A stretch of 64,000 nucleotides of DNA. Origin: a virus (taxonomy: Duplodnaviria > Caudoviricetes). Under the pieces are notes generated by a model that searched no databases, was not told the DNA's origin, and saw only the letters and a list, made by a program, of their open reading frames with translations. The translations under genes were made by a program, and so were the position numbers. How positions within the stretch are numbered: position 1 is the stretch's first letter; the number at the start of each line of letters is the position of its first letter. The stretch lies in the IMG/VR virus record IMGVR_UViG_3300007735_000777, positions 1,912 through 65,911 of that record; one strand, written 5' to 3'. This document shows, piece by piece, positions 1 through 64,000 of the stretch.

Positions 1-2
1 GC

Positions 3-299
3 CCAGATCTTCAAGATTTTATTTTTGAAGCAAAGCCCGGTAAGTATTTATCCCCGCACACCGATCATTTACCAAGTTTAAAAGAAATCAATTACATGCA
101 CTTTAGGGCAAATTGGGTTATTCAAGCGCCAGAAAATGATGTTTTTATATTTGGGAATGACGGTGATTTGTATAAAATTGAAGAAAACAAATTTTATTTG
201 ATAGATGCACTTAAACCGCATGGAATTTCAAAGATAAAGGGAGAAAAGTCTTTGTTGCTTTATTCATTTGGTTTTATAAAAAAGGATAACAATGTGTGA
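3..299 (+). CDS. 2OG-Fe(II) oxygenase-like protein, 5'-truncated
   Basis: Frame is open from base 3 (PDLQDF...SPHTD...KPHGI). HxD...H iron-binding triad of the DSBH fold. Confidence 0.6.
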   Translation, partial: PDLQDFIFEAKPGKYLSPHTDHLPSLKEINYMHFRANWVIQAPENDVFIFGNDGDLYKIEENKFYLIDALKPHGISKIKGEKSLLLYSFGFIKKDNNV

Positions 300-1404
300 C
301 CAACTCAGCCAATTTGTTGTTGAAAAATATGTCCACCTCAAGGACTTCCTTGACAAGGACAACTGCCGTGAATTGACCAACGAACTCAAGCGTCTGGTTG
401 CAGAACAGAAGACTGTCAAAGACGATCAATGCCCGATATCTGAATCCGTGCATGGCGCTATGGTTTTTGACAGCCTATTGGTTCAACTGTTGCCGCATTT
501 TGAGCGTGCCTCTGGCAAGCGTTTACATCCAACATACAGCTACGCCCGTTTATACGCGCCCGGCGAAGAGTTGGTCATCCACACCGACCGTGAATCTTGC
601 GAGATCAGTGCCACCTTGACTCTTGGTTTTGATGGTGACGTATGGCCCATCTACATGGGCGACGAAGGCAAAGCAAACGCATCAGAAATCAAAATGGCTG
701 TGGGCGATGCCGTCATGTACCGTGGCATGGACAAGCACCACTGGCGTGAAAAGTACACCGAAGGCAAATGGCAGGCGCAGGTATTTCTGCACTACGTCGA
801 TGCTGACGGCCCGCACAAAGAATGGAAGTTCGACAAGCGCCCCGGTTTAAACCTGCCGCAAGAAGAACTGCGCTACCGTGTGTTTCAGGATGTCCTGACA
901 CCTGAAGCCTGCGACATGTTGATTAAGCTGTACACCAGCGACAAAACAGAAAAGCAACCGCCCGTAATTGGCACAGGAGAAGGCGCAATTGACAAGTCCA
1001 TCCGCAATGTTGAGCGTGTGATGCTGCCGACCTACAAAGATATTGGCGGTCGTCTGGCGGCTGTTGGTATGGCAGCAAACCATGCCGCATGGCAGTTTGA
1101 CATTACCCATTCCAACCAAGCAGAGTTCTTGATCTACCCCGCAGGCGGACGCTACCAAGCGCATGTTGACACGTTCTTAAAGCACGGCGAAGATTGCCGC
1201 AAGCTGACAGTGCTGGCCTTCCTGAACGACGACTTCAAGGGTGGCAAGTTCTTCATCCAAGACGGTCAAAACAAACATTACCCACCACAGACCAAAGGCA
1301 CAATTTTGGTGTTTCCATCGTTCATCATGCACGGCGTGGAAGACATTGAAGAAGGTGAGCGTTGCTCCGTTGTGTGCTGGATGGTCGGTAAATTCTTCAA
1401 ATAA
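292..1404 (+). CDS. Tandem two-domain 2OG-Fe(II) oxygenase (prolyl-4-hydroxylase-like)
   Basis: Two HxD...H sets: YARLY..HTDR..HWR and HVD..RKLT..GG.F..FPSF.MHGV..GER.S. Confidence 0.85.
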   Translation: MCDQLSQFVVEKYVHLKDFLDKDNCRELTNELKRLVAEQKTVKDDQCPISESVHGAMVFDSLLVQLLPHFERASGKRLHPTYSYARLYAPGEELVIHTDRESCEISATLTLGFDGDVWPIYMGDEGKANASEIKMAVGDAVMYRGMDKHHWREKYTEGKWQAQVFLHYVDADGPHKEWKFDKRPGLNLPQEELRYRVFQDVLTPEACDMLIKLYTSDKTEKQPPVIGTGEGAIDKSIRNVERVMLPTYKDIGGRLAAVGMAANHAAWQFDITHSNQAEFLIYPAGGRYQAHVDTFLKHGEDCRKLTVLAFLNDDFKGGKFFIQDGQNKHYPPQTKGTILVFPSFIMHGVEDIEEGERCSVVCWMVGKFFK

Positions 1405-1413
1405 GGAGTTGAT

Positions 1414-2115
1414 ATGGCAACAACAATCAGCGGCGGCGCAACGGGTGTAAATACCGCAGCAGCCACAGTAGGCCCGGCAGGCATCACCTTTGGGGATTCA
1501 ACAGTTCAGACTACTGCGGCTGTGACGGCTCCGGGCATTCCTGTTTTAAACGTCTACACCTCGCCCGGTACTTGGACAAAACCAGCAACAGTAAAAGCAA
1601 TTAAAGTCACTGTTGTTGGTGGAGGTGGCGCTGGTGGTGGTGTACCCGGTAATCCGACTGGGGCTAGTGCTGCTGGTGGTGGTGGTGGTGGAACTTCTAT
1701 ATTTATTTATCCAGCACCATCATTACCGGCAAGCGCAATTCCTTATACAGTAGGCGCAGCGGCGGCAAGTTCATCTTTTGGCGCTGCACCGTTAACGGTT
1801 ATCACAGCAACGGGAGGCGCTACTTCTGCTTCCGCAATATCTGGAACGGCTGGGAGTGGAGGAATTGGGAGCGGAGGAACATTAAATATTGGCGGCGGAG
1901 GCGGCGGTTCAGCCGGAAATCCTACAGGATTTGGTGGGAATGGTGGAAGCTCTATGTTTGGTGGTGGTGGCGCGGCTAGTCAAGGGGCTACTAACGGTAA
2001 TGCAGGACAGGTATATGGCGGCGGAGGCGGCGGCGCTTCAAAAGCAGCTAACACCGCTAGTTTTTCTGGCGGCGCAGGCGCTCAAGGTGTAGTTATTGTT
2101 GAGGAGTTTTACTGA
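1414..2115 (+). CDS. Glycine-rich tail fibre protein
   Basis: GITFGDSTVQTTA N-terminus, YTSPGTWTKP..VVGGGG, C-terminal GAQGVVIVEEFY; AAGGAG SD. Confidence 0.75.
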   Translation: MATTISGGATGVNTAAATVGPAGITFGDSTVQTTAAVTAPGIPVLNVYTSPGTWTKPATVKAIKVTVVGGGGAGGGVPGNPTGASAAGGGGGGTSIFIYPAPSLPASAIPYTVGAAAASSSFGAAPLTVITATGGATSASAISGTAGSGGIGSGGTLNIGGGGGGSAGNPTGFGGNGGSSMFGGGGAASQGATNGNAGQVYGGGGGGASKAANTASFSGGAGAQGVVIVEEFY

Positions 2116-2318
2116 TGAAAGAAGCATTGATTTCAACTATTGAACCCCGTGAAACGGGCTATCGTGTGGCTCAGGTTGTCGCAGAGGGTGAAACATTCCC
2201 TGTGGCTCCTGCATTGTTCTGGACACCATGTGCAGATGATGTTGTGGCAGATCAGTTCTGGTACGACCCGTCTGACCAACAGATCAAGCCAATTCCGCAG
2301 CCTGAACCGACTGTTTAA
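2115..2318 (+). CDS. Small tail-fibre-associated protein
   Basis: TGATG-coupled to the Gly-rich fibre gene; function inferred from position. Confidence 0.6.
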   Translation: MKEALISTIEPRETGYRVAQVVAEGETFPVAPALFWTPCADDVVADQFWYDPSDQQIKPIPQPEPTV

Positions 2319-2320
2319 AC

Positions 2321-3016
2321 ATTGACCCGATCAGCCTTCTCTTTGCTGCAAATGCTTGCGTTGCCGCCATCAAAGAAGGTTGCGAGCTATACAAGCAGGC
2401 TAAGACATCTTTCATGGAGGTCAAGGCAACGGTTGACGAGGCTGTTGGAATTGCACAGGAGGTATATGGCTTTTGGGGCAAGCTGGCAAGTATGTTTGGC
2501 GGTACGCCAAAGCCGACCCAAAGCAAGCCTGTGGCGAAAAAGAAGGAGAAGTTCGTTGCCGTCGATGAAACCAAAGTCATGGTCGATGTCGTCAAGCAAC
2601 TCACTGAGTTCTTCAAGATTCAAGAACAGTTAGCAGCACACATTCGGGAGGAAGAAGAGAAGTCCAGAAACGTCTACGAGCCTGACCAGAACCAAATGGA
2701 AGCCGCACTGAAGCGGGTCATGGCGATGGATCAGATGGCGGAACTGGAAGTGACGATCAGGGAAACGATGGTGTACCAAAGCCCTCCTGAGATGGGTGCG
2801 CTGTACAGCAAGGTGTTTGAGATGCGGGATGTCATCGCCGCTGAACAAGAAGCTGCCAGACTGGCGCAGGAACAGCGGGAGAAGAGGCTCAGATGGCAAC
2901 GTCACCAAAGGCAGGCAGACCGAAACCTCAAAGCCGGAGCAGCCGTCCTAACCCTGATCCTTATCGCATACCTGTGGACATGGTTCCTCTGGTTGAGTCA
3001 ACTGAGGAAAGCATAA
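2321..3016 (+). CDS. Coiled-coil protein with C-terminal TM helix; possible ATT start (track start 2414)
   Basis: In-frame extension (I/M)DPISLLFAANACVAAIKEGC from ATT at 2321, bounded by in-frame TGA at 2303; hydrophobic C-terminus. Confidence 0.7.
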   Translation: MDPISLLFAANACVAAIKEGCELYKQAKTSFMEVKATVDEAVGIAQEVYGFWGKLASMFGGTPKPTQSKPVAKKKEKFVAVDETKVMVDVVKQLTEFFKIQEQLAAHIREEEEKSRNVYEPDQNQMEAALKRVMAMDQMAELEVTIRETMVYQSPPEMGALYSKVFEMRDVIAAEQEAARLAQEQREKRLRWQRHQRQADRNLKAGAAVLTLILIAYLWTWFLWLSQLRKA

Positions 3017-3276
3017 TGGGTGTGTTGGGATGGGTTGCTGCTGTTGTTCTGGTTGCGCTGATGCTGCCATTGCTTGCGTTCCTGTACTTGGATGTGCTGG
3101 AAACCAAACACGAAGCCAAAGCGCAGATGGAGAAGGTCGAAAAGCTACGCCGGGAAATTGAGAGGAAGAACCGTGATAAAGAGCCTACTAATTTTGATGA
3201 CAATCCTGTTTTTGACAGGGTGCGAAGACCGCTTTCGCTACCCTTGCCAAAATCCAAAGAACTGGGAGAACCCTGA
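3016..3276 (+). CDS. Membrane-anchored coiled-coil protein (i-spanin-like)
   Basis: TAATG overlap gives start MGVLGW; N-terminal TM then coiled coil. Confidence 0.55.
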   Translation: MGVLGWVAAVVLVALMLPLLAFLYLDVLETKHEAKAQMEKVEKLRREIERKNRDKEPTNFDDNPVFDRVRRPLSLPLPKSKELGEP

Positions 3277-3346
3277 GTGCAAGCCCCCTATTTGCACTGC
3301 GACAGGAACTTGCCCTGAACAACTCATCGCACCGGAGAAAAAATAA
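3173..3346 (+). CDS. Small Cys-rich lipoprotein
   Basis: GTG start, signal MIKSLLILMTILF, lipobox LTGC, four further Cys; overlaps the previous gene in another frame. Confidence 0.7.
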   Translation: MIKSLLILMTILFLTGCEDRFRYPCQNPKNWENPECKPPICTATGTCPEQLIAPEKK

Positions 3347-3669
3347 TGCCGACCATCGTTCGTAACAACTCCAACCGCCTGACCGCAGAAGAAATTGAAG
3401 TCCGTGTCTGGGCTTTTGTCATTGTGGTTTTGGTCACCATCCTGCTTGGCGCAATGGCGATGTTTTTGTATTCTGTGACATACGTGACTCAGCCAATGAA
3501 CGGGCAGATGGCGGCGATTGATAAGGTTTACACAAGCCAGATTTCCACCATCATGGTGTTCATTACCGGCGTACTGGGCGGTGTAGCAGGCAGATCGGGC
3601 ATCAAAGCTGTAGCCAATGCAGTCGCCAGTGCGCAGTCAACCGACATTGATGAGCCGCCCAAGCCATGA
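3346..3669 (+). CDS. Two-TM membrane protein, holin-like
   Basis: Two hydrophobic segments; lies in the lysis cluster. Confidence 0.6.
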   Translation: MPTIVRNNSNRLTAEEIEVRVWAFVIVVLVTILLGAMAMFLYSVTYVTQPMNGQMAAIDKVYTSQISTIMVFITGVLGGVAGRSGIKAVANAVASAQSTDIDEPPKP

Positions 3670-4127
3670 GCTTGTTCAACCCTTACGTCCTGCTTGGCAT
3701 CGTCTTGACGATGCTTCCTGCCTTTGGCGGCGGGTACTGGAAGGGCAAGCATGATGAGAACACCCGTCAGCAGATTGAAATTGCTGCTGCAAACGCCAAG
3801 GCCAGAGAAACAGAACAAAACATGGCGGTGGTCGCCAACACCTACGCCACAACCTTGAGGAATGCGCAAAATGCTGCAAGAGCTAAAGAAACTAAGTTAC
3901 GGGCTGATGCTGCCACTGGTGCTTTGCGCCTGTCAATCCCCACCCAAGCCCCCGTATGTCCCACCGCAGATACCGCCCCTGCCGCCGGAGATAGCCGAGA
4001 AACAAGAGCCGAACTTGACAGATCGGTTGCTGAAGCTCTTATCGCCATCACAGCAGACGGAGACGCAGCCATCCGCAAGCTCAACGCCTGTATCGACACC
4101 TACGAAAAAATGAGGAGCATGAAATGA
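3666..4127 (+). CDS. Rz-like inner-membrane spanin
   Basis: N-terminal TM, Ala-rich coiled coil, GALRLSIP and GDAAIRKLNACI Rz-type motifs. Confidence 0.8.
   Translation: MSLFNPYVLLGIVLTMLPAFGGGYWKGKHDENTRQQIEIAAANAKARETEQNMAVVANTYATTLRNAQNAARAKETKLRADAATGALRLSIPTQAPVCPTADTAPAAGDSRETRAELDRSVAEALIAITADGDAAIRKLNACIDTYEKMRSMK
3862..4113 (+). CDS. Rz1-like outer-membrane spanin embedded in Rz
   Basis: +1 frame inside Rz; lipobox LCAC followed by a Pro-rich tract. Confidence 0.7.
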   Translation: MRKMLQELKKLSYGLMLPLVLCACQSPPKPPYVPPQIPPLPPEIAEKQEPNLTDRLLKLLSPSQQTETQPSASSTPVSTPTKK

Positions 4128-4588
4128 ACCTGACAGCCAACTTTTCCCTGCACGAATTAACCAAATCCGAAACTGCCCTGCGCATGGGCTTGGACAATAC
4201 CCCCGGCCCAGTGGAGACTGAGCATCTCAAGATACTGGCTGAGCGTGTTCTCCAGCCTGTGCGTGACCATTACGGCAAGGGTGTCAAGGTGAACTCAGGC
4301 TACCGCAGTCCTGAATCCAATGCCGCCGTGGGCGGAAGTCGTACCTCAGACCATTGCAAGGGCCAAGCAGCCGACATTGAAATCCCCGGCGTACCCAACG
4401 CCGAGCTTGCTCAGTGGATCATGGATAACTTAGAATACACCCAACTCATCCTTGAGTTTTACACCCCCGGCATCCCTGACAGCGGCTGGGTGCATGTCTC
4501 ATACGACCCAGACAATCTGAAGAAGCAGGAATTGACTGCAATGAAGGTGGCTGGTAAAACGCAGTATGTTCCCGGACTTGTAGCCTGA
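4124..4588 (+). CDS. Endolysin, peptidase M15A family
   Basis: NFSLHEL, SGYRS..N.AVGG..TSDHCKGQAAD, WVHVS zinc-peptidase motifs. Confidence 0.9.
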   Translation: MNLTANFSLHELTKSETALRMGLDNTPGPVETEHLKILAERVLQPVRDHYGKGVKVNSGYRSPESNAAVGGSRTSDHCKGQAADIEIPGVPNAELAQWIMDNLEYTQLILEFYTPGIPDSGWVHVSYDPDNLKKQELTAMKVAGKTQYVPGLVA

Positions 4589-4592
4589 TGCC

Positions 4593-6965
4593 ATGCCATT
4601 ACAAAAAGTACTGTTTAAACCCGGTGTAAACAAAGAAAACACCCGATACACCAATGAGGGTGGCTGGTATGACTGCGACAAAATTCGCTTTCGTCAAGGC
4701 ACGCCTGAAAAGATTGGTGGCTGGACTCGGATTTCTTCTTACACCTACGTTGGCCCGTGCAGATCATTGTGGTCTTGGGCTTCTCTCTCCAGTATTGTCT
4801 ATATTGGAGTAGGCACGTACTTGAAGTTTTACATTGAGCAGGGCGGGGCGTACAACGACATTACCCCAATTCGTGACTATGGCACGGGGCTGAGTGGCCC
4901 ATTTGCCGCCACTGCAAACTCAACCACTGTAACCGTGACGGACGCATCACATGGTGCGCTGGATGGAGACTACGTCACTTTCTTTGGTGCTGTAGCACTC
5001 AGCACGCAGACGTTTACACGCACGACAGCAACCAACTTTGCCCTGACAACCGCGCTTGCAGCCAACACTCCTGTGGTGCTTACCGTGTCGTCTGGCGGCT
5101 CCTTGCCGACTGGATTGATTACCGGCTATCAGTACTACATCAAAGTTGTGTCTGGCACGACAGTGCAGTTTGCCAACGTGCCAAACGGTGCGGCAGTCAG
5201 TACATCAACGGCTGGCTCCGGCACGTTCTCGCTGTATGTAAACAGCGGCCTGACAGCAGATGTGTTGAACCAAACATTTGCTGTTACGGTTATTGATGGC
5301 AACACATACACCATCACTACACCAGTGGCGGCAGGAACATACGACACAGGCAATGGCGGCACAGTCAACGCCTACTATGAAATCCACATTGGCTCAGACA
5401 ATGCCCAGCCTATTACTGGCTGGGGTACAGGCACATGGGGTTCATATTCATGGGGTACTGGGCAGTCTGGCACTGCTGCGGCGCGGCTTTGGTATCAAAA
5501 CAATTTTGGTCAAGACTTGGTATTTGGCTACCGTGGTGGCCCCTTGTATTACTGGAATGCGTACATTGGCACACAGCCAAAATCTTTCACAATCACAATC
5601 GCAGCACCCGGTGTTGTGACGCTTGGCAGCGGGTCATTGATCGACGGCACAGCCGTTGTCTTGGAATCCACCGGCTCTTTGCCGACTGGCCTGACCATTG
5701 GCACAACCTATTACACCGGCGGCGCTTCCGGTAGCACTTGCAAGCTGGCAACGTCCTACGCAAATGCGTTGGCTGGCACATTCATCACAACCTCTGGCTC
5801 GCAGTCTGGCACACATTACATTCTGCCCAATGGCATCCCCGTGACTTCACTGGGCGGCGCGTCCGATGTTCCGGCCTACGTAAATTTCATGATGGTGTCT
5901 GATGCCAGCCGGTTCACGATTGCCTTTGGCTGCACGCCTTACGGCGGCGGAGATTTAGACCCAATGTTGATTCGCTGGTCTGACCAAGAATCTGTGGTGA
6001 ACTGGACTCCTGCGGTGACCAATCAGGCTGGTTATGTTCGACTGTCGCATGGCTCTCAAATCCTGACGGCAGTTCAGGCTCGTCAAGAGATTGTGGTCTT
6101 CACCGACACTTCCATCTATTCAATGCAGTACCTTGGCCCACCGTATATCTGGGGTACACAGCTTTTGGGTGACAACGTGTCCATAGCCGGATACAACACC
6201 GCCATCATTGCGTCTGGTGTCATCTACTGGATGGGCGTGGACAAGTTTTACAAATACGATGGTCGGGTTGCCACCCTCCGCTGCGACTTGCGCCAGTTCA
6301 TCTACGGCGACATCAATCTTGACCAGCAGGTTCAGTTCTTTGCTGGAACAAACGAAGGCTTCAATGAAGTCTGGTGGTTTTATTGCACAGCAAACTCTAC
6401 GGTCATCGACCGGTATGTTGTGTACAACTACGCCGAGGACATCTGGTACTACGGCTCAATGGGTCGCACGGCTTGGTTGGACTCTGGCCTGACCAACTAC
6501 CCGTTGGCAGCAACGTACAACTACAATTTGGTGTTCCATGAAAATGGAATTGATGACAATGCCACTGGCACAACTCAAGCGATTGAGGCATACATCACAT
6601 CATCGCAGTACGACATTGGTGACGGACACAACTTTGGGTTTGTCTGGCGCATCGTGCCTGACCTTACCTTCCGTGGGTCATCTACTACAGGGGAAACCCC
6701 GCAAGTCACTATGCAGTTGCTTCCTCTCCAGAATTCTGGATCAGGCTACAACAACCCAGTGGAATCAGCCAACCAGTCGGTTGGCGGGGTGAGCTACGCC
6801 AACGTAGATCGTGTTGGCACATACACCGTGGATCAGTTCACTGGACAGGTTTACACGCGAGTGCGTGGTCGTCAGATGGCGATGAAGATTTCATCCAATC
6901 GTATTGGTACAACATGGCAGCTTGGTGCGCCTCGTATTGATATTCGTCCTGACGGTAGACGCTGA
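4593..6965 (+). CDS. Tail tube/nozzle (stabilisation) protein with inserted beta modules
   Basis: FKPGVNKE N-terminus, IRWSDQE, C-terminal RVRGRQ...RPDGRR; position before the ejection genes. Confidence 0.7.
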   Translation: MPLQKVLFKPGVNKENTRYTNEGGWYDCDKIRFRQGTPEKIGGWTRISSYTYVGPCRSLWSWASLSSIVYIGVGTYLKFYIEQGGAYNDITPIRDYGTGLSGPFAATANSTTVTVTDASHGALDGDYVTFFGAVALSTQTFTRTTATNFALTTALAANTPVVLTVSSGGSLPTGLITGYQYYIKVVSGTTVQFANVPNGAAVSTSTAGSGTFSLYVNSGLTADVLNQTFAVTVIDGNTYTITTPVAAGTYDTGNGGTVNAYYEIHIGSDNAQPITGWGTGTWGSYSWGTGQSGTAAARLWYQNNFGQDLVFGYRGGPLYYWNAYIGTQPKSFTITIAAPGVVTLGSGSLIDGTAVVLESTGSLPTGLTIGTTYYTGGASGSTCKLATSYANALAGTFITTSGSQSGTHYILPNGIPVTSLGGASDVPAYVNFMMVSDASRFTIAFGCTPYGGGDLDPMLIRWSDQESVVNWTPAVTNQAGYVRLSHGSQILTAVQARQEIVVFTDTSIYSMQYLGPPYIWGTQLLGDNVSIAGYNTAIIASGVIYWMGVDKFYKYDGRVATLRCDLRQFIYGDINLDQQVQFFAGTNEGFNEVWWFYCTANSTVIDRYVVYNYAEDIWYYGSMGRTAWLDSGLTNYPLAATYNYNLVFHENGIDDNATGTTQAIEAYITSSQYDIGDGHNFGFVWRIVPDLTFRGSSTTGETPQVTMQLLPLQNSGSGYNNPVESANQSVGGVSYANVDRVGTYTVDQFTGQVYTRVRGRQMAMKISSNRIGTTWQLGAPRIDIRPDGRR

Positions 6966-7636
6966 TGGCTACCTTTGATCCCAAAGTAACTGACTTCCGC
7001 AACCCGGTAGCGCCAAACCTGCCACTTGCACCGGGGGAGTATGAACGTCAGTTTCAAGATCAGTTTGAGAATATTCTGCGGCTGTACTTTAATCAGCTTG
7101 ATAACGCCTTTGGCTCTTTGCTTGGCCCGACCGGCGGCAAGTACCTGAAGTTCCCGTATGGCGCGTTCTCCAGCGATCAATCACAGACCACCACGGCAAA
7201 TACAGCTACGCTGATGACTCTGAACACCACGGACTTTTCCAATGGCGTTTCAATCACTTCGTCCAAAATCACAGTCGCCAACGCAGGTATATACAACTTG
7301 CAGTTTTCAGCGCAATTACAGTCAACAGATGTTGCCCCACAGGACATTTATATTTGGTTGCGTCAGGGTAATGATGGGGGTTCTTCCGCAGATATTACGG
7401 GTTCAACCGGAAAGGTAGGCTTGCCTGCTAGAAAAACTCCAACAGACCCATTCCATGACATCAAAGGCTGGAACTACTTCCTCTCTATGAATGCCAACGA
7501 CTACGTCCAAATCTACTGGTCAACTACCAGCGCTAACGTGTCAATCCAGTATTACGCCGCCTCTGGAAGTCCGACAAAGCCTTCCACCCAGTCGGTGGTT
7601 GCCACGCTTTCCTTCGTCTCAAGACTACCCACATGA
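6965..7636 (+). CDS. Tail-associated virion protein
   Basis: PNLPLAP.EY...LRLYFNQLD N-terminus and a beta-sandwich C-terminus (GIYNLQFSAQL). Confidence 0.65.
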   Translation: MATFDPKVTDFRNPVAPNLPLAPGEYERQFQDQFENILRLYFNQLDNAFGSLLGPTGGKYLKFPYGAFSSDQSQTTTANTATLMTLNTTDFSNGVSITSSKITVANAGIYNLQFSAQLQSTDVAPQDIYIWLRQGNDGGSSADITGSTGKVGLPARKTPTDPFHDIKGWNYFLSMNANDYVQIYWSTTSANVSIQYYAASGSPTKPSTQSVVATLSFVSRLPT

Positions 7637-7681
7637 ACCTGAAAATGGTACTATCAACCACCCCGTTTAAATGAGGCAAAA

Positions 7682-9454
7682 ATGAGTCTCCAGCTTGCTG
7701 CCCAACACATTCAACAGCATGGACGCAATGGCGACTCCATGCTTGTCCACATGTCCCCCAAGGAAGTCAAAAGCCTGAATGACTTGGCGATGGCTCATGG
7801 CGGTCAACTGTCAATCAATCCGCATACGGGTTTACCCGAAGCAGGCTTTCTTTCTTCAATCCTACCAATGGTCGCGGGTTTTGCACTTGGCCCTGCTGGA
7901 TTTGGTCTTTCTCAGATGGAAGCAAGTTTGGCCAGCGGCGCATTAAGTATGGCCTTGAACCCCGGCGGCGGGTTGATGGGTGGTTTGATGGCGGGTGTGG
8001 GCGCATACGGCGGTGCTGGTCTGGGGCAATCATTGGCTCAACAAGGTATGCAGGCCGAAGCACAGGCCGCACAGCAAGCAGCGGAAGCCGCTAAATTACC
8101 TCAGTCAATTATCACTCAAGCACCGATGGCACAGGCTGCTACAGGGGCAAACCCAACTTTATTGTCTAGCTTAGGAATGCCGCCGGATGCTACACAGTCT
8201 GTTTTGGCAAATGTAAAACCAGTATCAGAAGCCATTACTGCTTCTTACCCCTCATCTGCTTTGAATTTAGGCGCTCCAATAACAGCGTCAAATACATTGG
8301 TTAGCGACCTCACCCCTATGCAAAACGCTAATTATGCTCTTCAAGGAGTTAAAACGCTTGGAACAAAAGAAGGTTGGAGCCAATTAGCAGATAACGCAGG
8401 CGGTGTGGGGCAGTTGGCTAAATATGGGCTTTCTGCGGCGGCTCCTGTAATTGCTGACGCATCGCGTAAAACTGTACCTACTCAAGAAGAAGATAAAGAC
8501 ATGGGGCAGCGGTACACATTTGCTTATAACCCTACTAACCCAACACCCACAGCAGATATATACGGGCGTGAGCAACGGTACTTTAAACCTCAGTACACCC
8601 CAGTAAGTAACCAGACAGCCAAAAACATTTTTGGTTTTGCTTCTGGTGGTTTAGCTGAGCCGGGAACTCCCACACAGTATTCCTACGACCCTACAGCGCA
8701 AACATACGACAGGATTGATACTCCAGCAAGTACTCAGCCTAGGTCAGCAAACCAAGCAAATTACCCCAACGGCGGCGGTAGAGGGCCGGAAGGAAGAACA
8801 GATGCTCAGCAGGCTCAAGCCGAGGCAAATGCTCAAGCTCTTGGCATGGATACGTCAAACCCAATGGGAATGGTTGCTCAGGCTCTCATGGGGCTTACAC
8901 CGCTTGGCCCCGTTATTTCTCTTGCAAAAATGATGGGGTTGACAGGAGAAAATGGTGGGGTGTCTTCTGGAATTGGCCCTTCATCAAGCGCAGGGGAATC
9001 TGCCTCATCAAGCACAGGCTCAGGCAATCAAGCATCAAAAGCAGGGGCAATTGCGGCGGGAACTGGTAATGTTGGCCTTGGCCCCGGCCCCGGCGCAGGT
9101 AATGCTGCTGGCACTCCCGGTGTTGGAGCTAGTGGGTATGCCACCGGCGGTATTTCTGATGCCCAATATAACCTTGGCGGCTACTCAGATGGCGGCAGAT
9201 TGCTGCGCGGCCCCGGAGATGGTGTGTCCGACTCCATTCCCGCAACGATTGGCCACAAACAGCCTGCTCGGTTGGCTGATGGCGAGTTTGTCGTTCCTGC
9301 TCGTATCGTCTCTGAATTAGGCAATGGCTCTACTGACGCTGGGGCGCGTAAACTGTACGCCATGATGGACAGAATTCAGAAGGCTCGCGGCTCCACTGTG
9401 GGTAAAGGTAAAGTTGCAAAGAACAGCAGGGCTGAACAGTATTTGCCAGCATGA
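7682..9454 (+). CDS. Internal virion / DNA ejection protein
   Basis: GRNGDSMLVH..INPHTGLPEA N-terminus, Gly/Ala hydrophobic stretch, C-terminal GPGDGVSDSIPA..DGEFV motif. Confidence 0.7.
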   Translation: MSLQLAAQHIQQHGRNGDSMLVHMSPKEVKSLNDLAMAHGGQLSINPHTGLPEAGFLSSILPMVAGFALGPAGFGLSQMEASLASGALSMALNPGGGLMGGLMAGVGAYGGAGLGQSLAQQGMQAEAQAAQQAAEAAKLPQSIITQAPMAQAATGANPTLLSSLGMPPDATQSVLANVKPVSEAITASYPSSALNLGAPITASNTLVSDLTPMQNANYALQGVKTLGTKEGWSQLADNAGGVGQLAKYGLSAAAPVIADASRKTVPTQEEDKDMGQRYTFAYNPTNPTPTADIYGREQRYFKPQYTPVSNQTAKNIFGFASGGLAEPGTPTQYSYDPTAQTYDRIDTPASTQPRSANQANYPNGGGRGPEGRTDAQQAQAEANAQALGMDTSNPMGMVAQALMGLTPLGPVISLAKMMGLTGENGGVSSGIGPSSSAGESASSSTGSGNQASKAGAIAAGTGNVGLGPGPGAGNAAGTPGVGASGYATGGISDAQYNLGGYSDGGRLLRGPGDGVSDSIPATIGHKQPARLADGEFVVPARIVSELGNGSTDAGARKLYAMMDRIQKARGSTVGKGKVAKNSRAEQYLPA

Positions 9455-9912
9455 GTTACATCATCACTTTGGAAAAATTCACTGACACGTACCGAGAACT
9501 CGAACCCTTGTACCGTCAGCACTACAAAGAGATGACCGACCGGTTAAATGCTGAAGGCTTTGAGTACTCGCCGTACAACCCAAGACTGGACGAATACGGT
9601 AAGGCTTGCGAAAATGGTAGTTTGCTGACTTTCGTGCTTCGGCTTGAAGGTGTTGCTTGCGGATACATCAATGTGTACATCACAAACGATATGCACAATC
9701 AAGACTTGATTGCACAAGAGGACACAATTTTTGTGGTCAAAGAGCACCGCAACGGAGTGGGCAAAAAACTTGTCCAGTTCGGCTTGGAAGAGTTAAAACG
9801 CCGTGGTGTAAAGCGGTTGCATGTGTCAGCAATGACTGACTTGAGGGTAGCAAAACTTTGGAGCCGAATGGGTTTCAAAGAAGCCGCTACTCAAATGATT
9901 TACAGATTTTGA
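9451..9912 (+). CDS. GNAT acyltransferase
   Basis: IFVVKEHRNGVGKKL acetyl-CoA motif A; KLWSRMGF motif B. Confidence 0.85.
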   Translation: MSYIITLEKFTDTYRELEPLYRQHYKEMTDRLNAEGFEYSPYNPRLDEYGKACENGSLLTFVLRLEGVACGYINVYITNDMHNQDLIAQEDTIFVVKEHRNGVGKKLVQFGLEELKRRGVKRLHVSAMTDLRVAKLWSRMGFKEAATQMIYRF

Positions 9913-9921
9913 GGTTTAACC

Positions 9922-12135
9922 ATGTGCCAATCATCCGCACCAGCACCATCTTCTAGTTCAACTTCGGTTGCAGAACTTCCCGAATGGGCTAAGCCATACG
10001 CTAAAGAGTCTTTGGCAAAAGCCGCTGCTTTAACCGACATAAATAAAAACCCATACCAAACTTATGGCGGGCAACGTGTTGCTGGCTTTCAGCCTTTACA
10101 GCAACAAGCGTTTAAAACTATAGGTGGTCTTGATGCTGGCCCTGATGCGTTTGCACAAGGTATTAACAGTTACATGTCGCCTTACATGCAGAATGTGGTG
10201 GACATTGAGAAGCGTGAAGCTGCTCGACAGTCGGGTATTGCTGGTACTCAGCAGCAGGCTCAGGCAACGCAGGCTGGTGCTTTTGGTGGCGGTCGGGATG
10301 CAATCATGCGAGCGGAGCGTGAACGCAACCTTGCCCAACAAATGGGCGATATTCAAGCCAAAGGATCGCAGGCAGCCTACGAGCAAGCTGCAAACCAATT
10401 TCGTCAGGGTATTACTCAGCAGTCCGGGCTTGCTCAACTTCAAGGTGTATTGGGTCAGCAGCAACAGCAGCAAGAGCAGCGCCCATTGGATGTTGCGTAT
10501 CAAGATTTCTTGAATCAAAAGAATTATCCGTACCAACAGTTGGGCTACATGTCCGACATTATTCGTGGGTTACCACTTGGGCAAAAATCAACACGCTCTA
10601 TATATGAAGGCGCTCCATCCCCAATACAAACTATTGGTGCGTTGGGTGCGGGTGCGTACGGCATACCAAAAGTATTTGGCGCTAAAGATGGTGGTTTGAT
10701 GCACTCTTACGCTATTGGGGGTGTAACAAACCCAATGGACAATTTGCCAAAAATGGCAAAAGAAGTTGCAAAACTCACAGACGAACAACTACAACAAATC
10801 ATCCAGCATCCAGCTAGTGCAGCGGAGTTGCAAGCCGCCAAAATGGAATTAGCTACCCGTGCTTCAGAACACCGAGGCTTAGCCAGTGCGTACAACGCTA
10901 TGCCACAACAAGAAGAACAAACAATGTATGCCGCAAATGGCGGGATTGTGGCATTTGCGGGTGATGGTGAAAGCCTCGTAACGGATGATGAAAACGAAGA
11001 TGGGGATCAGGTTGCTGGACTTAGCACCGACCAACTTATCTCTGGGAGTTATTCACCCGGTGACCAACAAAAATATGATCTATGGAACCAGCGATTAGCC
11101 GACGCATTTGAGCAGGTAAGCAACTATCGACCATCTGCGGCCATGACAGAAGATCAACGCCGAGCAGAAACGCTTAAAAATTATGAAGAAGTTAAGCAAA
11201 TGGCTGGCCCTTCCCCTTACAAAGCTCAATCTGAGCGTATATCGGGGCTGGAAGAACAACAGGCTGGTAACTTAGAACAACAAAAAGGATTGGCTGCGCT
11301 TGCTGCAATACCTGAAATACTCAAAGGAACCAGCGGAATTCGTGGTATTGCTGCGGGTACAGGAGCTTTTGCAAATCTATACGGGCAAGCTGTACAAGCT
11401 GATCGCGCCGAAAAACGTGCGCTCATGAGCATGAAAAACAACTTGGAGGAAGCGCAATACAAAATGCGGGTCGGTATGGTTGGTGATGCGCGTCAACTTA
11501 CTGCTGAAGCTCGTAGAGATAAGCAAGCCGCAGATGCTGCGAATATTGCGAAACAAAAAGCAATGGGTGTGTTGGCTGGGGAAGCCGCACGACTCAACAA
11601 ACCACAACGTCCCTTGGCGCAAAAAACTCCACCATCACCGAAAGTCAATGAACAGTTGGCTGCTGCGGAGATTGCAGCGCAAACAAACCCAACACCCGCA
11701 AATATGGCCAAGGTTGAAGCCCTGCGCCGTACGGTAGACCGAATCAGAACTTCTGATGTTGGCCCAACTAAAGCCGGTGCTGTTGAATCTCAACTTGGTA
11801 GTAAGGAAACATTGGCTGCCGCCTCTGCCGCCAAGAAAGCTGCTTTGCGTAATGAAGACTGGCAGAATGCTGCTACTCAAGCGGAAAAAGATGAGATTGA
11901 GCAACGTCTGTACGAAGCAGAGTTGGAAAAAATCCGCACCGGCAAACAAAAACTTGGCGAGAATAAACCTTCAGTGGCCAAGCCGACTCCAACAGAAAAA
12001 GCACCACCTTCGGCTGTACAACCATTACCCGCTAACCCGAAAGCCAGCGACTTAAAAGATGGAGTCGTATATAGTACGCCAAGGGGTAACGCCAAATGGA
12101 ATGCAAAGACACAAAAATTCACGCCTGTACCATAA
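9922..12135 (+). CDS. DNA ejection/pilot protein
   Basis: Starts MCQSS; ELPEWAKPY, YMSPYMQNV, AGAFGGGR; Q/A-rich helical body. Confidence 0.7.
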   Translation: MCQSSAPAPSSSSTSVAELPEWAKPYAKESLAKAAALTDINKNPYQTYGGQRVAGFQPLQQQAFKTIGGLDAGPDAFAQGINSYMSPYMQNVVDIEKREAARQSGIAGTQQQAQATQAGAFGGGRDAIMRAERERNLAQQMGDIQAKGSQAAYEQAANQFRQGITQQSGLAQLQGVLGQQQQQQEQRPLDVAYQDFLNQKNYPYQQLGYMSDIIRGLPLGQKSTRSIYEGAPSPIQTIGALGAGAYGIPKVFGAKDGGLMHSYAIGGVTNPMDNLPKMAKEVAKLTDEQLQQIIQHPASAAELQAAKMELATRASEHRGLASAYNAMPQQEEQTMYAANGGIVAFAGDGESLVTDDENEDGDQVAGLSTDQLISGSYSPGDQQKYDLWNQRLADAFEQVSNYRPSAAMTEDQRRAETLKNYEEVKQMAGPSPYKAQSERISGLEEQQAGNLEQQKGLAALAAIPEILKGTSGIRGIAAGTGAFANLYGQAVQADRAEKRALMSMKNNLEEAQYKMRVGMVGDARQLTAEARRDKQAADAANIAKQKAMGVLAGEAARLNKPQRPLAQKTPPSPKVNEQLAAAEIAAQTNPTPANMAKVEALRRTVDRIRTSDVGPTKAGAVESQLGSKETLAAASAAKKAALRNEDWQNAATQAEKDEIEQRLYEAELEKIRTGKQKLGENKPSVAKPTPTEKAPPSAVQPLPANPKASDLKDGVVYSTPRGNAKWNAKTQKFTPVP

Positions 12136-12144
12136 GGGGTCACT

Positions 12145-15100
12145 ATGGCTAAAGACTTTTCACTGGAAGAGGCGCTGACCCCACCGCTTCAAGAAGAGTT
12201 CGGGCTTTCCGATCTGTTCCCGCAAAAAACCCCTGCTGTTGCAAGTTCGCCATCAACGCCGGTTAAAGATAAACGGAACAATCTACCTCCTGAGTCTGGT
12301 GTTATGGGTGGCGAAGACGTTTGGGCACCTGTTGTTGAAGCGCAAAAGCCCGCTCCAAGCATCATGGAAGGACGGAAGATTCCTGAACTTCCAACCGAAG
12401 ACCGCGCTGTTGTAAACCCCAAGTTTGTGACTGCGGTTGAAGCGCAACTCAACGCATTACCCGCCGATCAGCGTCAAGCTGCACTCGACAAAATGACTCA
12501 ACGGCCTGATGTATATGGCCGTGCTGCTCGTGCTATTGCTGGTCGGTATGCGGCGATGGATAAATCGTTTGATCTTCCAACGGCGAGGAAGTTTGATCCC
12601 CGTCTTGAAGCTCAGACCGAGCGGTTTGCAGAACAAGGGCTAGAACGCCCAGAAGATTACGCCAAAGCCCAAGCATTGAGTGGGCAATTGATGCCTGATT
12701 TGCAGCAAATGACTGCTGATGTGGTGGGCGAGCAAGCCGACGTTGAAGCACAAAAACGTGCCAAAGAACTTGCCGATGCTGGATTCATGGGGCGTGTTGG
12801 TGCTGGAGTTAGGTCGCAATACACTAAAGCAGGGTTGGGATTACTTCAAGCCTACGCAGATTTAACAGGCGATGAACAATTCAGCAAAAATTTAAATAGC
12901 GCACGGCGTATTGAGGACGCTAGAGAAGGCGTTATACCCCAAGGTGAAAGCATATTTGAAAAGTCGTTCCAAGGGGCGATGACAAGTTTAGGCACACAAG
13001 CGCCATTTTTAATCGTAAGTGGATTGACTGGTACTTCCGTACCGGTGTTAACCCAAGCTGCAATTCAACAGTTTGGAGATTCATATTCTGAAGGCCGAGC
13101 CGCTGGTTTGTCTGGCTCAGCAGCAGCAGCCCGTGCTGTGCCAACAGCCGCAGCCGAAGTATTTTTTGAGCGTTTTGGTATGACCAAAGCTCTTGCCGGA
13201 CTGAAAGCCCATGTTGCCAAGTATGGCGTAGATAGCGTACCCAAGTATGTAGCGGAAGCGATTGCGCATGAACTGCCTTCCGAGTTGGCAACTACTGCTA
13301 CGCAATACGGAATTGACGCACTTCCTGAAATTGGGTTGAACAAAAACCCAAATCTGGTTGACCTGTACAAACAGCTTGAAGAAACTTTACGCCAAACAAT
13401 TTTGCAGTCGGGTGTAACCGCAGGCGCGACCATTGGAGTCACCAAAGGTATACAAAAAACTGCGCAGCTACTCGGCCCGCGCAAAGATGCGTATCAGCAA
13501 GACAAAAGCTACGAAGGGTTAGCTGAACTAATTGCTCGGTCAAAAGGGTTTTTAACTCCCGAAGAACGCCAGCAAAGACAACAAAAAGAAGAATTTGATT
13601 TAGGCGATCTTGGCGAAGTAAGTCCCAAAGCTCAACAAGAAGAAGAGTTTAGCTTGGACGATATTGGAGAGACACGCCCCGGTGTTGAGTTGACGGAAAC
13701 AACCCCAACCAAGGAAGCCGCTCTTGAAGCGCCAGCAAAGCCTGATCGTGAACAGCGTATCAATATATTGGCGACGCAAATTGTTGAAGAACAGGGTATC
13801 CCTGATGAAGACGCACGCCGTATTGCTACAACCCAAGTAATTGGGCAAGAGATTAAAGAGAAAGAAGCCGCCGCTGCTTTGGCTACAAAACCGCAAACGG
13901 ACAAAGTAAGAGAACGTGCGCAAGAGTTATTGTCAGAAGGTGTAACACTCAACCCTACTGAGGCTATAGATATAGCCACAAAAGAAATTCAAGAACAGGA
14001 AGAAGCGGATGCGCTTGCTGCAAGCGAAGCACAAGGAGAAACAAATGCTGGACAGATTGACACCACAACAAGTGGAGCAGGCATTTCAGTGGCTGGACAG
14101 CCCGGTACAAACGCCCCCACCGCAGGACTTGGAGTCGCTGACACAAGTGGAGTGGTTCCTGCTGGACAGAATGTTGCAGGGGCTACTAAACGAAAAAGAA
14201 CAAAACCGAGTGCAGTAGAAACATACAAAGTTGCCGAAAATAATTTAGACAAAGCTAGACAAGAATTAGATGCCGCTAAAAAAGAATTAGACGACGCTGG
14301 GTATAACGCTACCCCTGAAATGCAGGTACGTCTATCTAAAGCGGAAGAAAATTATCAAATAGCAGATCAACAAGCTAAAGAAGCTTTTGCCGCAACCCAA
14401 GGACAAGTCGCCCCTGCCAAACCTCGTGGCGCACCAGTCAGGCTAACCCCGGAACAAAGAAAACAAAAACTTGCTGAGAATGCACCGGTGCAAGCAGAAA
14501 AAGCTCGTGCTGAACGTGCCCTTGCTCGTATCAACAATACTCTTGATGCGGTGGCCAAACCATTAACTGAAAATGAGTTTGAGTCAGAGTCTGCGTACAA
14601 CGACGCAGTACAAGCAACAAGGGCTAAACGCCGCGACGCAATTAAAGAATTACTCATATTGAAAGGTAATCCCGCCCTGCGGGGAACCAAAGTTGGTGAA
14701 CGTATCAATGCTGCTTTGTCACGCCCTGATATTTCTGCAAAAGAAAAAGCTGAAATACAAGCTGGCATTGACGCAGTCAACAAAGCCAAATTGTCTGGCC
14801 CAACTGCGTCGGTTACTACCAAAGAACCAGCAGACGTCAGATACAACAAATTCACCACCGGCGTGCAAGCGGTGTCCCACATTGCTAAGACAGGCACAAA
14901 GTTTCAACAACGCTTGGCCAAACGCCTTCGCGGGTTTGTAACCAAGGTTCGGTTTGTGGTTCTTGAAGAAGGTCAAGAAGTACCTGAACAATTAAAGACA
15001 CCACGGAATGCCGCTGCATGGGATCGCTCAATTGCGCTTTACGTCGAAAACTACAAGACAGGTGACCAAGTCATATACGTCCGTGGGGCATCTTTTGGCG

Positions 15101-18100
15101 TCGATCAAGGTATAAACAACCTCACCATCTTGCACGAACTACTGCACGCAGCAACAAACCGCAAGATTGCTTTGGCCAAAGCGTTCATAGACAAGGGCAT
15201 CAATCTAAACAGCCCAGTCGTAAAAGCATTCCAAGACCTCATCCGCACAATGAATAGTGCTGGGCGTGCGTACGAAGAATTGGCCAGACAAAACAAGTTG
15301 CCCATGCACATGGTCAAACTGCGGTACGACGGCGACATCTTTTCTGACCCCCGCGAGTTTGTTGCCTACGGCATGACGGATGAGGTTATGCAAGACTTCC
15401 TCATGAAGGCTCAAGGTTACGAGGAAGAAGGATCTTATTTCAGCCGGTTTGTTAGAGACTTGCTCAACTTTTTTGGTTTGGGTGATGGCGACACAAATGC
15501 GTTGATAGATTTGGTTGTGGTCACCGACAGTATTCTAAAGAGCCGCCCACCAAAACTCAGGGGTAGAGGCGAACAAGTCAGTCGAACAAGCAAGGACACA
15601 ACCCCTGATGTGCAGGGGGAGACCATATCTGCCATGCCAAGTGTCAATCAGAAACGACTAAGCAAAATGCTTGGCACTAAACTGTATGGTTCACCTGAAA
15701 ATATTGGTGCGGTATCCATCAAAGAGTTGTTTCAAAATGGTTTTGACGCAATCAAAGAAGGAATGGAAAAAGGGCAGATTACAAAAGGTAAGGTTGACAT
15801 AAAGTTAGACGACAGCAACCGCACCATAAGCGTGGTTGATAACGGCCCCGGTATGCCGACCAGCGTGATGGGTAATCAGTTTTTGCAGATTGCGGGTACT
15901 GTCAAAGGTACTAAGCGTGCATCAGGCGGTCTTGGTGTTGCCAAGATGCTGTTCTTGTTTGAAAACAAAAAACTAGAAATTGTGTCTTTGCGCGATGGTG
16001 TGTTGTCACGTATGGTAACAACTGGGGATGATTTAAAAGAAGCGTTTGATGGTTCTGGGCCTGCTCCACAGATTACCACTTCATCCAATCCCGACACTGT
16101 CGAGCAATATAAATCCTTGTTTCCCGATGGTCACGGTACGGCTGTGGTTATCCAAGTACCAGAAACATATACGGATACATCTACTGGCGAAGAAAAGAAA
16201 ATTAAATTTGATGCGTACGATTTAGAAGATGTTCCAGTCTTAGAGTTCAGTCCTTTATTTGATGACATAGATGTAACGGTAACAAGAAATGGGCGTAAAA
16301 AAACTTTAAACCTTGGAAACAATTTTCCAATCCAAGACTACACTCCTTTTGCAAATGTAAATTTTGCTTGGGGCACTGCACGTATCTACGTAACAAAAGA
16401 AAAGGCAAGCCCCCCATACAAAGGCAATACACATATATTGTCAAATGGTTTGTGGCAATTTGATACCAACCTAAAAGATAGACCGGGTTGGGAAGGTAAG
16501 CAAATCCAGCGTACTTTCTACATTGATGTATCCCCTGCCCCTGATGTAAAACCAGAAGACGCTGCGTACCCGTTTGATTTAAACCGGCAAAATTTTTCAC
16601 AGCAAGCTGGGCAAGATTTCCAGAAAATCTTTAACTACATCACCGCCATATACGGCCAACTTGATTTAGCCGCAAGCGTAAAGAACTTTGGTACTGTTCA
16701 ATATGTGAACAGCGATGGTTCGTTGACTACCGCAGAAACATTGGAGCCTAACGCCCCAATGACAGACAACGCCTTTACGCTTATCAAACCCGGCGATGAA
16801 GTTGAAGTTAGAGATGGTGTGCTGTATGTCAATAACCGTGGACTTCCTGAGTTGTCTATTGACGACTTAAAAAATACTGCGCCACGTCTTGAAGAATTAA
16901 CCATACCGCAAGATCAAATTGACCCACAAAAGGTCATGGTTCATGACAACACCACATATGTAAGAGTTAGTTCAGACCCTGTAGATACGTTACTTGACTT
17001 TACACTTAGCCCAGAAGCAGGGGAAGAGTTTCTACTCAAATTTGATTCAAACAACAAAGTAATTGGGCTTGATGTTTTTAGCCTTGATAAAGATGGATAT
17101 AGAACTTTTGTAGAAAGAACATTAACGGGTGATGCTAAATCCCTTTTAAACCAATTAGAAAACCTTGGGTGGTTGCCTGAGTCAATGAAGAGTGGGGGCG
17201 AGTCTCTCTCAGACAAAGCACGTGCGCAGTTTGGTGACAAACGCTACGATAGATACTTGGCAACGATTGGAAAGACTTTCCAAACACTTCGTAATGCCTT
17301 GGTTGCTTCTGGGAATGAATACGGTTCTCTTGCCGAAGAAGCAATCGGCACAAGTATTGACAACGAATATTATGGTGTCAGCATCATAGTACCGTTCCGT
17401 GGTATGTTCATCAACCCCGCAACAACTGATTTGCGTGGTAGCCCGGCTGAGATTGCGCTGTCTATGATTGGCACAATGATTCATGAGTTGGCGCACTTTA
17501 GGGTACGCAGTCACGGTGCTGATTTTGCAAGCGAAATGCAGCGCGTAATGGTGCTGTTGAAGACTTCTCCAAACATCAACTTGGATTCACTGGAGAAAAA
17601 TTTAACCGCCCATATCAAAGCCAACCAAGATATTTTTGATTTTCTAAACAAGGAGTTCCGTGATGGAAATCTCAAGCCTCGTGGAAACCGCTTCAAAGAC
17701 TCTGGCGGGTACCAGCAAATCGAGAATGAAGGCTCTCCTAAGCCAATGGAAAGCACTGGCGGAACAGGAGACGAATGGCGACCCAGCTTATCCGCAAGCA
17801 CTGGGCAAGGCACTGGGGGTGCTGGAAAAGTCGGCATCGGTCAAGGACTTAATAACGAAGCTCAAGAAGTCGGAGATGCAGTAAGGACTCAGAAAGAAGT
17901 TGATGCGGCGGTCAAGGTTGCTGCCGAACAATTTGTTGAGTCCAAAAAAGGATACGACTTCTCCAAAGCCGTAACTGCGCTTCAGATGCTGCAACACCCA
18001 ACTGAGGTCATACCCGCGCTTAAAGCTCTTTGGAAACGCGCAACATTGGCGCAACGTAACGCTTTGGTCAAACTACCCACTACTGAATTCTTAGCCGACT

Positions 18101-20808
18101 GGGGTGGAGATGCGGTGCCAGAGTTGAAAAATACTTCCCGCCTATTGCGTTTGATGAACGGCATGACACTTCAGTTGCTGAAGTCGGCTGGAGAATTGAC
18201 CAAAGAAATTGAACGAGCATTCCGTGCCGACCACACACTACGGGCTAAGTTGGACAAAATCACAATTACGTCTACGCTTGCGGAAGTAGACCCATCTGAC
18301 CCATTGGCCAAAGTGCGTAATGCCGAGTTGGACAAACAATATAAAGAACTTGGGGCGGACGGCCAACGTGTGTACAAACGTGTCAAAGAACATTTTGAAC
18401 GCTTGTCTCAGTACTTTACCCAGTTACTTGACGATCAGATCACCGACTCTAAATTACCAATTGCAGAAAAAGCAAACCTGATGAAAAAAATCAGGTCAAT
18501 CTACGAAACCGGTAGCAAAATTACACCGTACTTCCCTTTGGTGCGTGTTGGAGACTTTTGGTTATCAATTGGCAAAGGTAAAACCCGTAAGTTCTTCATG
18601 TTTGAAACGGCTGAAGAACGTGATAACGCCATGCAAAAGTTTGCGGATGAGCGCATCAAACAAAAGCCGGATGAGTCCAACTCGCAATTTGAAGAACGCC
18701 GTGCTGACAATTTGTTGGAGTTGCTGACCGATCAAGAATTTGTGCACGGCAACAATATCGCTGACTTGCGTAACCGCAGTGCAGACAGCAGTGCGCTGTT
18801 GATGGAAATTTTTAACGCAATCGACAGTGCTAACCTTGGTGAAACTGAAGCAAAAGAAACGCTCAAGGATGCGGTGTATCAGGTGTACTTGCAGTCGATG
18901 CCAGATCAAAGTTTTCGCAAGCAGTTTATTCACCGCAAAGGTATTACGGGTTTCCGCCCAGACCTTTTGCGCAACGTGGCGCATACCACCGCAAAAATGG
19001 CAACTCAGCTTGCGCGTATCAAGTACGCTCCCTTGCTGCGCAATTCTATGTCGGCGGCTAGAGATTCAATTTCAAACCGACCAACGTACGAACCATTTGT
19101 TACCGAAATGGGTAACCGAGTACGTGCATCTTTGGGGGCATTCCAACAAGGTACAGCAGCTAAGATTGTTGGGCTGATTAACAAAGCTTCATACATTTTC
19201 TACTTGAGTGGCGCAAGTTCCGCGCTGTTGCAGCCGTTGAGTATTTTTCAGACTGGTATGCCGGTGCTATCTAGGTATGGAACGGTCAACGCCACCCGTG
19301 AGATGGGGCGTATGATGAAAGTGTGGCAACAGTTTGGCGCATACAAAGACAACAAAGATGGCACTAAATCATGGGTTGCCCCTTCTATTGAGCATTCAAA
19401 AGCGTTGACCCCAGAGGAACGCCGAGCAGTTCGTGAGATGCTGGCTCGTGATGTAACCACGTCTACGTATGCCAGCGCAGTGTTTGAGTACAAGAAAACC
19501 CCGACTGAAAACTTGTCATCTCCCATAGCGAGCTTTAGCAAGTCAACAGTGGATATGCTGGTACTTGGTGGGTTGATGCACTCAACCGAACGGCTCTCTC
19601 GTGAGATGATGTTCATGTCTTCTTTCCGTTTGAACCGTCAGGCGGGTAAAACTTTTGAACAGGCCATTGAGCAAGCGACATACGACACCAATGAAGCTCT
19701 TGGCAACTATGGCGACTACAACCGTCCGGGCTTCATGCGCAGTCTACCGGGCAAGGTGCTGACTCAGTTCATGATGTACCCGCTGCATGTGACTTTGTTT
19801 ATGCTGAAGAACTTTAAAGAAATGGCCATCCCAATGGATGGGCGCACCCGTGCGGAAGCGGCTAAGAAATTCTTTGGCACTATGGGTACATCGTTTGTTC
19901 TTGCTGGCGCTGTCGGCCTCCCCATGTTCAGCGTAGTCATGGGCTTGCTTGGTTGGGCATGGGAAGCGATGAAAGACGATGACTGGCCAGAAGATATGAA
20001 GTCTATGGACTTTGAGTTCTGGTTCCGTACCGTTTGGCTTGAAGAGCAGCTTGGTGGCGTAAGAATTGGGGATAAAAAACTCTCAGACATTGTGGAGCGT
20101 GGAGTTGCAAACGCTTTGACTGGGCTTGATATTTCAGGTCGTACCAGCCTCAATAATTTGTGGATACGTGAGCAGAAAGAAACTAAAGGGGTCAAAGACG
20201 AGATTATGGCGCTTGCTTTGGAAAAAGCTGGCCCCGGCGTAAACATGTTTGTGTCTCTGGCTGAAGGCATAGAAGCGTTTTATCGTGGTGACATCAACAA
20301 GGGAGTACAGAAGACAACCCCTGCTGGATTTCGCAATTTCAAAACTGCATACGACTTGTTTACTGAAGGCGCAAAGGACAACAAAGGAACAAAGATTCTG
20401 TCTAAAGATGCGTTCAGTACCGGCGTGTTGATCGGGCAGGCCGTCGGCTTCCGTTCTGATCTGCTGGCCAATACCCAGTATGTCAACTTCAAAGTAATTG
20501 GTTTGCAGCAGAAGATTGAGAACGAACGCACTCGGTTGATGAACGACGTCGAAAAACAATTCCGCAATAAGGAGTTCAAGAAGTTTAATGAGCTTGTAAA
20601 CAAAGACGTGATTAAGTTCAACAAACGCTACCCCACGTTTGAAATCACAGACGAAGAAATATTGGCTTCGATTGAAAAACGCGCAGAGCAACGTGCCGAG
20701 TCGTGGCGCGGGGTGTCGCTCACCGACAAGAACGCAACCTTGTTTACCAAAGCCCTCAAACCTTCTCGCCAAGCGGCTAAAGAAGCAGAACAGGCAGGGC
20801 GCAAATAA
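12145..20808 (+). CDS. Giant polyvalent virion/ejection protein with GHKL ATPase and two zincin motifs
   Basis: 2887 aa; HELLH (~15133), KELFQNGFDA/DNGPGM/GGLG/GHGT (~15720-16140), HELAHxxxxxHGADF (~17482). Confidence 0.8.
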   Translation: MAKDFSLEEALTPPLQEEFGLSDLFPQKTPAVASSPSTPVKDKRNNLPPESGVMGGEDVWAPVVEAQKPAPSIMEGRKIPELPTEDRAVVNPKFVTAVEAQLNALPADQRQAALDKMTQRPDVYGRAARAIAGRYAAMDKSFDLPTARKFDPRLEAQTERFAEQGLERPEDYAKAQALSGQLMPDLQQMTADVVGEQADVEAQKRAKELADAGFMGRVGAGVRSQYTKAGLGLLQAYADLTGDEQFSKNLNSARRIEDAREGVIPQGESIFEKSFQGAMTSLGTQAPFLIVSGLTGTSVPVLTQAAIQQFGDSYSEGRAAGLSGSAAAARAVPTAAAEVFFERFGMTKALAGLKAHVAKYGVDSVPKYVAEAIAHELPSELATTATQYGIDALPEIGLNKNPNLVDLYKQLEETLRQTILQSGVTAGATIGVTKGIQKTAQLLGPRKDAYQQDKSYEGLAELIARSKGFLTPEERQQRQQKEEFDLGDLGEVSPKAQQEEEFSLDDIGETRPGVELTETTPTKEAALEAPAKPDREQRINILATQIVEEQGIPDEDARRIATTQVIGQEIKEKEAAAALATKPQTDKVRERAQELLSEGVTLNPTEAIDIATKEIQEQEEADALAASEAQGETNAGQIDTTTSGAGISVAGQPGTNAPTAGLGVADTSGVVPAGQNVAGATKRKRTKPSAVETYKVAENNLDKARQELDAAKKELDDAGYNATPEMQVRLSKAEENYQIADQQAKEAFAATQGQVAPAKPRGAPVRLTPEQRKQKLAENAPVQAEKARAERALARINNTLDAVAKPLTENEFESESAYNDAVQATRAKRRDAIKELLILKGNPALRGTKVGERINAALSRPDISAKEKAEIQAGIDAVNKAKLSGPTASVTTKEPADVRYNKFTTGVQAVSHIAKTGTKFQQRLAKRLRGFVTKVRFVVLEEGQEVPEQLKTPRNAAAWDRSIALYVENYKTGDQVIYVRGASFGVDQGINNLTILHELLHAATNRKIALAKAFIDKGINLNSPVVKAFQDLIRTMNSAGRAYEELARQNKLPMHMVKLRYDGDIFSDPREFVAYGMTDEVMQDFLMKAQGYEEEGSYFSRFVRDLLNFFGLGDGDTNALIDLVVVTDSILKSRPPKLRGRGEQVSRTSKDTTPDVQGETISAMPSVNQKRLSKMLGTKLYGSPENIGAVSIKELFQNGFDAIKEGMEKGQITKGKVDIKLDDSNRTISVVDNGPGMPTSVMGNQFLQIAGTVKGTKRASGGLGVAKMLFLFENKKLEIVSLRDGVLSRMVTTGDDLKEAFDGSGPAPQITTSSNPDTVEQYKSLFPDGHGTAVVIQVPETYTDTSTGEEKKIKFDAYDLEDVPVLEFSPLFDDIDVTVTRNGRKKTLNLGNNFPIQDYTPFANVNFAWGTARIYVTKEKASPPYKGNTHILSNGLWQFDTNLKDRPGWEGKQIQRTFYIDVSPAPDVKPEDAAYPFDLNRQNFSQQAGQDFQKIFNYITAIYGQLDLAASVKNFGTVQYVNSDGSLTTAETLEPNAPMTDNAFTLIKPGDEVEVRDGVLYVNNRGLPELSIDDLKNTAPRLEELTIPQDQIDPQKVMVHDNTTYVRVSSDPVDTLLDFTLSPEAGEEFLLKFDSNNKVIGLDVFSLDKDGYRTFVERTLTGDAKSLLNQLENLGWLPESMKSGGESLSDKARAQFGDKRYDRYLATIGKTFQTLRNALVASGNEYGSLAEEAIGTSIDNEYYGVSIIVPFRGMFINPATTDLRGSPAEIALSMIGTMIHELAHFRVRSHGADFASEMQRVMVLLKTSPNINLDSLEKNLTAHIKANQDIFDFLNKEFRDGNLKPRGNRFKDSGGYQQIENEGSPKPMESTGGTGDEWRPSLSASTGQGTGGAGKVGIGQGLNNEAQEVGDAVRTQKEVDAAVKVAAEQFVESKKGYDFSKAVTALQMLQHPTEVIPALKALWKRATLAQRNALVKLPTTEFLADWGGDAVPELKNTSRLLRLMNGMTLQLLKSAGELTKEIERAFRADHTLRAKLDKITITSTLAEVDPSDPLAKVRNAELDKQYKELGADGQRVYKRVKEHFERLSQYFTQLLDDQITDSKLPIAEKANLMKKIRSIYETGSKITPYFPLVRVGDFWLSIGKGKTRKFFMFETAEERDNAMQKFADERIKQKPDESNSQFEERRADNLLELLTDQEFVHGNNIADLRNRSADSSALLMEIFNAIDSANLGETEAKETLKDAVYQVYLQSMPDQSFRKQFIHRKGITGFRPDLLRNVAHTTAKMATQLARIKYAPLLRNSMSAARDSISNRPTYEPFVTEMGNRVRASLGAFQQGTAAKIVGLINKASYIFYLSGASSALLQPLSIFQTGMPVLSRYGTVNATREMGRMMKVWQQFGAYKDNKDGTKSWVAPSIEHSKALTPEERRAVREMLARDVTTSTYASAVFEYKKTPTENLSSPIASFSKSTVDMLVLGGLMHSTERLSREMMFMSSFRLNRQAGKTFEQAIEQATYDTNEALGNYGDYNRPGFMRSLPGKVLTQFMMYPLHVTLFMLKNFKEMAIPMDGRTRAEAAKKFFGTMGTSFVLAGAVGLPMFSVVMGLLGWAWEAMKDDDWPEDMKSMDFEFWFRTVWLEEQLGGVRIGDKKLSDIVERGVANALTGLDISGRTSLNNLWIREQKETKGVKDEIMALALEKAGPGVNMFVSLAEGIEAFYRGDINKGVQKTTPAGFRNFKTAYDLFTEGAKDNKGTKILSKDAFSTGVLIGQAVGFRSDLLANTQYVNFKVIGLQQKIENERTRLMNDVEKQFRNKEFKKFNELVNKDVIKFNKRYPTFEITDEEILASIEKRAEQRAESWRGVSLTDKNATLFTKALKPSRQAAKEAEQAGRK

Positions 20809-20832
20809 AAAACCCCCGCACACAGGCGGGGG
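20806..20832 (-). terminator. Intrinsic terminator between convergent gene blocks
   Basis: CCCCGC-N6-GCGGGG stem followed by a T-tract on the - strand. Confidence 0.7.
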
Positions 20833-20877
20833 AAAAGGAGGTATCGAAAGGAGCTAACTTTCAGGTGTGAGTTTAAC

Positions 20878-21075
20878 TCAGGTGCGCCAAATCCGTAGCC
20901 CTTTCACGCCATCCACAATCACAACCTTCGTAATTGTGGATATTTTTAACCTTTTTGTTACAGCGGCAAGCGCTTTCCTCGCCGCAACATGGTCAATGCA
21001 GGGTACAAATACGGATTGGCCGACACGGAATTTGCTCCAATCAAGCTGATACGAGACTGTCTCGATCTTCATCAA
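20878..21075 (-). CDS. Small hypothetical protein
   Basis: Overlaps the primase stop; ends GLRIWRT. Confidence 0.65.
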   Translation of the reverse strand: MMKIETVSYQLDWSKFRVGQSVFVPCIDHVAARKALAAVTKRLKISTITKVVIVDGVKGLRIWRT

Positions 21076-23896
21076 TGCCCAATATCACGTCAATGCGCAG
21101 GAACTCAGACTTCGATGCGTCAAACTTCAGGGTACGTATCGGCGGGGACACAATCTTCATACCCTTGGACATGCGCTTGTTGCAGGCTTCGGTGAACACT
21201 TCAAGGTCGCCCAACTGCTTGAGCAAGTTTTTGTAATTGACCTGCTGCTTGACGCAGAAGTCTTTAAATTGCTTGGCTGCGACGTAAACGTGCTGTGTAT
21301 CTGGCTCGTAACGTACCAGCAACTCCCCTCGGGGTTCTTGGGTTGGCATGGCCGACAGATTACTTCGAGAATCTACCTCGCCGTTGACCACCAAGGTGTT
21401 TATTACATGGCTGTTGAGGAACTCACCCAGCGTGATGACTGGGGTTGACTGCGGCGGTTTCACATCATGGCGCATCTCACTCAGCATCCCCTTGAGCCAT
21501 TCATAGACTGCGGCCATATCGTAGTCGTGCAAACCAAGGTGACGTGCAATCAGGCCACCAGCAATGTTGCAAGCGGCTGTGGCTGACCAGAAGCGCTCCC
21601 GTGCGGTGAACTGAACTTCCTTGTCCAGTCGGGCCTGAACCTTCTTCACCAGATCAATGGCTTCTTCCAGATTGTTCACCAACCATGAAATGTAGATTTC
21701 CCCTGCGTGGCCGTAGTTGTTGTTCAGTTGGTGATCGAACATCTCTTTGCCCTTGGCCACACCGATCAAGTCGTTCGGCTCAATTTTGTACTCAAGTAAG
21801 CGCACTGATTCACCATCGGGGGTATTTTTCAGCGCCGTTAATTTTTCATAGAAGCTGGCATTGGCCGAGCACAATGTCATGTTTTGCCAAGATGCGTTGT
21901 TGACCCGCAAAGAATTCTCTTGGCTCTTTTGGCGATTCTTACCTCGGCCTTGGCTGATGCCGTATGACAAGTCTGAAAACTCGTCGGGCTTCATGTTGGT
22001 GATCTCGTCAATCGTATTGGGCAGGCTGTTCATCACACCCAGTTGAGTCATCTTGGCGTTGAGCGTATCCTTTTGAATCGCCATCAGTTCGTACGGCATT
22101 CCATACACGCTGTTGCACATGCGCAAAATGGTTGATTTTCCTGATCCGGCGAATTCGTAAATCACGTTTATGATCGCGCCCTTGAGTCCGGTGAACTTCA
22201 TCAGTGGTGAACCAAACGCTGTCAGCGCCCCGAACGCATGTGGCTCCATGCCCTTTATCCCGTACAGGTTGAACACCTCTTTCCACTTCTCCATATCACC
22301 TTTGACGTGAATCTTCTCGGCGAAGAATTCTGTTGTCAATGACGGGGGGCTATAGAACGTGCCGTCCTTGGTAATCTCCTTGTCCCCCATGATGAACTTA
22401 CTGTCGTTCTCGACCCATCCAAATTGTGTTCTCATTGTTTCTGCCTTCTTCGTGTACTGCAAATTTTTAACTGACGTGACGACGTACGTTGCAAGGTTCT
22501 CGTACTGCTTGTGGTGCGCCATTACGCCTTGCTGTGCAAGCTGTTTGCGTAGCTCGTCTTTCGATGAGATCGCCGCTGTTGTGACCGCGAACTCTTTCAT
22601 GCCGTCATGCGGTAGGTGAAGCCTGAACAGTGCAAGCTCACCAAGCTCTTTGTCCTTCATCCGCTTGACCACATACAGGTCGTGCTCGTAAACCAACTTC
22701 GGCTCAGACTCTTCGTCCTCGGCGGGGCGTACATACACACCGCCCTTCTTGCCCCTGAAAAATGGAAATGGATACTCAGGGATTTGGTATTTGGTTTCTC
22801 CTGCCTCAGTCTCAACCACGACTTCGTTGTCGGCTTCTTCCGCCGCTTCTATTTCTATACCTAACACGATAGGTGAAGTAATCTTGCCCTTGTGCAAACA
22901 CCCATCACACCCACCGGGGTTACGTTCTTCAAATGTTGTGCAGTGGTGCGGCCCACCGCGCTTGCGAATATTCCTGAGCTTGTTGTCCACCTCAGCGGGG
23001 TCGTACTCAGGGTGCTGATCGGACATTTTGTGCGCCGCCTTGTCTCCATCTGTGCAGAACGCTGGAATCGACAGGGCTGACATCCACAACGGCTCGTCAA
23101 CCTCGGCTTGGTTTGTGAAACAGTAGTTGAGTTGTAAACAACCGTTCTCGGCCTTGAGCATGATGTTCTTGAACTTTTTGACCTTGTTGGCCATCAGTGC
23201 TTCCATCATTGGACTCATTGACGCAGGTACGAAGTCGGGCTTTTCTTCTTCTACCTTGGGTGCTGGTGCACCCAATAACTCACGCATCTGCTCAGCGGTA
23301 ATCCTCGCTGAGTTCTCGTTCCAAATCTCCACAGGTTTGGGGTTGCTTGGGTCTTTAAAGTTGAACGAGTGCATCGGGCGCAGGACGCGGGATGCTTCAA
23401 ATACTTTGTCGTCAACAATCAGGCCGTGCTCTTTGCACAGTTGTTTAAGCCGCTTGGCCAAAGGCTCCCACTCATTGCGGGACAGCGTTTCTTCAAGTAG
23501 CCAGTAGGCGTGAATCCCGTTTCCAGAATTCACCAAAATTGGTTGCGGTAGGCCGACAGCTTTGCAAAACTTTTTGAATTCAGCCAGCCCAATGTGCTGG
23601 TCAAGATAGCCTTCGATTTTCCCTTTGGAGTTTGGTACACCCTTGGTCGGGCCGCAATCAATGTCCATCCACAGTGCGCGGAAGTACTTGGCGTTATTGT
23701 GCGTACGGTCATCTGCTTCACCGAACTTGGCACATCCAAAATAAACATCAATCTTCTTGCTGACAAACTCCTGAATGATCTCTTCAGCTTCTTCTCTGGT
23801 ATCTGCAAATCTTTGGTCTGGGAACCGACCTATGCCAATCACACAGTATCGTCCTTCCGTTGGGAGAACGGTGTCGAGCAGATCGAATGTGGACAT
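21041..23896 (-). CDS. Primase-helicase (RepB/primase-like N-terminus plus DUF927-type P-loop helicase)
   Basis: WMDIDCG and SGNGIHAYW primase motifs, Cys cluster (HCTTF..CDGC), Walker A AGSGKST, Walker B TIDE. Confidence 0.85.
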   Translation of the reverse strand: MSTFDLLDTVLPTEGRYCVIGIGRFPDQRFADTREEAEEIIQEFVSKKIDVYFGCAKFGEADDRTHNNAKYFRALWMDIDCGPTKGVPNSKGKIEGYLDQHIGLAEFKKFCKAVGLPQPILVNSGNGIHAYWLLEETLSRNEWEPLAKRLKQLCKEHGLIVDDKVFEASRVLRPMHSFNFKDPSNPKPVEIWNENSARITAEQMRELLGAPAPKVEEEKPDFVPASMSPMMEALMANKVKKFKNIMLKAENGCLQLNYCFTNQAEVDEPLWMSALSIPAFCTDGDKAAHKMSDQHPEYDPAEVDNKLRNIRKRGGPHHCTTFEERNPGGCDGCLHKGKITSPIVLGIEIEAAEEADNEVVVETEAGETKYQIPEYPFPFFRGKKGGVYVRPAEDEESEPKLVYEHDLYVVKRMKDKELGELALFRLHLPHDGMKEFAVTTAAISSKDELRKQLAQQGVMAHHKQYENLATYVVTSVKNLQYTKKAETMRTQFGWVENDSKFIMGDKEITKDGTFYSPPSLTTEFFAEKIHVKGDMEKWKEVFNLYGIKGMEPHAFGALTAFGSPLMKFTGLKGAIINVIYEFAGSGKSTILRMCNSVYGMPYELMAIQKDTLNAKMTQLGVMNSLPNTIDEITNMKPDEFSDLSYGISQGRGKNRQKSQENSLRVNNASWQNMTLCSANASFYEKLTALKNTPDGESVRLLEYKIEPNDLIGVAKGKEMFDHQLNNNYGHAGEIYISWLVNNLEEAIDLVKKVQARLDKEVQFTARERFWSATAACNIAGGLIARHLGLHDYDMAAVYEWLKGMLSEMRHDVKPPQSTPVITLGEFLNSHVINTLVVNGEVDSRSNLSAMPTQEPRGELLVRYEPDTQHVYVAAKQFKDFCVKQQVNYKNLLKQLGDLEVFTEACNKRMSKGMKIVSPPIRTLKFDASKSEFLRIDVILGIDEDRDSLVSA

Positions 23897-23898
23897 TG

Positions 23899-24138
23899 TT
23901 ATTTGCGCTTTTTGTGTCGTGCCATGAAACGCTCAATCTGCTCCGAGTAGGCAGGAGATGGGGCAAACTCACCCCAGAACCAGTTGTAAACCGTCATGCG
24001 GCTCACACCAAGCTCCACTGCCACCTTCGTGGCAGTAATCTCCCTCTCGATGCAGAAGCGGCCCAAGGCTACGCCCAAAGATTCAGCATCAGCCTTTGCA
24101 TTGGCGTCAACTAACTTTTGGCTGTAACCGTAGGACAT
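23899..24138 (-). CDS. Cro/XRE-type HTH protein
   Basis: ATKVAVELGVSRMTVYNWF helix-turn-helix. Confidence 0.8.
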   Translation of the reverse strand: MSYGYSQKLVDANAKADAESLGVALGRFCIEREITATKVAVELGVSRMTVYNWFWGEFAPSPAYSEQIERFMARHKKRK

Positions 24139-24141
24139 GCG

Positions 24142-25038
24142 TCATTCCTCGTCTGTTGACCATGCCGCCGCGACAGAGGCAAGGCTCTTCTTGGCAGTCG
24201 GTGTTGCAGGCTCGGCGGCTTTCTTGGACTCACGCTTCTTCGGTGCTTCCTCAGCTTCAGGCTCAGGGGCTGATGCCGCAGGCTTAGGTGCTTCCAACTT
24301 CGCACGGCCAGACGTATCGGCTTGGTACGGAGTCATCACAACCAGCTTCTGTGTTTCAGGCAAGACAGAGGCTTTACTGGTCACTGTGTACTCATCCTTA
24401 TTGATGAAACGCACAGGCGTGAACAGGATGGACTGGTTGTCATTGTCTTCGTTGAAGCTCAACTTGGTAACAACGTAGTCCAAGCTCTTGCCATTGTTGG
24501 CCAAGTACTTGGTGTAGCTCTCAAAGGGGTGAGTGTTGTCACCGACACTATCGCCAAACAAAGACTTGGAAGCCAAGTTCATTTGGTACACAGAACCTTC
24601 AAGCGAAGTACCGAAGTCTTCTTCCAACGTCACAGCGATGCGGCGTGAGTAGCGGCAAGCCTTGGAGTTGCCCATGCCTGAACCCTTGATGTTTTGCTCG
24701 CATGTGTCGCAACGATCAGACTGAGCATTGGTAGAACCAGCGTCAGGCACGTTGCCGTCATTTGAGAAACAGTCGGGTGCAGTCGGCTCAGCTTCAGGAG
24801 TCCACTGCTTGGCGTAAAAGATACGACCAACTTTGGGTGAAGCATTGATGATGACAACATTCAAGTCGCCTTTGACTTTGCCCATTTCTTCACCACCCAC
24901 AACTTTACGGAAGATTCCGTTTTTGGGGACGATGCGTTTAACGCCAGTGCGACCGGCGAGGTTTTTTGTAAGCTCACTGACTCCAGCGGTTTGCAGGAAG
25001 TCGGGGAGGTCTTGGTTGAGGATGGTGAGGTTACTCAT
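24142..25038 (-). CDS. Putative ssDNA-binding protein
   Basis: PDCFS.DG..P..CDTC..N..GS...KACR pattern and acidic tail (WSTDEE); replication context. Confidence 0.65.
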   Translation of the reverse strand: MSNLTILNQDLPDFLQTAGVSELTKNLAGRTGVKRIVPKNGIFRKVVGGEEMGKVKGDLNVVIINASPKVGRIFYAKQWTPEAEPTAPDCFSNDGNVPDAGSTNAQSDRCDTCEQNIKGSGMGNSKACRYSRRIAVTLEEDFGTSLEGSVYQMNLASKSLFGDSVGDNTHPFESYTKYLANNGKSLDYVVTKLSFNEDNDNQSILFTPVRFINKDEYTVTSKASVLPETQKLVVMTPYQADTSGRAKLEAPKPAASAPEPEAEEAPKKRESKKAAEPATPTAKKSLASVAAAWSTDEE

Positions 25039-25039
25039 T

Positions 25040-25474
25040 TCAGTTTTCCTTAGAACGTCTAACAACCACGGTGTATTCGCTTTCTACGTTCAAGCCCATA
25101 GGAAGCAGGTCGGGATTCTCGGAAAGAAACTCTTTCATGTGTGTTTGATGAAGTCTCTTTTCCAGCAGGCCATACGCATCGTTTTCTTTGATGAAGCGAT
25201 ACATAGAATCCCAATCGTTCGTCCAATACCGTGACTTTATTGAACGGATGATCGTGCCAGCTTTTGTACGAATGCTGTCTGCATTCATTGTTTTGCATGT
25301 CTCAAGCATCTCAGCTTCAAGTACGCCCATCTGTTCTTCCAGATCAGCGTATTGCTGTTTGTAGTCTGCTGTGAGTTTGTCCTTGGCGTCGCGTATCTTG
25401 ATGTAGATACCGGCAAGTCTGTCGAGGGGTAAGGAATGGGTGGGTTCTCCATCCTGAACTTCTAATGCGTCCAT
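25040..25474 (-). CDS. Coiled-coil replication-module protein
   Basis: YIKIRD coiled coil; DWDSMYRFI..LLEKR; GGAG SD. Confidence 0.7.
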   Translation of the reverse strand: MDALEVQDGEPTHSLPLDRLAGIYIKIRDAKDKLTADYKQQYADLEEQMGVLEAEMLETCKTMNADSIRTKAGTIIRSIKSRYWTNDWDSMYRFIKENDAYGLLEKRLHQTHMKEFLSENPDLLPMGLNVESEYTVVVRRSKEN

Positions 25475-25500
25475 AGTTAGCTCCGTTTGTTTGGGGGGTC

Positions 25501-25530
25501 AGTCTATCACAGAACTTGACATTGTCAAGT
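25501..25530 (-). promoter_or_regulatory. Sigma70-like promoter with -35 inside palindrome ACTTGACA-T-TGTCAAGT
   Basis: - strand TTGACA-16 nt-TAGACT with TGn extension. Confidence 0.6.
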
Positions 25531-26913
25531 ACCTTCAGAAATTATTTCTTGTCGGTATAAGTCAATTATTTGGCTGTGATTGTTTACATTGCCTCGCAAG
25601 AGGCCGTACATCCTTGTCTCTATCGGACTGCCATTTATATGCACGACTGTCATTGGGTTGACTTGGCCGGGGCGGTCAATTCGTGCGTTGGCTTGGAGGT
25701 ATGTTTCTACGCTGGTACAAGGAGCGTACCAGACGATTGTGTCGGCAGCAGTTAGGGTTAATCCGTGGGATGCTGCTTGCGGTTGGATGATGAGAACTTT
25801 GGGTTCAGGGTTGGCTTGAAACCGCTGAACAATGTCTGATCGTTTGTTGACGCTCACTTCGCCGTTGATGACTTCGCACGTTATTTTGTGCTTTTCCAAG
25901 TGCGCTTTTAGCAAAGCGATGGTATGTGTAAATGGTACAAACACCAGCACCTTATTACTGCTTTCGTCAATCACTTCGCGCACCACGTTCATGCGTTTGG
26001 ACACATCAAAGTCAATCACTTCACCAGTGTCGGTATAGATTGAGCCACACGCTATTTGCAGTAGCTTGCTGACCTTGACAGCGGCGTTGACCGCAGAGAT
26101 TTCTTCGCCGTCTGCCTCGATCAACATCTGGGATTTCAACAGCTTGTAGAAGCCCATCTGCTGTGTCGTCATCGGTGCATCACGGTCAACAAACGTCACC
26201 GGAGGCAAGTCAATGCACTGCCGCTTCTCAAACCGAATGGCGGGTTGAAGAGCCTTGTGAACAATGTGCTTGGCCTCGGGGCGGGGTATCCATTTGAACT
26301 CACTGATCTTGTACATCACCTGATCTCTAAACTGACCATAGAACATCGGGATACCGTGGGGGTTAATCAGCTTTGCCAATCCGTAAGCATCCACAGGCGA
26401 CTGAGCCGCTGGGGTTCCGGTCAACATCCACAGACCCTTGATAACTTTTGTTAGGTCGCGCAAATCTTTCCAACGATCTGTCTGAGAATTCTTATACGCT
26501 GACGCTTCATCAACCACAATCAAATCAAAGCCGCTCTTGAGCAGTTCACTCTTAACGATTCCAACACCATCGAAATTGATAATGACAAACTCTGACCCCG
26601 CATTGATGATCTCTTTGCGTTTCTTGGCAGAGCCATGCGCTACAGATACCGTGCGATGTATTGCAAACTTGAACAAGTCTTGTTGCCATGCCGACTTCAT
26701 GATCGACAGTGGGCATATCACTAACACACGCTTGACTACACCTAACTGCATCAAATAATCTACTGCCCAAATCACTGATGCTGTCTTGCCTGTACCCTGC
26801 TCGTTGAAGCAGAATGACTTCGGGTTGTTGACAAGAAATTCTGATGTTGTCTTCTGATGCTCGAACGGGGTGAACCCCGGTGGACGAGGCCACTCATACT
26901 CTGATATGTTCAT
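25525..26913 (-). CDS. SNF2-family helicase
   Basis: EQGTGKT, VVDEAS, LTGTP, HGLTLT, QANARIDRPGQ. Confidence 0.9.
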   Translation of the reverse strand: MNISEYEWPRPPGFTPFEHQKTTSEFLVNNPKSFCFNEQGTGKTASVIWAVDYLMQLGVVKRVLVICPLSIMKSAWQQDLFKFAIHRTVSVAHGSAKKRKEIINAGSEFVIINFDGVGIVKSELLKSGFDLIVVDEASAYKNSQTDRWKDLRDLTKVIKGLWMLTGTPAAQSPVDAYGLAKLINPHGIPMFYGQFRDQVMYKISEFKWIPRPEAKHIVHKALQPAIRFEKRQCIDLPPVTFVDRDAPMTTQQMGFYKLLKSQMLIEADGEEISAVNAAVKVSKLLQIACGSIYTDTGEVIDFDVSKRMNVVREVIDESSNKVLVFVPFTHTIALLKAHLEKHKITCEVINGEVSVNKRSDIVQRFQANPEPKVLIIQPQAASHGLTLTAADTIVWYAPCTSVETYLQANARIDRPGQVNPMTVVHINGSPIETRMYGLLRGNVNNHSQIIDLYRQEIISEGT

Positions 26914-27185
26914 TTTTTTGGTTTGTTAATTTTGACCGTGTGGTCTGAGTTACGGGTGAACGAGCGATTGGCGCTCGGGCTTTTGAGTTTAAGATTTCCT
27001 TTAGCATTTGTTCCCCCTTTGGACAATGGAACCACATGGTCGATGTCCTTTCCAGTACGGTCAATGCCCTTTTTGTCCATCTCGTTTCTTGCACGTTGTC
27101 TATCCATCCTGTCTTCATGTTCACCGCGAGCTTTTTGCTGTTGGTATTCTTTTTTGTATGGTCTTGGTTTGTTTACGTAGGGCAT
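26910..27185 (-). CDS. HNH endonuclease
   Basis: DIDHVVPLSKGGTN..GNL....ANRS; start MPYVNKPRPY. Confidence 0.85.
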   Translation of the reverse strand: MPYVNKPRPYKKEYQQQKARGEHEDRMDRQRARNEMDKKGIDRTGKDIDHVVPLSKGGTNAKGNLKLKSPSANRSFTRNSDHTVKINKPKK

Positions 27186-27187
27186 GA

Positions 27188-27850
27188 TTAACTCCTGTTG
27201 TATTCGCACTGTTTGATTGCGCAGAACTTGCACAGTGGGCCGCTTACCGGATTCCACACCCCATTTTCCAACGCCGCCTCAATCCTTGCAACGTCTTTTG
27301 CTGGCTGTTCTAAATACTTTGGCATCATTTCTCGGTAGTGCGTAGCCTGTACAAACTCCTTGGACACCGTGAATATCAGCGCAGACTTCACTTTGTTGAT
27401 CTTTGGAAACTTGGCGAATATACCTGCCGCCACAAGGTCAAGTTGTTTGGTGTCGGCGTACCGTGCGCTCTTGCTGGTCTTGTAGTCGGCAGAGTGCGCC
27501 AACCCCTTCGCTTCGTTCAGCACAACCAAGTCGGCAATACCGTGCCACCAAACATCGGGTGCATGGAACTCGCAAGCCTTTAAATCTTTGGTCAGTCCAA
27601 GTTTGACCTCGCACAGCTTTTCCCCCTCTATGTTCTTCAGTACGTCCAAGGTGTCTTGCATGTACTCAAACGCAGGAGGGATGGGTTTGTCGTCACGGAT
27701 GTATTCCTCGGCAACTGTGTGTGCCGTCTTGCCGTACAGCGTTGCCTGTGTATCAGGCTCAACAACGTCCTTGGCTATCTTGGTGTGATAGTACTTCTTG
27801 GGGCACTGTTGAAATGTTTTCAGGCTACTGAACGACCAGACGATACTCAT
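27188..27850 (-). CDS. PD-(D/E)XK (Cas4/RecB-like) exonuclease
   Basis: SFSSLKTFQQCPKKY, GIADL..ADYKT, C-terminal LCKFC...C. Confidence 0.85.
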   Translation of the reverse strand: MSIVWSFSSLKTFQQCPKKYYHTKIAKDVVEPDTQATLYGKTAHTVAEEYIRDDKPIPPAFEYMQDTLDVLKNIEGEKLCEVKLGLTKDLKACEFHAPDVWWHGIADLVVLNEAKGLAHSADYKTSKSARYADTKQLDLVAAGIFAKFPKINKVKSALIFTVSKEFVQATHYREMMPKYLEQPAKDVARIEAALENGVWNPVSGPLCKFCAIKQCEYNRS

Positions 27851-27852
27851 TT

Positions 27853-28074
27853 TTATTCCTTTTCCTTAATTGTGTCTGCTAAATACATGATTGCATTAGC
27901 AATACCATCAAGCGAATACGCTAATCCATCTAAAGAATTGCTTATCCCTTCCATGCCCTGATACGATTTCAAACCGTGGGCTTCTATTGCCCCCATTGGT
28001 GTGCTTGCATTGCCGTTACCCAGCATGGAAGCGGCTCTTAAAATTGCGGCGGCGATTACTTCTTCGTCTATCAT
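27853..28074 (-). CDS. Hypothetical protein
   Basis: ATGA-coupled in operon. Confidence 0.6.
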   Translation of the reverse strand: MIDEEVIAAAILRAASMLGNGNASTPMGAIEAHGLKSYQGMEGISNSLDGLAYSLDGIANAIMYLADTIKEKE

Positions 28075-28340
28075 GTGAGTCCTTTAACAGTTAGGATGGT
28101 TGAGATGCACTCGGCAAGTGTTTGATCGTCAGGAACAATAAACAACTCGCTTGTCCAGTCAGAGCCATGTGGGTTGCGTTTGAACGTGGACATCTCCAAT
28201 ATACGCCCATTTGATGCGGCGATCACACCAAGCCGAAATGAGGCTTGAGGGCGGTCTTGGTCTAATTCAACCGGAGATGGTATTCCTCGTGACCGTTCTT
28301 CCATCACCCACAACATAAATTTTTTAAGCAGTTTTTTCAT
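28071..28340 (-). CDS. Hypothetical protein
   Basis: TAATG overlap with polymerase stop gives start MKKLLKK. Confidence 0.65.
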   Translation of the reverse strand: MKKLLKKFMLWVMEERSRGIPSPVELDQDRPQASFRLGVIAASNGRILEMSTFKRNPHGSDWTSELFIVPDDQTLAECISTILTVKGLT

Positions 28341-30160
28341 TAACAATCTCCATAACTTCTGCCGTACCCTGCTTCGCAGTTCAGCGGTAACTCGGTTGCC
28401 CATGATGGGCGTAGGCGCATACATAGTTCAACAAACTCTTTACCTGTTTCCGCCTCGGATGTGGGCACAATGCAAGCAATGGCATCATGCACCGTCATGA
28501 CCACACGATACTTCTTGGCCACCATCAACATCTGCTCACCTATCACAATACGTGCAAGTGCTTGGCATACGTTCTCGATGATCTTGCCGCCGTAGATTCG
28601 GTTGGGGACGGTTGTCTTGCCCTTCTTAGTGTCATACACAAATTGAGGCTTACCGTTTTCTTCCATCTCCACCCAGCGCAAGTTGGGGTACTTCAAGCGC
28701 AGTCCATTGGGCAACAAAATACCCTCTGACCCGTCTACTTTAAGTATGTCATCACGCCCAAACGCCGTCGTTTGCTCGCCGATAATCGCAGGGAGGACAT
28801 TCGCCGCAGACTTCCACAGTGCAGTAATTTTCGGATACGTAGCTCTGTACGTATTGATAATTCGTTGCGCTTCTTCAAGCGTAACTTCAACACCAAAATT
28901 TTTAAGTTGCGCCTTAAACTTTGCCGCGCCCATGCCGTAGCCTGCGCCAAGAATCGTCGTTTTACCGACAAACCTCTCATCGGCGGTAATCTTTTCGACA
29001 GCCTTGCCATAGATAGCAGACGCCATGATTCTGTATACATCTTCGCCCCTTTCAAATGCTTCAACCAAATCGTCTTGACCAGCCAGCCATGCCAGCGTCC
29101 GTGCCTCAATCTGCGATGAATCTGAATCAACTATCACGTAGCCAAACGGTGCAAGGATGGCTTTCTTCAGTGGTGACTTGCGTTGCAAATTCTGCAAGTT
29201 GATCTTGTCATCACCACCCCACCGTCCGGTGTGGGCGGCGTAGTAGCGCAGGGGAACTGGCATTGGGCCTCGCTCGGCAATTCCAATGAACCGCTCAGTT
29301 CGCGTTTCCTCAATGGTTGACTTCGTACCCAGCCGGGCCGCAACTAATGCCTGTACCCGAGTATCCTCATGCTCCAACAGGGCCTTGAACTCTTCGTCTG
29401 TCTTAGAGAACGCAAAGGTCTGCTTGCCAGTGGTTGGGCTTTTCTTCATGGGCGGCGTGACCCCAAACGATGCCAGCAGGTCAGCAAACTGCGGGTTGCT
29501 CATCAAGGTGTCTTTGTCGAAGTTCTCCAATAGCTCAGCCTTGCGTTGCTTCTCCGTTAGCAAATGATTCTTCAGCAAGTCTTTGTCCAACTGCAACACT
29601 GGCTCGGTGAACATGCGAATGGTCAGGTCGATCAAACGTAGCTCAACTGCGGGAAACCCTTGGCTCATGTGCCCATACAAGTCCCACGTCAGCCGCACGT
29701 CGTTCTTGCAGTACTCACCGTACCGCGCCAACTCCTCTTTGGTAAAGTCCTTGCGGAATTTATTGATGGCGTTGAGTACCTCCGTGCCTTTCTCCCCAAT
29801 ACCGTAGTGCTGGGCCAGCACCGCAAGGCTTCCACCCACTTGCGTACCGTGAAGCGCACGTCCCATGCTCAATGTATCAAGCCAACCCTTGGGGGCGATA
29901 CCAAACTGCCAATTCAAAATAGCCCCATCGAACACAGCGTTGTGCGCTAATGCAATCGAGTTCTTCCAGTCGTACTTGTTCAAGAACTGCCATGTCTTTT
30001 GGTGCGTACCGCTGAACCACTCCGGTTCGCCATCGTTTACCTGTACTGCGACACCGACAACTTCAAAGCGCCGATCCCGAATGTATTCCTCAGTGGTCTG
30101 CTTGGCAAACCCAAGGTCGCCGCCATAGGCGGTTTCAAAGTCAATCGTGATGATGTTCAT
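28340..30160 (-). CDS. polA: Family A DNA polymerase with 3'-5' exonuclease
   Basis: IDFET, HNAVFD, HTGRWGG, DSSQIEAR (motif A), KTTILGAGYG (B), TVHDA (C). Confidence 0.95.
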   Translation of the reverse strand: MNIITIDFETAYGGDLGFAKQTTEEYIRDRRFEVVGVAVQVNDGEPEWFSGTHQKTWQFLNKYDWKNSIALAHNAVFDGAILNWQFGIAPKGWLDTLSMGRALHGTQVGGSLAVLAQHYGIGEKGTEVLNAINKFRKDFTKEELARYGEYCKNDVRLTWDLYGHMSQGFPAVELRLIDLTIRMFTEPVLQLDKDLLKNHLLTEKQRKAELLENFDKDTLMSNPQFADLLASFGVTPPMKKSPTTGKQTFAFSKTDEEFKALLEHEDTRVQALVAARLGTKSTIEETRTERFIGIAERGPMPVPLRYYAAHTGRWGGDDKINLQNLQRKSPLKKAILAPFGYVIVDSDSSQIEARTLAWLAGQDDLVEAFERGEDVYRIMASAIYGKAVEKITADERFVGKTTILGAGYGMGAAKFKAQLKNFGVEVTLEEAQRIINTYRATYPKITALWKSAANVLPAIIGEQTTAFGRDDILKVDGSEGILLPNGLRLKYPNLRWVEMEENGKPQFVYDTKKGKTTVPNRIYGGKIIENVCQALARIVIGEQMLMVAKKYRVVMTVHDAIACIVPTSEAETGKEFVELCMRLRPSWATELPLNCEAGYGRSYGDC

Positions 30161-30630
30161 TTGAATAAACCTCCAAGCCCAATAGCACTCATAAGCCCAC
30201 CACCTGTGTTGTCGGTTGTGGTTATGTACCCCCCATTGTGTAATGGCTGAATTTGTTGGTTTTGTAGCGGCGGCACCATTGGTGATGAGTAGTACTGCTG
30301 TTGGCGTTTTATTCGCTCTTTCTGGCGCTCAATGTATTGTTCATCGAACACCCGCTCCATGATTTCCTTATCGAACTTGGCTCGCTTCATTTCCTTGAAC
30401 CCATCAAGCAAGGCTTGGCGCTCCTCTTTAGTGAAATACTGCCAGTCTGGCCACGGTCTATTTTTGTCCTGCTTGCCAATAACCATATCGTCCATTGACT
30501 GCGCAAATCTGTAGAAGCGGCCTTGTACAGCTTGGTCGTTAGCCATGTCGTATTCAATCATTTCAAAGTCCTCGGGGTTGGACTTCATGCGCTCCAACAG
30601 AATTTTTACCCCCGCACAGAATTCGCTCAT
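30157..30630 (-). CDS. Hypothetical protein, paralog of 30627-31058
   Basis: GVKILLERMKSNPEDF vs GVRALVGRMESNPSEF. Confidence 0.7.
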   Translation of the reverse strand: MSEFCAGVKILLERMKSNPEDFEMIEYDMANDQAVQGRFYRFAQSMDDMVIGKQDKNRPWPDWQYFTKEERQALLDGFKEMKRAKFDKEIMERVFDEQYIERQKERIKRQQQYYSSPMVPPLQNQQIQPLHNGGYITTTDNTGGGLMSAIGLGGLFK

Positions 30631-31058
30631 TTGAATAAGCTCGGTGATGTGGTTGTTTCTTTCATTCTTTTAATGTCCTGTTCGGTCAGGTTTTGCTTGC
30701 CAATTTGCAAGCTGTTACTGATTACGTTGGATTCAATAAAGTTGTACCCAACAGCCGTATTCCCTGTAATACCGTTACCAACTTGCGGGGATGTGTAATA
30801 GCCCTCTTTGATCTGATTCTCCACGTTGTCCTTCAGCAGTTCGCGCATGACCTTCTCGTCAAACTCTTTGCGCCGTACTTCTTTCAGTGCTTCATGCAAC
30901 GCACCCTTCTCAGGCTCGGTCAGCACCTCACGGAAATTGGCGGAGAACATGAACCGCCATTTCTCGGCCTCGCCATAAAACTCACTGGGGTTGGACTCCA
31001 TACGCCCTACTAGCGCACGTACACCTGTGGATAATTCAGCCATCGTTAGCTCCTTCAT
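30627..31058 (-). CDS. Hypothetical protein, paralog of 30157-30630
   Basis: Shared N-domain and LFK end. Confidence 0.7.
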   Translation of the reverse strand: MKELTMAELSTGVRALVGRMESNPSEFYGEAEKWRFMFSANFREVLTEPEKGALHEALKEVRRKEFDEKVMRELLKDNVENQIKEGYYTSPQVGNGITGNTAVGYNFIESNVISNSLQIGKQNLTEQDIKRMKETTTSPSLFK

Positions 31059-31357
31059 TGTTTCATCAGTTGAATAAGTTGTTCAAGGTATCCGAGTTCG
31101 AGTTGCTCTTCGGCAATCACGACAGCCGTGCCGCCGGATTCTTTTATCTCTCGGATGTTCTTGTCTTGCAATGCTGTGGTCGTGCCTTTACCTGCCTTGG
31201 CTTCAATGGCAAGGAAGTGTCCGTTGACACAACAAAGAAAGTCGGGGACTCCTGAACTGCCGTAGCCAGTGCCGATTGGCATGGCGAAATAGACGTTGTT
31301 GTCTTTCAGGATTTTTTTGATCTTGGCCTTGACTTTGGCCTCTGGGGTTGCCGCCAC
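31055..31357 (-). CDS. VRR-NUC nuclease / Holliday junction resolvase
   Basis: TPEAKVK, GVPDFL, AIEAKA..TTALQ; GTG start with GGAG SD. Confidence 0.85.
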   Translation of the reverse strand: MAATPEAKVKAKIKKILKDNNVYFAMPIGTGYGSSGVPDFLCCVNGHFLAIEAKAGKGTTTALQDKNIREIKESGGTAVVIAEEQLELGYLEQLIQLMKQ

Positions 31358-31386
31358 TAACTGCTCCAATTTATTTTCGAGCAGCG

Positions 31387-31416
31387 ATAATAACACACAG
31401 CTTGACTTTGTCAAGT
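31387..31416 (-). promoter_or_regulatory. Sigma70-like promoter with -35 inside CTTGAC-TTT-GTCAAG palindrome
   Basis: - strand TTGACA-16 nt-TATTAT with TGn; just downstream of a terminator. Confidence 0.65.
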
Positions 31417-31424
31417 ACAAACGC

Positions 31425-31447
31425 AAAAAAGCCGCCCGAAGGCGGCT
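31425..31447 (-). terminator. Intrinsic terminator ending the early region
   Basis: GCCGCC stem with a short TTCG-containing loop, then T6, on the - strand. Confidence 0.85.
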
Positions 31448-31467
31448 AGGACTTACCCTAACAAATG

Positions 31468-31947
31468 TTAGAGTTGGGTGATTTCACGTTGGATGTACCA
31501 GACCGCTTTCTCCAAGTCTTGTTTCTTGTTGCCTTTGTGGTCGGCTCGGCTGATGTACTTCACGGCGTTACCCATGTTGTAGTTCAGCTTTTTGGCTTCA
31601 ATGAAGTCGATGGTCTCGATTCCACCTACTTTGTAATGGTAGGGGTGATTCACTGGGTCAGGTTGCGGTTCAATCATTGTGATGGCTTCTGGTACAGGTA
31701 CAGGTACAGGTACAGGTAACAACTCGGGAGGTTGCCACAGGGTGGGTTTGCGCTTGCGCCCCTTGGTCAACTTGTATATCTGTTGAGCGTCTTTTAAACG
31801 CTTATCCATCGTTTTCCTACACATGTACGCGATCTGGTACGTGGTGTTGAACTTCTTGGCTACTTCACTAGCCGTAGCTGTTGGGTTTGCGGTGAAGTAC
31901 TCACGCATCTTTGCGGCGCGGCTTGCGGTTGCTTTCTTAGTTGCCAT
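31468..31947 (-). CDS. HTH plus DUF3310 (T7 gp1.7-like nucleotide kinase domain) protein
   Basis: ASEVAKKFNTTYQIAY HTH; DPVNHP.HY..GGIETID...GNAVKY..R...K....DLEKA.WY. Confidence 0.8.
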   Translation of the reverse strand: MATKKATASRAAKMREYFTANPTATASEVAKKFNTTYQIAYMCRKTMDKRLKDAQQIYKLTKGRKRKPTLWQPPELLPVPVPVPVPEAITMIEPQPDPVNHPYHYKVGGIETIDFIEAKKLNYNMGNAVKYISRADHKGNKKQDLEKAVWYIQREITQL

Positions 31948-32134
31948 TGTTAGCTCCTTGCTGTTGGCTGTTTACATACTCGGTAAGAATTTCACGAATC
32001 TTGGCTTGCTTTGAATACGGATGGTGGGTGTTGAAATAGTCCATCACCTCCCTCGATAGTCGCAAGCTCGTATTGAAAAGGGTTGGCTTCTTACTTGGGC
32101 CTCGTCCTTTTCGTTTTTTAATTTCTTCCATCAT
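31937..32134 (-). CDS. Ribbon-helix-helix DNA-binding protein (BrnA/CopG-like)
   Basis: GRGP..KP....TSLRLSREVMDYF......QAKIREIL. Confidence 0.7.
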   Translation of the reverse strand: MMEEIKKRKGRGPSKKPTLFNTSLRLSREVMDYFNTHHPYSKQAKIREILTEYVNSQQQGANNGN

Positions 32135-32553
32135 TTCTTTGTCCCTTTATATTTACCCGTCCATTTATACGAACCACGGGTTTCTTTTGCGCCCATCTTC
32201 TTGAAGAACGTCAGCATTGATCTGTACGGTACGCCGAACTGCTCGGCAATCTGCTTCTTGGTCATACCATCCCCCAAAAGTTTCAACGCCCTACGCTCGT
32301 CAATCTTGGGTAGCTTTCTGCCCGAACCTACTCTCGCCCCGCCCATCATGGACGGCGGTGTTGTGCTTATGTTCTTATTTGTTATCCCAAAAACTGTTCC
32401 GTGGCTTGGCTTTGTTTTGCGTAGCTTATGGATGCCCTCGGTTACGCTTGCGCTGATAACTGCATTACGTTTAATGTCGGCAAATGGGTCGCCCCTCTTG
32501 GCGTGTTCCTCGTCTGTGTATGCCTTCCAATTAAATGCGTTCACTGCACTCAT
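32131..32553 (-). CDS. C-terminal HTH protein
   Basis: GGARVGSGRK; GMTKKQIAEQFGVPYRSM. Confidence 0.7.
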   Translation of the reverse strand: MSAVNAFNWKAYTDEEHAKRGDPFADIKRNAVISASVTEGIHKLRKTKPSHGTVFGITNKNISTTPPSMMGGARVGSGRKLPKIDERRALKLLGDGMTKKQIAEQFGVPYRSMLTFFKKMGAKETRGSYKWTGKYKGTKK

Positions 32554-32692
32554 GGTGTTCTCCTGCTATTTTGGTTACAAATATTGTGTTGCACTTGGTG
32601 CAACGCCACAATGTGCCTTGTTCGACAACCGTCCTGCGCTCACCACGTAGGCCGCGCACTTTACCCCAAAATGTTCTGATTGCTTCAAGCAC
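32531..32692 (-). CDS. Small Zn-finger protein
   Basis: GTG after AAGGAG; WRCTKC...HEC. Confidence 0.6.
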   Translation of the reverse strand: MLEAIRTFWGKVRGLRGERRTVVEQGTLWRCTKCNTIFVTKIAGEHHECSERI

Positions 32693-32915
32693 TATTCTTC
32701 TCCTTGAGTTTGGCTTCAACTGCACGGCAGGTTTTTTGGATGCTCATGCTTATACAGTCATTGATTTCTGCATCAGTTAAGTCAATCCATTCACGCCTGA
32801 CCAGACCCAATAAATACTCAATTGCTTGCGCGGCGTGTTCTGCCGTGTTTGCTCTTGTTTTATCCTTGAGTTGTTTGGCATAAGCCTCGCATTCTTCTAT
32901 GCTCCAAGGTTTCAT
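32685..32915 (-). CDS. Small early protein, W.xLT.E...EAKLKEKN family
   Basis: REWIDLTDAEI...VEAKLKEKNSA. Confidence 0.65.
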   Translation of the reverse strand: MKPWSIEECEAYAKQLKDKTRANTAEHAAQAIEYLLGLVRREWIDLTDAEINDCISMSIQKTCRAVEAKLKEKNSA

Positions 32916-33148
32916 GTGTTCTTCTCCTTGAGTTTGGCTTCAATAGCCTTAGAAAAATGCAACCAGCCCCATGTTTTTAAGAATCCATCTAGCATATTCG
33001 GCATAGATTCAAAAGCCGCTTGTCTATCCTCATCCGTCAGCCCTGCCCACTCACGCTCAGGCAATGGATGCCCTGCGTGTTTATACGCTTCCTCACGCCA
33101 ACGCTTTGCTCGGGCTTTGTGGTACTCACAGTTTGGGCAGTCTTTCAT
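32912..33148 (-). CDS. Small early protein, W.GLT.E...EAKLKEKN family
   Basis: CPNC; REWAGLTDED...IEAKLKEKNT. Confidence 0.7.
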   Translation of the reverse strand: MKDCPNCEYHKARAKRWREEAYKHAGHPLPEREWAGLTDEDRQAAFESMPNMLDGFLKTWGWLHFSKAIEAKLKEKNT

Positions 33149-33360
33149 GTGTTCTTCTCCTTGTATGCCATGTGTCTGTCGTACATTTCTAAAAGCGTTT
33201 CGCGGTCAATGTAGTAGTCACGCACCAACGCAAGTCGCATGATGTTGCCTATCAATGCCGCCATTGCACTCTTGTGGTGCTTGTCATCAATGTCGTAGTC
33301 TTCCACCAACTTGGCTCGCCATGCTGTCTCGTTTCCATGTACTCGTAGATGCCTAAGCAT
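33145..33360 (-). CDS. Small early protein (start 33360 or 33384)
   Basis: Coupled on both sides; ends KEKNT. Confidence 0.55.
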   Translation of the reverse strand: MLRHLRVHGNETAWRAKLVEDYDIDDKHHKSAMAALIGNIMRLALVRDYYIDRETLLEMYDRHMAYKEKNT

Positions 33361-33556
33361 TCTGTTGCTCCTTCCATCGTTCACACATCTGTTTCACCGT
33401 CTTGGTTTTCTTTTTCTTGTCGCACACTGCGCTCATGGATTTGTATACCGCCTTGGCGTGTAGTGTCGGCGGTGCTGGCGGCGCGGGAGGGTCAGGAAAC
33501 AATCCGTTCCAACCTACTGTACCTAGCACAGCACTGAGAACGAGTCGGTCAAGCAC
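33353..33556 (-). CDS. Small membrane or secreted early protein
   Basis: Hydrophobic N-terminus, Pro tract; GTG after AAGGAG. Confidence 0.6.
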   Translation of the reverse strand: MLDRLVLSAVLGTVGWNGLFPDPPAPPAPPTLHAKAVYKSMSAVCDKKKKTKTVKQMCERWKEQQNA

Positions 33557-33935
33557 AATTCTTCTCCTTCAACCTTGCTTCTAACTTCTCGGCAAAAGGC
33601 AGTACGCAGTCATGAAAGTCACCTGCTTCTACTTTTCGCCAAATCGTTTCAATCTCATCAACCGTCAGCCCTACCCATGTGCGCTGTGGTGAAGTGATGT
33701 AGAGAAGATTGCGTCCAACAGGCAGATCATGCCCCCAATCGTCAAACTCTCTCTCGCCAATTCCAGAGATAAAGATTGACGCTACAGGCTCCTGCTCTGG
33801 CTGTGCCAAGGCTTCTTTGCATTTGTCAATGACCGCTTCGTACATCAACAAATATTCACGGCGTTCGTTTTCAATAATATAGTGCTTGTTGTCTTCCAAA
33901 AACTCAAGTGCCAGCTTCAATGCTTCATCAGTCAT
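33549..33935 (-). CDS. Early protein, W.GLT.E family
   Basis: ALAQPEQEPVA..RTWVGLTVDEI..LEARLKEKNCA. Confidence 0.7.
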   Translation of the reverse strand: MTDEALKLALEFLEDNKHYIIENERREYLLMYEAVIDKCKEALAQPEQEPVASIFISGIGEREFDDWGHDLPVGRNLLYITSPQRTWVGLTVDEIETIWRKVEAGDFHDCVLPFAEKLEARLKEKNCA

Positions 33936-34147
33936 GCGTAGTCTCCTTCTTCTGTATGTTCAAGTAGCCGCTTTTGCAAACGGGCTATGCGCTTCTCGTT
34001 GTACTGCACTATAGACACTGCGTATTCCACAGCAGACTCAGCTTCAAGTTTTTTCTGGTGCGCTTCACGCAGTTCTTTGGCAATGATCTCCCGCAGGGTA
34101 CGGGAGCGCAGAACTTCACGGATGAACTTGCTGATGGCTTCTCTCAT
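33932..34147 (-). CDS. Small coiled-coil early protein
   Basis: ATGA coupling; start MREAIS. Confidence 0.65.
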   Translation of the reverse strand: MREAISKFIREVLRSRTLREIIAKELREAHQKKLEAESAVEYAVSIVQYNEKRIARLQKRLLEHTEEGDYA

Positions 34148-34362
34148 TCTGTACCTCCATACATACTCCACTCCTCTGCCTTCTTCGCCATGAACAAGCC
34201 TTCTGCTCTGGTCATCTTGGATGAGCGAATAAACAACTCCCCCTCAAAGTCGTACCCAATAACCATAACATCTGTTAGCTCCATTTGCAGTGCGGACTGC
34301 AACGCTTGTTCAGCCGTGTAGTTTTCGGATGCTGGCAAAGAGATTACGTTTTCGTTGTTCAT
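34144..34362 (-). CDS. Small early protein
   Basis: ATGA coupling at both ends. Confidence 0.65.
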   Translation of the reverse strand: MNNENVISLPASENYTAEQALQSALQMELTDVMVIGYDFEGELFIRSSKMTRAEGLFMAKKAEEWSMYGGTE

Positions 34363-34535
34363 CGCTTCATCCCCCTAATAAAAGTTGCAAACGAACTGAT
34401 GGTGTCACTGCCAAAACCCTTCATCTTCTCGATGGCTTGCGCTGTCTCTTCCAGTACGCTGTTACGCAGTTCATCGTAGAACTCCTGTTGTGTCTTGGCT
34501 TTGCCTAGCTCTGTTGGTTTGTTGAAGTCACTCAT
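34359..34535 (-). CDS. Small early protein (58 aa, below track cut-off)
   Basis: MSDFNKPTELGK...IRGMKR; ATGA-coupled with GGAG SD. Confidence 0.6.
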   Translation of the reverse strand: MSDFNKPTELGKAKTQQEFYDELRNSVLEETAQAIEKMKGFGSDTISSFATFIRGMKR

Positions 34536-34756
34536 GCTTGTCTCCTTTTCAAAATATGTGCAACGCTTTCATGGTTAGGGTAGTGGTCAATCAACACTCG
34601 ACAACACCTGTCGCACAGACCATCATGGTTATGCAGTCCCTCGTGTGTGTAGTGCCAGCACCGTGGGCACTTGGTGTAGTCGGGGTCATTTGCCAAAGAC
34701 CGAACAACGACAGTTGGTTGCGGAGAACTTAACCGCTCATACTGCTCGTCAGTCAT
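34532..34756 (-). CDS. Stand-alone FPG/IleRS-type zinc finger protein
   Basis: KCPRCWHY...GLCDRC. Confidence 0.65.
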   Translation of the reverse strand: MTDEQYERLSSPQPTVVVRSLANDPDYTKCPRCWHYTHEGLHNHDGLCDRCCRVLIDHYPNHESVAHILKRRQA

Positions 34757-34967
34757 TTTTCATTTCCCTTGTGATCTTTGGCTTCCTGCCCATGACATAG
34801 AGCCAGTATGTGAATGACTTATGCCCTGCTCTCCATGCGCCAATGTTTAAACGGACTGCGTACAAAAAAATGCCCCACTTGTAAGCCCAAGCAAGTTCTT
34901 TCTGCATTGAATCCCAATCAACATAGTTGCCGTTGCTGTATGTGATTCTGTATTTGTACGTACTCAT
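34749..34967 (-). CDS. Small early protein
   Basis: Start MSTYKY coupled to upstream TGA; GGAGG SD. Confidence 0.55.
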   Translation of the reverse strand: MSTYKYRITYSNGNYVDWDSMQKELAWAYKWGIFLYAVRLNIGAWRAGHKSFTYWLYVMGRKPKITREMKND

Positions 34968-35080
34968 TCTTCGCCTCCGTCTTGTATCCAAAAAATCGCC
35001 CATATAAAAATTGCCCCCGCAGCGATGCCTACGAAGCCGCCCAATGCAAGTACTGCAATCCAAGTAAGCGCATCTAACAT
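34964..35080 (-). CDS. 38-aa membrane peptide
   Basis: MLDALTWIAVLALGGFVGIAAGAIFIWAIFWIQDGGEE; ATG lies inside the 12-bp box. Confidence 0.6.
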   Translation of the reverse strand: MLDALTWIAVLALGGFVGIAAGAIFIWAIFWIQDGGEE

Positions 35081-35083
35081 TTG

Positions 35084-35638
35084 TTATCCCCTTTTCGTTT
35101 CTCTGCGTACATACCCACGCTTGGCAAGCTCCTCGGTTACGCTAGTACCACCACGCAGTGCGTTCTTAGCCGCCGCCATGACCTCATCATTGATTATGTT
35201 GTCGTGCGATAACATAAGTGTCTTAGCCAACTTAGCCGTTTCTTTCTTGACCCAGTCGAACGTGCGGTACACACCCTTAGTTAACCGCGCAATATCTGGC
35301 GGATACCCACTTGCAATCTGCCGTATGTATAGCATCGGAACCAAGTCGTCTGCATGAGCGCAGTCAAACCCAAACCATTTGCGCCCATCCATCTTGTCGC
35401 CAAAGGTCAGCCCACCGTGCGCGTACACACCAATTTCATCCGCATCTTGGTAGCTCATGCCATGTAGTTTGTGCCCTATGGGTACTGCAACATACCCACA
35501 CAGACTCAGCGTACTCATGTTGCGTTTGACACGGCAATGGTATCCCGTCTTTTTGTCTACCCACTCCTCAAAGTCAGGCTCGTTCTCCCACGGCCTGTGT
35601 TCTATGAGTAGCTTTGCTTTTTGCATGTCATCTAACAT
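35084..35638 (-). CDS. Conserved phage protein (CGYV..HGGLTF..GFDCAH)
   Basis: Recognisable motif family; start and stop both lie in 12-bp boxes. Confidence 0.8.
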   Translation of the reverse strand: MLDDMQKAKLLIEHRPWENEPDFEEWVDKKTGYHCRVKRNMSTLSLCGYVAVPIGHKLHGMSYQDADEIGVYAHGGLTFGDKMDGRKWFGFDCAHADDLVPMLYIRQIASGYPPDIARLTKGVYRTFDWVKKETAKLAKTLMLSHDNIINDEVMAAAKNALRGGTSVTEELAKRGYVRRETKRG

Positions 35639-35641
35639 TTG

Positions 35642-36511
35642 TTATTCCTCCTCTACCAACACGAACGTCTCATCATTCACCCTGCACCCTGTGCCTGATA
35701 CAAATTGCTCGGCTTGTACAAGTTTGAGCATACCTAGTTTGCCACGCATCCACTCGGGGAGCGTATTATCATCAAACAAGTCCACCTTGTCACCTATCTT
35801 GACTAGGTAACTACCCCCATCTTTGATAACCAGTGCGGTCTTACCCGCCTCGAACGCAGTCTTAGCTTTCTCAATGGTCATCATCTCATCGGTCAGGCGT
35901 TCCCTCTCCTGCATAGCGTTCTTAACTTTATTGCGCTCATTCTCTGCACATGTTTCAATATGCTCAAGGAACAAATGAAAGCCAGTTCCCATGATGAAAT
36001 CCTGCGCGGCAACTTTGACAGTGCTATCAACGGCGTAGTGATCGCGCTCCTTCAGCCGCTTCTGCTTGTTAATAACTGAACCCGCATTCTCAATAGCCTT
36101 CTCGATACGCTCGTTGGGCTTGAGTTTGAAGAACATCTTCTTCGCCATGAGCACGGCTTTGCTCGCATCTTCCGTGCGATACCCCCTTGCGCGTTCCCGC
36201 GTCTTGGCAATCCGAGCATTGGAAATACAGATTACTTCCCTGTTGCCCAGCCGTTCTTTGTCAATCGTGCCTATCTGTTCCCCATGCTCAAGTACGCTGA
36301 ATGATATAAGCGCTAGTCTGTCGCTACCACCCCACACCCATTCAGTGGCAACGAATCTCCACAGTGGGTTCAAAGTGGCCAGCCGTTGAATGACTGGGTC
36401 TAGTAGCCTATGTACATACGTACTGGAAATGTCGCCCGTGGATTTGCGCCGCTCCAACTCGGTTTGCAACTTCGCGCTGATCTCTACGTTGCTCAGTTCT
36501 AATGTGTTCAT
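35642..36511 (-). CDS. Hypothetical early protein
   Basis: 289-aa ORF with AGGAG SD. Confidence 0.8.
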   Translation of the reverse strand: MNTLELSNVEISAKLQTELERRKSTGDISSTYVHRLLDPVIQRLATLNPLWRFVATEWVWGGSDRLALISFSVLEHGEQIGTIDKERLGNREVICISNARIAKTRERARGYRTEDASKAVLMAKKMFFKLKPNERIEKAIENAGSVINKQKRLKERDHYAVDSTVKVAAQDFIMGTGFHLFLEHIETCAENERNKVKNAMQERERLTDEMMTIEKAKTAFEAGKTALVIKDGGSYLVKIGDKVDLFDDNTLPEWMRGKLGMLKLVQAEQFVSGTGCRVNDETFVLVEEE

Positions 36512-36533
36512 GTTCTTCTCCTAACAAATGTTA

Positions 36534-37385
36534 TTACCACTCGAAACGCTTGAGGATGTCGTCCACCTTGGACTTCAACTCGCTACGTGAATCTGCATGT
36601 TCCTTGATGTCCTCAATGTCAGCAGTCACCATCGCCAACTCCAACTGTCTACGTGCTTCTTCCAGCTTGGGGTCGTTGGTCACGTTCAGCTTGGTCAGCA
36701 AAGAACAAAGTTCGAGAGGATTGGATACCAACGTATCGTGGTAACGCTTCTTGCCGTCACCATCCTTGTCGGTCAGCTTCTCAGAGATACCAACCAACAT
36801 CTCGTGCAGTCTGTCCCACGGCTCACGCATGGCCTCGGCCAGCTTGCGATCTTGCTGTGCCATGAACTCGCTACGCATCTCCTCCAAGTCGTACGCAGGA
36901 ATGTCTAAGCGGAAGTCGCCCGCTTCGGGCACGGGCTTGACCGTGCGCTTGAACCCGAACTTCAACCTAACATCTGTTATGTCGGGGTAGTCCTCGGCCT
37001 TGTACATAGTGCCTAAGTTAATAGGTGCTTCTGCAACCAGACGCGGGTACTCGATGAAGAAGTTGTCGCACATCATGTTGAATGTCTGCTCAAACCCATT
37101 CATGGTCTGCTTGTAGTCCATGAACAACGCAGTCGGTAACATACGCTCGCCCTTGTCAGCCCACGGCAGTGTGTGCTTGTTGTGATACAGACGAACCCTT
37201 GCGGCGAAGTCTGATATGTCTTTGCGTAGCGAAGTACCTGCAAACAGATTCTTCTTGGTCTGACTCGCACCACGAACCGCAGACGCATCGCTGTTCACCT
37301 TGTCGGTGATCTCCCTGTCCAACTTGGACGCAGGCCATACGCTGATATTCAATTCCACTAACAATGCTGATGAACTAATACTCAT
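36534..37385 (-). CDS. DUF3150-like protein
   Basis: LLVELNISVW..KLD, TLPW...G.R.LP, LNVTNDPKL; adjacent to the AAA/VWA pair. Confidence 0.6.
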   Translation of the reverse strand: MSISSSALLVELNISVWPASKLDREITDKVNSDASAVRGASQTKKNLFAGTSLRKDISDFAARVRLYHNKHTLPWADKGERMLPTALFMDYKQTMNGFEQTFNMMCDNFFIEYPRLVAEAPINLGTMYKAEDYPDITDVRLKFGFKRTVKPVPEAGDFRLDIPAYDLEEMRSEFMAQQDRKLAEAMREPWDRLHEMLVGISEKLTDKDGDGKKRYHDTLVSNPLELCSLLTKLNVTNDPKLEEARRQLELAMVTADIEDIKEHADSRSELKSKVDDILKRFEW

Positions 37386-37394
37386 GATTTCCCC

Positions 37395-37556
37395 TTAGTT
37401 AAAAATTTCTTCGACTGACTCAACACGCCAACTACCATCTGCCTTCGATGATTCAACAGACCTTGCCGCAATCACTTCCGCCTCATCTTCGTTCTCGGCT
37501 TCCACTGTTATAGTTATGTACGACGTGTACTCCAACTCCACTTCATAGGTTTTCAT
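37395..37556 (-). CDS. Small acidic protein (MKTYEV..VEAENEDEA)
   Basis: 53-aa ORF coupled to the upstream gene. Confidence 0.6.
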   Translation of the reverse strand: MKTYEVELEYTSYITITVEAENEDEAEVIAARSVESSKADGSWRVESVEEIFN

Positions 37557-37708
37557 TGTCCTTCTCCCAAAAGTCTTAAATATGTTTCCGCTAACGCCTT
37601 GGTGTTGACCTTAATCAACACTGTGTTGGTATGGGTGTCGATTACTCTCCACTTACCATACCTCCACTTGATTTTGTACCGGTCTATGTACACCCACTGC
37701 CCTAACAT
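37553..37708 (-). CDS. Small early protein (MLGQW...)
   Basis: ATG inside the 12-bp box; ATGA coupling at its end. Confidence 0.5.
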   Translation of the reverse strand: MLGQWVYIDRYKIKWRYGKWRVIDTHTNTVLIKVNTKALAETYLRLLGEGQ

Positions 37709-37717
37709 TTGTTATGT

Positions 37718-38935
37718 TCAGTCTTTGATGTGGATGGTCTTGCCATTGCCAGCCTCACCATCGAAGTAGTCACCGACAATGCACCACAGCGTAGGTGCAG
37801 TCCATTCACTGCCCCAGTCATCGCCCACGCAACCATCGGTCAGGATGATGACGCACTCGGGCTTGATGTTCTTCTCCTTGAGATACTCTGATACACAGCT
37901 TGGGCTTGTGCCACCGCCACCCTTGGGGCGTGTTGAGTTGATGATGTTGGCGGCTTCACCGTCACCATAAGTCTCGTGCCCCACCACACTGCTACCCCAA
38001 TACAGCAAGTCCACACACGCAGGGTTTACTTCTTCTGCGATACCCTTAACCTCGGACAAGAACTCGGCAAGCTCGCCATCACCCACCGAACCCGATGTGT
38101 CCACCGCGATAACCAAGTGGCCTACCTTCTCACCAATCAGCGTCGGCATGTACATGCCTGTGGATAAGAACCTACGGTTAACCCTGCGCCATGACGATGC
38201 GTCCTTGGAATTGCAGATTGATTTGACAAAGTCACGCAGGACTTCGCGCCAGTTGACCTTCGGCTCCATCAGGTCGGCAAGCTCACGGTCTGACCCATCT
38301 GCTCCAGTACCAGCAAGTTTCTGTCGTGCCATCATGCCTTGGCGTATCGCTTGGTCGATCTCGCGCTCAAGCTCACGCTTCTCTTCCTCGGTCATGTTCT
38401 TGGCATCTTCCCAATCGTGGTCGTCAAAGTCACCATCGCCATCACCTTCGCCGTTGCCACCACCGCCATCCTTCTGCTCCTGCTTGAGAATGTCGAACAC
38501 TTGCTTGGTATTCAGGCCACGGAATCGCTCGTCAATGAAGCCCATCGCCTGACCTGCCATCTTGTGCCCCTTGGGGTAGCGCGGCATCGCAATGAACTTC
38601 TCATCGGGGTCGAGGTCTCTGAGCATCAGGTTAATAACGTAGTCACAAGCACGGTTAGCCAGCTTGTGGTTCTCGTCATGCAACTTCCTCCATGTGGTCA
38701 GGTGTCGGTACATCTTGTGCGATGCTTCGTGCGCAATCAAGAACCCAAGCTCTGGGTCACGCAAATCTGCTACGAACTTGCGCCCATACTTCTCGTCACG
38801 CCCATTGGTACTTGCGGTCGGGATGTTATCCACTACGCTCGTACGTCCAACCATCAACACGCCAGACAGCAATGCGAACTTGGGGTTACGCATCAACATG
38901 ATCTTGGCCTTCTGAACTTTTCTTTCTTCTAACAT
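37718..38935 (-). CDS. Metallopeptidase-like plus VWA domain protein (DUF2201-like)
   Basis: TASTNG, HEASH zincin motif, MIDAS DTSGS, GGGT, ILTDG. Confidence 0.9.
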   Translation of the reverse strand: MLEERKVQKAKIMLMRNPKFALLSGVLMVGRTSVVDNIPTASTNGRDEKYGRKFVADLRDPELGFLIAHEASHKMYRHLTTWRKLHDENHKLANRACDYVINLMLRDLDPDEKFIAMPRYPKGHKMAGQAMGFIDERFRGLNTKQVFDILKQEQKDGGGGNGEGDGDGDFDDHDWEDAKNMTEEEKRELEREIDQAIRQGMMARQKLAGTGADGSDRELADLMEPKVNWREVLRDFVKSICNSKDASSWRRVNRRFLSTGMYMPTLIGEKVGHLVIAVDTSGSVGDGELAEFLSEVKGIAEEVNPACVDLLYWGSSVVGHETYGDGEAANIINSTRPKGGGGTSPSCVSEYLKEKNIKPECVIILTDGCVGDDWGSEWTAPTLWCIVGDYFDGEAGNGKTIHIKD

Positions 38936-38938
38936 TTG

Positions 38939-39184
38939 TTAGCTCCCTTCGTTTAACATATCTGCAATCTTCTGACACACATTGTGTTCCTTGTGTTGGA
39001 ACACGGTCGGCCATCCACTGATGTCTCTGTCTCTCACACAGTGCCCCAATACATCAATGATGTGGTTGTTGGAATCAAACTTAGTTACCCACTGCACAAA
39101 GTACCGCGCTCTCAACTGCTCACGCAGTCTCTTGTTCGTGGGGTGGTCAACGCTTGTTGTGCTCACGCTGTGCCTCCTCCTCAA
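38939..39184 (-). CDS. Small early protein (start uncertain)
   Basis: Stop lies in a 12-bp box. Confidence 0.55.
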   Translation of the reverse strand: MRRRHSVSTTSVDHPTNKRLREQLRARYFVQWVTKFDSNNHIIDVLGHCVRDRDISGWPTVFQHKEHNVCQKIADMLNEGS

Positions 39185-39449
39185 TGTTTATCAGCATGAA
39201 CATCGCTGACTCCATCTGCTCCAAGTCCTTGGTCTCAAGGACTACGGTTTGTTTCTTCTCCCATGTGTTCGGGTCTTGCCGCCACTTCACTAGGGTGAAC
39301 TCAAACTCTGCCATGTACAGCAACTCAAACATGCGTTTCTTGATGAGAAGTTGGTAGGCAGAGTCGAGTCTTTTCAACTTCTTCCCCAACCATTCCAACT
39401 TCTCAAGCCTCAACGGCAGTTCGCGTTTGTTTTCAATGTGTACGTACAT
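39147..39449 (-). CDS. Small early protein (MYVHIE...)
   Basis: ATG at the edge of the 12-bp box. Confidence 0.6.
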   Translation of the reverse strand: MYVHIENKRELPLRLEKLEWLGKKLKRLDSAYQLLIKKRMFELLYMAEFEFTLVKWRQDPNTWEKKQTVVLETKDLEQMESAMFMLINIEEEAQREHNKR

Positions 39450-39457
39450 AACATTTG

Positions 39458-40546
39458 TTAGAGCAGGTCTTGGTTCTTGGCTACCCAATTACTGAACGCC
39501 TTGGAACTGAACGCAATCGCTTGCTTGTCCTTGGCCTTGGCGATGTTGATAGCGAACACGGCTTGCCACTCGGCATCGAATCGCTCAAGGTATTCCATGA
39601 ACGGTGTAATCGTGTCCTTGGTGATACGTGAGATAGCGCCAAACACCACAATCGCACACGCGCCCGGACTTGTCGGTATCTTCGTAGTCTTAGGATGCTC
39701 GATGGTTGACTCCCATGTCGGCAGTTGATCTGCAAACTCGATGTACGCCTGCATGTCCCGCGCACCTGATTCACCCAACGCACCAGCCAACGCCGCAATC
39801 ACCGCATCGGGGTCGTTCTCTCTACGTGTTCGGACAATGTTGCTTGCAGTTGCCAGAGAACGTGGAGATACGAACGCACGCTGTGGTTTCTTGGGGTTGA
39901 AGATGTACGGGTTGTCGCCATGCCCATCGGTGTAGCTCGCCAGTACGTGAGGGAATCGGCTCACCCATGCACAGACTTCAGGCTCAATACCGTTAGGGAT
40001 AGCCCATTCCAACCATTGTTCTGCGGTCGGCTTGGCAATGGTTATGGGTACTAAGCGATTGGCACTGTGTTGTTTCAGCGAGTCTCCGACACCGTCAGTG
40101 GTCAAGTTGCCAGTCAGGAACACAATGGTGTTCTTGTCCAGTGAAATGTCACCGAGTCGCGGGTTGGCCTTCTCGAACATGGGGTGAAGCATATTCTTCA
40201 CAGGGTCTGCGCCCTTGGTGTACTCGTCAAGCATGATGACCACGGGCTTGTGCTCATGCACCTTGAACCGAGCGTTGGGGTAGTAGCGTGTGGTCTTGGT
40301 CTCGTGGTCGATCACAGGCATTGCAATGTCGCCCAAATCCATATTGGGTACGTCAATATACGCATGGTCGTAGCCCAGACCACCTGCCACCTGCTCAAGT
40401 AGGGAGGACTTGCCGATGCCCGGCTCGCCTTGCAACAAGAAGATGGTCTCGGGGTTGGTACGGATAAGCGTTGCCGCTTGCTTCAAAGTCACTGACTTAC
40501 CAAATTTAACTTCTGACATTTCTGATACTCCTGATGTGCCTAACAT
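39458..40546 (-). CDS. MoxR-like AAA+ ATPase (start 40546 or 40519)
   Basis: GEPGIGKS, MLDE, LTGN, NRL, SPRS. Confidence 0.9.
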   Translation of the reverse strand: MLGTSGVSEMSEVKFGKSVTLKQAATLIRTNPETIFLLQGEPGIGKSSLLEQVAGGLGYDHAYIDVPNMDLGDIAMPVIDHETKTTRYYPNARFKVHEHKPVVIMLDEYTKGADPVKNMLHPMFEKANPRLGDISLDKNTIVFLTGNLTTDGVGDSLKQHSANRLVPITIAKPTAEQWLEWAIPNGIEPEVCAWVSRFPHVLASYTDGHGDNPYIFNPKKPQRAFVSPRSLATASNIVRTRRENDPDAVIAALAGALGESGARDMQAYIEFADQLPTWESTIEHPKTTKIPTSPGACAIVVFGAISRITKDTITPFMEYLERFDAEWQAVFAINIAKAKDKQAIAFSSKAFSNWVAKNQDLL

Positions 40547-40592
40547 TTGTTATGTTTCGGCGGTTGAAAAAACTTTCCCACTCGCAACCTAT

Positions 40593-40621
40593 ATTATAAC
40601 ACAAAGTTACATATAAGTCAA
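40593..40621 (-). promoter_or_regulatory. Strong sigma70 early promoter
   Basis: TTGACT-17 nt-TATAAT. Confidence 0.85.
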
Positions 40622-40626
40622 GTTGT

Positions 40627-40812
40627 TTACCCAATGTTCCGCTTGAACTCCTCAAACTCGGCAACCACCTTGTCACGCACACTCTTGTTCTCAATCAGTA
40701 CACGAGCGAAGAAATTGGCACCCTCGGCTTGTGCCTTGTACTTAAGTGCGTACCCCGTAGCGAGTACGGCCCAGCAGAACAACACAATCTCCATCAACGA
40801 AAACTCAATCAT
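40627..40812 (-). CDS. Small membrane protein (MIEFSL...)
   Basis: AAGGAG SD; N-terminal TM. Confidence 0.6.
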   Translation of the reverse strand: MIEFSLMEIVLFCWAVLATGYALKYKAQAEGANFFARVLIENKSVRDKVVAEFEEFKRNIG

Positions 40813-40837
40813 TTCTTTCTCCTTTGTATAACATTTG

Positions 40838-41809
40838 TTATTCCCAACTCTGCATCCAGTGCTCATAGATGCCGCTCGACACCTTGCCCATCGGCAACTC
40901 GTAGCGCACCAGCACCTGATCTGCGTACAGCATAAACAATACATCATCAAGCAGTGGCACGATATGCTTGGACTGCGCATAGACCTGATCGGTGCGAATG
41001 TCCATCTCATCGGTCTCCAACTTGGCGATCAACACCAACGCCGCCTTGTAGAAGTTCGTATGCTTGTCCTCCTCGGGTTGGTCGGGGCGAATCAAATACT
41101 CGAACGCCTTGACTGATGCCTCGTACTGGTCAGGTCTGACTGCGCTGTAATTCATGCTCTGTTTGCCGCGCTTGTCCATGTACTTGTACTCACGTATGGA
41201 TGCTAGACTACCTTGTCCGAACGCTGACTTCAATTCCTCTCTCGGTATGACAACGTAGTTCTTCTCAGGTTGCCAACGATTTGGTTTTGCCGCTTCGGTG
41301 CGTAGGTTCACGAACCCTTTCAAGTACTTGTAGAACTCACCGTACCTAGACCTAACATTTGTTATTTCTTTGCGGTTGAGCTTCCATCCCCATTGCGTCT
41401 TGGCATTCAGGACATGCCAGTTCCCCTCCTCCATACGCAGACGCAACTTGTCCTTGTCGGCAAGCGTGTACTTGCCGCCGCCGATTGTCAGCACAGTCGT
41501 GCGCCGTGCACCGTGCGCACTGATACCCAACACTTGCCCGATGAACTGATGCGTGGATACGGAGTTGTACCCATCAATGAATACCACCACGTCCCCATCT
41601 GGCTCGAACGTAACGACCGGAGTCTTATATAACACCAACTCAATCGCATCCCCATTCTTGCGTATGTGGTACGTGTCTGCATCCCGTCGGTCACCCAACG
41701 GCCTGACTTCAGGCACACGCCCACGTATGGGCTTGCTGTTGTTGAATATGCTCAGTGCCTCTTGGTAGTACAGCACTCGCGGTACTCGTCTAACTGTTGC
41801 ATGTCCCAT
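40838..41809 (-). CDS. Hypothetical early protein
   Basis: 323-aa ORF (KPIRG...RPLG.RR..LYKTPVV); contains an internal 12-bp box. Confidence 0.8.
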   Translation of the reverse strand: MGHATVRRVPRVLYYQEALSIFNNSKPIRGRVPEVRPLGDRRDADTYHIRKNGDAIELVLYKTPVVTFEPDGDVVVFIDGYNSVSTHQFIGQVLGISAHGARRTTVLTIGGGKYTLADKDKLRLRMEEGNWHVLNAKTQWGWKLNRKEITNVRSRYGEFYKYLKGFVNLRTEAAKPNRWQPEKNYVVIPREELKSAFGQGSLASIREYKYMDKRGKQSMNYSAVRPDQYEASVKAFEYLIRPDQPEEDKHTNFYKAALVLIAKLETDEMDIRTDQVYAQSKHIVPLLDDVLFMLYADQVLVRYELPMGKVSSGIYEHWMQSWE

Positions 41810-41810
41810 C

Positions 41811-42041
41811 TCACACCACCTTATTCAGTTTCTCTAACACATACTCACGCATCAGTGCGTAAGCCTCGTCCTTGCGACCCTCTCGGTCGTGTCGCCATAT
41901 CTTGGTCAACGTCTCAGCATCGTCAAAGCTCACGCCTTGCGTACCTCGTTCTTTCAACTCCTCCACCAAGTCCTCGGTGTCAAAGTCGCTCAAGTCCACG
42001 TCTACATCTACTTCAGTCGTTATTGTTTTGTATCCCATCAC
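41811..42041 (-). CDS. Small acidic protein (VDLSDFDTEDLVEELKERG)
   Basis: GGAGG SD; coupled. Confidence 0.7.
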   Translation of the reverse strand: MMGYKTITTEVDVDVDLSDFDTEDLVEELKERGTQGVSFDDAETLTKIWRHDREGRKDEAYALMREYVLEKLNKVV

Positions 42042-42199
42042 ACACCTCCAATCGTTTTGTATGCCTTGATCTTTTTCAGCGATGGATGGGAAGTCTTGAA
42101 CCTCTCCTTCGCCAGCTTCATGTTCTTGGCTACGATACTCTCGGCAACCCAGTTGCTGAATCTATCGCACCATCCTGTTACGTAGTATCTACCTAACAT
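42038..42199 (-). CDS. Small basic protein (MLGRYY...)
   Basis: 53 aa; ATG inside the 12-bp box. Confidence 0.55.
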   Translation of the reverse strand: MLGRYYVTGWCDRFSNWVAESIVAKNMKLAKERFKTSHPSLKKIKAYKTIGGV

Positions 42200-42312
42200 T
42201 TGTTAGCCCCCCTTTGCTTGAGAATCCGCATCCAATCAATGCGGGACAAAAACCATCTGAACAATGGTGTCGAACAGTCTTGGCAGAGCACCCGCAAGTT
42301 GTCCCCGTTCAT
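42193..42312 (-). CDS. 39-aa protein (MNGDNLRVLCQDC...)
   Basis: ATGA-coupled; TAG stop in the right arm of the box. Confidence 0.45.
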   Translation of the reverse strand: MNGDNLRVLCQDCSTPLFRWFLSRIDWMRILKQRGANKC

Positions 42313-42497
42313 AACCTCACCTCTCTTTGTTTCACCTTCACCTCATACCCAAGCATCTGTATGCGCTTGATGTCTGGTGGTAGCAGTGTCTTAGTACCTG
42401 CAATGTCTGCGAATATCTGTGCCTTGTCACACACTGGATACACCTTGGGCTGTCCGTACACGTCTTTGATTTCAATGGTTATTGTTTGCTCTAACAT
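42309..42497 (-). CDS. Small conserved phage protein (DVYG..KVYPVC..A..FA.IAGTKTL)
   Basis: ATG inside the 12-bp box. Confidence 0.7.
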   Translation of the reverse strand: MLEQTITIEIKDVYGQPKVYPVCDKAQIFADIAGTKTLLPPDIKRIQMLGYEVKVKQREVRL

Positions 42498-42500
42498 TTG

Positions 42501-42698
42501 TTATTCCTTTACTTCAATGTCTTTGTTTACTAACTTCTGAAACCTTTCGAGAACCTCTCGGTCGTCATGGTCGAGCACGAACTCAAGCACGAACCCATGC
42601 CCAAGGTTGTCGTTAGCCTCCATGAATGAGTATGTGTCGCGGTCGTACAGATACAGCGAACCCGAATCTATACCCCGCAACAATACGAACTTCTTCAT
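42501..42698 (-). CDS. Small early protein
   Basis: GGAGG SD; stop in box. Confidence 0.6.
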   Translation of the reverse strand: MKKFVLLRGIDSGSLYLYDRDTYSFMEANDNLGHGFVLEFVLDHDDREVLERFQKLVNKDIEVKE

Positions 42699-42901
42699 TC
42701 CTCCATCTCAAAGTAGTCGTAGTCACGCTCAGCACCGGCATGGCGCTCCACATCCAACAAGTCCATCGCCTCGGTTATCAGGCAGTGGGTATCCTCCAAG
42801 TACGATGCTTGGTACTCGGCAGGGTTCTTCAGATAGTTGCGTAGGTCTAACTCCACTGCAACCAACAGCTTCATGGCTTTCTCGTAGTCGTGCTCAGTCA
42901 T
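42695..42901 (-). CDS. Small acidic early protein (MTEHDY...)
   Basis: AAGGAG SD; coupled. Confidence 0.6.
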   Translation of the reverse strand: MTEHDYEKAMKLLVAVELDLRNYLKNPAEYQASYLEDTHCLITEAMDLLDVERHAGAERDYDYFEMEE

Positions 42902-43058
42902 GGCTCTCTCCTTTGATGTAGTTCTTGAGCGTTTGGATGTAGAAGAATATGTGGTCGTCAGGGTTGCCGCCCATCTCCACAAACACTTTGCAGTCATCCT
43001 CCTCTTCGGCAAGGTAATCAATTACTGTCTTTAATGCGGTCAATTCTTGGTTAGTCAT
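42894..43058 (-). CDS. Small early protein (MTNQEL...)
   Basis: AAGGAG SD; coupled. Confidence 0.55.
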   Translation of the reverse strand: MTNQELTALKTVIDYLAEEEDDCKVFVEMGGNPDDHIFFYIQTLKNYIKGESHD

Positions 43059-43227
43059 CGTTGTTCTCCTTGATTTCAACCATGCGCAACACACCCTCTG
43101 GTGCAGTTGCAACCACCTTGTCGTATTGCTCCCATGCCTGACAAGCAGGGCACTCGGCATCGTGCTTGGGGCAACGCTCGCCCCAATAGAACACCATCGC
43201 TTCATGTATTGCGTTACCCTCAGTCAT
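43051..43227 (-). CDS. Small Cys-containing early protein
   Basis: YWGERC....ECPACQAW; GAGGAG SD. Confidence 0.6.
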   Translation of the reverse strand: MTEGNAIHEAMVFYWGERCPKHDAECPACQAWEQYDKVVATAPEGVLRMVEIKENNDD

Positions 43228-43384
43228 CTTCGCTCTCCTCAACTTCAATGAACTCATTGCACTCAGCCATGTCTTTCACATCGACCTCGCTCATGTACCC
43301 AAGGCAAGCCTTGGCGATGGACTCCCACGACACCACGCCTTCCTCGGCGAGTTCGTACAGTTTGTTTGTCGCTTCTCTGCTCAT
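43220..43384 (-). CDS. Small acidic early protein (MSREATNKL...)
   Basis: 54 aa; AAGGAG SD; ATGA coupling. Confidence 0.6.
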   Translation of the reverse strand: MSREATNKLYELAEEGVVSWESIAKACLGYMSEVDVKDMAECNEFIEVEESEDD

Positions 43385-43611
43385 GTTCTCAACTCCTTTT
43401 GGTTAGTTTGCTTCAAGGTTGTGGGTGCTTGAGTAGGTGTTACCAACTGATACGGCCCTTTGCCGTACTCTTGCACGATGCACCAGCTTGATCGGGCTTC
43501 GGATGCGGCGTGTTCACGGTCACGCTCGCAGAACAAACAGAATGCTTGGTATCTTGAAGCGGGTACATCGTCACCGCAGTCAACGCATATCTTCCAGTCA
43601 AAATCTAACAT
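43381..43611 (-). CDS. Small C4 zinc-finger protein (TraR/DksA-finger-like)
   Basis: CVDCGDDVPASR...CLFC; ATG in box. Confidence 0.65.
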   Translation of the reverse strand: MLDFDWKICVDCGDDVPASRYQAFCLFCERDREHAASEARSSWCIVQEYGKGPYQLVTPTQAPTTLKQTNQKELRT

Positions 43612-43614
43612 TTG

Positions 43615-43845
43615 TTACCCCTCCCGTGATTCTTGGTTGTGGTTAGCATAGTATTGGGTTATCTTGCTCAGTTCTTGAGCAAGCGTGTTGAGCACCACAT
43701 GAAGCGCAGTGGTGACAGCCGCAGGGTTGTTGCTACCCTTGGCGATGTCGTAGGCGTAGGAGATGGACTCCCTGATGGAGTCCTTGGTTGCAAACAGTGG
43801 GTTGTACAAACCCGATGCAAGTTGGGCGATTTCTTTATCTAACAT
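43615..43845 (-). CDS. Small early protein
   Basis: Start and stop both in 12-bp boxes. Confidence 0.7.
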   Translation of the reverse strand: MLDKEIAQLASGLYNPLFATKDSIRESISYAYDIAKGSNNPAAVTTALHVVLNTLAQELSKITQYYANHNQESREG

Positions 43846-43910
43846 TTGTTACCTCTGACCTTTCTGATTTTGGGTTTGGCTGAGAGACGGTTTTCTCCCA
43901 ACCAGCTTAT

Positions 43911-43939
43911 ATTATACCACAAAGTTATGATATAGTCAA
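43911..43939 (-). promoter_or_regulatory. Strong sigma70 early promoter
   Basis: TTGACT-17 nt-TATAAT with TGn. Confidence 0.85.
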
Positions 43940-43967
43940 GTTTATTGACGTGGTGTTGGCGCAGTGT

Positions 43968-44171
43968 TCAGCCATGCAAGCACTCGAAGTATTGACCGAT
44001 GATTGCGGTGTCCTCGAAGTTGTTGGTGTCGGTTTGCAGTTGGTCAGCGTCATGGTCTTGGAACCACAGGGTGTCATCGGTGTTGTTACACCTCACCTCG
44101 TATGCCCAGCCGTTGCCGTAGCTTTTGATGTTGTACTTGCCATCGTGTGTGTCGAACTCGTTTGTCGTCAT
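43968..44171 (-). CDS. Small acidic early protein
   Basis: AGAAAGGT SD; downstream of a consensus promoter. Confidence 0.65.
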   Translation of the reverse strand: MTTNEFDTHDGKYNIKSYGNGWAYEVRCNNTDDTLWFQDHDADQLQTDTNNFEDTAIIGQYFECLHG

Positions 44172-44256
44172 GGTGTACCTTTCTGATTGAACCTAACATT
44201 TGTTATGTTTTCGGGGTTTTGGCAGGGCTGTTTTTGTTTTTTCCCAACCAGCTTAT

Positions 44257-44285
44257 ATTATACCACAAAGTTACATGAATGTCAA
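44257..44285 (-). promoter_or_regulatory. Perfect-consensus sigma70 early promoter
   Basis: TTGACA-17 nt-TATAAT with TGn; 32 bp (44242-44273) identical to 43896-43927. Confidence 0.9.
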
Positions 44286-44451
44286 ATTTTTAGGCGGTGT
44301 GTGGTGTTATAAAAGTTGGTAATGTTATGAGGGGTTTTTGGGTTTGTAACGCAAAAACATAACGCAAAAAAATCAATGGAATCAATAGGTTAGGAAAGAA
44401 AAAATTGAATATGTTATAATGTTATGAGAAAAAAAGTATATATAGCGCCGT

Positions 44452-44472
44452 GAACTTGACATTGTCAAGTTC
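44452..44472. repeat. Palindrome GAACTTGACA-T-TGTCAAGTTC
   Basis: Perfect 10-bp arms; related sites at 25514 and 31401. Confidence 0.85.
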
Positions 44473-44631
44473 TGGGTATGTGTGATGTTATGCACTTGCT
44501 GTGTTGCGCATTTTGGCGGGTTCTCACTATACCCGTGTAACATTGTAACATATAACAATGCTTTAAAATCAACAACTTGCGTGTGATACGATATAACATT
44601 ACCCTTCAAAACATAACATTTGTTAGGTTCG

Positions 44632-44758
44632 AGGCTACCCCCGCGCAGGGAACTGGTCTTGTCTAAGGGTTTGTCCCTATGGAAAAAGCCAAAAAAAAAT
44701 GAGACACTGCGTGCAGTGTCTCACTTAATCGCAAGGCTACCCCCGCGCAGAGAACTGG
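44632..44758. repeat. 25-bp direct repeats AGGCTACCCCCGCGCAG(G/A)GAACTGG flanking a hairpin
   Basis: Copies at 44632-44656 and 44734-44758; inverted repeat at 44700-44723. Confidence 0.85.
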
Positions 44759-44782
44759 CATTCGGGAAAAGTCGGGCGAAAC

Positions 44783-44845
44783 AAAAACCCGTCATAACAA
44801 AAGTTATGACGGGCAGACGCAAAAAAGCCCGCATGAAGCGGGCTT
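44783..44845 (-). terminator. Two tandem intrinsic terminators
   Basis: GCCCGC-N5-GCGGGC + T6, then CCCGTCATAAC-N4-GTTATGACGGG + T5 on the - strand. Confidence 0.75.
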
Positions 44846-44864
44846 AGTGTTAAGAGGGTAAGGG

Positions 44865-45062
44865 TTAGTCTGTTAGTAGGGCAGTATGCACAACCCCGCG
44901 ACCACGCGCCAAAATCATTTCTTGAATGATGGCTTCGCGCAATTCATTGATTAAGCGGTGTGCATCAAACTTTGGGCTTTCCTTGAAATCAAACCCGTTC
45001 AAGTAAGCGCATTCGACCATGAGTTGCAGTTGTTGCAGTTTTTTCTCTGTGCTGTGCATCAT
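44865..45062 (-). CDS. Small early protein
   Basis: GGAG SD before MMHSTE; followed by terminators. Confidence 0.55.
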   Translation of the reverse strand: MMHSTEKKLQQLQLMVECAYLNGFDFKESPKFDAHRLINELREAIIQEMILARGRGVVHTALLTD

Positions 45063-45124
45063 TTTGAATTCTCCGAACATAACAAATGTTATAAATAGGG
45101 CAGGGTAAACCCTGCCCTGCCCGA

Positions 45125-45646
45125 TTAACCTAATTCATCGATGTTGCCACCGAGAATCGCGTAAGCAGTCATAAGCTCGCCCTTGACCTCAGACGCCTTG
45201 CACTCAGTGCCCGCTTCCTCAGCCTTGAATATCCGATTGATAAGGGTTTTCAATTCGGCAAGGGTTTTCGCGTCAACATCCTGCGAACCACCGGATACCT
45301 TGTTACCCGCTGTCACGTACCCGCTCGCTTCCTTGACACGTTGCCAGTAGACGTTGATTGTGGCTTCACCGAAACCCTCATCCTTGAATGCTTGGACGAA
45401 CAGCTTGCGCTCATCATTCACACCGGCTTTGAGCTTACCCTTAAGCTCGTACCACTTGCTCGTTACGTTGCCCTCATTGTCAACAAGGTCAAAGGCTGAG
45501 CAAAGGCCGTTAGCATAAGCGCTGAGCACTTGGCCGGTTTTCTTGGCCGACTTGACTAGATCGGTGCGAAGCTCGAACAAGGGGACAACCGGAGTGACGC
45601 CGACTTGTGTGACAACCGCGCCTGCTACCTGAGTGAGTGTATTCAT
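45125..45646 (-). CDS. First gene of the leftward early block, hypothetical
   Basis: 173-aa ORF with GAAAGG SD, upstream promoter and downstream hairpin GGGCAGGG-TAAA-CCCTGCCC. Confidence 0.75.
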   Translation of the reverse strand: MNTLTQVAGAVVTQVGVTPVVPLFELRTDLVKSAKKTGQVLSAYANGLCSAFDLVDNEGNVTSKWYELKGKLKAGVNDERKLFVQAFKDEGFGEATINVYWQRVKEASGYVTAGNKVSGGSQDVDAKTLAELKTLINRIFKAEEAGTECKASEVKGELMTAYAILGGNIDELG

Positions 45647-45725
45647 TTTCTAACCTTTCAAAAACATCTAACATGAAACATAACATCTGTTATGTATGCA
45701 ACCGATTATCCGTTTGCATGGGTAT

Positions 45726-45754
45726 ATTATACCACAAAATAATAGACAATGCAA
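45726..45754 (-). promoter_or_regulatory. Sigma70 early promoter
   Basis: TTGCAT-17 nt-TATAAT; shares TTTGTGGTATAATATA with the 43911 and 44257 promoters. Confidence 0.75.
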
Positions 45755-46014
45755 ATACAGCGTAAACAATAAATAAAAGAATATTCTAGTATGGGGACGG
45801 GCCTAACAATAGTTAGATTATCAAATTGATAAACCCCACCACCCCAAAAAATAGGAAAAGGGAGGTGCCGCACTTACACTGTGCGGAACACACCCGGTAC
45901 CAACATCCATACTTTTTATAACAATACCCCCCTCCCCCCTTTAAGTTTCCAGTCGGCCCTAATAAGTATCCATCCACAGAAACACCCCCCGTCACTTTTT
46001 ATTTTGGGTTCCCG

Positions 46015-46043
46015 TTGCCCCCTATATATTTTTCTGTTACAGT
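46015..46043 (+). promoter_or_regulatory. Candidate rightward promoter for packaging genes
   Basis: TTGCCC-17 nt-TACAGT with TGn. Confidence 0.45.
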
Positions 46044-46149
46044 CCGGCCAGTTGGTGGAAACGGTTTGGCTCCGTAAAGGTTTTCGTTGAATTGCACCTT
46101 TGAACCCTGCCTTATGGGAGCCACCAACAACCCCTCTTAACGGAGTGCC

Positions 46150-46794
46150 ATGATTCCACTTGAACCTACGTCGGAACACCCTGTTCCTTTTGATCTATCC
46201 AACGAGCAGCCAAAAACTCATGCGGATAGCGTAGCTGTCGCTGTAAATACAGTTGACCTCCTGAATAGCCTCGGTGCAAGCATTGACTTCAACAACGAAG
46301 ACCTGCACAAAGCTGCTGATCTCATAACCGGCGCAGCCAAACCCAACGCCCCCCGTACTATTTCAAAGTCTGCTGAAGCAGCCGCAGCCCACCATTTGGT
46401 AAAGCGGTTTGACTTCCAAGCGTTCTCGGATGCGTTGCAAGCCAGAAACTTCATCACGAACAAGTTGATCGAGTTGGCTGACAATGGCGACCCGAAGATT
46501 GAATTGAAAGCCCTTGAACTTCTGGGCAAGCACTCGGACATCGGCCTCTTCACAGAACGCAGCGAGATCACCGTCCACCACACAACTTCCACATCGCTTG
46601 AGAATTCAATCAAGGACAGGATCAAGCGCCTCCTCAATTCGGATGTGTCTGATGTCACTCCTTTGGATGATCTGGATGCTCAGTTGGGGATGCACAAAGC
46701 TCAAGTAGATGTAGTAGAAGAAGAACCGGCAATAAGTATTGAAACTGTAGCGGAAGACAAAACCCCGGAAACCGAGGTACAAAAAGATGAGTGA
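46150..46794 (+). CDS. terS: Putative terminase small subunit
   Basis: Directly upstream of TerL; ELKALELLGK..DIGLFTER motif. Confidence 0.7.
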   Translation: MIPLEPTSEHPVPFDLSNEQPKTHADSVAVAVNTVDLLNSLGASIDFNNEDLHKAADLITGAAKPNAPRTISKSAEAAAAHHLVKRFDFQAFSDALQARNFITNKLIELADNGDPKIELKALELLGKHSDIGLFTERSEITVHHTTSTSLENSIKDRIKRLLNSDVSDVTPLDDLDAQLGMHKAQVDVVEEEPAISIETVAEDKTPETEVQKDE

Positions 46795-48310
46795 CATCTC
46801 CCTCAAGGATATTGAGGCGCTCATACATGCGGGGAAACTGAGCGAAGCGGACTTACGGGTACTAGAGGCTCAGCTAACTAAGTTGGAGAAGCTCAAAGAA
46901 CGTGAGCTTGCCCAGAAAAAGTTCATTAAGTTTGTGGAGAGGGTCTGGCCAACCTTCATTTCGGGTGCGCACCATAAAAGAATGGCCGAAGCGTTCGAGC
47001 GGGTGGCCAACGGGACGTGCAAACGGCTCATCATCAACATGCCACCCCGACATACTAAGTCCGAGTTTGCTTCATACCTGCTCCCAGCTTGGTTCTTGGG
47101 CAAATATCCGGGCAAAAAGGTGATTCAAGCCTCTCACACGGCTGAATTGGCGGTGGGCTTCGGGCGAAAAGTACGAAATCTTGTGGATTCTGACGTTTAC
47201 CATGAGATTTTTCCCGAGTTAAGCTTGCAAAGTGACTCAAAAGCGGCTGGCCGGTGGAACACATCCAAGGGTGGTGACTATTTTGCGATTGGTGTGGGCG
47301 GTGCGGTGACCGGTAAAGGCGCGGACGTGCTGATTATTGACGACCCGCACTCAGAACAAGAGGCGGCGATGGCCGCAAGCAACCCAGAAGTGTACGACAA
47401 AGTTATAGAATGGTACACATCAGGGCCACGGCAGCGTTTGCAGCCGGGCGGAGCCATCGTAATTGTGATGACGCGCTGGTCTCAGCGGGATTTGACCGGC
47501 CAAGTGCTGAAATCTGCGGCACAACGCTCGGGCGAAGACTGGGAAGTAATTGAATTTCCGGCAATTTTGCCTTCCGGAAACCCGCTTTGGCCCCAATTTT
47601 GGTCGTTGGAAGAGCTTGAAGCCCTCAGAAATGAGCTTCCAAACGCCAAATGGCAGGCTCAGTACCAGCAAAACCCCGTGGGCAACGAGAGTGCGATCGT
47701 CAAGCGCGACTGGTGGCAGATATGGGAAGAAGACCGGCCACCAGCGTGTGAATACATCCTCCAGACATGGGACACGGCGTTCGAGAAGAACAACCGGGCC
47801 GACTATTCTGCTGGCACAACGTGGGGCGTGTTCAAAAACGACGAAGACCACGGTAACACCAACCTGATCCTGCTCAATACATATAAGAAGAGGGTTGAGT
47901 ACCCGGACTTGAAGCGTGACGTGCTCAAGGAGTACAACATGTACGAGCCGGACGGAGTCCTTATAGAGAAGAAGGCATCGGGTGCTCCGTTGATCTACGA
48001 CCTACGTGCGATGGGCATACCTGTGCAGGAGTTCACACCGGGCAAAGGACAAGACAAAGTTGCTCGTCTCAACGCAGTCTCAGACATAATCGCGTCTGGG
48101 AAAGTATGGGTGCCAAACACTAGGTGGGCTGAGGAGTTGGTTGACGAAATTGCAGAATTTCCGTCAGGTGAACACGATGACTTGGTGGATGCGACCACAC
48201 TGGCGCTCATGAGATTTAGACAAGGTGGGTTTCTGCGCTTACCCAGCGACGAGCCTGAAGACATTCGGTATTTCAAAGGTCACCGCCGTGAGCGGTTCTA
48301 CACAGTTTAA
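46787..48310 (+). CDS. terL: Terminase large subunit
   Basis: NMPPRHTKSE, GKGADVLIIDDPH, MTRW, WDTA, IEKKASG, HDDLVDA. Confidence 0.95.
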   Translation: MSDISLKDIEALIHAGKLSEADLRVLEAQLTKLEKLKERELAQKKFIKFVERVWPTFISGAHHKRMAEAFERVANGTCKRLIINMPPRHTKSEFASYLLPAWFLGKYPGKKVIQASHTAELAVGFGRKVRNLVDSDVYHEIFPELSLQSDSKAAGRWNTSKGGDYFAIGVGGAVTGKGADVLIIDDPHSEQEAAMAASNPEVYDKVIEWYTSGPRQRLQPGGAIVIVMTRWSQRDLTGQVLKSAAQRSGEDWEVIEFPAILPSGNPLWPQFWSLEELEALRNELPNAKWQAQYQQNPVGNESAIVKRDWWQIWEEDRPPACEYILQTWDTAFEKNNRADYSAGTTWGVFKNDEDHGNTNLILLNTYKKRVEYPDLKRDVLKEYNMYEPDGVLIEKKASGAPLIYDLRAMGIPVQEFTPGKGQDKVARLNAVSDIIASGKVWVPNTRWAEELVDEIAEFPSGEHDDLVDATTLALMRFRQGGFLRLPSDEPEDIRYFKGHRRERFYTV

Positions 48311-48319
48311 GGAAAAATC

Positions 48320-50821
48320 ATGGCCACGAGTTCAATGGACAAAGCACTTTACCAAGCCCCTATGGGCCTCTCTGATCTGGCTGTACAGCCCGACATCGAA
48401 GTCGAGATTGAAGACCCCGAGGCAGTAAACCTGCACATGGGTGACATTGAGATTGACTTGAAGCCACGCAAAGAAACGTCAGAAGACTTCGATGCCAACC
48501 TCGCTGAGTACATGGACGATGGTGAGTTGGACTCGCTTGGCCAAGAGTTGGTTGAGGACTTTGGCAAGGACATCAACGACCGCAAAGACTGGATACGCAC
48601 GTACGTGGATGGTCTAAAACTACTGGGCCTACAGTACGAAGAGCGCACCGAGCCGTGGCAGGGCGCGTGTGGTGTGTTCCACCCGATGCTGACCGAGTCA
48701 GTAGTTAGGTTCCAGAGCGAGGCGATGATGGAGACGTTCCCAGCGATGGGGCCAGTCAAGACCCAGATTGTAGGAGCCATCGACCTGCTACGTGAAGAAG
48801 CCGCTGCTCGCGTGCGTGAGGACATGAACTATCAGTTGACCGAGGTGATGGTCGAGTACCGGCCAGAGCACGAGAAGATGTTGTGGTCACTACCGCTGGC
48901 GGGTTCTGCGTTCAAGAAGGTGTACTACGACCCGAGCAAAGGTCGTCAGGTGGCGGTGTTCATTCCAGCCGAGGACATAGTCGTGCCGTATGGTGCGAGT
49001 AATTTGGAGTCAGCGGAGCGGGTTACCCATGTGATGCGCAAGACCGAGAACGAGGTCAAGAAGTTGCAGGAAGCTGGGTTCTATCTCGATGTGGACTTGG
49101 GTGAGCCGACGCATGAGTTGGACGACATCGAGAAGCAGAAGGCTGAAGAGCAGGGCATGTCTGCACTCAATGACGAGCGCTTCCGTTTCCTTGAGATGCA
49201 CGTTGATTTGGACTTGACTGGGTTCGAGCATACCGACAAGAAAGGCAAGCCCACGGGTATTGCGCTACCATACGTGGTGACAGTTGAGAAGGGCACGCGC
49301 AAGGTCTTAGCAATCCGCAGAAATTGGTACGAAGATGACAGACTCCACACCAAACGACAGCACTTTGTTCACTACCAATACATCCCCGGTTTTGGCTTCT
49401 ATGGTTACGGTCTTATCCACCTTATCGGTGGGTACGCGAAGAGCGCTACGATGCTCATCCGTCAACTCGTGGATGCGGGAACACTTTCGAACTTACCCGG
49501 GGGTCTCAAGTCTCGTGGTCTCCGCATCAAAGGCGACGATACACCTATCCAGCCCGGAGAGTTCCGAGACGTAGACGTCCCAAGCGGCTCAATCAGGGAC
49601 AACATCCTGCCCCTGCCGTACAAGGAGCCATCACAGGTTCTGTTTGCTCTGTTCCAAAACATTGTGCAAGAAGGCCGTGCGTTCGCCTCCAGCGGCGACA
49701 TGAACGTGTCTGACATGAGCACAAACGCACCGGTGGGTACCACGTTGGCGTTGTTGGAGCGCACCTTGAAAGTGATGACGGCAGTTCAAGCCCGCCTGCA
49801 CTACACCATGAAGCAAGAGTTCCGCCTCTTGAAGACCATCATCGCTGACTACACCCCCGAGGAGTACGACTATGAGCCGGAAGACGCAGGGCGTAAAGCC
49901 AAGAAATCGGACTATGACAGCACAGATGTTATTCCTGTCAGTGATCCAAATGCAGCAACAATGGCACAGAAAATTGTGCAGTATCAAGCTGTTCTTCAGT
50001 TGGCTCAGTCTGCACCACAACTCTATAACTTACCTCTGTTGCATCGCCAGATGATTGAGGTGCTGGGTATCAAGAATGCCAGCAAACTTGTGCCGGTGGA
50101 AGATGATGCGGTGCCAACCGACCCAGTGCAGGAGAACCAGAACCTCCTCATTATGAAACCGGTCAAGGCGTTTATCGAGCAGAACCACGAGGCTCACATC
50201 CAAGCGCACATGGCAGCGATACAGAACCCCAAAATTCAGCAGTTGATGCAGATGAACCCACAGGCTCAAGCGATCATGGCCGCAGCGATGGCGCACATCA
50301 ACGAGCACATTGCGTTCGAGTACCGCAAACAAGTGGAGATGGCCATCGGTACACCGCTGCCAACAGAGGAGCAGAACAAACAGATTCCTCCAGAGTTGGC
50401 AGACAAGATAGCCATGATGACCGCTCAAGCATCACAGCAGTTATTGCAGCAGGCCCAACAACAGGCGCAGCAACAGCAAGCTCAACAGCAGATGCAAGAC
50501 CCGATTGTTCAGATGCAGATGCAAGAGCTTCAACTCAAACAGCAGGACTTGCAGTTGAAGCAGCAAAAACAGGCGGCGGATGCAGCGGCCAAGGCCGACC
50601 AGTTGGAGATCGAGAAAGCACGCATCGTGGCTCAAAAAGAGATCGCTGCAATGCAGGTCAGCGCTACCGCCGCTGCTAAACGAGATCAACTCAACAAACA
50701 GCAGTACACAGAAGGAGTTCGTATGGGCATCGACGCTGCGAAGCACAAGGCGCAGATGGCTGTACAGATGGCGCAACGGGCGGCGCAAAAACCGCCTAGC
50801 AACAAAAAGGAAAACAAGTGA
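48320..50821 (+). CDS. Portal protein
   Basis: Follows TerL; PWQGACGVFHP, GSAFKKVYYD; Q-rich C-terminal coiled coil (P22-like barrel). Confidence 0.9.
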   Translation: MATSSMDKALYQAPMGLSDLAVQPDIEVEIEDPEAVNLHMGDIEIDLKPRKETSEDFDANLAEYMDDGELDSLGQELVEDFGKDINDRKDWIRTYVDGLKLLGLQYEERTEPWQGACGVFHPMLTESVVRFQSEAMMETFPAMGPVKTQIVGAIDLLREEAAARVREDMNYQLTEVMVEYRPEHEKMLWSLPLAGSAFKKVYYDPSKGRQVAVFIPAEDIVVPYGASNLESAERVTHVMRKTENEVKKLQEAGFYLDVDLGEPTHELDDIEKQKAEEQGMSALNDERFRFLEMHVDLDLTGFEHTDKKGKPTGIALPYVVTVEKGTRKVLAIRRNWYEDDRLHTKRQHFVHYQYIPGFGFYGYGLIHLIGGYAKSATMLIRQLVDAGTLSNLPGGLKSRGLRIKGDDTPIQPGEFRDVDVPSGSIRDNILPLPYKEPSQVLFALFQNIVQEGRAFASSGDMNVSDMSTNAPVGTTLALLERTLKVMTAVQARLHYTMKQEFRLLKTIIADYTPEEYDYEPEDAGRKAKKSDYDSTDVIPVSDPNAATMAQKIVQYQAVLQLAQSAPQLYNLPLLHRQMIEVLGIKNASKLVPVEDDAVPTDPVQENQNLLIMKPVKAFIEQNHEAHIQAHMAAIQNPKIQQLMQMNPQAQAIMAAAMAHINEHIAFEYRKQVEMAIGTPLPTEEQNKQIPPELADKIAMMTAQASQQLLQQAQQQAQQQQAQQQMQDPIVQMQMQELQLKQQDLQLKQQKQAADAAAKADQLEIEKARIVAQKEIAAMQVSATAAAKRDQLNKQQYTEGVRMGIDAAKHKAQMAVQMAQRAAQKPPSNKKENK

Positions 50822-51015
50822 ACGAGACGCAAATACTGCAATACATCGTAGATGCAATCGAGAAATTACGCAGGGACAACGAAGGTTTCCTTGCTGCTGG
50901 AAGAGCTGACGGTTTCGATGAGTACCGTCATGTCTGCGGGGTGATTCGGGGTCTAACCTTCGCAGAAAGCATCATCAAAGACCTTGCACAAAAACTGGAG
51001 TTAGCCGATGACTGA
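50818..51015 (+). CDS. Small conserved head-module protein
   Basis: DEYRHVCGVIRGL; coupled to portal. Confidence 0.7.
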   Translation: MNETQILQYIVDAIEKLRRDNEGFLAAGRADGFDEYRHVCGVIRGLTFAESIIKDLAQKLELADD

Positions 51016-51418
51016 ATTTGATACCGCTGCCGTTGATCTGACCGGCATTCTGAACAAGAGTGCCGAAGAGAAAGCCAAGCAGTTGCCTGATCCAAAAACC
51101 TTCCGCCTTTTGTGCGTTGTTCCTGAAGCGATGGAAGAGTATGCAGACAGTGAAGTTGGTCTCATCAAAGCCGACAAAACTATGCACTACGAAGAGGTAC
51201 TGACCCCAGTCCTGTTCGTCATCAAGTTAGGCCCTGATGCCTATAAAGACACCGCCCGGTTCCCCAGTGGGCCGTCGTGCAAGGAGGGTGACTTCGTCAT
51301 CGTCCGACCCAATTCAGGCACCCGCCTGAAGATTCATGGCCGTGAATTCCGCATCATCAACGATGACTCGGTTGAAGCAGTTGTGGAAGACCCGCGTGGC
51401 ATCACCCGCGCAGCATAA
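51008..51418 (+). CDS. groES: GroES-like co-chaperonin
   Basis: KLGPDAY, CKEGDFV, GTRLKIHGREFRIINDDSVEAVV. Confidence 0.85.
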   Translation: MTEFDTAAVDLTGILNKSAEEKAKQLPDPKTFRLLCVVPEAMEEYADSEVGLIKADKTMHYEEVLTPVLFVIKLGPDAYKDTARFPSGPSCKEGDFVIVRPNSGTRLKIHGREFRIINDDSVEAVVEDPRGITRAA

Positions 51419-51428
51419 GGAGTAATAC

Positions 51429-52430
51429 ATGGCAACAAGATTTGGTGACGACACCTTTGAGTTTCCCGACGAGATAGAAGCCAAGAAAGCTGCTGCTGAA
51501 AGCAAGATCGAGATTGAGATCGAAGACGATACTCCCCCGGAAGATCGTGGTCGCAAGCCCATGAAAGAACCGGTGGAAGACCCGACCGAAGAGGAGTTAG
51601 CCTCCTACGACGAGAAGGTTCAGCAACGGATCAAGAAGTTCACCCGTGGTTACCACGATGAGCGGCGCGCAAAAGAACAAGCTTTGCGTGAGCGTGAAGC
51701 TACTGAAGCTTACGCACGACAGATCATTGAGGAAAACAAACGCCTTCAACAACAGCTTTCTAGTGGTAGTAAAGTGTTCATTGAGCAGTCGCAATCCAGC
51801 GCTCAGATTGAACTTGAATCCGCCAAGAAAAAGTACAAAGAAGCCTACGAAGCGGGCGATGTAGATGCCTTGACCGACGCCCAAGCAGAAATTGCTGAAG
51901 CTACGTTAAAGCTCGACAAGACCCGTGGCATGAAGCCCATCGAGGTTGAGGATAAAGAGTACACACCTGCACAACCCGAGCAACCTAAGATTTCCCCGCG
52001 CACTCAAAAGTGGGTCGAGCGCAACAGCGATTGGTGGGGTAAGGATGACGAAATGACAATGGCCGCTATGGGCATTGACAGGAAGTTACAGAAAGAGTAT
52101 GGTGCGGACTATGTAGGTACTGAAGAGTACTTCAAAACCATCGACAAAACGATGCGCAAAAGATTTCCTGAGCACTTTGAAAGTGAACAGAGCTACGAGG
52201 ATGACGAACCGCCTCCAAAGAAAAGAACGTCAGAACCGGTTGACGAGGATGATGAAGATGATCCGCCGCGCCGTGCAACAAAAATTACTTCGCCTGTGGC
52301 TCCAGCCACACGGAGTACACCACCTAGTCGTATTCGTCTAAAAGCATCAGAAGCCGCGCAAGCGCGTCGCCTTGGGGTGCCCATTGAAGAATATGCGAGA
52401 CAGGTTGCTTTACTTAGAAAAGGTGCTTAA
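51429..52430 (+). CDS. Putative scaffolding protein
   Basis: Acidic coiled coil; C-terminal ARRLGVPIEEYARQ; upstream of capsid genes. Confidence 0.7.
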   Translation: MATRFGDDTFEFPDEIEAKKAAAESKIEIEIEDDTPPEDRGRKPMKEPVEDPTEEELASYDEKVQQRIKKFTRGYHDERRAKEQALREREATEAYARQIIEENKRLQQQLSSGSKVFIEQSQSSAQIELESAKKKYKEAYEAGDVDALTDAQAEIAEATLKLDKTRGMKPIEVEDKEYTPAQPEQPKISPRTQKWVERNSDWWGKDDEMTMAAMGIDRKLQKEYGADYVGTEEYFKTIDKTMRKRFPEHFESEQSYEDDEPPPKKRTSEPVDEDDEDDPPRRATKITSPVAPATRSTPPSRIRLKASEAAQARRLGVPIEEYARQVALLRKGA

Positions 52431-52432
52431 TC

Positions 52433-52909
52433 ATGGAAACAGTAGATACAAAAAAACCGCAGAATCGTTTGGATCGTGCGTTGGACAGCCGGGTGCAAAC
52501 CCACAGACCTTCCTTTTGGCAGGCCCCTGAAGCGCTACCTATGCCTGACGAACGCCCCGGTTGGAAACACCGCTATATCCGCTTGAGCACCTTGGGAACT
52601 GCTGACCCCAGCAATATTTCCTCTAAGTTACGTGAAGGATACGAACCCGTGAAAGCGGAAGAATATCCCGAACTCATGATGCACGCTGCCACCGAAGGCC
52701 GCTTTAAGGGCGGCATTGAGATTGGCGGGCTGTTGCTCTGTCGTATCCCTGCCGAGTTCATGGAACAACGTGCGAAGCACTTTGAAGGCCTGAGCAAGCA
52801 ACAAATGGATTCGGTGGACAACAATTTCCTTCGTGAAAGGGACGCTCGATCTAATATGGCGTTATTCGCTGATAAGAAGTCGAAAGTCACTTTCGGTTCT
52901 GGTTCTTAA
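52433..52909 (+). CDS. Conserved head-module protein
   Basis: RYIR..D..N.S.KLREGYEPV...IGGLLLCRIP. Confidence 0.75.
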   Translation: METVDTKKPQNRLDRALDSRVQTHRPSFWQAPEALPMPDERPGWKHRYIRLSTLGTADPSNISSKLREGYEPVKAEEYPELMMHAATEGRFKGGIEIGGLLLCRIPAEFMEQRAKHFEGLSKQQMDSVDNNFLRERDARSNMALFADKKSKVTFGSGS

Positions 52910-52924
52910 ATTGGAGTTTCAAAA

Positions 52925-53530
52925 ATGGCATACCCCACGGTAAGCGCCCCTTACGGGCTGAAGCCAATCAATGCGATTGGTGGTCGTGTGTACGCTGGTG
53001 CAACTCGTCAATACCAAATCGCCTCTGGCGATTCCACTGGCATTTTTTACGGCGATGCCGTGAAATTGACCAATGCAGGTGTAGTGACGAAAGACACCAT
53101 GACTACAGCGGCCTCTGGTTCTACGATTGGTGTTTTCACCGGCTGTTCTTACGTTAACGCGCAAGGTCAGACCATCTACTCGCAGTATTTCCCTGCGTCA
53201 ACCACTGCCCCCACAGGCACAGTCATCACCGCTTACGTGATTGATGATCCCGATGTCTGCTTCAAGGTAGCTTATGTTTCCAGCGGCACAACTGTCGCCT
53301 TTATCGGTCGTACCGTTATCGGCAACAACTTGGCTCTGGTGCAGAACTCTGGCTCTACCACCACTGGCGACAGTGCTGTGGCAGTTTCCAGCGAAGCAAC
53401 CACAAGTACCCTCCCCATCCGTGTTGTTGATGTTGTCCCCGAGACAGCCAACTCATCTGGGAATTTCTGTGAACTGATTGTCAAGTGGAACTTCGCTATT
53501 CACTTCAATCAAATCGCCACTGGCGTTTAA
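52925..53530 (+). CDS. Capsid decoration/cement protein (putative)
   Basis: APYGLKP..IFYGD..IDDP; directly before the MCP. Confidence 0.65.
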   Translation: MAYPTVSAPYGLKPINAIGGRVYAGATRQYQIASGDSTGIFYGDAVKLTNAGVVTKDTMTTAASGSTIGVFTGCSYVNAQGQTIYSQYFPASTTAPTGTVITAYVIDDPDVCFKVAYVSSGTTVAFIGRTVIGNNLALVQNSGSTTTGDSAVAVSSEATTSTLPIRVVDVVPETANSSGNFCELIVKWNFAIHFNQIATGV

Positions 53531-53540
53531 GGAGCAATAA

Positions 53541-54452
53541 ATGGCTATTTCACGCGCACAACTGCTGAAAGAGTTGCTCCCCGGACTGAACGCATTGTTC
53601 GGTATGGAGTACGCACGCTACGGCGAAGAGCACAAGGAAATCTACGAAACCGAGACTTCCGAGCGTTCATTTGAAGAAGAAACCAAGCTGTCTGGTTTCT
53701 CTGCTGCACCGGTCAAAAACGAGGGTTCTGCCATCGCTTATGACAATGCACAGGAAGCATGGACAACCCGCTACAACCACGAAACCATCGCCTTGGGTTT
53801 CTCAATCACTGAAGAAGCGATTGAAGATAACTTGTACGACAGCTTGTCTGCTCGTTACACCAAGTCTCTGGCTCGTGCAATGGCATACACCAAACAGGTC
53901 AAGGCTGCTGCCGTCCTGAACAACGGCTTCTCCGGCACCTACCCCGGTGGTGATGGCGTGTCTTTGTTCAACGCCAACCACCCCCTGATCTCTGGTGGTG
54001 TCAACAGCAACACTCCTTCCACTCAGGTTGACCTGAACGAGACTTCCTTGGAAGCCGCCGTTATTCAGATCGCCGGTTGGACAGACGAGCGTGGCTTGTT
54101 GATCGCAGCAAAGCCTGTGAAGATGATTGTTCCCCCGAACTTGATGTTCGTCGCCAAGCGTCTGTTGGACACCGAACTCCGTGTGTCTACTGCCGATAAC
54201 GACATCAACGCCATCAAGCAAATGGGCGCAATCCCCGGTGGTTACGCTGTCAACCACTTCTTGACAGACACCAATGCTTGGTTCCTGACTACAGACGTGC
54301 CTAACGGTCTGAAGCACTTCGTTCGTTCTCCGCTGGCTAACAGCATGGACGGCGACTTCGACACCGGCAACGTCCGTTACAAGGCCCGTGAGCGTTACAG
54401 CTTCGGCTGGTCTGACCCATTGGGTATGTGGGGTTCTTCAGGTTCGTCCTGA
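53541..54452 (+). CDS. Major capsid protein
   Basis: MAISRAQLLKELLPGLNALFG...KARERYSFGWSDP; biased codons; followed by a terminator. Confidence 0.9.
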   Translation: MAISRAQLLKELLPGLNALFGMEYARYGEEHKEIYETETSERSFEEETKLSGFSAAPVKNEGSAIAYDNAQEAWTTRYNHETIALGFSITEEAIEDNLYDSLSARYTKSLARAMAYTKQVKAAAVLNNGFSGTYPGGDGVSLFNANHPLISGGVNSNTPSTQVDLNETSLEAAVIQIAGWTDERGLLIAAKPVKMIVPPNLMFVAKRLLDTELRVSTADNDINAIKQMGAIPGGYAVNHFLTDTNAWFLTTDVPNGLKHFVRSPLANSMDGDFDTGNVRYKARERYSFGWSDPLGMWGSSGSS

Positions 54453-54485
54453 TAGCTGGACTGGGAGTTTCCCGGTCGTCCACGG

Positions 54486-54510
54486 AAAGGCTCCTTCGGG
54501 AGCCTTTTTA
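54486..54510 (+). terminator. Intrinsic terminator after the MCP
   Basis: AAAGGCTCC-TTCG-GGAGCC-TTTTT. Confidence 0.9.
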
Positions 54511-54514
54511 TTTG

Positions 54515-54543
54515 TTGCATACCATTTTCTTTTGGTGTATATT
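54515..54543 (+). promoter_or_regulatory. Sigma70-like promoter
   Basis: TTGCAT-17 nt-TATATT. Confidence 0.6.
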
Positions 54544-54552
54544 GCACTCATT

Positions 54553-54627
54553 CCGGGGTTCTCCGGTGTATCAAACAGTCCCGGCTGACGACATGCAGAT
54601 TGATACACCCCAACTTGCATGTAAGGA
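54553..54627 (+). ncRNA. Candidate structured leader RNA (interlocked helices)
   Basis: 54553-58 pairs with 54579-84, 54565-74 with 54600-09, 54591-98 with 54615-22; abuts the SD. Confidence 0.55.
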
Positions 54628-54633
54628 AAAAAC

Positions 54634-55173
54634 ATGGCACGCACTACGTTTCAAGGCCCAGTCCGGTCGCTCAATGGTTTTTACACTCAAGGCCCCGGCG
54701 CTGTTCTGGCAATTACTTCATCTACCACTCTCAGCCCTGCTGTTCATGGTGGTCGCATCCTCACAATCGGTGGTTCACTGGCAGCAAACGTCGTTTTGAC
54801 TTTGCCAACGATTAACGCCTCTTCTGACCCTAGCTCATCCGGCCCCGGCTCAGACCCCAATACCCTGAACAACGAAGGCGTTGTGTACACAATTTGGGTT
54901 CCCACAACCATTTCCACAAGCTCGTTGAAGATTGGTACCGACGGTACTGACAAGTATGTTGGCTCTGTTTTGTCAATCGACACCGACTCTTCAAACGTGA
55001 CTGTTGGCTTTGTCCCCGCAGCATCCAACGACTTCATCAACTTGAACGGTGGAACCACCGGCGGTGTTGCTGGTACTTGGGTTCAGATTGTTGCTGTTGC
55101 TGCGTTGAAATACATGGTTACCGGCACTGTGCTGGGTACAGGCGTTGTAGCTACACCGTTTGCAGATTCCTGA
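54634..55173 (+). CDS. Virion structural protein (head fibre/decoration-like)
   Basis: MARTTFQGPVRS...ATPFADS; Thr/Gly/Ser-rich beta protein. Confidence 0.7.
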   Translation: MARTTFQGPVRSLNGFYTQGPGAVLAITSSTTLSPAVHGGRILTIGGSLAANVVLTLPTINASSDPSSSGPGSDPNTLNNEGVVYTIWVPTTISTSSLKIGTDGTDKYVGSVLSIDTDSSNVTVGFVPAASNDFINLNGGTTGGVAGTWVQIVAVAALKYMVTGTVLGTGVVATPFADS

Positions 55174-55186
55174 TTAGGAGCCAAAC

Positions 55187-55477
55187 ATGGCGATGCAATA
55201 TGACGTTAAGTCAACGCATTTGAACGCATCTGGCTCGATCTTCTCGGGCCGGGCGCGTATCAAAGGCTTCTCCATCTGCGCTACGGCGAGTACTGCCGGT
55301 ACGCTTCAGTTGAAAGATGGCGGTTCCGGTGGAACCGTTATGGTTGAAATTGACATCCCATCCAACTCCAACCCCAATTCGTTCTACGTCTTGGTTCCCG
55401 GAGAAGGTGTTTTGTGTTCAACCAGCATCTATGCAACTATGACAAACATCGCCAGTGTGACGGTGTTTTATGGCTAA
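55187..55477 (+). CDS. Small virion structural protein
   Basis: AGGAG SD; ends PGEGVL..VTVFYG. Confidence 0.7.
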   Translation: MAMQYDVKSTHLNASGSIFSGRARIKGFSICATASTAGTLQLKDGGSGGTVMVEIDIPSNSNPNSFYVLVPGEGVLCSTSIYATMTNIASVTVFYG

Positions 55478-55784
55478 GTCACCCGCATGGCAACGGTCGG
55501 AAGGGAAGAACCCAAATGGCGGCTTGAACGCCAAAGGGCGAGCCTCTGCGAAGAAAGAAGGGCACAACCTGAAACCTCCGCAGCCAGAGGGCGGCAGTCG
55601 CCGCGACTCTTTTTGTGCCCGGATGAAGGGCATGAAAGCGAAACTTACGAGCGCCAAGACCGCAAACGATCCAGATTCGAGGATTAACAAGAGCCTTCGA
55701 GTTTGGAACTGTGCTGATGGCGGGTATGTGTCACAAGCAGATGGTTGCGCTACCAAGGGCAAAACAAAAGGCAGGTTTGTGTAA
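55470..55784 (+). CDS. Small basic protein with RADG-type tail
   Basis: SPAWQR.EGKNP.GGLN...SFCARM; ends ADGCATKGKTKGRFV. Confidence 0.75.
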   Translation: MAKSPAWQRSEGKNPNGGLNAKGRASAKKEGHNLKPPQPEGGSRRDSFCARMKGMKAKLTSAKTANDPDSRINKSLRVWNCADGGYVSQADGCATKGKTKGRFV

Positions 55785-55988
55785 ATGGCTGAACACGATC
55801 ACGAAACAATAAAGCACATCCTTGATGGTGCATCTTTAATCACCGTCATAGGAACGCTTGTGGAATTCTTACCTGCCGTCTCCGCGCTGCTCAGTATTAT
55901 CTGGTTGGCAATCCGCATCTACGAAACTGAAACCGTACAAAAGCTTGTGAACCGCAAGAAAGACGACGATGCCAGCAACAAGCCTTAA
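55785..55988 (+). CDS. Small membrane protein (holin-like)
   Basis: Long hydrophobic segment then IRIYETETVQK. Confidence 0.6.
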   Translation: MAEHDHETIKHILDGASLITVIGTLVEFLPAVSALLSIIWLAIRIYETETVQKLVNRKKDDDASNKP

Positions 55989-56439
55989 ACAAAAGAAATT
56001 CATGGATGCTGCGGCGCACAATCCAGCGTTTGCGCAGCAAGCTGGTATCCCACAAAAAGTAGCACAAGATTTCAGCAAGACCAGTAAGGGAATGAAATTT
56101 GGTGCCCCAAGGTCAGTTGTAACCCGCGCAGACCGTCAGACTATCAACAGCCCCAAAACCAATCAAGGTAAAGGGGAACTTTTTAAGAAAGGTGGAAACA
56201 CTATGGCAACGAAAAAAATGATGGCTTTTGAAAAATCCGGTAAAGATGTTGAAATGAAGGGCGTGAAAGAAGGCTCTAAAGCTGACATGGCTATGGACAA
56301 AAAACAAATGGCTATGAAAAAAGGCGGCGGTGTTAAAAAGATGGCTTCTGGCGGCTCAGCTTCTGCCCGCGCTGATGGTGTTGCTCAACGCGGCAAAACC
56401 AAAGGAAAAATGTTGGCCAAAGGCGGAAAAGCCTGCTAA
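55969..56439 (+). CDS. Lys/Met-rich basic protein with RADG tail
   Basis: KQKKFM.AAAHNP.FA; RADGVAQRGKTKG. Confidence 0.75.
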   Translation: MPATSLKQKKFMDAAAHNPAFAQQAGIPQKVAQDFSKTSKGMKFGAPRSVVTRADRQTINSPKTNQGKGELFKKGGNTMATKKMMAFEKSGKDVEMKGVKEGSKADMAMDKKQMAMKKGGGVKKMASGGSASARADGVAQRGKTKGKMLAKGGKAC

Positions 56440-56448
56440 GGAGTACTC

Positions 56449-56682
56449 ATGATGTACGACGATTTGGAAAAGAACAAAGCGGCCCCTCAAGAGCCTGATG
56501 ACGCATCGGCTGGCCGCAAGTTCAAAAAAGATGAACCCGGTATGCCCGAGCAGCCCGGTCAAGACATTCGTGTTGATGGTAAGCCGGTGAAGCCCGCCAA
56601 GAAGATGGCCGGTGGTGGCTCCGCCTCCAGCCGCGCCGATGGTATCGCTCAACGCGGCAAAACCCGTGGAGTAATGATCTGA
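56449..56682 (+). CDS. Small protein with RADG tail
   Basis: AAGGAG SD; MAGGGSASSRADGIAQRGKTRG. Confidence 0.75.
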   Translation: MMYDDLEKNKAAPQEPDDASAGRKFKKDEPGMPEQPGQDIRVDGKPVKPAKKMAGGGSASSRADGIAQRGKTRGVMI

Positions 56683-56960
56683 TGATGGCTTCTCGCGGCA
56701 TGGGGGCCATCAACCCGTCAAAGATGCCGGGTAAGAAGACGATCACCCGCAAGGATGATCCGAACAAGGTCGCCATGTACGCAGAGGGTGGCAAAGTCAA
56801 TGCCGCTGGTAACTACACCAAGCCTGAACTGCGCAAGCGGATTGTGGCTCAGGTAAAAGCAGCAGCCACCCAAGGCACTGGCGCAGGCCAGTGGTCAGCA
56901 AGGAAAGCGCAGTTGGTGGCCAAGAAGTACAAGGCTGCTGGCGGGGGTTACCGCGATTGA
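56682..56960 (+). CDS. Small basic protein
   Basis: NYTKPELRKR..GQWSARKAQL.AKKYK.AGGGY. Confidence 0.75.
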   Translation: MMASRGMGAINPSKMPGKKTITRKDDPNKVAMYAEGGKVNAAGNYTKPELRKRIVAQVKAAATQGTGAGQWSARKAQLVAKKYKAAGGGYRD

Positions 56961-57190
56961 AAGCGCCGCAGCAATCCCTCAAAGATTGGACGGCCCAGAA
57001 ATGGCGTACCAAGTCTGGCAAGCGGTCGTCTGACACGGGTGAGCGGTATTTGCCAGAGAAGGCAATCAAGGCTTTGAGTTCTGCCGAGTATGCGGCAACG
57101 ACAAGAGCTAAGAGAGCGGGGAAAGCGGTGGGGAAACAGTTTGTAAAGCAACCACCCAAGGTGGCAAAGAAAACAGCGGGGTACAGATAA
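56957..57190 (+). CDS. Small basic protein
   Basis: TTG start coupled to the upstream stop; QSLKDWTAQKWRTKSGK..TGERYLP. Confidence 0.7.
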   Translation: MKAPQQSLKDWTAQKWRTKSGKRSSDTGERYLPEKAIKALSSAEYAATTRAKRAGKAVGKQFVKQPPKVAKKTAGYR

Positions 57191-57363
57191 TGGCTGAGAA
57201 GTGGATTCAGAAGGCGATCAAAAAGCCCGGCGCGTTACGTGCCGAATTGGGCGTGAAGGGCGACAAACCTATTCCCGCCAAAAAGCTGGCCGCAGCCGCC
57301 AAGAAGCCCGGTAAGTTGGGCCAACGTGCGCGTCTGGCCGAAACCCTCAAGAAAATGAAGTGA
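57190..57363 (+). CDS. 57-aa basic protein (below track cut-off)
   Basis: MAEKWIQKAIKKPGALRAELG...RARLAETLKKMK; TAATG coupling. Confidence 0.7.
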   Translation: MAEKWIQKAIKKPGALRAELGVKGDKPIPAKKLAAAAKKPGKLGQRARLAETLKKMK

Positions 57364-57364
57364 C

Positions 57365-58291
57365 ATGGCAAATACTTCCGGTGCAGTCAGTTTTAACCTC
57401 GACCTAGTTGAATTGGTTGAGGAAGCGTATGAACGCGCCGGTAGTGAGTTGCGCACTGGTTACGACCTGAAGACAGCAAGGCGCAGCTTGAACATCATGT
57501 TCGCTGACTGGGCCAACCGTGGTATCAACCTGTGGACGATTGAGCAAGGCACGATTGACTTGGTGCAGGGGCAGAATACCTACCCGCTGCCCAACGACAC
57601 CATCGACCTGTTGGAGCATGTCATTCGCACTGGTGCGAACGTGGCTTCGACTCAGGCTGACCTTACCATCACCCGCATCAGCGTCTCCACCTACGCTACG
57701 ATCCCCAACAAGATTACGCAGGCCCGCCCAATCCAGCTTTGGATTCAACGGTACAACGGCCAGACTTCACCGACAGGACTGGCCCTGAACGGAGCAATCA
57801 CCAGCACCGACACTCAGATCACACTGGACTCCGTGGTTGGCCTACCCGCCGCTGGATTTGTAAAGATTGACAGCGAGATCATCAACTACAGTTACATCGA
57901 GGGCAACGTCCTCTACAACTGCTTCCGCGCCCAGCAGAACACCACAGCAGCCAGCCACACAAGCGGTACAGCCGTTTACTGGCAACAGGTTCCCGCCGTG
58001 ACTGTTTGGCCAACCCCCGACAATGCCCAGACCTATCAGTTGGTGTACTGGCGACTACGCCGCACACAAGACGCTGGTGGTGGTGTGAACATAATGGACG
58101 TACCGTTTCGTTTCATCCCTTGCATGGCCGCTGGCCTGTCGTATTACATCGCTGGGAAGATTCCCACCGGCATGGAGCGCTTGCCTGTGCTGAAGCAGCA
58201 GTACGACGAGGCTTGGGAGTTGGCTGCGTACGAAGATCATGAGAAGGCCGCGCTGCGTTTGGTGCCCCGTCAAACCTACATTGGGAGGTAA
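57365..58291 (+). CDS. Head-tail adaptor/connector protein
   Basis: EEAYERAG..TARRSLN..WANRGINLW; WPTPD; RFIPCMAAGL. Confidence 0.7.
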   Translation: MANTSGAVSFNLDLVELVEEAYERAGSELRTGYDLKTARRSLNIMFADWANRGINLWTIEQGTIDLVQGQNTYPLPNDTIDLLEHVIRTGANVASTQADLTITRISVSTYATIPNKITQARPIQLWIQRYNGQTSPTGLALNGAITSTDTQITLDSVVGLPAAGFVKIDSEIINYSYIEGNVLYNCFRAQQNTTAASHTSGTAVYWQQVPAVTVWPTPDNAQTYQLVYWRLRRTQDAGGGVNIMDVPFRFIPCMAAGLSYYIAGKIPTGMERLPVLKQQYDEAWELAAYEDHEKAALRLVPRQTYIGR

Positions 58292-58293
58292 CC

Positions 58294-58767
58294 ATGCCTA
58301 AAGGTAAACCAGAACGTGGCTTAGACGAACAGCAACTTGAGGGCGGCGGTGCTGGTAGTGGACGGATGACCGTGGCGGAGCGTTGGGCCAAAAGAAGTGA
58401 CCCCAATTTTGATTGGGGGTCTCTAAAAGGCCCAAAAATACCTAAAGAAATCAAAGAAGAACGCGCTGCTAGATTTAAAGCAGAACGAGAAAATTTGATA
58501 AATTTCATGAACACAATCCCAAAAAGTTTGTCTGAAATGGCAGACGCGCAAAAAGCAACGATGACGCCCGGGCAACTAAGCAGGCGTGAACAAGCGAATA
58601 AAAATTTTGCTGAGTTGATGGATAGGAAAAATGCGCGAAAAAATACTCAGCCCGCACCTGAAACCCCCGATGAAACCCCTGACGGTATGAAAAAAGGTGG
58701 CCTGACCGCCTCTCGTCGCGCCGATGGAATCGCTTCTCGTGGTAAGACCAAGGGGAGATTTGTGTAA
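58294..58767 (+). CDS. Variable protein with RADG tail
   Basis: AT-richer body; ends MKKGGLTASRRADGIASRGKTKGRFV. Confidence 0.7.
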   Translation: MPKGKPERGLDEQQLEGGGAGSGRMTVAERWAKRSDPNFDWGSLKGPKIPKEIKEERAARFKAERENLINFMNTIPKSLSEMADAQKATMTPGQLSRREQANKNFAELMDRKNARKNTQPAPETPDETPDGMKKGGLTASRRADGIASRGKTKGRFV

Positions 58768-59192
58768 TGGGTAATCGGTTTGCTTCAGGCAAACACGCAA
58801 TCGCGGAGTGCGACCGCTGTGGGCAACGGTTCAAGCTGAAGGTTTTGAAGACTGAGATCATCAAGACCAAGAAGTATGACTTGCTGGTTTGCCCAGAGTG
58901 CTGGGATCCAGATCACCCGCAGTTGCAGTTGGGCATGTGGCCAGTGGACGACCCACAGGCGCTGAGGAATCCTCGCCCCGACCGTAGCTATGTTTTGTCA
59001 GGAACAAGTGGTTTGCAGATTACACCGACTGGATCGGGTATTGATGGGACAGGAACAGTGGAAGGCGGTAGTCGAATCTTCCAGTGGGGGTGGAATCCGG
59101 TTGGCGGATCAAGGGCAAATGATGCAGCACTGACACCAAATAACTTGGTTTTGGCTGTGGAACTTGGTACAGTAACAGTTGCAACGACATAA
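58767..59192 (+). CDS. Zinc-finger virion-module protein
   Basis: ECDRCG...VCPECWDPDHPQL..DPQALRNPRPD. Confidence 0.75.
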   Translation: MGNRFASGKHAIAECDRCGQRFKLKVLKTEIIKTKKYDLLVCPECWDPDHPQLQLGMWPVDDPQALRNPRPDRSYVLSGTSGLQITPTGSGIDGTGTVEGGSRIFQWGWNPVGGSRANDAALTPNNLVLAVELGTVTVATT

Positions 59193-59202
59193 GGAGTCGA
59201 AC

Positions 59203-59409
59203 ATGGCAGAAAACATGAAATCAGACACAGCCCAAGACAAGGCTATGATTAAAAAAGCTTTCAAGCAGCATGATGCTCAAGAGCATAAAGGTGGCAAGGG
59301 TACATCCTTGAAGCTTGCAAAAGGTGGCAAAACCAACGCCCAGATGCTGAAGTATGGTCGCAACATGGCGAAGGTGATGAACCAACGCAGTTCTGGACGA
59401 GGCAAATAA
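59203..59409 (+). CDS. Small basic protein
   Basis: AAGGAG SD; KQHDAQEH..LAKGG..YGRNMAK. Confidence 0.7.
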   Translation: MAENMKSDTAQDKAMIKKAFKQHDAQEHKGGKGTSLKLAKGGKTNAQMLKYGRNMAKVMNQRSSGRGK

Positions 59410-59410
59410 T

Positions 59411-59602
59411 ATGGCAACCCCTAAAAAAGCCCCCTCAGTAGTTGTTGGTGAGGCCGACAACAAGAAGTATTTGAAAGACATGAATGTGTCTGTTGCAAAT
59501 ACACGTAGCGGCGAATACAAGCCAACCAAGACTGACGGTATCAAAATCCGTGGTACTGGCGCGGCTACCAAAGGCGTAACTGCCCGAGGCCCGATGGCAT
59601 GA
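59411..59602 (+). CDS. Small basic protein
   Basis: Ends GIKIRGTGAATKGVTARGPMA. Confidence 0.7.
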   Translation: MATPKKAPSVVVGEADNKKYLKDMNVSVANTRSGEYKPTKTDGIKIRGTGAATKGVTARGPMA

Positions 59603-60276
59603 ACTACGCACAGCTTGTAATTGCGATTCAGGATTACACGGAGAATAGCTTCAACTATTCGACCGATCCTACGCCTATTGATACCTTCATCAAGCAGGCG
59701 GAGCAGCGCATTTACAACTCTGTGCAGTTCCCGTCCATTCGCAAGAATGTGACCGGCGTGACAACTGCAAGCAACAAGTATTTGTCATGCCCCGGCGACT
59801 TCTTGGCTGTGTATTCAATCGCTGTTGAAACAACTGACGGGCAAGAGTTTCTCTTGAATAAAGATGTGAACTTTATCCGTCAGGCGTACCCCAAGGCGAC
59901 CGACACAGCGACCCCGAAGTATTACGCACTGTTTGGCCCGACAACCACATCAGGCGCAAGCCCTGTGGTGACAAATGAGTTGAGCTTCATCCTTGGCCCA
60001 ACGCCAGATGCTGCATACAACGTCGAGCTTCATTATTACTACTATCCTGAATCAATCGTCACCGCCAGCACGACATGGTTGGGTGACAACTTTGATTCTG
60101 TGTTGTTGTACGGCTCACTGGTTGAGGCGTATACCTACATGAAGGGTGAGGCTGACATCATGGCGTTTTACAACACCAAGTACCAAGAAGCACTTGCGTT
60201 GGCTAAACGTCTGGGTGATGGTATGGAAAAGCAAGACCAATACAGGTCGGGTCAGTTTAGACAGGCGGTGACCTGA
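59599..60276 (+). CDS. Tail adaptor protein
   Basis: MNY..L...IQDYTE, FIKQAEQRI, GPTPD..Y.VELHY, LLYGSLVEA. Confidence 0.75.
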   Translation: MNYAQLVIAIQDYTENSFNYSTDPTPIDTFIKQAEQRIYNSVQFPSIRKNVTGVTTASNKYLSCPGDFLAVYSIAVETTDGQEFLLNKDVNFIRQAYPKATDTATPKYYALFGPTTTSGASPVVTNELSFILGPTPDAAYNVELHYYYYPESIVTASTTWLGDNFDSVLLYGSLVEAYTYMKGEADIMAFYNTKYQEALALAKRLGDGMEKQDQYRSGQFRQAVT

Positions 60277-60698
60277 TGGCTTTCATGGGAAACTTTTCTT
60301 GCAATACGCTGCGCTCGGGGCTGGCAAACGGGTCGATCAATCTGACAACCGACACGTTTTATTTGGCCTTGTACACCAACGCAGCCACGCTTGACGAAAC
60401 AACTACAGCCTACACTGCAACTGGCGAAGCCTCTGGAGGAGACTATGCTGCTGGAGGACAGGTTGTGACTGCAACAGTTTCATCTGAAGCAACATCTTCT
60501 GGCAGTGTTGTTTATGTTTCGTTCTCTTCACCATCGTGGACTGGTCAGATCACCGCTCGCGGAGCATTGATCTACAAGGCTGGAGATAACGGGGCAGTTT
60601 GTGTTCTTGACTTTGGCAACGACAAAACATCCGCCAATACATTCACTGTGACGATGCCTGCGAACACAAGCACATCAGCACTCATCCGACTCGTTTAA
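60276..60698 (+). CDS. Tail structural protein
   Basis: FYLALYT..Y.AGG..TARGALIY..VCVLDFG.DKT. Confidence 0.75.
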   Translation: MAFMGNFSCNTLRSGLANGSINLTTDTFYLALYTNAATLDETTTAYTATGEASGGDYAAGGQVVTATVSSEATSSGSVVYVSFSSPSWTGQITARGALIYKAGDNGAVCVLDFGNDKTSANTFTVTMPANTSTSALIRLV

Positions 60699-60708
60699 GG
60701 AGCATTAA

Positions 60709-61290
60709 ATGTCGAACGTAGAAAAAGCCCAAGCCGCCGATACTATTGGTAGCGCACTTACCCGAACCTTGGAGGCTGGCGAGACAGCGTCTGCCAAGGG
60801 CGTTTATCACATGCAGTGCTTTGACAAAGACGGCAATTTGAAGTGGGAAGCTGAATGCCCCAATCTGGTTGTCAACGGCGGCTTGCAAGACATGAACAAC
60901 AAGTACTTCCTTGGTAGCGCATACACTGCCACTTGGTACATTGGCTTGTACGGCTCTGGTGCAACCAACAATCCCGCAGCAACAGACACCATGTCTTCTC
61001 ATGCAGGTTGGATTGAGGTTGTGCCTTACAGCCAAGCAACCCGTCCGGCTTGTTCATTTGCCACGCCGACCACAGCCAACCCGTCTGTGGCAACCAACTC
61101 AGCTTCACCTGCTGTGTTCAGTATCAACGCAACATCAACGGTTGGCGGTGCATTCCTGACCAGCAACAATACCAAGAGTGGTACGACTGGTACGCTGTAC
61201 TCAGCTTCTGACTTTACTTCGCCGGGTGATCGCTCTGTTGTTTCAGGCGATACGCTCAACGTCACTTACACACTCAGCTTGGCAGGTTAA
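60709..61290 (+). CDS. Tail structural protein
   Basis: NLVVNGG..WYIGL..GTLYSA..GDTLNVTY. Confidence 0.75.
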   Translation: MSNVEKAQAADTIGSALTRTLEAGETASAKGVYHMQCFDKDGNLKWEAECPNLVVNGGLQDMNNKYFLGSAYTATWYIGLYGSGATNNPAATDTMSSHAGWIEVVPYSQATRPACSFATPTTANPSVATNSASPAVFSINATSTVGGAFLTSNNTKSGTTGTLYSASDFTSPGDRSVVSGDTLNVTYTLSLAG

Positions 61291-61292
61291 TC

Positions 61293-61469
61293 ATGGCAAC
61301 ATTTAAAAAAGGCGACGTAGTTCGGCTGACCGGCGTTGTGCCGCTTGGCCCGGTGATCGGCATGCGCATGGATGATGATGGCAACGTGTCCTACCTGATT
61401 GAGTGGACTGACATCGAAGGCCATGTGCAACAGCGTTGGTTCGCTGAAAACGAACTGGCAGCAGTCTAA
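61293..61469 (+). CDS. 58-aa SH3-like small protein (below track cut-off)
   Basis: MATFKKGDVVRL...QRWFAENEL. Confidence 0.65.
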   Translation: MATFKKGDVVRLTGVVPLGPVIGMRMDDDGNVSYLIEWTDIEGHVQQRWFAENELAAV

Positions 61470-61488
61470 TATGAGTGGGGCATGACGA

Positions 61489-62577
61489 GTGTTCGGCATA
61501 TCCGCATTCTCACAAGCCCCGTTTTCGTCGCTTGGTAACTCGACTTACGCAGTATTTGTAACAGAGACATCCACAGCGACGGATAGCGTTTCTTCGCTTT
61601 TAACTTTCCTTTCAGCCGTATCAGAGACATCCACTGCAACAGATGCGGTGTCTTCGCTCGTTACATTCCCAGCGGCTGTCAGTGAGACTTCGACTGCTAC
61701 CAACACCTTTGCGGCGGCTCAGACATTTGGCACAGCAGTCACTGAGACTTCGACCGCTACGGATTCCATGTCCGGTGCGCAGACATTTGCCACAGCCGTC
61801 ACCGAGACATCCACAGCGACAGATTCGATTGCAGGAAAACAAACCTTTGGCTCATCAATAGCCGAGACAGCAACTGCCACAGATTCAGACGCAGTAGCTG
61901 CCAGCACCTTCAATGCGCCGGTGGTGGAGACTGCCACGGCAACAGATTCAATTTCAGCCAAGGCCACATTCCCTGCTGCGGTGAGCGAGACAGCGACAGC
62001 GACTGACGCAGATTCAGCGGCACAAACTTTTGCCACCAATGTGGCAGAGACGGCAACAGCCACAGACTCCATCTCTGGAACTCAGACGTTTGCCTCGACT
62101 ATTGCTGAAACGGCAACTGCCACAGATTCGACAGCAAGCTCGTTTGCTTTCCTTGGCGCGGTCAGTGAGACGGCGACAGCAACAGATACCAACGTGGCCT
62201 CAAACTTGTGGATTACAAACATTTCAGAAACTTCCACAGCCACCGATGCAATTGATGCGGCTGCTATCTTTGAGGCGCTGGTTGAGGAGTCCGGCTCAGT
62301 TATTGATGAGGTGATAGCGGCTCAGGTGTTCCTTGCCGCCATCCAAGAAACCATCACGGCATCAGACTCGTTCTTTGCCCGGTTCTTGTGGGAACTCATC
62401 AATGACAGTCAGACCGCAAGCTGGGGCAACATTGATTCTTCAGAAAGCACAACATGGGCGACAATCGACGCATCCCAGACCGCTGGGTGGGCGACTGTTG
62501 ATACCGCAGAATCCGCAGGCTGGGCAGAAATTGACGACAGCAACCCCAATACTTGGACAAAGATTGGAACCGTTTAA
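61489..62577 (+). CDS. Tandem-repeat fibre protein
   Basis: MFG..AFSQAPFSSL head; about 14 x 20-aa V.ET.TATD repeats; W-containing 11-aa repeats at the end. Confidence 0.8.
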   Translation: MFGISAFSQAPFSSLGNSTYAVFVTETSTATDSVSSLLTFLSAVSETSTATDAVSSLVTFPAAVSETSTATNTFAAAQTFGTAVTETSTATDSMSGAQTFATAVTETSTATDSIAGKQTFGSSIAETATATDSDAVAASTFNAPVVETATATDSISAKATFPAAVSETATATDADSAAQTFATNVAETATATDSISGTQTFASTIAETATATDSTASSFAFLGAVSETATATDTNVASNLWITNISETSTATDAIDAAAIFEALVEESGSVIDEVIAAQVFLAAIQETITASDSFFARFLWELINDSQTASWGNIDSSESTTWATIDASQTAGWATVDTAESAGWAEIDDSNPNTWTKIGTV

Positions 62578-62586
62578 GGGTGACAC

Positions 62587-63045
62587 ATGGCATTAGTTTT
62601 AGCTGATCGCGTTCGGGAAACTACTACCACCGTTGGTACAGGCACAGTCACGCTTGCAGGCGCGGTAACTGGCTTTCAGTCATTTGCTGTTGTTGGTAAT
62701 GGCAACACCACGTACTACACCATTGCAGGTCAGGGAACCGCTGAATGGGAGGTGGGTATTGGAACCTACACCTCCGTAGGCACGACATTAAGCCGTGATA
62801 CGGTTCTTTCTTCCAGCAACTCGGGCAGCTTGGTTTCGTTCAGCGCAGGCACAAAGGATGTGTTTGTCACATACCCGGCAGGCCGGTCAGTGTCCGGCGG
62901 TGAAGGGTACACAGAGAACGATGCCCAGATAGACATAAGCTCGACCATCAACACCGGCAGGAATGCCATCAGCGCAGGCCCAATCACAATCTCTTCCGGG
63001 GCCACAGTGACGGTTCCGTCCGGTTCTGTCTGGACTGTCGTCTGA
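62587..63045 (+). CDS. Tail fibre base/adaptor protein
   Basis: LADRVRETTTT.GTG..EWEVG.GT..GTKDVF.TYPA; ends VTVPSGSVWTVV. Confidence 0.75.
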   Translation: MALVLADRVRETTTTVGTGTVTLAGAVTGFQSFAVVGNGNTTYYTIAGQGTAEWEVGIGTYTSVGTTLSRDTVLSSSNSGSLVSFSAGTKDVFVTYPAGRSVSGGEGYTENDAQIDISSTINTGRNAISAGPITISSGATVTVPSGSVWTVV

Positions 63046-63077
63046 TAAACCAATAGAATGCAAAAAGGAGTTTAAAC

Positions 63078-63689
63078 GTGGCATCCTCATACACAACACT
63101 GCTAGGGCTTGTACTGCCTGTAACCGGGGAACTCACGAATACGTGGGGTTCAACGGTGAACTCTTCTTTGACGCAACTGGTTGAAGACGCTATTGCTGGC
63201 TCTGTGAGCCAGTCAGTCACATCAGCAGACTGGACTTTGACAACTACCGCAGGCGGTGTATCCAACCAAGCTCGTCTGGCTATCCTGATTGCCACTGGTG
63301 CGCCAGCAACAACCCGCTATATCTACGCTCCGCAGTTGAGCAAGATGTACGTTGTCATCAACAACTGCACGGATCAAAGTTCTGTTTACATCCGTGGCGG
63401 CACATCCAGTTCATACACCACCGGCGTTGAGATTGAAGCTTTGGGTTCTGCCTTGGTTGCATGGGACTCAACAGCAAACAGCGGTGCAGGCGACTTTGTG
63501 AAGATTGCAGGTGGCGGTGGCGGCGCGGCAGGTGCAGGCGGCAACCAAATCTTCTTCCAGAATGATTTAAACGTCACCGCAAGCTACACCATCCCCACAG
63601 GTAAAAACGCTGGTACGTTTGGGCCTGTCACAATTGATTCCGGTGTCACCGTCACAGTCCCAAGTGGTTCTGTGTGGACAGTCGTTTAA
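63078..63689 (+). CDS. Tail fibre base/adaptor protein
   Basis: LGL.LP.TGE..TWG..VN; ends VTVPSGSVWTVV. Confidence 0.75.
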   Translation: MASSYTTLLGLVLPVTGELTNTWGSTVNSSLTQLVEDAIAGSVSQSVTSADWTLTTTAGGVSNQARLAILIATGAPATTRYIYAPQLSKMYVVINNCTDQSSVYIRGGTSSSYTTGVEIEALGSALVAWDSTANSGAGDFVKIAGGGGGAAGAGGNQIFFQNDLNVTASYTIPTGKNAGTFGPVTIDSGVTVTVPSGSVWTVV

Positions 63690-63698
63690 GGAGAACAC

Positions 63699-64000
63699 AT
63701 GAGTTCAGTAGCCATTTCAGGAAACGCAAGTGGGGCAGGTGTCCTGACCATTGCTGCGCCCAATACAGCAAGCAACTACACGTTGACGTTGCCGACAGCT
63801 ACCACCACGCTGGTAGGTACAGACGCAACTCAGACGCTGACGAATAAAACGCTGACCAGCCCGACAATTACTGGCGCGGTAATGAGTTCAATGGCTTCCA
63901 GCGTGATTACGTCGAGTACTGCGCAAGCATCTACCAGTGGTACAAGCATTGACTTTACAGGGTTGCCTGCTTGGGTAAAACGAATTACGGTGATGTTTAA
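63699..64000 (+). CDS. Tail fibre protein, 3'-truncated
   Basis: AAGGAG SD; TLTLP..QTLTNKTLTSP..STSGTSIDFTGLPAWVKRITVMF runs off the window. Confidence 0.75.
   Translation, partial: MSSVAISGNASGAGVLTIAAPNTASNYTLTLPTATTTLVGTDATQTLTNKTLTSPTITGAVMSSMASSVITSSTAQASTSGTSIDFTGLPAWVKRITVMF

What the first reader, a model, noticed from the sequence alone, without database searches (positions are those of the whole stretch)
31459..45815. A 12-bp quasi-palindrome (TAACA-AA-TGTTA) saturates the early region only: candidate undescribed system
Seen: 17 exact copies (31459, 35075, 35633, 36522, 37703, 38930, 39449, 40541, 40829, 41353, 42194, 42492, 43606, 43840, 44194, 44614, 45080) and 5 variants (34266, 36968, 44795, 45681, 45804) within 14.4 kb. 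I noticed none in the other ~50 kb. Uniform-base expectation for one 12-mer on both strands of 64 kb is about 0.008. Copies sit downstream of all four early promoters, at gene junctions, beside the final terminator and inside genes. Inference: a dimeric protein coats the whole early block, for global silencing, protection of first-entering DNA or staged entry, rather than acting at a few operators.
Basis: partly seen in the sequence, partly recalled or inferred. Interest (0 to 1): 0.88.

Follow-up and report, generated by a model that had tools for sequence, protein, structure and literature searches.

The report
Phage early-gene palindrome array with partner protein
An uncultured freshwater phage repeats one 12-letter mirror-symmetric DNA word 22 times through its early genes, often using it as the stop and start signal between genes, and the word most likely serves as docking sites for the phage's own first early protein, a protein of no known family.

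Summary
TAACAAATGTTA occurs 17 times (0.01 expected), and there are 5 near-copies. All lie in window 31459-45815; the rest of the 65.9-kb virus record has none.

The word marks gene junctions. Its TAA is the upstream gene's stop in 8 sites. Its ATG is the downstream start in 8. Six more sit in leaders or short gaps 10-35 nt upstream of a start, four of them downstream of the four strong sigma70-type promoters. Only 3 of 22 lie deep inside genes.

Of 58 related viral loci, 51 carry the same array: arms TAAC/GTTA with a genome-specific centre of 2, 3, 4 or 5 letters. Two phages about 93% identical differ by one centre letter at 6 of 8 alignable orthologous sites. That implies a phage-encoded factor that reads the spacing.

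One gene family tracks the array: g1 (45125-45646, 173 aa, the first early gene). It is present in 11 of 11 array-bearing genomes and 0 of 3 array-less ones. Its clades match the spacing classes, and it is predicted to form a symmetric homodimer. It has no Pfam, PHROG or fold match.

Best reading (about 0.5): g1 dimers bind these sites on DNA and shut off the early operons, in the manner of stoperators. Binding itself is untested. This scan has noted the same array in other genomes of the lineage.

The parts
45125..45646 (-). g1: first early gene, 173 aa, candidate binder of the palindrome
   Evidence: The only ORF family present in 11 of 11 array-bearing and 0 of 3 array-less non-redundant loci. 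Its clades match the spacing classes. Predicted homodimer: ipSAE 0.71 against best control 0.02. No Pfam, PHROG, PDB or BFVD match.
45804..45815 (.). Site 1 (variant; reads TAACTATTGTTA on the - strand), about 50 nt upstream of the -35 of P1, outside the early transcript
   Evidence: A class-matched copy at this position occurs in 11 of 13 genomes examined.
45726..45755 (-). Promoter-like P1 (TTTGCA-18-TATAAT with TG), which drives g1
45681..45692 (.). Site 2 (variant TAACAGATGTTA) in the g1 leader, 35 nt upstream of the g1 ATG
45080..45091 (.). Site 3 (exact, T-rich centre on the coding strand), between the g1 stop and the start of the next small gene at 45062
44787..44814 (-). Terminator-like hairpin whose apex is site 4 (variant TAACTTTTGTTA, 44795-44806). 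It is the second of three tandem terminators after the g1 operon (44845-44825, 44814-44787, 44726-44697).
44614..44625 (.). Site 5 (exact), in the non-coding stretch between the terminators and P2
44257..44285 (-). Promoter-like P2 (TTGACA-17-TATAAT with TG; 12 of 12)
44194..44205 (.). Site 6 (exact), in the P2 leader, 22 nt upstream of the ATG at 44171
43911..43939 (-). Promoter-like P3 (TTGACT-17-TATAAT with TG)
43840..43851 (.). Site 7 (exact), in the P3 leader. Its ATG starts gene 43615-43845, with the SD GAGGT 5 nt upstream.
43606..43617 (.). Site 8 (exact). Its TAA is the stop of 43615-43845 and its ATG is the start of 43381-43611.
42492..42503 (.). Site 9 (exact). Its TAA is the stop of 42501-42698 and its ATG is the start of 42309-42497.
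42194..42205 (.). Site 10 (exact). Its ATG is the start of 42038-42199.
41353..41364 (.). Site 11 (exact), inside gene 40838-41809
40829..40840 (.). Site 12 (exact). Its TAA is the stop of 40838-41809; the site lies 16 nt upstream of the ATG at 40812.
40593..40621 (-). Promoter-like P4 (TTGACT-17-TATAAT with TG)
40541..40552 (.). Site 13 (exact), in the P4 leader, 22 nt upstream of the SD-preceded ATG at 40519 of the AAA ATPase gene
39449..39460 (.). Site 14 (exact). Its TAA is the stop of the AAA ATPase gene.
38930..38941 (.). Site 15 (exact). Its TAA is the stop of 38939-39166 and its ATG is the start of the DUF2201 gene (37718-38935). The orthologous junction carries the genome's own spacing in L026 and L015, and no palindrome in the array-less L031 and L033.
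37703..37714 (.). Site 16 (exact), 3 nt after the DUF2201 stop. Its ATG starts 37553-37708.
36968..36979 (.). Site 17 (variant TAACAGATGTTA), inside gene 36534-37385
36522..36533 (.). Site 18 (exact, T-rich centre), directly after the stop of 36534-37385 and 10 nt upstream of the ATG at 36511
35633..35644 (.). Site 19 (exact). Its TAA is the stop of 35642-36511 and its ATG is the start of 35084-35638 (SD AGGAGG 8 nt upstream).
35075..35086 (.). Site 20 (exact). Its TAA is the stop of 35084-35638 and its ATG is the start of a 38-codon ORF, 34964-35080.
34266..34277 (.). Site 21 (variant TAACAGATGTTA), inside gene 34144-34362
31459..31470 (.). Site 22 (exact, T-rich centre). Its TAA is the stop of the last early gene (31468-31947, DUF3310). 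It is followed by the terminator at 31447-31430.
31387..31414 (-). Promoter-like P5 (TTGACA-16-TATTAT with TG), heading the replication operon. No copy of the word lies downstream of it, so it marks the array's boundary.

Best explanation
The 12-bp word is the operator of a phage-encoded regulator, and g1, the first early gene, is that regulator.

Proposed sequence of events:
1. Host sigma70 RNA polymerase fires the consensus promoters P1-P4 on entry (inferred from sequence).
2. P1 drives a short operon beginning with g1, which is closed off by three terminators.
3. g1 forms a symmetric homodimer (predicted). Each subunit reads one TAAC(A) arm on double-stranded DNA. The dimer geometry fixes the permitted centre length, which is 2 bp between TAACA and TGTTA in this phage (inferred).
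4. As g1 accumulates it occupies about 22 sites: one upstream and one downstream of its own promoter, one in each leader of P2-P4 (+27 to +64), and one at most gene junctions down to the final terminator.
5. Bound dimers act as roadblocks, and possibly form loops. They shut off the small host-takeover genes, while the replication operon (P5) and the late genes, which lack the word, carry on (inferred).

The phage genome has almost no intergenic space. The word has therefore been written into the one place where it costs little: the stop-CAA-start junction (TAA-CAA-ATG-TTA). As a result many early proteins begin Met-Leu.
For: Array and placement:
- 17 exact and 5 near copies, all in 31459-45815.
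- 3 of 22 lie deep inside genes against 17.9 expected under random placement. 14 of 22 lie within 40 nt of a start against 4.9 expected; 0 of 10,000 randomisations reach either value.

Selection acts on the DNA word, not the peptide:
- The orthologous DUF2201 junction reads TAACAAATGTTA here, TAACAATGTTA in L026 and TAACAAAATGTTA in L015. In the array-less L031 and L033 there is no palindrome and the protein begins MN instead of ML.

A phage-encoded factor that reads spacing:
- 51 of 58 related loci carry the array. The dominant centre length differs by genome: 26 loci with 3, 18 with 4, 6 with 5 and 1 with 2.
- L017 and L084 (the same phage as L020) are about 93% identical overall. Of 13 L017 sites, 8 lie in aligned segments; 6 of those 8 differ by one extra centre letter and 2 are not palindromes in the partner.

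g1 is the partner:
- It is the only ORF family of the +/-10 kb neighbourhoods found in 11 of 11 array-bearing and 0 of 3 array-less non-redundant loci.
- On the g1 tree the centre-4 genomes form one clade (7 of 7, support 99) and the centre-5 genomes another (2 of 2, support 100). On the backbone tree the centre-5 genomes sit inside the centre-4 clade.
- My prediction that the centre-5 phage L020 carries an L015-type g1 was then met in L084.

Dimer:
- ipSAE 0.71, best of 3 controls 0.02. The runs share at least 82% of contacts and partner pLDDT is at least 78. This mark was reached by 20 of 30 proteins solved as pairs and 1 of 23 solved as single chains.
- The nearly invariant R27, Y44 and E79 are among the lowest-error contacts across the interface.

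DNA rather than RNA:
- A class-matched copy lies upstream of the P1 -35, outside the early transcript, in 11 of 13 genomes.
- Once sites that supply a start codon are removed, the two orientations are equally common: 115 against 97, p = 0.24.
- The arms are read base by base: 342 exact sites against 52 with one mismatch, and only 1 mismatch of the kind that would keep a G-U pair in the sense RNA.
- The RNA hairpins are weak, with four-pair apical stems at -0.6 to -3.7 kcal/mol.
Against: - No binding has been measured, and no tool here can model protein with DNA.
- g1 has no recognisable DNA-binding fold: 0 Pfam families, 0 PHROGs, no PDB or BFVD match with E below 0.2. The only hits are sub-threshold: Phage_int_SAM_4 in 4 of 31 members (best E 0.048) and MogR (E 0.58). 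By my own count of residues in the sequence it is slightly acidic (about 20 K+R against 22 D+E).
- Only three independent lineages lack both the array and g1, so the co-occurrence rests on few events.
- In L017 the g1 ORF is only the C-terminal 94 residues, and in L024 it is split into two ORFs, yet both keep the array.
- Some genomes mix centre lengths (L009 17 and 5; L012 6 and 6). That is awkward for a rigid dimer.
- About two thirds of sites touch or lie near translation-initiation regions, which an RNA-level repressor would also explain.
- Every symmetric change in arms or flanks fits an RNA stem as well as a DNA dyad.
- The direction of the effect (repression rather than activation or protection) is pure inference.
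Confidence: 0.5

Rival explanations
1. The word acts in the mRNA as an operator. It folds into a small hairpin (UAAC stem, A/U loop) at or just upstream of the start codon. A phage protein, g1 or another, binds it to repress translation or to direct processing of many early messages at once, as T4 RegA or the MS2 coat protein do at their operators.
For: In 8 of 22 sites the ATG is the start codon, usually with an SD 5-8 nt upstream. 14 of 22 site centres lie within 40 nt of a start. Across relatives, 121 of 377 sites with an A/T-only centre supply an ATG start. One copy forms the apex of a longer terminator-like hairpin. Flank changes between genomes (C..G, G..C, A..T) keep pairing. Mixed loop lengths within one genome are easy for a hairpin.
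Against: A class-matched copy sits upstream of the P1 promoter in 11 of 13 genomes. Other copies have no start codon nearby: before the final terminator, in a non-coding gap, and inside genes. Orientation is unbiased among sites that do not supply a start (115 against 97), so the loop sequence would have to be irrelevant. Only 1 G-U-compatible variant was found against 342 exact sites. Predicted stems are marginal. No Rfam family matches the word; the only hit in 30000-47000 is a sub-threshold Trp_leader at 44819-44910. Pfam scans of about 40 early proteins found no RegA-like or other RNA-binding family.
Confidence: 0.2
2. The word is chiefly a recombination signpost. Short identical junction sequences let related phages swap early-gene cassettes, as proposed for the promoter/stem-loop cassettes of T4-type phages or, with a recombinase, for integron attC sites.
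For: Many homology blocks between the window and its relatives end within 0-6 nt of a copy. Examples are at 45079, 44193, 37701, 35633, 35087 and 31471 against L009 and others. The genes between copies vary between genomes. In many relatives the arms read CTAAC...GTTAG, which resembles the integron core sites as I recall them.
Against: Homology blocks end just as often at junctions that have no copy, for example 37385, 41820, 42901 and 43381. The copy-free stretch 31.5-34.2 kb is equally mosaic. The record has no tyrosine recombinase. Recombination does not explain concerted one-letter spacing changes between near-identical genomes, nor the sites flanking P1. Any exchange at the word may be a by-product.
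Confidence: 0.07
3. The sites are bound on DNA, but either not by g1 or not for shut-off. A host factor or another phage protein might use them to protect the early DNA, to pace its entry, to anti-terminate or to organise it.
For: The array spans exactly one block, from upstream of P1 to the final terminator. g1 has no known DNA-binding fold. TGTTA/TAACA half-sites cluster in a conserved non-coding region even in L031, which lacks both g1 and the array, so something else in these phages or their hosts reads that pentamer.
Against: A host factor cannot explain different spacing classes in phages about 93% identical. No other ORF family has the right distribution. The physical genome ends are unknown, so nothing places this block first at entry.
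Confidence: 0.13

Closest known systems
Operators and stoperators of Cluster A mycobacteriophages (L5 gp71-type immunity repressor). I read passages of PMC9283540.
   Same: One phage protein with more than 20 short sites, lying both near promoters and in short intergenic gaps along operons. The sites are proposed to block initiation and elongation. Protein and sites diversify together between related phages.
   Different: L5 sites are 13-bp asymmetric, bound by a monomer with an HTH plus a stoperator domain. They work in one orientation only, lie throughout the genome and serve lysogenic immunity. Here the site is a palindrome and orientation-free, and it is confined to the early block. The candidate protein is a predicted homodimer with no HTH match. 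No integrase is present.
Start-associated sequences (SAS) and extended SAS of Cluster K mycobacteriophages. I read passages of PMC3203893.
   Same: A short repeat, 11-19 copies per genome, restricted to the non-structural half. It lies within a few nt of start codons and sometimes contains the upstream stop codon. Its function is unproven. The ESAS inverted repeats differ in consensus between subclusters and were judged more likely to be DNA-binding sites than RNA hairpins.
   Different: The SAS is asymmetric, contains the Shine-Dalgarno core and occurs in one orientation. Here the word is a dyad that contains the start codon itself, not the SD. A partner gene can also be named.
Cro-type early regulators of lambdoid phages (recalled; no call)
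   Same: A small dimer made from an early promoter. It binds palindromic sites and turns early transcription down.
   Different: Cro is an HTH protein with a few operators that overlap promoters. Here about 22 sites lie at roughly -80 to -90 and +27 to +64 of promoters and at gene junctions, and no HTH is detected.
T4 RegA translational repressor and RegB endoribonuclease (recalled; no call)
   Same: Global post-transcriptional shut-off of many early genes through short sequences at their ribosome-binding regions.
   Different: Those sites are unstructured and strand-specific RNA. Here the word is a dyad, orientation-free, and also present outside the transcript.
Planktothrix phage Pag-Yong1 (GenBank OL906435.1); Synechococcus phage MinM2 and Planktothrix phage Pra-JY27 gave an identical protein hit (65,014-bp records, not fetched)
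   Same: A distant cultured relative with the same ATPase, DUF3150-like and VWA gene set. It carries 19 copies of a different palindrome, GTTCAG-S-CTGAAC, mostly in the gaps before early genes.
   Different: The word is different and G+C-rich, and would fold far more stably as RNA. It sits between the stop and the SD rather than on the start codon. The first early protein is not detectably related to g1 (hhalign probability 0.11). I found no paper on it in the library.

Membership tests
L5-type operator/stoperator system | More than 20 copies of one short site, in promoter regions and in short intergenic gaps | tested here: met
   22 sites. 19 of 22 are not deep inside genes. Copies lie near all four early promoters.
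L5-type operator/stoperator system | 13-bp asymmetric site whose orientation follows transcription | tested here: not met
   The site is a 12-bp dyad. Among sites that do not supply a start codon, the orientations are 115 against 97, p = 0.24.
L5-type operator/stoperator system | Monomeric repressor with an N-terminal HTH and a stoperator domain | tested here: not met
   g1 has no Pfam or PDB match, and the PDB library used runs to April 2026. It is predicted to be a homodimer.
L5-type operator/stoperator system | Serves lysogenic immunity in a temperate phage | tested here: not met
   No tyrosine integrase in the complete record. Serine integrases were not searched separately.
L5-type operator/stoperator system | The bound protein stops elongating RNA polymerase | not testable with these tools
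   Needs reporter or in vitro transcription assays.
Cluster K SAS/ESAS | The repeat lies within a few nt of start codons of non-structural genes | tested here: met
   14 of 22 site centres lie within 40 nt of a called start, and 8 supply the ATG.
Cluster K SAS/ESAS | Asymmetric 13-mer containing the SD core, in one orientation | tested here: not met
   The word is a dyad without an SD; the SD lies upstream of it. Both orientations occur.
Dimeric HTH repressor with palindromic operators (Cro/CI type) | Palindromic site with two equal half-sites | tested here: met
   TAACA/TGTTA arms: 342 exact sites against 52 with one mismatch across relatives.
Dimeric HTH repressor with palindromic operators (Cro/CI type) | Homodimeric protein | tested here: inconclusive
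   Prediction only: ipSAE 0.71 against best control 0.02. The mark was reached by 20 of 30 proteins solved as pairs and 1 of 23 solved as single chains.
Dimeric HTH repressor with palindromic operators (Cro/CI type) | Helix-turn-helix DNA-binding domain | tested here: not met
   0 Pfam families for g1. 0 fold matches with E at or below 0.001 in PDB or BFVD.
Dimeric HTH repressor with palindromic operators (Cro/CI type) | Operators overlap the promoter hexamers | tested here: not met
   Copies lie about 50 nt upstream of the P1 -35 and at +27 to +64 of P1-P4.
RegA-type translational operator | Sites only in the sense mRNA at ribosome-binding regions | tested here: not met
   A conserved copy lies upstream of P1 in 11 of 13 genomes. 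Other copies lie before the terminator, in a non-coding gap and inside genes.
Integron attC / gene cassette array | IntI-type tyrosine recombinase | tested here: not met
   PF00589: 0 matches in the record, while the control rang in 14 of 14 known genomes.
Integron attC / gene cassette array | Imperfect palindrome of about 57-141 bp with R and L boxes (definition recalled) | tested here: not met
   The element is 12-14 bp.

The most novel reading that the evidence does not exclude
g1 is a new DNA-binding fold, and its dimer reads half-site spacing. g1 types and about 20 operators per genome switch together between centre lengths of 2, 3, 4 and 5 letters. This would form a specificity code that works like immunity groups, but among apparently virulent freshwater phages. 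A co-infecting relative of the same class would have its host-takeover genes silenced, and a change of class would escape that. The operators are also written into stop-start junctions, so regulation would dictate the N-termini of early proteins.
Probability: 0.25. Interest if true: 0.8.

Novelty: new variant of a known kind. Interest (0 to 1): 0.6.

Why it matters
This lineage is abundant. The g1 family alone has 505 hits in the 90%-identity protein collection and 297 clusters at 50% identity. All are unnamed, and none occurs in 50,697 GenBank phage records.

If g1 binds the word, three things follow:
- A large orphan protein family gains a function and perhaps a new DNA-reading fold.
- We get a clean natural experiment in how a regulator and about 20 sites change specificity in step, one base pair of spacing at a time.
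- We see how regulatory words can be embedded in stop-start junctions of compact genomes and so fix protein N-termini.

The pairs of g1 type and spacing class could also serve as orthogonal repressor-operator parts. If the RNA reading is right instead, this would be a structured, genome-wide translational operator in a phage.

Tried and rejected
1. Megablast of the early block against GenBank phages found no match.
2. Literature search for the word itself: the exact 12-mer is the core of the Streptococcus Aca11 inverted repeat (passages of PMC12658196) and fits the Listeria PrfA box (search listing only). Both are unrelated organisms with longer sites, so I treated them as coincidence.
3. Integron-like reading: no tyrosine recombinase.
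4. N4-like hairpin promoters for a virion RNA polymerase: the 2887-aa virion protein shows only weak LPD39 and GHKL matches and no polymerase. The word often contains the start codon with an SD upstream, so transcripts cannot begin downstream of it. Rejected.
5. The HTH-like protein at 32131-32553 as binder (HTH_7, E 6.4e-05, just below the cut-off): found in only 10 of the related loci and absent from array-bearing L009 and L010. Rejected.
6. Fold searches of the g1 model (pLDDT 80) against PDB and BFVD gave nothing with E below 0.2. The Atlas's nearest named cluster was DUF3102 at 0.84, a lead only. Ten distant g1 relatives scanned in Pfam gave one sub-threshold Sigma70_r4 hit (E 0.0012) and one DUF2061 hit.
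7. Isolated half-sites as support for g1 binding: the TGTTA/TAACA cluster at 44.3-44.6 kb also exists in L031, which lacks g1. It is a separate element.
8. Breakpoint analysis did not separate junctions with the word from junctions without it.
9. Expression: no RNA holder is listed for this stretch. The four runs guessed to be RNA were contigs, probably DNA of relatives, and showed no ends. This is no evidence either way.
10. DSL-LC04 and HTVC027P, relatives by terminase only, have no such array.
11. Rfam: no family at the word.
12. Supplementary files of papers were not opened. The tables of SAS and stoperator sites there could refine the comparisons.
The long contigs that hold further g1 types could therefore not be fetched that way.

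Full report
**Observation**

In 100 dinucleotide-preserving shuffles the mean was 0.01 and the largest count 1. Allowing any two centre letters adds 34266, 36968 and 45681. Allowing one mismatch adds 44795 and 45804, plus one copy outside the block at 26442: 23 matches against 0.43 expected. The window is positions 1912-65911 of a 65,911-bp IMG/VR virus record with direct terminal repeats. The whole record holds the same 17 exact copies.

**Setting**

- Genes between 21 and 45.9 kb lie on the - strand; the structural and packaging genes lie on the + strand.
- Four strong sigma70-type promoters with extended -10 elements face leftwards: 45755-45726, 44285-44257, 43939-43911 and 40621-40593.
- A terminator at 31447-31430 closes the block.
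- A fifth promoter of the same kind (31414-31387) heads the replication operon, which includes DNA polymerase A, SNF2 helicase, a PD-(D/E)XK nuclease and a DUF927 primase-helicase.
- The word occurs only in the first block. None follows the fifth promoter.
- 'Early' is my inference from these promoters and from the small unnamed genes. Of about 40 proteins scanned, only an AAA ATPase, a DUF2201 metallopeptidase/VWA protein and a DUF3310 protein reached Pfam's cut-offs.

**Anatomy**

Read on the coding strand, most copies are TAA-CAA-ATG-TTA.
- The TAA is the stop codon of the upstream gene at 8 sites.
- The ATG is the start of the downstream gene at 8 sites, mostly with a Shine-Dalgarno sequence 5-8 nt upstream.
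- Six copies lie 10-35 nt upstream of a start. Four of these are in the leaders of the four promoters, at about +27 to +64.
- One copy is the apex of a terminator-like hairpin.
- One lies in a non-coding gap, one lies upstream of the first promoter, and three lie inside genes.

Against random placement in the same 14.4 kb, which is 91% coding by my gene calls:
- 3 of 22 sites are deep inside genes, where 17.9 are expected.
- 14 of 22 lie within 40 nt of a start, where 4.9 are expected.
- Neither value was reached in 10,000 trials.

The word is therefore a junction element. The coding sequences have adapted to it, which is why many early proteins begin Met-Leu.

**Relatives**

I used the DUF2201 protein as a handle and fetched 58 IMG/VR loci at 37-94% identity.
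- 51 carry an array with the same arms, TAAC...GTTA.
- The dominant inner segment has 3 letters in 26 loci (TAACA-A/T-TGTTA), 4 in 18, 5 in 6 and 2 in one (CCTAACGCGTTAGG).
- Seven loci have no array.
- Flanks also differ by genome and change symmetrically: C..G, G..C or A..T.
- The arms are very sharply kept: 342 exact sites against 52 with one mismatch.

At the orthologous junction before the DUF2201 gene:
- The window has TAACAAATGTTA, L026 has TAACAATGTTA and L015 has TAACAAAATGTTA, all encoding M-L-E-E-R.
- The array-less L031 and L033 have no palindrome there and encode M-N-E-E-R.

Selection therefore acts on the DNA word.

**A factor that reads spacing**

On a backbone tree (DUF2201 protein plus the neighbouring 283-aa protein) the class changes at least 11 times. 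The sharpest case is L017 (inner 4) against L020 (inner 5).
- Their homologous segments are 83-98% identical (most 92-98%).
- L084 is the same phage as L020: 99.98% identical over 9.5 kb.
- L084 and L017 are about 93% identical over 8.3 kb.
- Of 13 L017 sites, 8 lie in aligned segments. Six of these differ by exactly one added centre letter, 2 are not palindromes in the partner, and 5 fall outside aligned segments.

A host factor cannot explain this pattern. A phage-encoded reader of the spacing can.

**The partner**

I clustered all ORFs of 38 aa or more in 14 non-redundant loci that have about 10 kb on both sides. Exactly one family is present in all 11 array-bearing loci and in none of the 3 array-less ones (L031, L046, L061). 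That family is g1, 45125-45646, the first gene after the first promoter.
- L031 has an unrelated protein in that position (hhalign probability 0.15).
- On the g1 tree the inner-4 genomes form one clade (7 of 7, support 99).
- The inner-5 genomes form another (L015 and L084, support 100), nested among inner-3 types. On the backbone tree these inner-5 phages sit inside the inner-4 clade.
- From this I predicted that L020 carries an L015-type g1. The metagenome contig L084, which is that phage, does: 87% identity to L015's g1.

What is known about g1 itself:
- It has 505 relatives in the 90%-identity collection and 297 clusters at 50% identity. All are unnamed and 97-252 aa long among those listed.
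- None occurs in 50,697 GenBank phage records.
- It has no Pfam or PHROG family.
- The AlphaFold model is all-helical (pLDDT 80) and matches nothing in PDB or BFVD with E below 0.2.
- Sub-threshold hints are Phage_int_SAM_4 in 4 of 31 members (best E 0.048) and MogR (E 0.58).

Two copies of g1 are predicted to pair:
- ipSAE is 0.71, and the best of 3 controls is 0.02.
- The three runs share at least 82% of contacts, and partner pLDDT is at least 78.
- The mark was reached by 20 of 30 proteins solved as pairs and 1 of 23 solved as single chains. These counts hold only roughly, because my own alignment was used.
- The model supports pairing; it does not show it.
- R27, Y44 and E79, three of the eight nearly invariant columns, are among the lowest-error contacts across the interface.
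- The conserved W101-x-R103-V104 helix is mostly outside the interface. I take it as the candidate reading head. This is inference.

**DNA or RNA?**

For DNA:
- A copy with the genome's own spacing lies 105-169 nt upstream of the g1 ATG in 11 of 13 genomes. In the window and most relatives that is upstream of the -35 and outside the early transcript.
- The 2:1 excess of the A-rich orientation (236 against 118) disappears once sites that supply a start codon are set aside: 115 against 97, p = 0.24.
- Only 1 G-U-compatible sense variant occurs, against 8 of the mirror kind.
- The RNA hairpins are marginal, with four-pair apical stems at -0.6 to -3.7 kcal/mol.
- Some copies have no start codon nearby.

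For RNA:
- About two thirds of sites touch or lie near ribosome-binding regions.
- One copy caps a terminator stem.
- Symmetric flank changes also keep pairing.
- Some genomes mix inner lengths (L009 17 and 5; L012 6 and 6).

I put the DNA reading with g1 at about 0.5 and the RNA reading at about 0.2.

**Mechanism proposed**

1. Host polymerase fires P1-P4.
2. g1 accumulates from its own short, terminator-insulated operon.
3. g1 dimers occupy the site pair flanking P1, which would give autoregulation.
4. They also occupy the leaders of P2-P4 and the junction sites.
5. Transcription of the small host-takeover genes is blocked, while the replication and late operons, which lack the word, continue.

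Shown here: the array, its placement, its conservation, the concerted change of spacing, and the co-distribution and co-phylogeny of g1. Predicted: the dimer. Inferred: binding, DNA as the target, and the direction of the effect.

**Weak points**

- No binding has been measured.
- g1 has no known fold and is slightly acidic by my count of residues in the sequence.
- Only three lineages lack both g1 and the array.
- g1 is truncated in L017 (a 94-aa ORF) and split in L024, yet both keep the array.

**Comparison with what is known**

- Closest in layout are the operators and stoperators of L5-type mycobacteriophages (passages of PMC9283540). Four defining features fail there: an asymmetric site, dependence on orientation, a monomeric HTH-stoperator protein, and lysogenic immunity. 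The window's system works like that one but is not a member.
- Cluster K SAS/ESAS (passages of PMC3203893) share the start-codon association and the restriction to non-structural genes. They are asymmetric and contain the SD.
- Cro, RegA/RegB, phiC31 conserved inverted repeats, P1 C1 operators, KorB sites, PeSL cassettes and attC sites are comparisons from memory only.
- I found no paper that describes this word or these phages' repeats. The papers on HTVC027P and DSL-LC04 were seen only as search listings.

**Earlier notes of this scan**

- First readers noted the same array in at least seven other genomes of the lineage.
- One follow-up (e1-6235702) reached the same 'first early protein, stoperator-like' reading. 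That is not independent evidence.
- I reached g1 through the tests, before I read that note.

**Verdict**

The feature is real. It is not chance, and it is not ordinary ribosome-site conservation. It is a new variant of a known kind of system, with an orphan partner protein and unusually clear evidence that the sites and their reader change together.

Noticed in passing
window 44286-44700: A non-coding stretch of about 400 nt lies between the three terminators and P2. It is packed with isolated half-sites: on the - strand several TGTTA, including a triplet at 7-8 nt spacing, followed by several TAACA. The 44-46 kb bin holds 15 half-sites, against 0-4 in any other 2-kb bin. The cluster, triplet included, is conserved in relatives and even in L031, which has neither the array nor g1. 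It could be an origin or a separate control region.
   Followed up: partly
window 40593-40621, 43911-43939, 44257-44285: Promoters P2-P4 share a conserved spacer, (A)TGTAACTTTGTG(G/T)TATAAT. It contains a TAAC half-site, and in P4 a 13-letter near-palindrome TAACTTTGTGTTA. The same spacer occurs in relatives, including the array-less L031.
   Followed up: partly
window 31401-31415 and about 44435-44462: A second palindrome type is built on the -35 hexamer: CTTGACAAAGTCAAG over P5 and CTTGACAATGTCAAG in the non-coding region. An earlier first-reader note (e1-6216834) also lists these.
   Followed up: no
L087 (Planktothrix phage Pag-Yong1, OL906435.1) 5977-18108: A distant cultured relative has an analogous array of a different palindrome, GGTTCAG-S-CTGAACC. 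There are 19 copies in 30.8 kb, mostly between the stop codon and the Shine-Dalgarno sequence of early genes. This makes it a possible laboratory model.
   Followed up: partly
L047 1969-2580 and 3266-3796: One relative carries two g1 paralogues in tandem. Its 25 sites have mixed flanks (C..G, A..G, C..T, A..T).
   Followed up: partly
L017 909-1193; L024 3132-3654: g1 is a 94-aa C-terminal ORF in L017 and is split into two ORFs in L024, yet both contigs keep full arrays. These may be assembly errors or natural variants.
   Followed up: partly
window 44697-44845: Three terminator-like hairpins in tandem close the two-gene g1 operon. A weak, sub-threshold Trp_leader match (E 0.04) overlaps the first.
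   Followed up: no
window 12145-20808: A 2887-aa virion-module protein shows weak GHKL ATPase and LPD39 matches, all below the Pfam cut-offs.
   Followed up: no
window 26442-26453: The only near-copy of the word outside the early block (TAACTTTTGTTA) lies inside the SNF2 helicase gene.
   Followed up: no
window 31937-32134: A 65-aa protein just before the last early gene is the most conserved small protein of the block: 86-98% identity in close relatives, including the array-less L031 and L032. It has a faint PHROG antitoxin match (E 0.00096).
   Followed up: no

Follow-up and report, generated by a model that had tools for sequence, protein, structure and literature searches.

The early leftward region of this phage carries a short palindrome, TAACAAATGTTA (the box), and its strong over-representation is confirmed. 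The box occurs as 17 exact copies in the window (the whole stretch of 64,000 nucleotides that was analyzed), where ~0.1–0.3 copies are expected. With middling confidence, we interpret the box as the site of a phage-specific trans-acting factor in an early operator system, with the first early protein as the candidate factor. Sequence comparison indicates that the conserved feature is the inverted repeat and not the ATG within it. The use of the box as a stop-start junction is secondary.

Copies of the box and their positions

When one mismatch was allowed, 22 copies of TAACAAATGTTA were found in the window, compared to 0.34 expected and a shuffle maximum of 2. The pattern TAACANNTGTTA (TAACA-NN-TGTTA) occurred 20 times vs. 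0.06 expected. In the whole 65,911-bp record, the exact box was present 14 times on the minus strand and 3 times on the plus strand, and the reversed control pattern had 0 copies. Every box copy lies within the early leftward region (31.4–45.7 kb). The ATG orientation falls on the coding strand in 14 of the 17 exact copies, and 16 of the 17 are intergenic or touch a gene boundary. Among the 20 sites, 4 are located 34–60 nt past a promoter −10, and the others are at junctions or intragenic (41353, 34266, and 36968 in the window). The copies and variants are as follows.

31459..31470, plus strand: box in reversed orientation as read on the coding strand; the TTA of this box provides the TAA stop of the DUF3310 gene 31468-31947
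34266..34277, minus strand: GA-centre variant TAACAGATGTTA, inside gene 34144-34362
35075..35086, minus strand: box; ends 35084-35638 (TAA) and starts 34964-35080 (ATG), which encodes a 38-aa membrane peptide
35633..35644, minus strand: box; ends 35642-36511 (TAA) and starts 35084-35638 (ATG)
36522..36533, plus strand: reversed box (TAACATTTGTTAGGAGAAGAACATG as read on the coding strand), after the stop of 36534-37385 and ahead of ATG 36511
36968..36979, minus strand: GA-centre variant, inside gene 36534-37385
37703..37714, minus strand: box; ATG of 37553-37708
38930..38941, minus strand: box; ends 38939-39166 (TAA) and starts the vWA/DUF2201 gene 37718-38935 (ATG)
39449..39460, minus strand: box; ends the AAA ATPase gene (TAA), and the final A of the box is also the A of the ATG of 39147-39449
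40541..40552, minus strand: box in the 5′ leader downstream of promoter P40621, 41 nt past the −10 of this consensus promoter
40829..40840, minus strand: box; TAA stop of 40838-41809
41353..41364, minus strand: intragenic box in 40838-41809, encoding ITNVR
42194..42205, minus strand: box; ATG of 42038-42199
42492..42503, minus strand: box; ends 42501-42698 (TAA) and starts 42309-42497 (ATG)
43606..43617, minus strand: box; ends 43615-43845 (TAA) and starts 43381-43611 (ATG)
43840..43851, minus strand: box; ATG of 43615-43845, the first gene downstream of P43939
44194..44205, minus strand: box in the 5′ leader downstream of P44285, ahead of ATG 44171
44614..44625, minus strand: box bordering the non-coding half-site array
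45080..45091, plus strand: reversed box between the first early gene and 44865-45080; as at 39449, its last A doubles as the A of the next ATG (TTATG)
45681..45692, minus strand: GA-centre variant in the leader of the first early gene, as part of a longer palindrome (ACATAAC-AGAT-GTTATGT)
45804..45815, no strand: variant TAACTATTGTTA (CTAAC-TATT-GTTAG), ~50 nt upstream of the P45755 −35 and thus outside the predicted early transcript

The surrounding control features are listed below; the promoters and terminators are consensus predictions only.

45726..45755, minus strand: first early promoter P45755, sigma-70-like with an extended −10 (10–12 of 12 matches, TG present)
45125..45646, minus strand: first early gene (173 aa), encoding the candidate box-specific factor
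44697..44845, minus strand: three terminator-like hairpins at the end of the first early unit, with a 1-mismatch box at the tip of the middle hairpin (44787-44814)
44290..44640, no strand: non-coding array of 11 half-sites ([AG]TAACA, TAACG, or TGTTA[TC])
44257-44285, 43911-43939, and 40593-40621: further promoters, sigma-70-like predictions
31387-31414: predicted promoter P31414, which drives the replication module without boxes

The half-sites of the array change orientation near 44510. One 400-bp bin holds 8 extra half-sites, with a mean of ~0.44 per bin, and a relative (G005) has 10 CGTAACA repeats in the same inverted layout. The range given in the original prediction, 35075..43851, is correct for the copies inside it but misses those at 31459, 44194, 44614, and 45080. 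It also omits the variant at 45804-45815 and the GA-centre variants at 34266 and 45681, and the variant at 36968 had not been listed.

Box types and codon choice in related phages

About 120 related loci were examined (one search gave 314 relatives). Most of them carry TAAC-N2-5-GTTA palindromes of 11, 12, or 13 bp, and at least three sites were present in 110 of 124 related loci. Variants without an ATG were found upstream of the Shine-Dalgarno sequence, namely CCCTAACGCGTTAGGG in L036 and TAAC-N3-GTTA in G004, where the centre of the box is free. The centre of the 11-mer is A or T at nearly equal frequency (10 vs. 8 in G005).

Many box copies of the relatives are located inside conserved genes, where they are formed by synonymous codons only if the box type fits. 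The ATPase peptide ASNIVRT is encoded by box-forming codons in 16/16 phages with 11-mers, 8/27 with 12-mers, 0/3 with 13-mers, and 0/4 without boxes. When all peptides at this ATPase site are counted, the corresponding fractions are 35/40, 13/46, 0/5, and 0/9, and the counts at the vWA site are 40/45 vs. 2/57. In the 323-aa protein (40838-41809), the peptide itself switches from xN to [IVL]T, which fits the 12-mer. The site orthologous to 41353 is an 11-mer (xNNVR) in 20/31 phages of the 11-mer type and a 12-mer ([IVL]TNVR) in 12/23 phages of the 12-mer type. These sites are selected at the nucleotide level. Within conserved enzymes, the choice of codons, and even of residues, is shaped by the box and depends on the version that each phage carries.

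The relatives G014 and G015 are 92–97% identical in the early and replication region, yet their boxes have changed in concert: at seven orthologous sites, G014 has a 12-mer and G015 a 13-mer. Such an 11/12/13-bp series, in near-identical genomes with box length as the only difference, would be a natural experiment in the co-evolution of DNA-binding specificity and its targets. Mixed lengths also occur within one genome (17 12-mers and 5 13-mers in L009; 6 and 6 in L012), which is awkward for a rigid dimer.

Gene junctions, N-termini, and translation

The box had been described as a ready-made stop-start junction that dictates protein N-termini. One box does supply a TAA and an in-frame ATG at 35075, 35633, 38930, 42492, and 43606, a start codon at 37703, 42194, and 43840, and a stop codon at 39449 and 40829. 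The genes 35084-35638 and 43615-43845 are indeed bounded by two boxes, the end of box 36522 contributes to a Shine-Dalgarno sequence (TTAGGAG), and the unrelated products begin MLD, MLE, or MLG in the translations. The possible start at 40541 did not hold, as the ATPase probably starts at the ATG at 40519, with AGGAG 8 nt upstream that is conserved in G005. Shine-Dalgarno runs are located 1–3 nt upstream of the box at 8 of the 9 box-borne starts, with none at 37703.

Comparison of orthologues, which the original prediction had named as a refuting test, supports the effect on N-termini. All 33 vWA orthologues with the aligned start in a box begin MLEER. The five without the right half-site begin MVEER (L034 and L035) or MNEER (L040, L044, and L045), and remoter box-less orthologues begin MAIDK, MPKDK, or MDLQK. 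The N-terminus of the Zn-ribbon gene 43381-43611 tracks the box in the same way. The box can be used in annotation, as it reliably marks true start codons in such genomes.

With TAA on the far left and ATG in the right half, the box fits gene junctions in a genome where intergenic space is almost nil. As a by-product of this placement, codons 1–2 and the first base of codon 3 are fixed in many genes, so that a putative regulatory site shapes protein sequence (ML followed by D, E, or G). That the box exists as a stop-start junction is not supported, given the ATG-free variants, the intragenic copies, and the pre-promoter copy. Together with the symmetry, the first two of these indicate that the start is not the defining feature. 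Because intragenic copies are fitted to the box type and others precede the first early promoter, the box is better described as a nucleic-acid signal with a genome-specific reader.

This signal could be read in mRNA, as also proposed originally, perhaps as a small protein-stabilized hairpin that controls initiation or re-initiation at many early genes. The start codons in 8–9 boxes just after a Shine-Dalgarno sequence and the prevailing ATG orientation on the coding strand would fit such an RNA operator. With flanks, the pairing probability of the arms averages 0.54, and CUAAC/GUUAG stems with 3–5-nt loops would allow the observed length variation. Against it, many copies are intragenic, in leaders far from starts, post-stop, or pre-promoter, and some variants have no ATG. 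The 12-mer alone has no RNA fold of its own (0.0 kcal/mol). Positions 5 and 7/8 remain conserved and complementary, although hairpin pairing is impossible with a 1–2-nt loop. No match was found in Rfam, and no RNA-binding family in Pfam or PHROG. Cluster K mycobacteriophages reportedly repeat a short motif, the start-associated sequence, at the translation starts of many genes, and T4 RegA targets and the MS2 coat-protein operator are translational operators. The Cluster K and RegA motifs lack symmetry and are linked to the initiation region, whereas the box is symmetric, also intragenic, and has ATG-free forms; unlike sites of the RegA or MS2 type, its copies are not confined to initiation regions. 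We consider the RNA operator unlikely. The half-site array in non-coding DNA behind three terminators and the conserved copy upstream of the first early promoter point to DNA, and the most likely reader is a symmetric dimer that recognizes the box as duplex DNA.

The position at gene borders could alternatively serve mainly for swapping or deleting early cassettes among co-infecting relatives. L009, L012, and L014 lack the 184-aa gene 35084-35638 and one box copy, exactly from box to box, and a metagenome contig joins 38942 to 39462, again from box to box, with 28 other letters between. However, alignment breakpoints are not enriched at box junctions relative to other gene junctions (8.8 vs. 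6.3 loci per junction; Mann-Whitney p = 0.17). A recombination linker needs no palindrome and would not explain the intragenic selection or the type-specific codons. We regard this explanation as highly improbable.

The first early gene and the proposed operator system

Box length tracks one gene only, the first early gene. In the best-hit table, the 12-mer-type protein was found in 25/25 12-mer loci with a hit, and the G005 type in 17/18 11-mer loci. The 11-mer/12-mer trait requires 1 change on the tree of the first early protein compared to 3–5 on the trees of seven other genes (common taxa, n = 24–39). Phages with 13-mers, G004-type boxes, or no boxes have unrelated proteins at this position, the box-less ones also with a gene of similar size. 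The 13-mer-type protein also occurs in a second lineage (87% identity), in which 4/4 nearby sites are 13-mers. As an alternative to binding, box type and this gene could go together because they are linked in one control-region module.

The first early protein is predicted to form a homodimer. The score of the dimer model was 0.73, with 0.00 for the best control; this score was reached by 20/30 proteins solved as pairs and 1/23 solved as single chains. Contact agreement between the runs was at least 77%, and partner pLDDT at least 78. The protein is acidic (pI 5.3) and had no match in Pfam, PHROG, or PDB. Foldseek gave E > 1, and VIA gave Z ≤6.4 on helical pieces; sequence and fold searches revealed no nucleic-acid-binding mark. 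Its family comprises 505 proteins, all without annotation. The promoter of the gene is bracketed by two box variants, and a box ~150–160 nt before its start is also present in five relatives (G005, G006, G013, G018, and G038). The product of this gene is, from these patterns, the best candidate for the box factor.

According to the proposed mechanism, the first early protein would bind as a dimer to ~20 boxes, which are spaced at ~750 bp and confined to the early region from P45755 to the terminator at 31447. Promoter-proximal and intragenic roadblocks might then shut off or time early transcription in a stoperator-like manner, while the replication and structural modules without boxes would stay on. 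Binding itself, DNA rather than RNA as the target, and repression are what we infer, and for the direction of regulation we can offer only a guess.

Stoperators of Cluster A mycobacteriophages (L5 and Bxb1) are described, in the available portion of PMC6550527, as 20–30 repressor sites per genome, mostly off promoters in short intergenic gaps, that are thought to block elongation. The same portion describes them as 13–14 bp long, without dyad symmetry, monomer-bound, and oriented with transcription; they occur in both genome arms, serve the immunity repressor of temperate phages, and co-vary in motif with this repressor (PMC6550527). The 20 sites described here are likewise numerous and mostly away from promoters. 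Box length follows the first early protein (1 vs. 3–5 changes), which would parallel the stoperator motif and its repressor if this protein binds the box. In contrast to stoperators, the box is palindromic, limited to the early region, varied in spacer length, and often located on starts or inside genes. PHROGs (46 + 32 proteins) and Pfam scans of this phage, unlike stoperator phages, revealed no integrase, excisionase, or known repressor family. The best reading of the box set is an operator system with many sites, similar to stoperators, in a phage that looks lytic. In Streptomyces phage phiC31, the c repressor is said to bind conserved inverted repeats scattered in the early region, some off promoters. 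Many copies of one inverted repeat across the early region are common to both phages; phiC31 is reportedly temperate, with a 17-bp repeat and a known repressor family.

The 12 bases of the box form the core of the hly PrfA box of Listeria (TTAACA-N2-TGTTAA) and of the Aca11 inverted repeat AGTATATAACAAATGTTATATACT, and the Aca7 repeat is ATAAC-TCA-GTTAT (available portions of PMC7221254 and PMC12658196). PrfA, Aca11, and Aca7 are described there as dimeric helix-turn-helix proteins that bind duplex DNA, the hly box being such a dimer site (PMC7221254, PMC12658196). The outer T/A of the PrfA box is not conserved here, and these systems have one or two operators at promoters, compared to ~20 copies in this phage. 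No Crp/Fnr or Aca relative was found among the phage proteins in Pfam or PHROGs, and a 79-aa HTH protein had no PDB sequence match.

The match to the PrfA core (PMC7221254, available portion) would also suit a host regulator, for instance a PrfA-like dimer of the Crp/Fnr type or a repressor resembling LexA, used to time or defer early expression. Phages with host CtrA sites are published (available portion of PMC9437464), and G014 and G015 differ most in their structural and tail genes (65–91% identity), which could mean different hosts. However, box length tracks a phage gene, the core gene set is retained in box-less relatives, and close relatives would require hosts with regulator spacing 1 bp apart. 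A host factor is thus quite unlikely. A phage-encoded dimer would remain the preferred reader.

Spacing-coded control in lytic phages is a rather doubtful extension of this reading. In this new kind of system, an immediate-early dimer without a known fold would bind all early transcription units of the genome that encodes it. The 11-, 12-, and 13-bp classes would be incompatibility or exclusion groups among relatives that occur together, in which a resident phage silences the early genes of superinfecting phages of the same class. A class switch would begin when the first early gene is replaced, and sites across the genome would then be converted, with protein recoding included.

The uncultured phages of freshwater type that are defined by the box form a large and apparently abundant group, which would have in common a palindromic control system with many sites and a candidate family of regulators. 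The genome of the present phage, also of freshwater source, is 65.9 kb with terminal repeats. Its box at 31459 lies 11 nt before the terminator 31430-31447 and also precedes P31414. This site is the sole one retained in the otherwise box-less G032 and G033, and G002 has a 10-mer variant at the equivalent place.

Distribution of the box and its relation to early promoters

The window covers bases 1912–65911 of the 65,911-bp virus record, which carries direct terminal repeats. Structural, lysis, and packaging genes occupy the + strand from 46.1 kb onward and at 0.1–20.8 kb, and a long leftward block on the − strand extends from 46.2 to 20.9 kb. This block starts with small early genes, continues with an AAA ATPase and vWA/DUF2201 pair and, after a terminator and promoter, contains the genes for DNA polymerase, exonuclease, helicase, and primase. 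Neither an integrase nor a known repressor nor an RNA polymerase was found when 46 + 32 proteins were compared with PHROGs and in Pfam scans. No near-identical phage was found in GenBank; the nearest by DNA polymerase was 37% identical, and KPP25 was too distant to be used as a comparison phage. The regulatory elements predicted in the leftward block, which are consensus matches rather than mapped sites, are:

First hexamers 45755, 44285, 43939, 40621, and 31414, − strand: predicted leftward sigma-70-like promoters with extended −10
44845–44697, − strand: three predicted terminator-like hairpins
31447–31430, − strand: predicted terminator-like hairpin

The box TAACAAATGTTA is present in 17 exact copies in the window, and with at most one mismatch it gives 22 matches compared to 0.34 expected. 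TAACANNTGTTA occurs 20 times (0.06 expected). All 20 copies lie within 31459–45692, at a density of ~1 per 750 bp, and none was found in the replication module behind the promoter at 31414 or in the + strand genes of the whole window. All but one of the exact copies (16/17) are at a gene boundary or intergenic; the intragenic ones are the exact copy at 41353 and two variants with a GA centre.

The promoter of the first early gene (first hexamer at 45755) is flanked by two box variants, at about −90 and +30. This bracketing suggests that the first early gene is autoregulated. At the three other early promoters, a box lies 41–60 nt past the predicted −10, and further boxes follow every 0.2–1.2 kb up to the terminator at 31447. 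Behind this terminator, boxes are absent from the next promoter and from everything that follows it. From this layout, we infer that a candidate factor made first would limit or shut off early transcription by blocking the polymerase, and that the box-free replication genes would be left on. Activation, anti-termination, or DNA organization as the function of the box would fit this layout equally well.

Effect of the box on protein sequences

The original prediction described the box as a stop–start junction that dictates protein N-termini, and all its coordinates were confirmed. Five boxes supply a stop together with the next start (35075, 35633, 38930, 42492, and 43606), three supply further starts (37703, 42194, and 43840), and two supply stops (39449 and 40829), whereas the reversed copy at 36522 contributes to the Shine-Dalgarno sequence TTAGGAG. 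The products indeed begin with MLD, MLE, or MLG, and the gene at 35084–35638 is enclosed by two boxes. A box is also present at 40541, proposed as a possible start, but it more likely lies in a leader because the Shine-Dalgarno sequence belongs to the ATG at 40519. Of note, one start inside a box opens a 38-aa predicted membrane peptide (34964–35080, − strand; MLDALTWIAVLALGG…), which is kept in the related locus L009 and genome G005 and is easily missed by annotation.

The prediction that box-less orthologues should not begin with ML was examined on 51 orthologues of the vWA protein (37718–38935). All 33 orthologues with the aligned start inside a box begin with MLEER, whereas the N-terminus is MVEER in two with CTAACAATGGTTG and MNEER in three that lack a box. 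The 13 remoter orthologues have longer N-termini; five of these start with ML from an upstream box, and the other eight have no box and start with MA, MP, MD, or MT. Box-less orthologues thus start otherwise, and the box therefore fixes codon 2 and the first base of codon 3. The initiation region GGAGCTAAC(A)ATG, common across the family, resembles the left half of the box. It is also present in the box-less relative G001 and at box-free starts of the studied phage (31947, 31043, and 25474), and may have given rise to the left half of the box.

Relatives were collected by two vWA protein searches, which returned 58 and 80 loci. Of the 124 distinct loci, 110 carry at least three TAAC-N2-5-GTTA sites, usually 10–25 sites within 21 kb. 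The sites form length classes of 11 bp (TAACA-[A/T]-TGTTA), 12 bp (TAACA-NN-TGTTA, the class of the studied phage), and 13 bp (TAACA-NNN-TGTTA). The form in the related genome G004 is TAAC-NNN-GTTA with a free centre, and in the locus L036 it is CCCTAACGCGTTAGGG; both lack an ATG and are positioned upstream of the Shine-Dalgarno sequence. The outer pairs co-vary (C..G, G..C, and A..T). What stays constant is therefore a short inverted repeat and not a stop–start cassette; this part of the original prediction is not supported.

No alternative palindromes were found in the box-less genomes G001, G002, and G003. The terminator-adjoining site 31459 is the only one retained in G002 and in the nearly box-less G032/G033, and it may be the ancestral one. 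The contigs G032 and G033 (loci L191 and L192, from related samples) match at 99.7–99.95% identity over segments of 20 kb and 9.6 kb that are permuted in order, and thus represent one phage lineage assembled twice. In G004, five tandem 21-bp repeats (…GACTCCGGTTAAGGC…) were observed in a structural-region gene (58462–58546).

In G004 and G005, about half of the sites are intragenic and occupy the same places in the genes for the ATPase, the vWA protein, and a 323-aa protein (40838–41809 in the studied phage). These places were tabulated over all loci. The ATPase peptide ASNIVRT is written TCT AAC ATT GTT AGx, and thus as the box, in 16/16 11-mer phages, 8/27 12-mer phages, and in none of the three 13-mer or four box-less phages. 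With any peptide at this site, a box is present in 35/40 11-mer, 13/46 12-mer, 0/5 13-mer, and 0/9 box-less phages. Similarly, the vWA site carries a box in 40/45 11-mer phages compared to 2/57 12-mer phages. In the 323-aa protein, an 11-mer encoding xN[N/I/S/L/K]VR was found in 20/31 11-mer phages, and a 12-mer encoding [I/V/L]TNVR in 12/23 12-mer phages, including the studied phage (41353). These class-specific counts indicate that the site is selected wherever coding allows, in the length class of the genome itself, and that selection for the box has altered residues. As judged from these sequences, the effect described for N-termini extends to internal protein positions. The selected, class-specific intragenic sites also rule out a function tied to initiation.

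Recognition in DNA or RNA

The box is probably read as duplex DNA. Complementarity (A...T) extends to the fifth base of the arms in both 11- and 12-mers, even though a hairpin closed by this pair would have a loop of one or two bases. The centre is free (AA, AT, TT, GA, AC, and AG), as in the sites of symmetric dimers. In all six box-bearing genomes compared, a box or variant precedes the start of the first early gene by ~150–160 nt; in the studied phage, this variant is ~50 nt upstream of the −35 of the first early promoter, and therefore outside the predicted transcript. The 12 box bases are also the core of the PrfA box (PMC7221254) and of the Aca11 operator (PMC12658196), each bound as duplex DNA by a dimer. 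The mixed box lengths within single genomes speak against recognition in DNA, and in RNA with flanks the arms pair at a mean probability of 0.54. The 12-mer RNA alone has no structure of its own, and no Rfam match was found. Overall, we consider recognition in DNA about twice as probable as recognition in RNA, or more.

The non-coding stretch 44290–44640, behind the three terminators, contains 11 half-sites ([AG]TAACA or TGTTA[TC]) arranged as two opposed groups, and G005 has a similar array; this, too, speaks for recognition in DNA. Possible roles of this stretch are those of an origin, a nucleation site, or a promoter for a small RNA. Its segment at ~44540–44570 (…GCATTGTTATATGTTACAATG…) seems to be conserved across box types and includes the extended −10-like TGTTACAAT. 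Close to this stretch, the tip of a terminator-like hairpin (44787–44814, − strand) is a one-mismatch box, CATAAC-TTTT-GTTATG.

The candidate box-reading factor

The related genomes G014 and G015 share 92–97% identity across the early and replication region. Seven of their orthologous sites have the 12-bp form in G014 and the 13-bp form in G015, and two others are 13-mers in either genome. This concerted change calls for a trans-acting, genome-specific candidate factor with differing spacing preference as the reader of the box.

As candidates for this specificity factor, three proteins with DNA-binding folds were examined and rejected. The 79-aa HTH_3 protein (23899–24138), found in 23/31 and 13/20 records searched and missing from the box-less G001, was rejected: the box-less G033 has an intact copy with an unchanged recognition helix, and three residues differ between the 12-mer G014 and the 13-mer G015. 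The RHH-like 65-aa protein (31937–32134) is identical over 56 aa in the 12-mer L027 and the 13-mer L028 and persists in box-less loci at 72–89% identity. The HTH_7 protein (32131–32553) is present in just 3/13 genomes. Reading of the box as a hairpin promoter by a phage RNA polymerase was also dismissed, because no polymerase was found and the 2887-aa protein of the structural block matches LPD39, HATPase, and DarB-like families instead.

In comparisons of syntenic proteins, the gene whose type tracks the box type is the first early gene (45125–45646, − strand, 173 aa). Its product was aligned by hhalign with those of 12-mer phages at a probability of 99.7–100%, and more distantly with that of the 11-mer G005 (92%); the proteins at the same position in the 13-mer G013, in G004, and in the box-less G001, G002, and G032 were unrelated (<2%). 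Among loci with a hit in the best-hit table, the 12-mer-type protein was found in 25/25 12-mer loci and the G005-type in 17/18 11-mer loci; the 75 loci without a hit are mostly contigs that end before the gene. Trees built for the same taxa required one change between 11-mer and 12-mer for the first early protein, compared to five each for vWA, ATPase, and RHH, four each for a 283-aa and a Zn-ribbon protein, and three each for a 53-aa and the 323-aa protein (n = 24–39; 6–12 changes with shuffled labels; a quick method, with weak trees for short proteins). The 13-mer-type protein also occurs in a second lineage (87% identity), in which four 13-mers lie around the gene.

None of the 505 relatives of the first early protein is annotated. 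Its model is all-helical at middling confidence (pLDDT 72), and fold searches with this model gave no clear match. Homodimer prediction scored 0.73 compared to 0.00 for the best control, a mark reached by 20/30 proteins solved as pairs and 1/23 solved as single chains; at least 77% of contacts agree between runs, with pLDDT of at least 78. The protein is acidic (pI 5.3), which lends no support to nucleic-acid binding.

Among described systems, the stoperator network of Cluster A mycobacteriophages is the closest, with many sites, mostly off promoters, and a motif that co-varies with the repressor (PMC6550527). However, the box system is without the defining asymmetry, orientation, monomer binding, and temperate immunity of stoperators. 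It further differs in its spacer-length classes, in the sites fused to start codons, in the recoding of conserved proteins according to box type, and in having a candidate regulator with no known fold, in a phage in which no lysogeny genes were found. No phage report of the motif was found in the literature searched by its four spellings.

The box-bounded 184-aa gene at 35084–35638 (− strand; phrog_2164, weak MazG-like match) is present in some close relatives and, together with one box, cleanly gone from box to box in three others. In one metagenome contig, 38942–39462 is replaced from box to box. However, box junctions showed no excess of alignment breakpoints over other gene junctions (p = 0.17), and we regard cassette exchange as a side effect at most.

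Two + strand proteins were also noted. The 2887-aa protein (12145–20808), probably an injected polyvalent protein, has weak Pfam matches to LPD39 and HATPase_c, and over its final 800 residues it resembles a DarB-like antirestriction PHROG (1.3e-51). A 370-aa protein (292–1404), adjoining the tail fibre genes, matches PHROGs annotated as ferrochelatase and 2OG-Fe(II) oxygenase and may be an auxiliary or DNA-modification gene product.

Follow-up and report, generated by a model that had tools for sequence, protein, structure and literature searches.

The question raised by this locus is whether the short region between the major capsid gene of a phage and the gene that follows it encodes a structured RNA, and what such an RNA would do. 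The original prediction placed three helices (P1, P2 and P3) there, interlocked in the order P1-P2-P1′-P3-P2′-P3′. In the window (the whole stretch of 64,000 nucleotides that was analysed), this placement was borne out. The major capsid gene (53541-54452; Pfam Phage_capsid_4, 7.2e-15; phrog_371) is followed by its intrinsic terminator at 54484-54509 on the + strand (11 pairs and a T run in the terminator scan), and the next gene, for a 179-aa putative capsid spike, head fibre or cement protein, occupies 54634-55173 on the + strand. The helix coordinates and pairings were exact on recheck, and the strand order was confirmed in the window sequence. P1 joins CCGGGG (54553-58) to TCCCGG (54579-84) by five Watson-Crick pairs and one G.U pair, P2 consists of 10 perfect pairs, and P3 as first proposed (54591-98 with 54615-22) has seven Watson-Crick pairs and one G.U pair.

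The leader RNA is about 73 nt long (54553-54625, + strand) and makes up nearly the entire 5′ UTR of the gene that follows the one for the major capsid protein. The original inventory was right in its three helices, but the model was incomplete, lacking two stems that we call Pa and Pb. The revised fold has five helices, namely P2 (9-10 bp), the small hairpins Pa and Pb (stems of 3-4 bp), P1 and P3, and the last two are formed by pairing of the whole 6-nt loops of Pa and Pb with upstream single strands. The 5′ strand of P1 (CCGGGG, 54553-54558, +) has the loop of Pa as its partner. It is followed by the 5′ strand of P2 (GGTGTATCAA, 54565-54574, +), which forms its 10 perfect pairs with 54600-09, and by an unpaired A at 54575 (+), which is A in 76/77 freshwater and 21/21 marine unique sequences. 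Hairpin Pa (54576-54587, +) has the stem CAG 54576-78 / CTG 54585-87 and the 6-nt loop TCCCGG (54579-84), which is the 3′ strand of P1; this loop is exactly 6 nt in 59/59 unique leaders of the first set. The junction ACG (54588-54590, +) reads AC followed by G, T or C (ACG 51, ACT 25, ACC 1 of 77). The 6-bp core of the P3 5′ strand, ACATGC (54591-54596, +), pairs with 54617-22, and the junction AGA (54597-54599, +) separates it from the 3′ strand of P2 (TTGATACACC, 54600-54609, +), whose pairing with 54565-74 is supported by covariation. AGA is found in 68 of the 77 sequences (CGA 7, GGA 1, AGG 1) and in 21/21 marine unique sequences. Finally, hairpin Pb (54614-54625, +) has the stem CTT 54614-16 / AAG 54623-25 and the 6-nt loop GCATGT (54617-22), which is the 3′ strand of P3; its 3′ strand AAG is the first half of the Shine-Dalgarno sequence (SD).

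Thus, the leader is a compact, doubly pseudoknotted body held by few invariant junction bases (A54575, A54588-C54589 and A54597-G-A54599), and only about 6-7 unpaired bases of the fold are invariant. The AC junction was a requirement of the search descriptor and is weakly independent evidence in the descriptor-selected set, but AC was also present in every first-set leader before any descriptor was used, with G, A and C as invariant columns. The topology, with a 10-bp helix at its centre and two hairpin loops of 6 nt that each pair completely with a strand upstream, appears to be previously undescribed.

A single sequence gives little reason to believe in this fold. The nested minimum free energy is −20.6 kcal/mol with z = 0.01, which is no more than chance, and the corresponding structure lacks P1 and P2; nested folding is uninformative for pseudoknots. 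The helix stacking sum is about −51 kcal/mol, versus −20.6 for the nested structure. In addition, the window holds 34 inverted repeats of at least 10 nt within 45 nt. Interlocked triples (at least 6, at least 10 and at least 6 bp, G.U allowed) occur 4 times on its + strand and 20 times on its − strand, and 1 to 20 times (mean 10.1) in ten order-1 resampled windows. Interlocked helices in one sequence alone are not beyond chance, and the relatives decide.

Relatives were gathered by protein-anchored searches, and the four query proteins had 569, 315, 369 and 277 relatives in IMG/VR (overlapping sets). The compensatory-change check that the original prediction called for was run in these homologues, and changes were found in every helix. 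We are therefore nearly certain that this is a real, conserved structured RNA. The strict descriptor demanded perfect pairing in P1 (5-6 bp), Pa and P3, tolerated one mismatch in P2 and did not include Pb. It gave one + strand match in 175/189 sources and 0 matches in 768,673 shuffled bases; a minus-strand match in two sources (L020/L084) was an artefact of palindromic arms and the terminator T-run. In the descriptor-anchored alignment, from which the per-pair tables of pair types and mutual information were taken, the 100% canonical pairing of P1, Pa and P3 is true by construction; what is independent of the descriptor is the variety of pair types, Pb, and the match rates (175/189, and 0 in shuffles). 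A first covariance model (R1) found 80/82 sources, once each, and had no other match within the 64-kb window; the motif has one copy in the complete 65,911-bp genome. A second model (R2) found 83/85 sources, missing L191 and L195, with one weak extra match in L023 (E 0.57).

In a pair count over 54 distinct sequences, 95.3% of cells were paired versus 83.4 ± 0.5% in shuffles, and 0/500 shuffles were as high. Both sides changed in 22/27 pairs, versus 11.2 in shuffles, and slid controls were 25-46% paired. Furthermore, when 98 unique sequences were scored by APC-corrected mutual information, proposed pairs took all of the first 15 places among 2,211 column pairs, and 21 of the first 25. The structure is strongly supported as an RNA-level one, encoded on the + strand, since G.U pairs outnumber A.C combinations by 96 to 5.

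Each helix contributes to this signal. P1 occurs as CCGGG/CCCGG, CTGGG/CCCAG, CTAGG/CCTAG, CCCAG/CTGGG and CCGTAT/ATACGG; its positions 2-5 have 2-3 pair types and corrected mutual-information ranks of 4, 7, 10 and 21 of 2,211. P2 shows 2-6 canonical pair types per position (77 unique sequences), and 9/10 of its pairs change on both sides in the pair count (helices 2+3). The Pa stem varies as CAG/CTG, CTG/CAG, CCG/CGG, CAGG/CCTG, CTAG/CTAG, CAAG/CTTG and CTGG/CCAG, is 100% paired in the pair count, and changes on both sides in 2/3 pairs. The 5′ strand of P3 appears as ACATGC, ACATAC, TCATGC, CATACA, GTATAC, ATGCAC, TTGTAG, TAGTAG and TGTTAG, each with its complement, with 3-4 pair types per position. 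The helix P3 itself stood, but not its proposed length of 8 bp: 6 bp (54591-96 / 54617-22) are conserved, and the pair A54597-U54616 is canonical in 33/77 unique sequences. Pb played no part in the selection of sequences, yet its three pairs are canonical in 77/77, 77/77 and 75/77, with 2-4 pair types and the variants CTT/AAG, CTC/GAG, GTG/CAC and GCG/CGC; its pairs 2 and 1 rank 18 and 23 of 2,211 in corrected mutual information. Pb is absent from the HTVC027P-like marine clade.

It should be noted that the alignments differ in quality. The MAFFT alignments (A1 and A2) put the 5′ strand of P1, the Pa variants of 4 bp and the second clade in the wrong columns. The covariance-model alignments (A3 and A5) have a one-column register slip in P1 (CCGGG vs CCGGGG), so the pair count understates P1 (86% paired); in A5, the second clade is also misaligned over its 3′ part. 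Covariation speaks for the individual helices and is silent on the coexistence of all five and on P1 and P3 forming within one molecule.

Two further pairings were considered and rejected. The local hairpin at 54553-66, which the original prediction put forward as a competitor, is present in 53/77 freshwater sequences (shuffled mean 40.6, maximum 53) but in 1/21 marine ones; it is clade-specific, and its role as a switch arm common to the family was rejected. The other, in which the 5′ strand of P1 would pair with the first part of the coding region, was found in 43/77 sequences, versus 42.6 in shuffles.

The leader had also been predicted to begin at the +1 of its own promoter. A sigma70-like promoter is predicted at 54515-54543 on the + strand (−35 TTGCAT 54515-20, 17-nt spacer, −10 TATATT 54538-43), which would put +1 near 54550. 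A strict promoter scan of the window gave no promoter at the leader because TTGCAT matches the −35 box at 3/6 positions, and the claim rests on conservation in relatives. The pattern TTG-N20-TATATT has 2 matches in the window versus 0.24 expected. Across 97 unique leaders, the best promoter match averaged 8.5/12 versus 5.7 at control positions, and 37% reached at least 9 versus 0.6% at controls. The −10 box ends 7-10 nt before P1 in 88/97 of them, implying 0-3 free nt at the 5′ end if transcription starts as predicted; in HTVC023P, TTCACA-17-TATAAT ends 7 nt before P1. Four metatranscriptome runs, from 3 studies, have contigs over the motif regions; being assembled, these give no starts or ends and are weak evidence. 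Contigs from RNA libraries bridge the capsid gene, the promoter region and the motif (X19 record 30, X17 record 24), which means that the libraries contain either read-through transcripts or DNA, and that the mRNA may in some cases begin elsewhere than at P1. One of them (X17 record 24) covers 54562-54659 with 0 differences and is uncut through the motif. Reduced RNA coverage at 54465-54530 and across the downstream gene reflects sequence divergence and was discarded as a finding.

At the other end, P3′ abuts the SD as predicted: P3′ ends at 54622, and the SD AAGGA occupies 54623-27, upstream of the ATG (54634-36) of the 179-aa gene (SD and start codon together 54623-54636, + strand). The SD starts 0-5 nt past the P3 3′ strand in 76/77 unique sequences: the first SD-like 4-mer lies at 0 nt in 51/77, at 3 nt in 11 and at 5 nt in 14, and 1 sequence has none. 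Relative to Pb, it begins inside in 51/77, right after in 11 and 2 nt past in 14. SD masking is uneven, the SD lying 3-5 nt past the P3 3′ strand in 25/77 but being buried in P3 in the HTVC027P-like clade.

The 179-aa protein gave no Pfam or PHROG family. Its AF2 model (pLDDT 72.9) has the capsid spike of Pseudomonas phage Pa223 as its best PDB match (E 2.2e-4, TMq 0.41), and among its BFVD matches, at about 1e-5, are proteins of head fibres and tail fibres. In addition, the positional counterpart in phage DSL-LC04 is annotated as 'cement protein'. The downstream product is thus putatively spike-, fibre- or cement-like, judging from the model. The downstream proteins of relatives are 41-44% identical while the fold persists, and they retain the N-terminal MAxTTFxGPV.

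The fold is widely conserved among phages of a very abundant group that lives in fresh and marine waters. It was found in the Pelagibacter phages HTVC023P and HTVC027P and in phage DSL-LC04. The sole context is upstream of the gene after the capsid gene, once per locus and genome. With a relaxed descriptor, it was not found in Pag-Yong1, CRP-901 and Alcaligenes phage QDWS535, which have a related capsid gene. The cement gene of Roseobacter phage CRP-901 is 72% identical to that of DSL-LC04, yet CRP-901 lacks the motif, which indicates that the motif is dispensable. Among genome contigs, the sole full-length match was a 20.7-kb contig of a Chloroflexota-labelled MAG, which carries the same phage module and was not accepted as an indication of the host.

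The original prediction could assign no family, and this held in the Rfam search. The 4,227 models of Rfam 15 cover, among others, the small ribozymes and pseudoknot riboswitches described so far; when 53500-55500 was searched with them by cmscan at E ≤ 10, nothing fell on 54553-54634. The 106-nt slice at E ≤ 10 gave one match, mir-6644 on the minus strand (13.2 bits, E 2.7), and eight relatives including HTVC023P, HTVC027P and DSL-LC04 gave nothing on the motif at E ≤ 1. Two sub-threshold matches in relatives end before or at the first base of P1.

Several known systems resemble the leader in part. The T4 gene 32 leader is an autoregulatory single H-type pseudoknot followed by an unstructured spacer where gp32 polymerises, and it governs translation of the downstream gene. 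In both cases a phage mRNA begins with a pseudoknot, the 5′ end being predicted from the promoter in the present leader. However, the present leader has five helices, two interlocked pseudoknots and 0-5 nt to the SD, and its downstream product is probably fibre- or spike-like rather than a nucleic-acid binder. In the rep mRNAs of IncI-alpha/IncB plasmids, a translational-activator pseudoknot controlled by antisense RNA lies immediately 5′ of the SD. There, too, a hairpin loop pairs with a strand beside the ribosome binding site and the pseudoknot adjoins the SD, but the loop pairs downstream in a single plasmid pseudoknot, whereas the loops here pair upstream. The alpha-operon (rpsM) leader, an r-protein operator, is a double pseudoknot that is bound by S4 and encloses the start codon. 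Both are multi-helix, doubly pseudoknotted leaders at a ribosome binding site, which in the alpha operon controls initiation; unlike that bacterial operator, the present leader has no Rfam match. The SAM-II, SAM-V and preQ1-II riboswitches are compact pseudoknots in which the 3′-most helix overlaps the SD, and SAM-V is known from Pelagibacter, the host lineage of the marine relatives. The leader differs from them in having no covariance-model match, a single gene context, non-universal SD masking and another strand topology. The pistol ribozyme, frequent in phage and metagenome DNA, has a small hairpin with a loop of about 6 nt wholly in a 5-6 bp pseudoknot. Its size is similar, and the Pa loop (6 nt, 59/59) is likewise wholly paired, as the P1 3′ strand. 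In the leader, however, the partner strand lies upstream of the hairpin, there is a second module (Pb/P3), a 10-bp P2 encloses the first, and the pistol Rfam model gave no match at E ≤ 10. Stabilisers of the ompA type are base-paired structures a few nt from the mRNA 5′ end that lengthen half-life; in the present case the −10 box ends 7-10 nt before P1 in 88/97 leaders, which would leave 0-3 free nt at a 5′ end predicted from the promoter.

The leader fold is so far unnamed, with no Rfam family. Fremin et al. 2023 (PMC10690425) reported 8,495 candidate structured RNAs ('DNAVirus_N') from intergenic regions of IMG/VR. That screen shares its data source and its covariation evidence with the present work and lists candidates within 25 nt upstream of genes; the available text of that paper details only the GP20 and GP32 leaders and describes no fold like the present one. 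According to the same text, the T4 gene 32 leader pseudoknot also lacks an Rfam model (PMC10690425).

Of the readings that the original prediction offered (riboswitch-like control, ribozyme or structural RNA), the data lean towards a cis-acting structural or translational leader. The reading that we consider most likely, tentatively and with not quite half of our confidence, is a passive cis-acting element that caps the 5′ end and organises the ribosome binding site. It draws on the anatomy, i.e. the helices, covariation, strand, positions of the promoter-like box and the SD, one copy per genome, and distribution among phages. Transcription would start 0-3 nt before P1, so that the 5′ end is tucked straight into the fold and the mRNA may be shielded from 5′-end-dependent decay. 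At its 3′ side the fold stops at the SD. Since the SD begins within the weak Pb (or within P3 in some marine relatives), the ribosome would have to open only this last stem to meet a pre-organised, insulated binding site. Acting in cis and without catalysis, the leader may thus give stable, high or tuned translation of an abundant capsid-surface protein. Against a cap, a simple hairpin would be enough for 5′ protection. Furthermore, five helices and invariant junctions kept across 41-44% identical proteins suggest specific recognition or chemistry.

An active role, as a new translational switch coupling the capsid-surface protein to a phage or host signal or, less likely, as a self-cleaving ribozyme, is less probable than the passive reading. 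The switch on its own is possible but doubtful. In it, a trans factor (the gene's own product, another capsid-assembly protein or a small molecule) would stabilise or open the last helix, Pb or P3, and thereby tie the production of cement or spike protein to capsid assembly or to the state of the cell. An SD inside the last pseudoknot helix is the layout of SD-masking pseudoknot riboswitches, and the first SD bases lie within Pb in 51/77 freshwater leaders and within P3 in the HTVC027P-like clade. The junctions A, AC and AGA are invariant over deep divergence, as expected of a binding pocket, and the downstream proteins diverge yet keep MAxTTFxGPV, so that a protein feature travels with the RNA. 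However, the SD is free in 25/77 variants, the invariant unpaired bases number only about 6-7, no riboswitch in Rfam matches, and the downstream protein looks, from its model, like a fibre or spike rather than a nucleic-acid binder. Metabolite riboswitches typically stand before several genes tied to one metabolite, unlike this leader with its one locus, single gene context and one copy per genome. This context, together with the non-conserved alternative hairpin, argues against a metabolite sensor.

A new small self-cleaving ribozyme, processing the capsid/spike transcript and leaving a 5′-OH mRNA or a trimmed leader, is improbable. The compact multi-pseudoknot fold of about 73 nt with a handful of invariant junction bases, the 6-nt loop wholly in a pseudoknot (a hallmark of pistol), and the intergenic phage site between co-directional genes would suit it, and the bridging RNA contigs suggest read-through transcripts that could need processing. 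However, no Rfam ribozyme model matched the 106-nt slice, even at E ≤ 10, no processing is needed where a conserved promoter lies just upstream, and the invariant bases are fewer than in known small ribozymes. The RNA contigs are also uncut through the motif, which counts weakly, as contigs drop rare forms.

Still less credible is a promoter-proximal transcription element, whose nascent fold would act on its own RNA polymerase by put-like antitermination or pausing and allow read-through of the structural operon. In every clade the fold does begin a few nt from the predicted +1, and it precedes a long co-directional series of late genes, with terminator-like sites downstream at 55591-55608. 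But its 3′ end is locked to the SD (0-5 nt), which points to translation and which a polymerase-binding RNA would not need, and no antiterminator RNA known to Rfam resembles it. The last reading, that the arms are complementary by chance or form an inverted-repeat operator at the DNA level, agrees with the unremarkable single-sequence statistics. It is effectively refuted by the compensatory changes in all five helices over 98 unique sequences, by the 96 to 5 asymmetry of G.U to A.C, and by the interlocking of the arms, an arrangement with no sensible role in the binding of a dimeric protein to DNA.

Some late genes of phages are known to be controlled by structured 5′ leaders, few of which have been characterised. 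The present leader adds an unusual, well-defined architecture of five helices and two pseudoknots, which comparison among relatives supports very strongly and for which Rfam has no family. Its function is directly testable, since a cultured host-phage pair with published infection RNA-seq exists (HTVC027P / Pelagibacter HTCC1062, PMC12753301); in the HTVC027P sequence MN698241.1, the region concerned lies around 35,480-35,600. If it is the passive cap and ribosome-binding-site element, it would be a compact natural 5′-UTR insulator or stabiliser, of use in synthetic biology. If it is responsive or catalytic, viruses that are among the most abundant in natural waters would carry an RNA regulator of a new class.

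A five-helix RNA fold lies on the + strand, once per genome, between a promoter-like box and the Shine-Dalgarno (SD) sequence of one gene type. The window spans all but a small part of a phage genome that is complete at 65,911 bp and has direct terminal repeats. Its major capsid gene (53541-54452, + strand; Pfam Phage_capsid_4; phrog_371) shares about 71% DNA identity with that of Planktothrix phage Pag-Yong1 and related records, and more remote kin of the gene occur in phage DSL-LC04, Pelagibacter phages HTVC023P and HTVC027P, and Roseobacter phages CRP-901 and CRP-902. The capsid gene is followed on the same strand by an intrinsic terminator (54484-54509), a promoter-like TTGCAT-17 nt-TATATT (54515-54543), the fold, the SD AAGGA (54623-54627) and the ATG (54634) of an ORF for 179 amino acids. 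We found the three interlocked helices of the original prediction, P1, P2 and P3, exactly where it had placed them. Judged from the window sequence alone, these helices are not convincing. The nested minimum free energy fold of the leader (-20.6 kcal/mol, z = 0.01) lacks P1 and P2, and the window holds 34 inverted repeats of at least 10 nt within 45 nt. In addition, a script for interlocked triples of perfect helices (at least 6, 10 and 6 bp, G.U permitted) counted 4 (+ strand) and 20 (- strand) in the real window, versus 1-20 (mean 10.1) in ten order-1 resampled windows. Thus, the decision rests on relatives.

In IMG/VR, 569 relatives of the 179-aa protein were found, of which the best 80 had their loci fetched; loci L082-L188 were added by querying with two divergent members. 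Parsed from an invariant 'GAC' anchor, all 59 unique leaders of the first set had a common plan. A strict descriptor (a small hairpin Pa of 3-4 bp with a 6-nt loop, 'AC', 6/6 pairs in P3, at most one mismatch in 9-10 pairs of P2, and 5-6 perfect pairs in P1) matched 175 of 189 sources, once each and on the + strand, with the window match at 54553; 768,673 shuffled bases gave no match. One extra match, on the minus strand of locus L020 (676-751), is an artefact built from palindromic P1 arms, a TTAA...TTAA stem and a terminator T-run. The 14 misses included five loci cut on the 5' side (L064, L098, L126, L134 and L155) and variants with a P2 indel or bulge or with longer junctions (L033, L051, L074 and L184, with the duplicate contigs L055, L156, L157 and L161). 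L033, L051, L055, L074 and L184, the five of these variants searched separately, were still recovered by R1 or R2, two covariance models. The last miss, Pag-Yong1 (L081), lacks the motif and has a different downstream gene. Model R1 gave a single match in 80 of 82 sources, with no further match in the 64-kb window.

In the revised structure, P1 (54553-54558 with 54579-54584) has 5-6 bp, P2 (54565-54574 with 54600-54609) 9-10 bp and P3 (54591-54596 with 54617-54622) 6 bp, all on the + strand. Two small hairpins are new relative to the original prediction, Pa (54576-54578 with 54585-54587, 3-4 bp) and Pb (54614-54616 with 54623-54625, 3 bp). The complete 6-nt loop of Pa is the 3' strand of P1, and that of Pb is the 3' strand of P3; Pa is enclosed by P2, and P2 is interleaved with both P1 and P3. 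Between the helices lie J1/2 (54559-54564; 4-7 nt among relatives), an unpaired A (54575), the junctions ACG (54588-54590) and AGA (54597-54599), and a linker (54610-54613; 1-4 nt among relatives). Two extra P3 pairs of the original prediction were not retained. The pair A54597-U54616 is canonical in just 33 of 77 unique freshwater motifs, and 54615, U or C, covaries with its Pb partner and not with P3 (TA 65, CG 11, TG 1 in the same 77). Stacking of the helices contributes about -51 kcal/mol in total, loop penalties not counted. Whether every helix is present at once, and whether P1 and P3 are intramolecular, is beyond what covariation can show.

Compensatory changes across homologues, whole-helix swaps included, bear out the predicted structured RNA. 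In the 77 freshwater motifs, canonical pair types per position numbered 2-6 in P2, 3-4 in P3, 1-4 in Pa, 2-4 in Pb, and 1-3 at five core positions of P1. For instance, P1 occurs as CCGGG/CCCGG, CTGGG/CCCAG, CTAGG/CCTAG, the flipped CCCAG/CTGGG and CCGTAT/ATACGG, and P3 as ACATGC, CATACA, ATGCAC, TTGTAG, TAGTAG or TGTTAG, each with its complement. The percentages paired in P1, P2, Pa and P3 are not independent evidence, because the descriptor demanded their pairing; Pb was outside its demands, yet its pairs are canonical in 77/77, 77/77 and 75/77. The model alignment A3 (54 distinct rows, with a register slip in P1) had 95.3% of cells paired vs 83.4 ± 0.5 after shuffling (0 of 500 shuffles as high) and 22 of 27 pairs changing on both sides vs 11.2 ± 1.4, and covariation scored 0.376 vs 0.155; slid-partner controls gave 25-46% paired and scores of 0.03-0.09. 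Furthermore, in a phylogeny-relative test by APC-corrected mutual information over 2,211 column pairs of 98 unique sequences, ranks 1-15 were all proposed pairs, as were 21 of the top 25. G.U pairs far outnumbered A.C pairs (96 vs 5), which places the RNA on the gene strand, and junction lengths differ by non-multiples of three, so the region is non-coding.

In cultured-phage records, tblastn with the 179-aa protein matched only HTVC023P (44% identity) and HTVC027P (41%), and both carry the motif at the equivalent place. Among 80 marine IMG/VR relatives, 70 passed a relaxed descriptor, another eight carry the motif but with 7 nt in the Pa loop, and two are cut; the motif is present in 78 of 78 usable marine loci. 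The 70 loci hold 21 unique forms, and the eight add two more. The junction A and AGA are invariant across the 21 forms, and AC is followed by G in 20 of them and by A in one. The HTVC027P-like clade has a reduced Pa (CGC/TCG, with C.U adjoining the loop) and no Pb, and its SD is overlapped by the P3 3' strand CTAGGA. In DSL-LC04, the motif lies 5' of a 151-aa gene annotated 'cement protein', whose product has only its first 12 residues in common with the window protein (MATTTFSGPVKA vs MARTTFQGPVRS). CRP-901 lacks the motif by the relaxed descriptor, though the cement proteins of CRP-901 and DSL-LC04 are 72% identical; the motif is likewise missing from Pag-Yong1 and Alcaligenes phage QDWS535. 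By eye, phage 023Pt_psg01 (about 2740-2827) has a diverged motif that keeps P1, P2, Pa and P3, while the two junctions flanking the P3 5' strand are longer, and it was missed by both descriptors and R2. A complete motif (1415-1500) with a capsid-accessory gene 53% identical in protein also occurs in a 20.7-kb contig of a MAG labelled Chloroflexota (L276), which is probably a phage contig or prophage, and the bin label should not be taken as the host.

The original prediction had assigned no family, and Rfam 15 gave no match to the window motif at E ≤ 10 or to eight relatives at E ≤ 1. Look-alikes are the T4 gene 32 leader, plasmid rep activator pseudoknots, SD-masking riboswitches, pistol ribozymes and the S4 operator; the likeness amounts to functional or topological analogy, not membership. 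A full-text literature search found no work joining pelagiphage with pseudoknot, and the titles and abstract openings on double pseudoknots, Shine-Dalgarno sequences and bacteriophage leaders contained none on this element. The leader may well be among the 8,495 anonymous candidate RNAs predicted from IMG/VR intergenic regions (Fremin et al. 2023, PMC10690425), and the portions of that text compared describe no such fold. The fold is a real, well-supported RNA family with unusual topology and no Rfam name.

In 97 unique leaders, the top-scoring sigma70-like sequence within the permitted slot averages 8.5/12, vs 5.7 at 1,771 control positions, and 37% of leaders vs 0.6% of controls score at least 9. 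The RNA had been predicted to start at its own promoter. A promoter-like box does stand at a conserved distance, its -10 element ending 7-10 nt 5' of P1 in 88/97 leaders, but in the window the -35 is weak and a strict promoter scan reports none. The HTVC023P promoter (L190, 1379-1414) is a near-consensus TTCACA-17-TATAAT that ends 7 nt 5' of P1; its -35 box lies within the stem-loop of the capsid-gene terminator, and the two elements overlap on the DNA. In 51/77 motifs, an SD-like 4-mer first occurs directly after the P3 3' strand (0 nt), inside Pb; the distance is 3 nt in 11/77 and 5 nt in 14/77 (none found in 1/77). The ATG is 9-16 nt 3' of P3. Since the promoter-like box and the SD are so near, the leader is essentially the fold alone.

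Bins 54531-54662 were covered in four metatranscriptome runs from three studies, as assembled contigs in which starts, ends and strand are not readable. One contig of 1,336 nt begins in the capsid 3' end, crosses a terminator of its own and continues into the motif and the next gene; another, of 319 nt, is identical to the window over 54562-54659 and reaches past this stretch at both ends. These contigs show presence in RNA libraries and possibly read-through, and DNA carry-over may contribute. In related phages on these contigs, the stretch from capsid stop to promoter (window 54442-54525) is swapped for a different terminator of the GGGGGCC...GCCCCC type, and the motif downstream remains more than 85% alike. 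The terminator-promoter cassette appears to evolve much faster than the leader.

The 179-aa protein has no Pfam or PHROG family. Its AF2 model is all-beta (pLDDT 72.9, pTM 0.73); among solved structures it best matches a Pseudomonas phage Pa223 protein, the capsid spike (E 2.2e-4, TMq 0.41), and among predicted viral ones its matches at around 1e-5 include head-fibre and tail-fibre proteins. These weak matches, together with the annotation of its positional counterpart as 'cement protein', suggest that the product is most likely an abundant capsid-surface protein. An N-terminal MA-x-TTF-x-GP-(V/I) is common to the window protein (54634-54669), the DSL-LC04 protein (L192, 2535-2570), CRP-901 gp56 (L193, 2372-2410) and HTVC023P gp41 (L190, 1501-1524), which are otherwise unalignable. 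This points to a conserved arm that would anchor the proteins to the capsid, with outer domains that can be exchanged. In most lineages the RNA leader comes with this N-terminus; CRP-901 is an exception.

Elsewhere in the window, 55470-57363 is a run of small Lys/Arg/Ala/Gly-rich ORFs. The first (55470-55784) has matches of about 1e-30 to several PHROGs without known function, in many cases to the C-terminal end of far longer proteins, and the neighbours 55969-56439 and 56449-56682 end with a common ...(S)(A/S)RADG(V/I)AQRGKT(K/R)G... motif. Three near-perfect short hairpins within 360 nt (44452-44472, 44697-44726 and 44788-44813) may be terminators or regulatory sites, and an interlocked triple at 44287 is at chance level.

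We infer that the leader fold acts in cis on its mRNA. Our preferred reading, which we hold tentatively and at a little under an even chance, is a passive role of 5'-end protection with an insulated ribosome binding site. The fold would take in the 5' end, 0-3 nt from the transcription start, and stop at the SD. The mRNA would thereby be shielded from 5'-end-dependent decay, and the ribosome binding site offered would need the opening of weak Pb only (about -4 kcal/mol stacking). A responsive switch would fit the invariant junction bases and the SD buried in several clades, but it is doubtful, since the motif has one gene context only, the SD is free in 25/77 variants, and no conserved alternative structure was found; the competing local hairpin of the original prediction is clade-specific. 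A ribozyme is improbable, and a polymerase-directed element slightly more so. The motif is widespread in abundant aquatic phages, and its function is directly testable in a cultured system.
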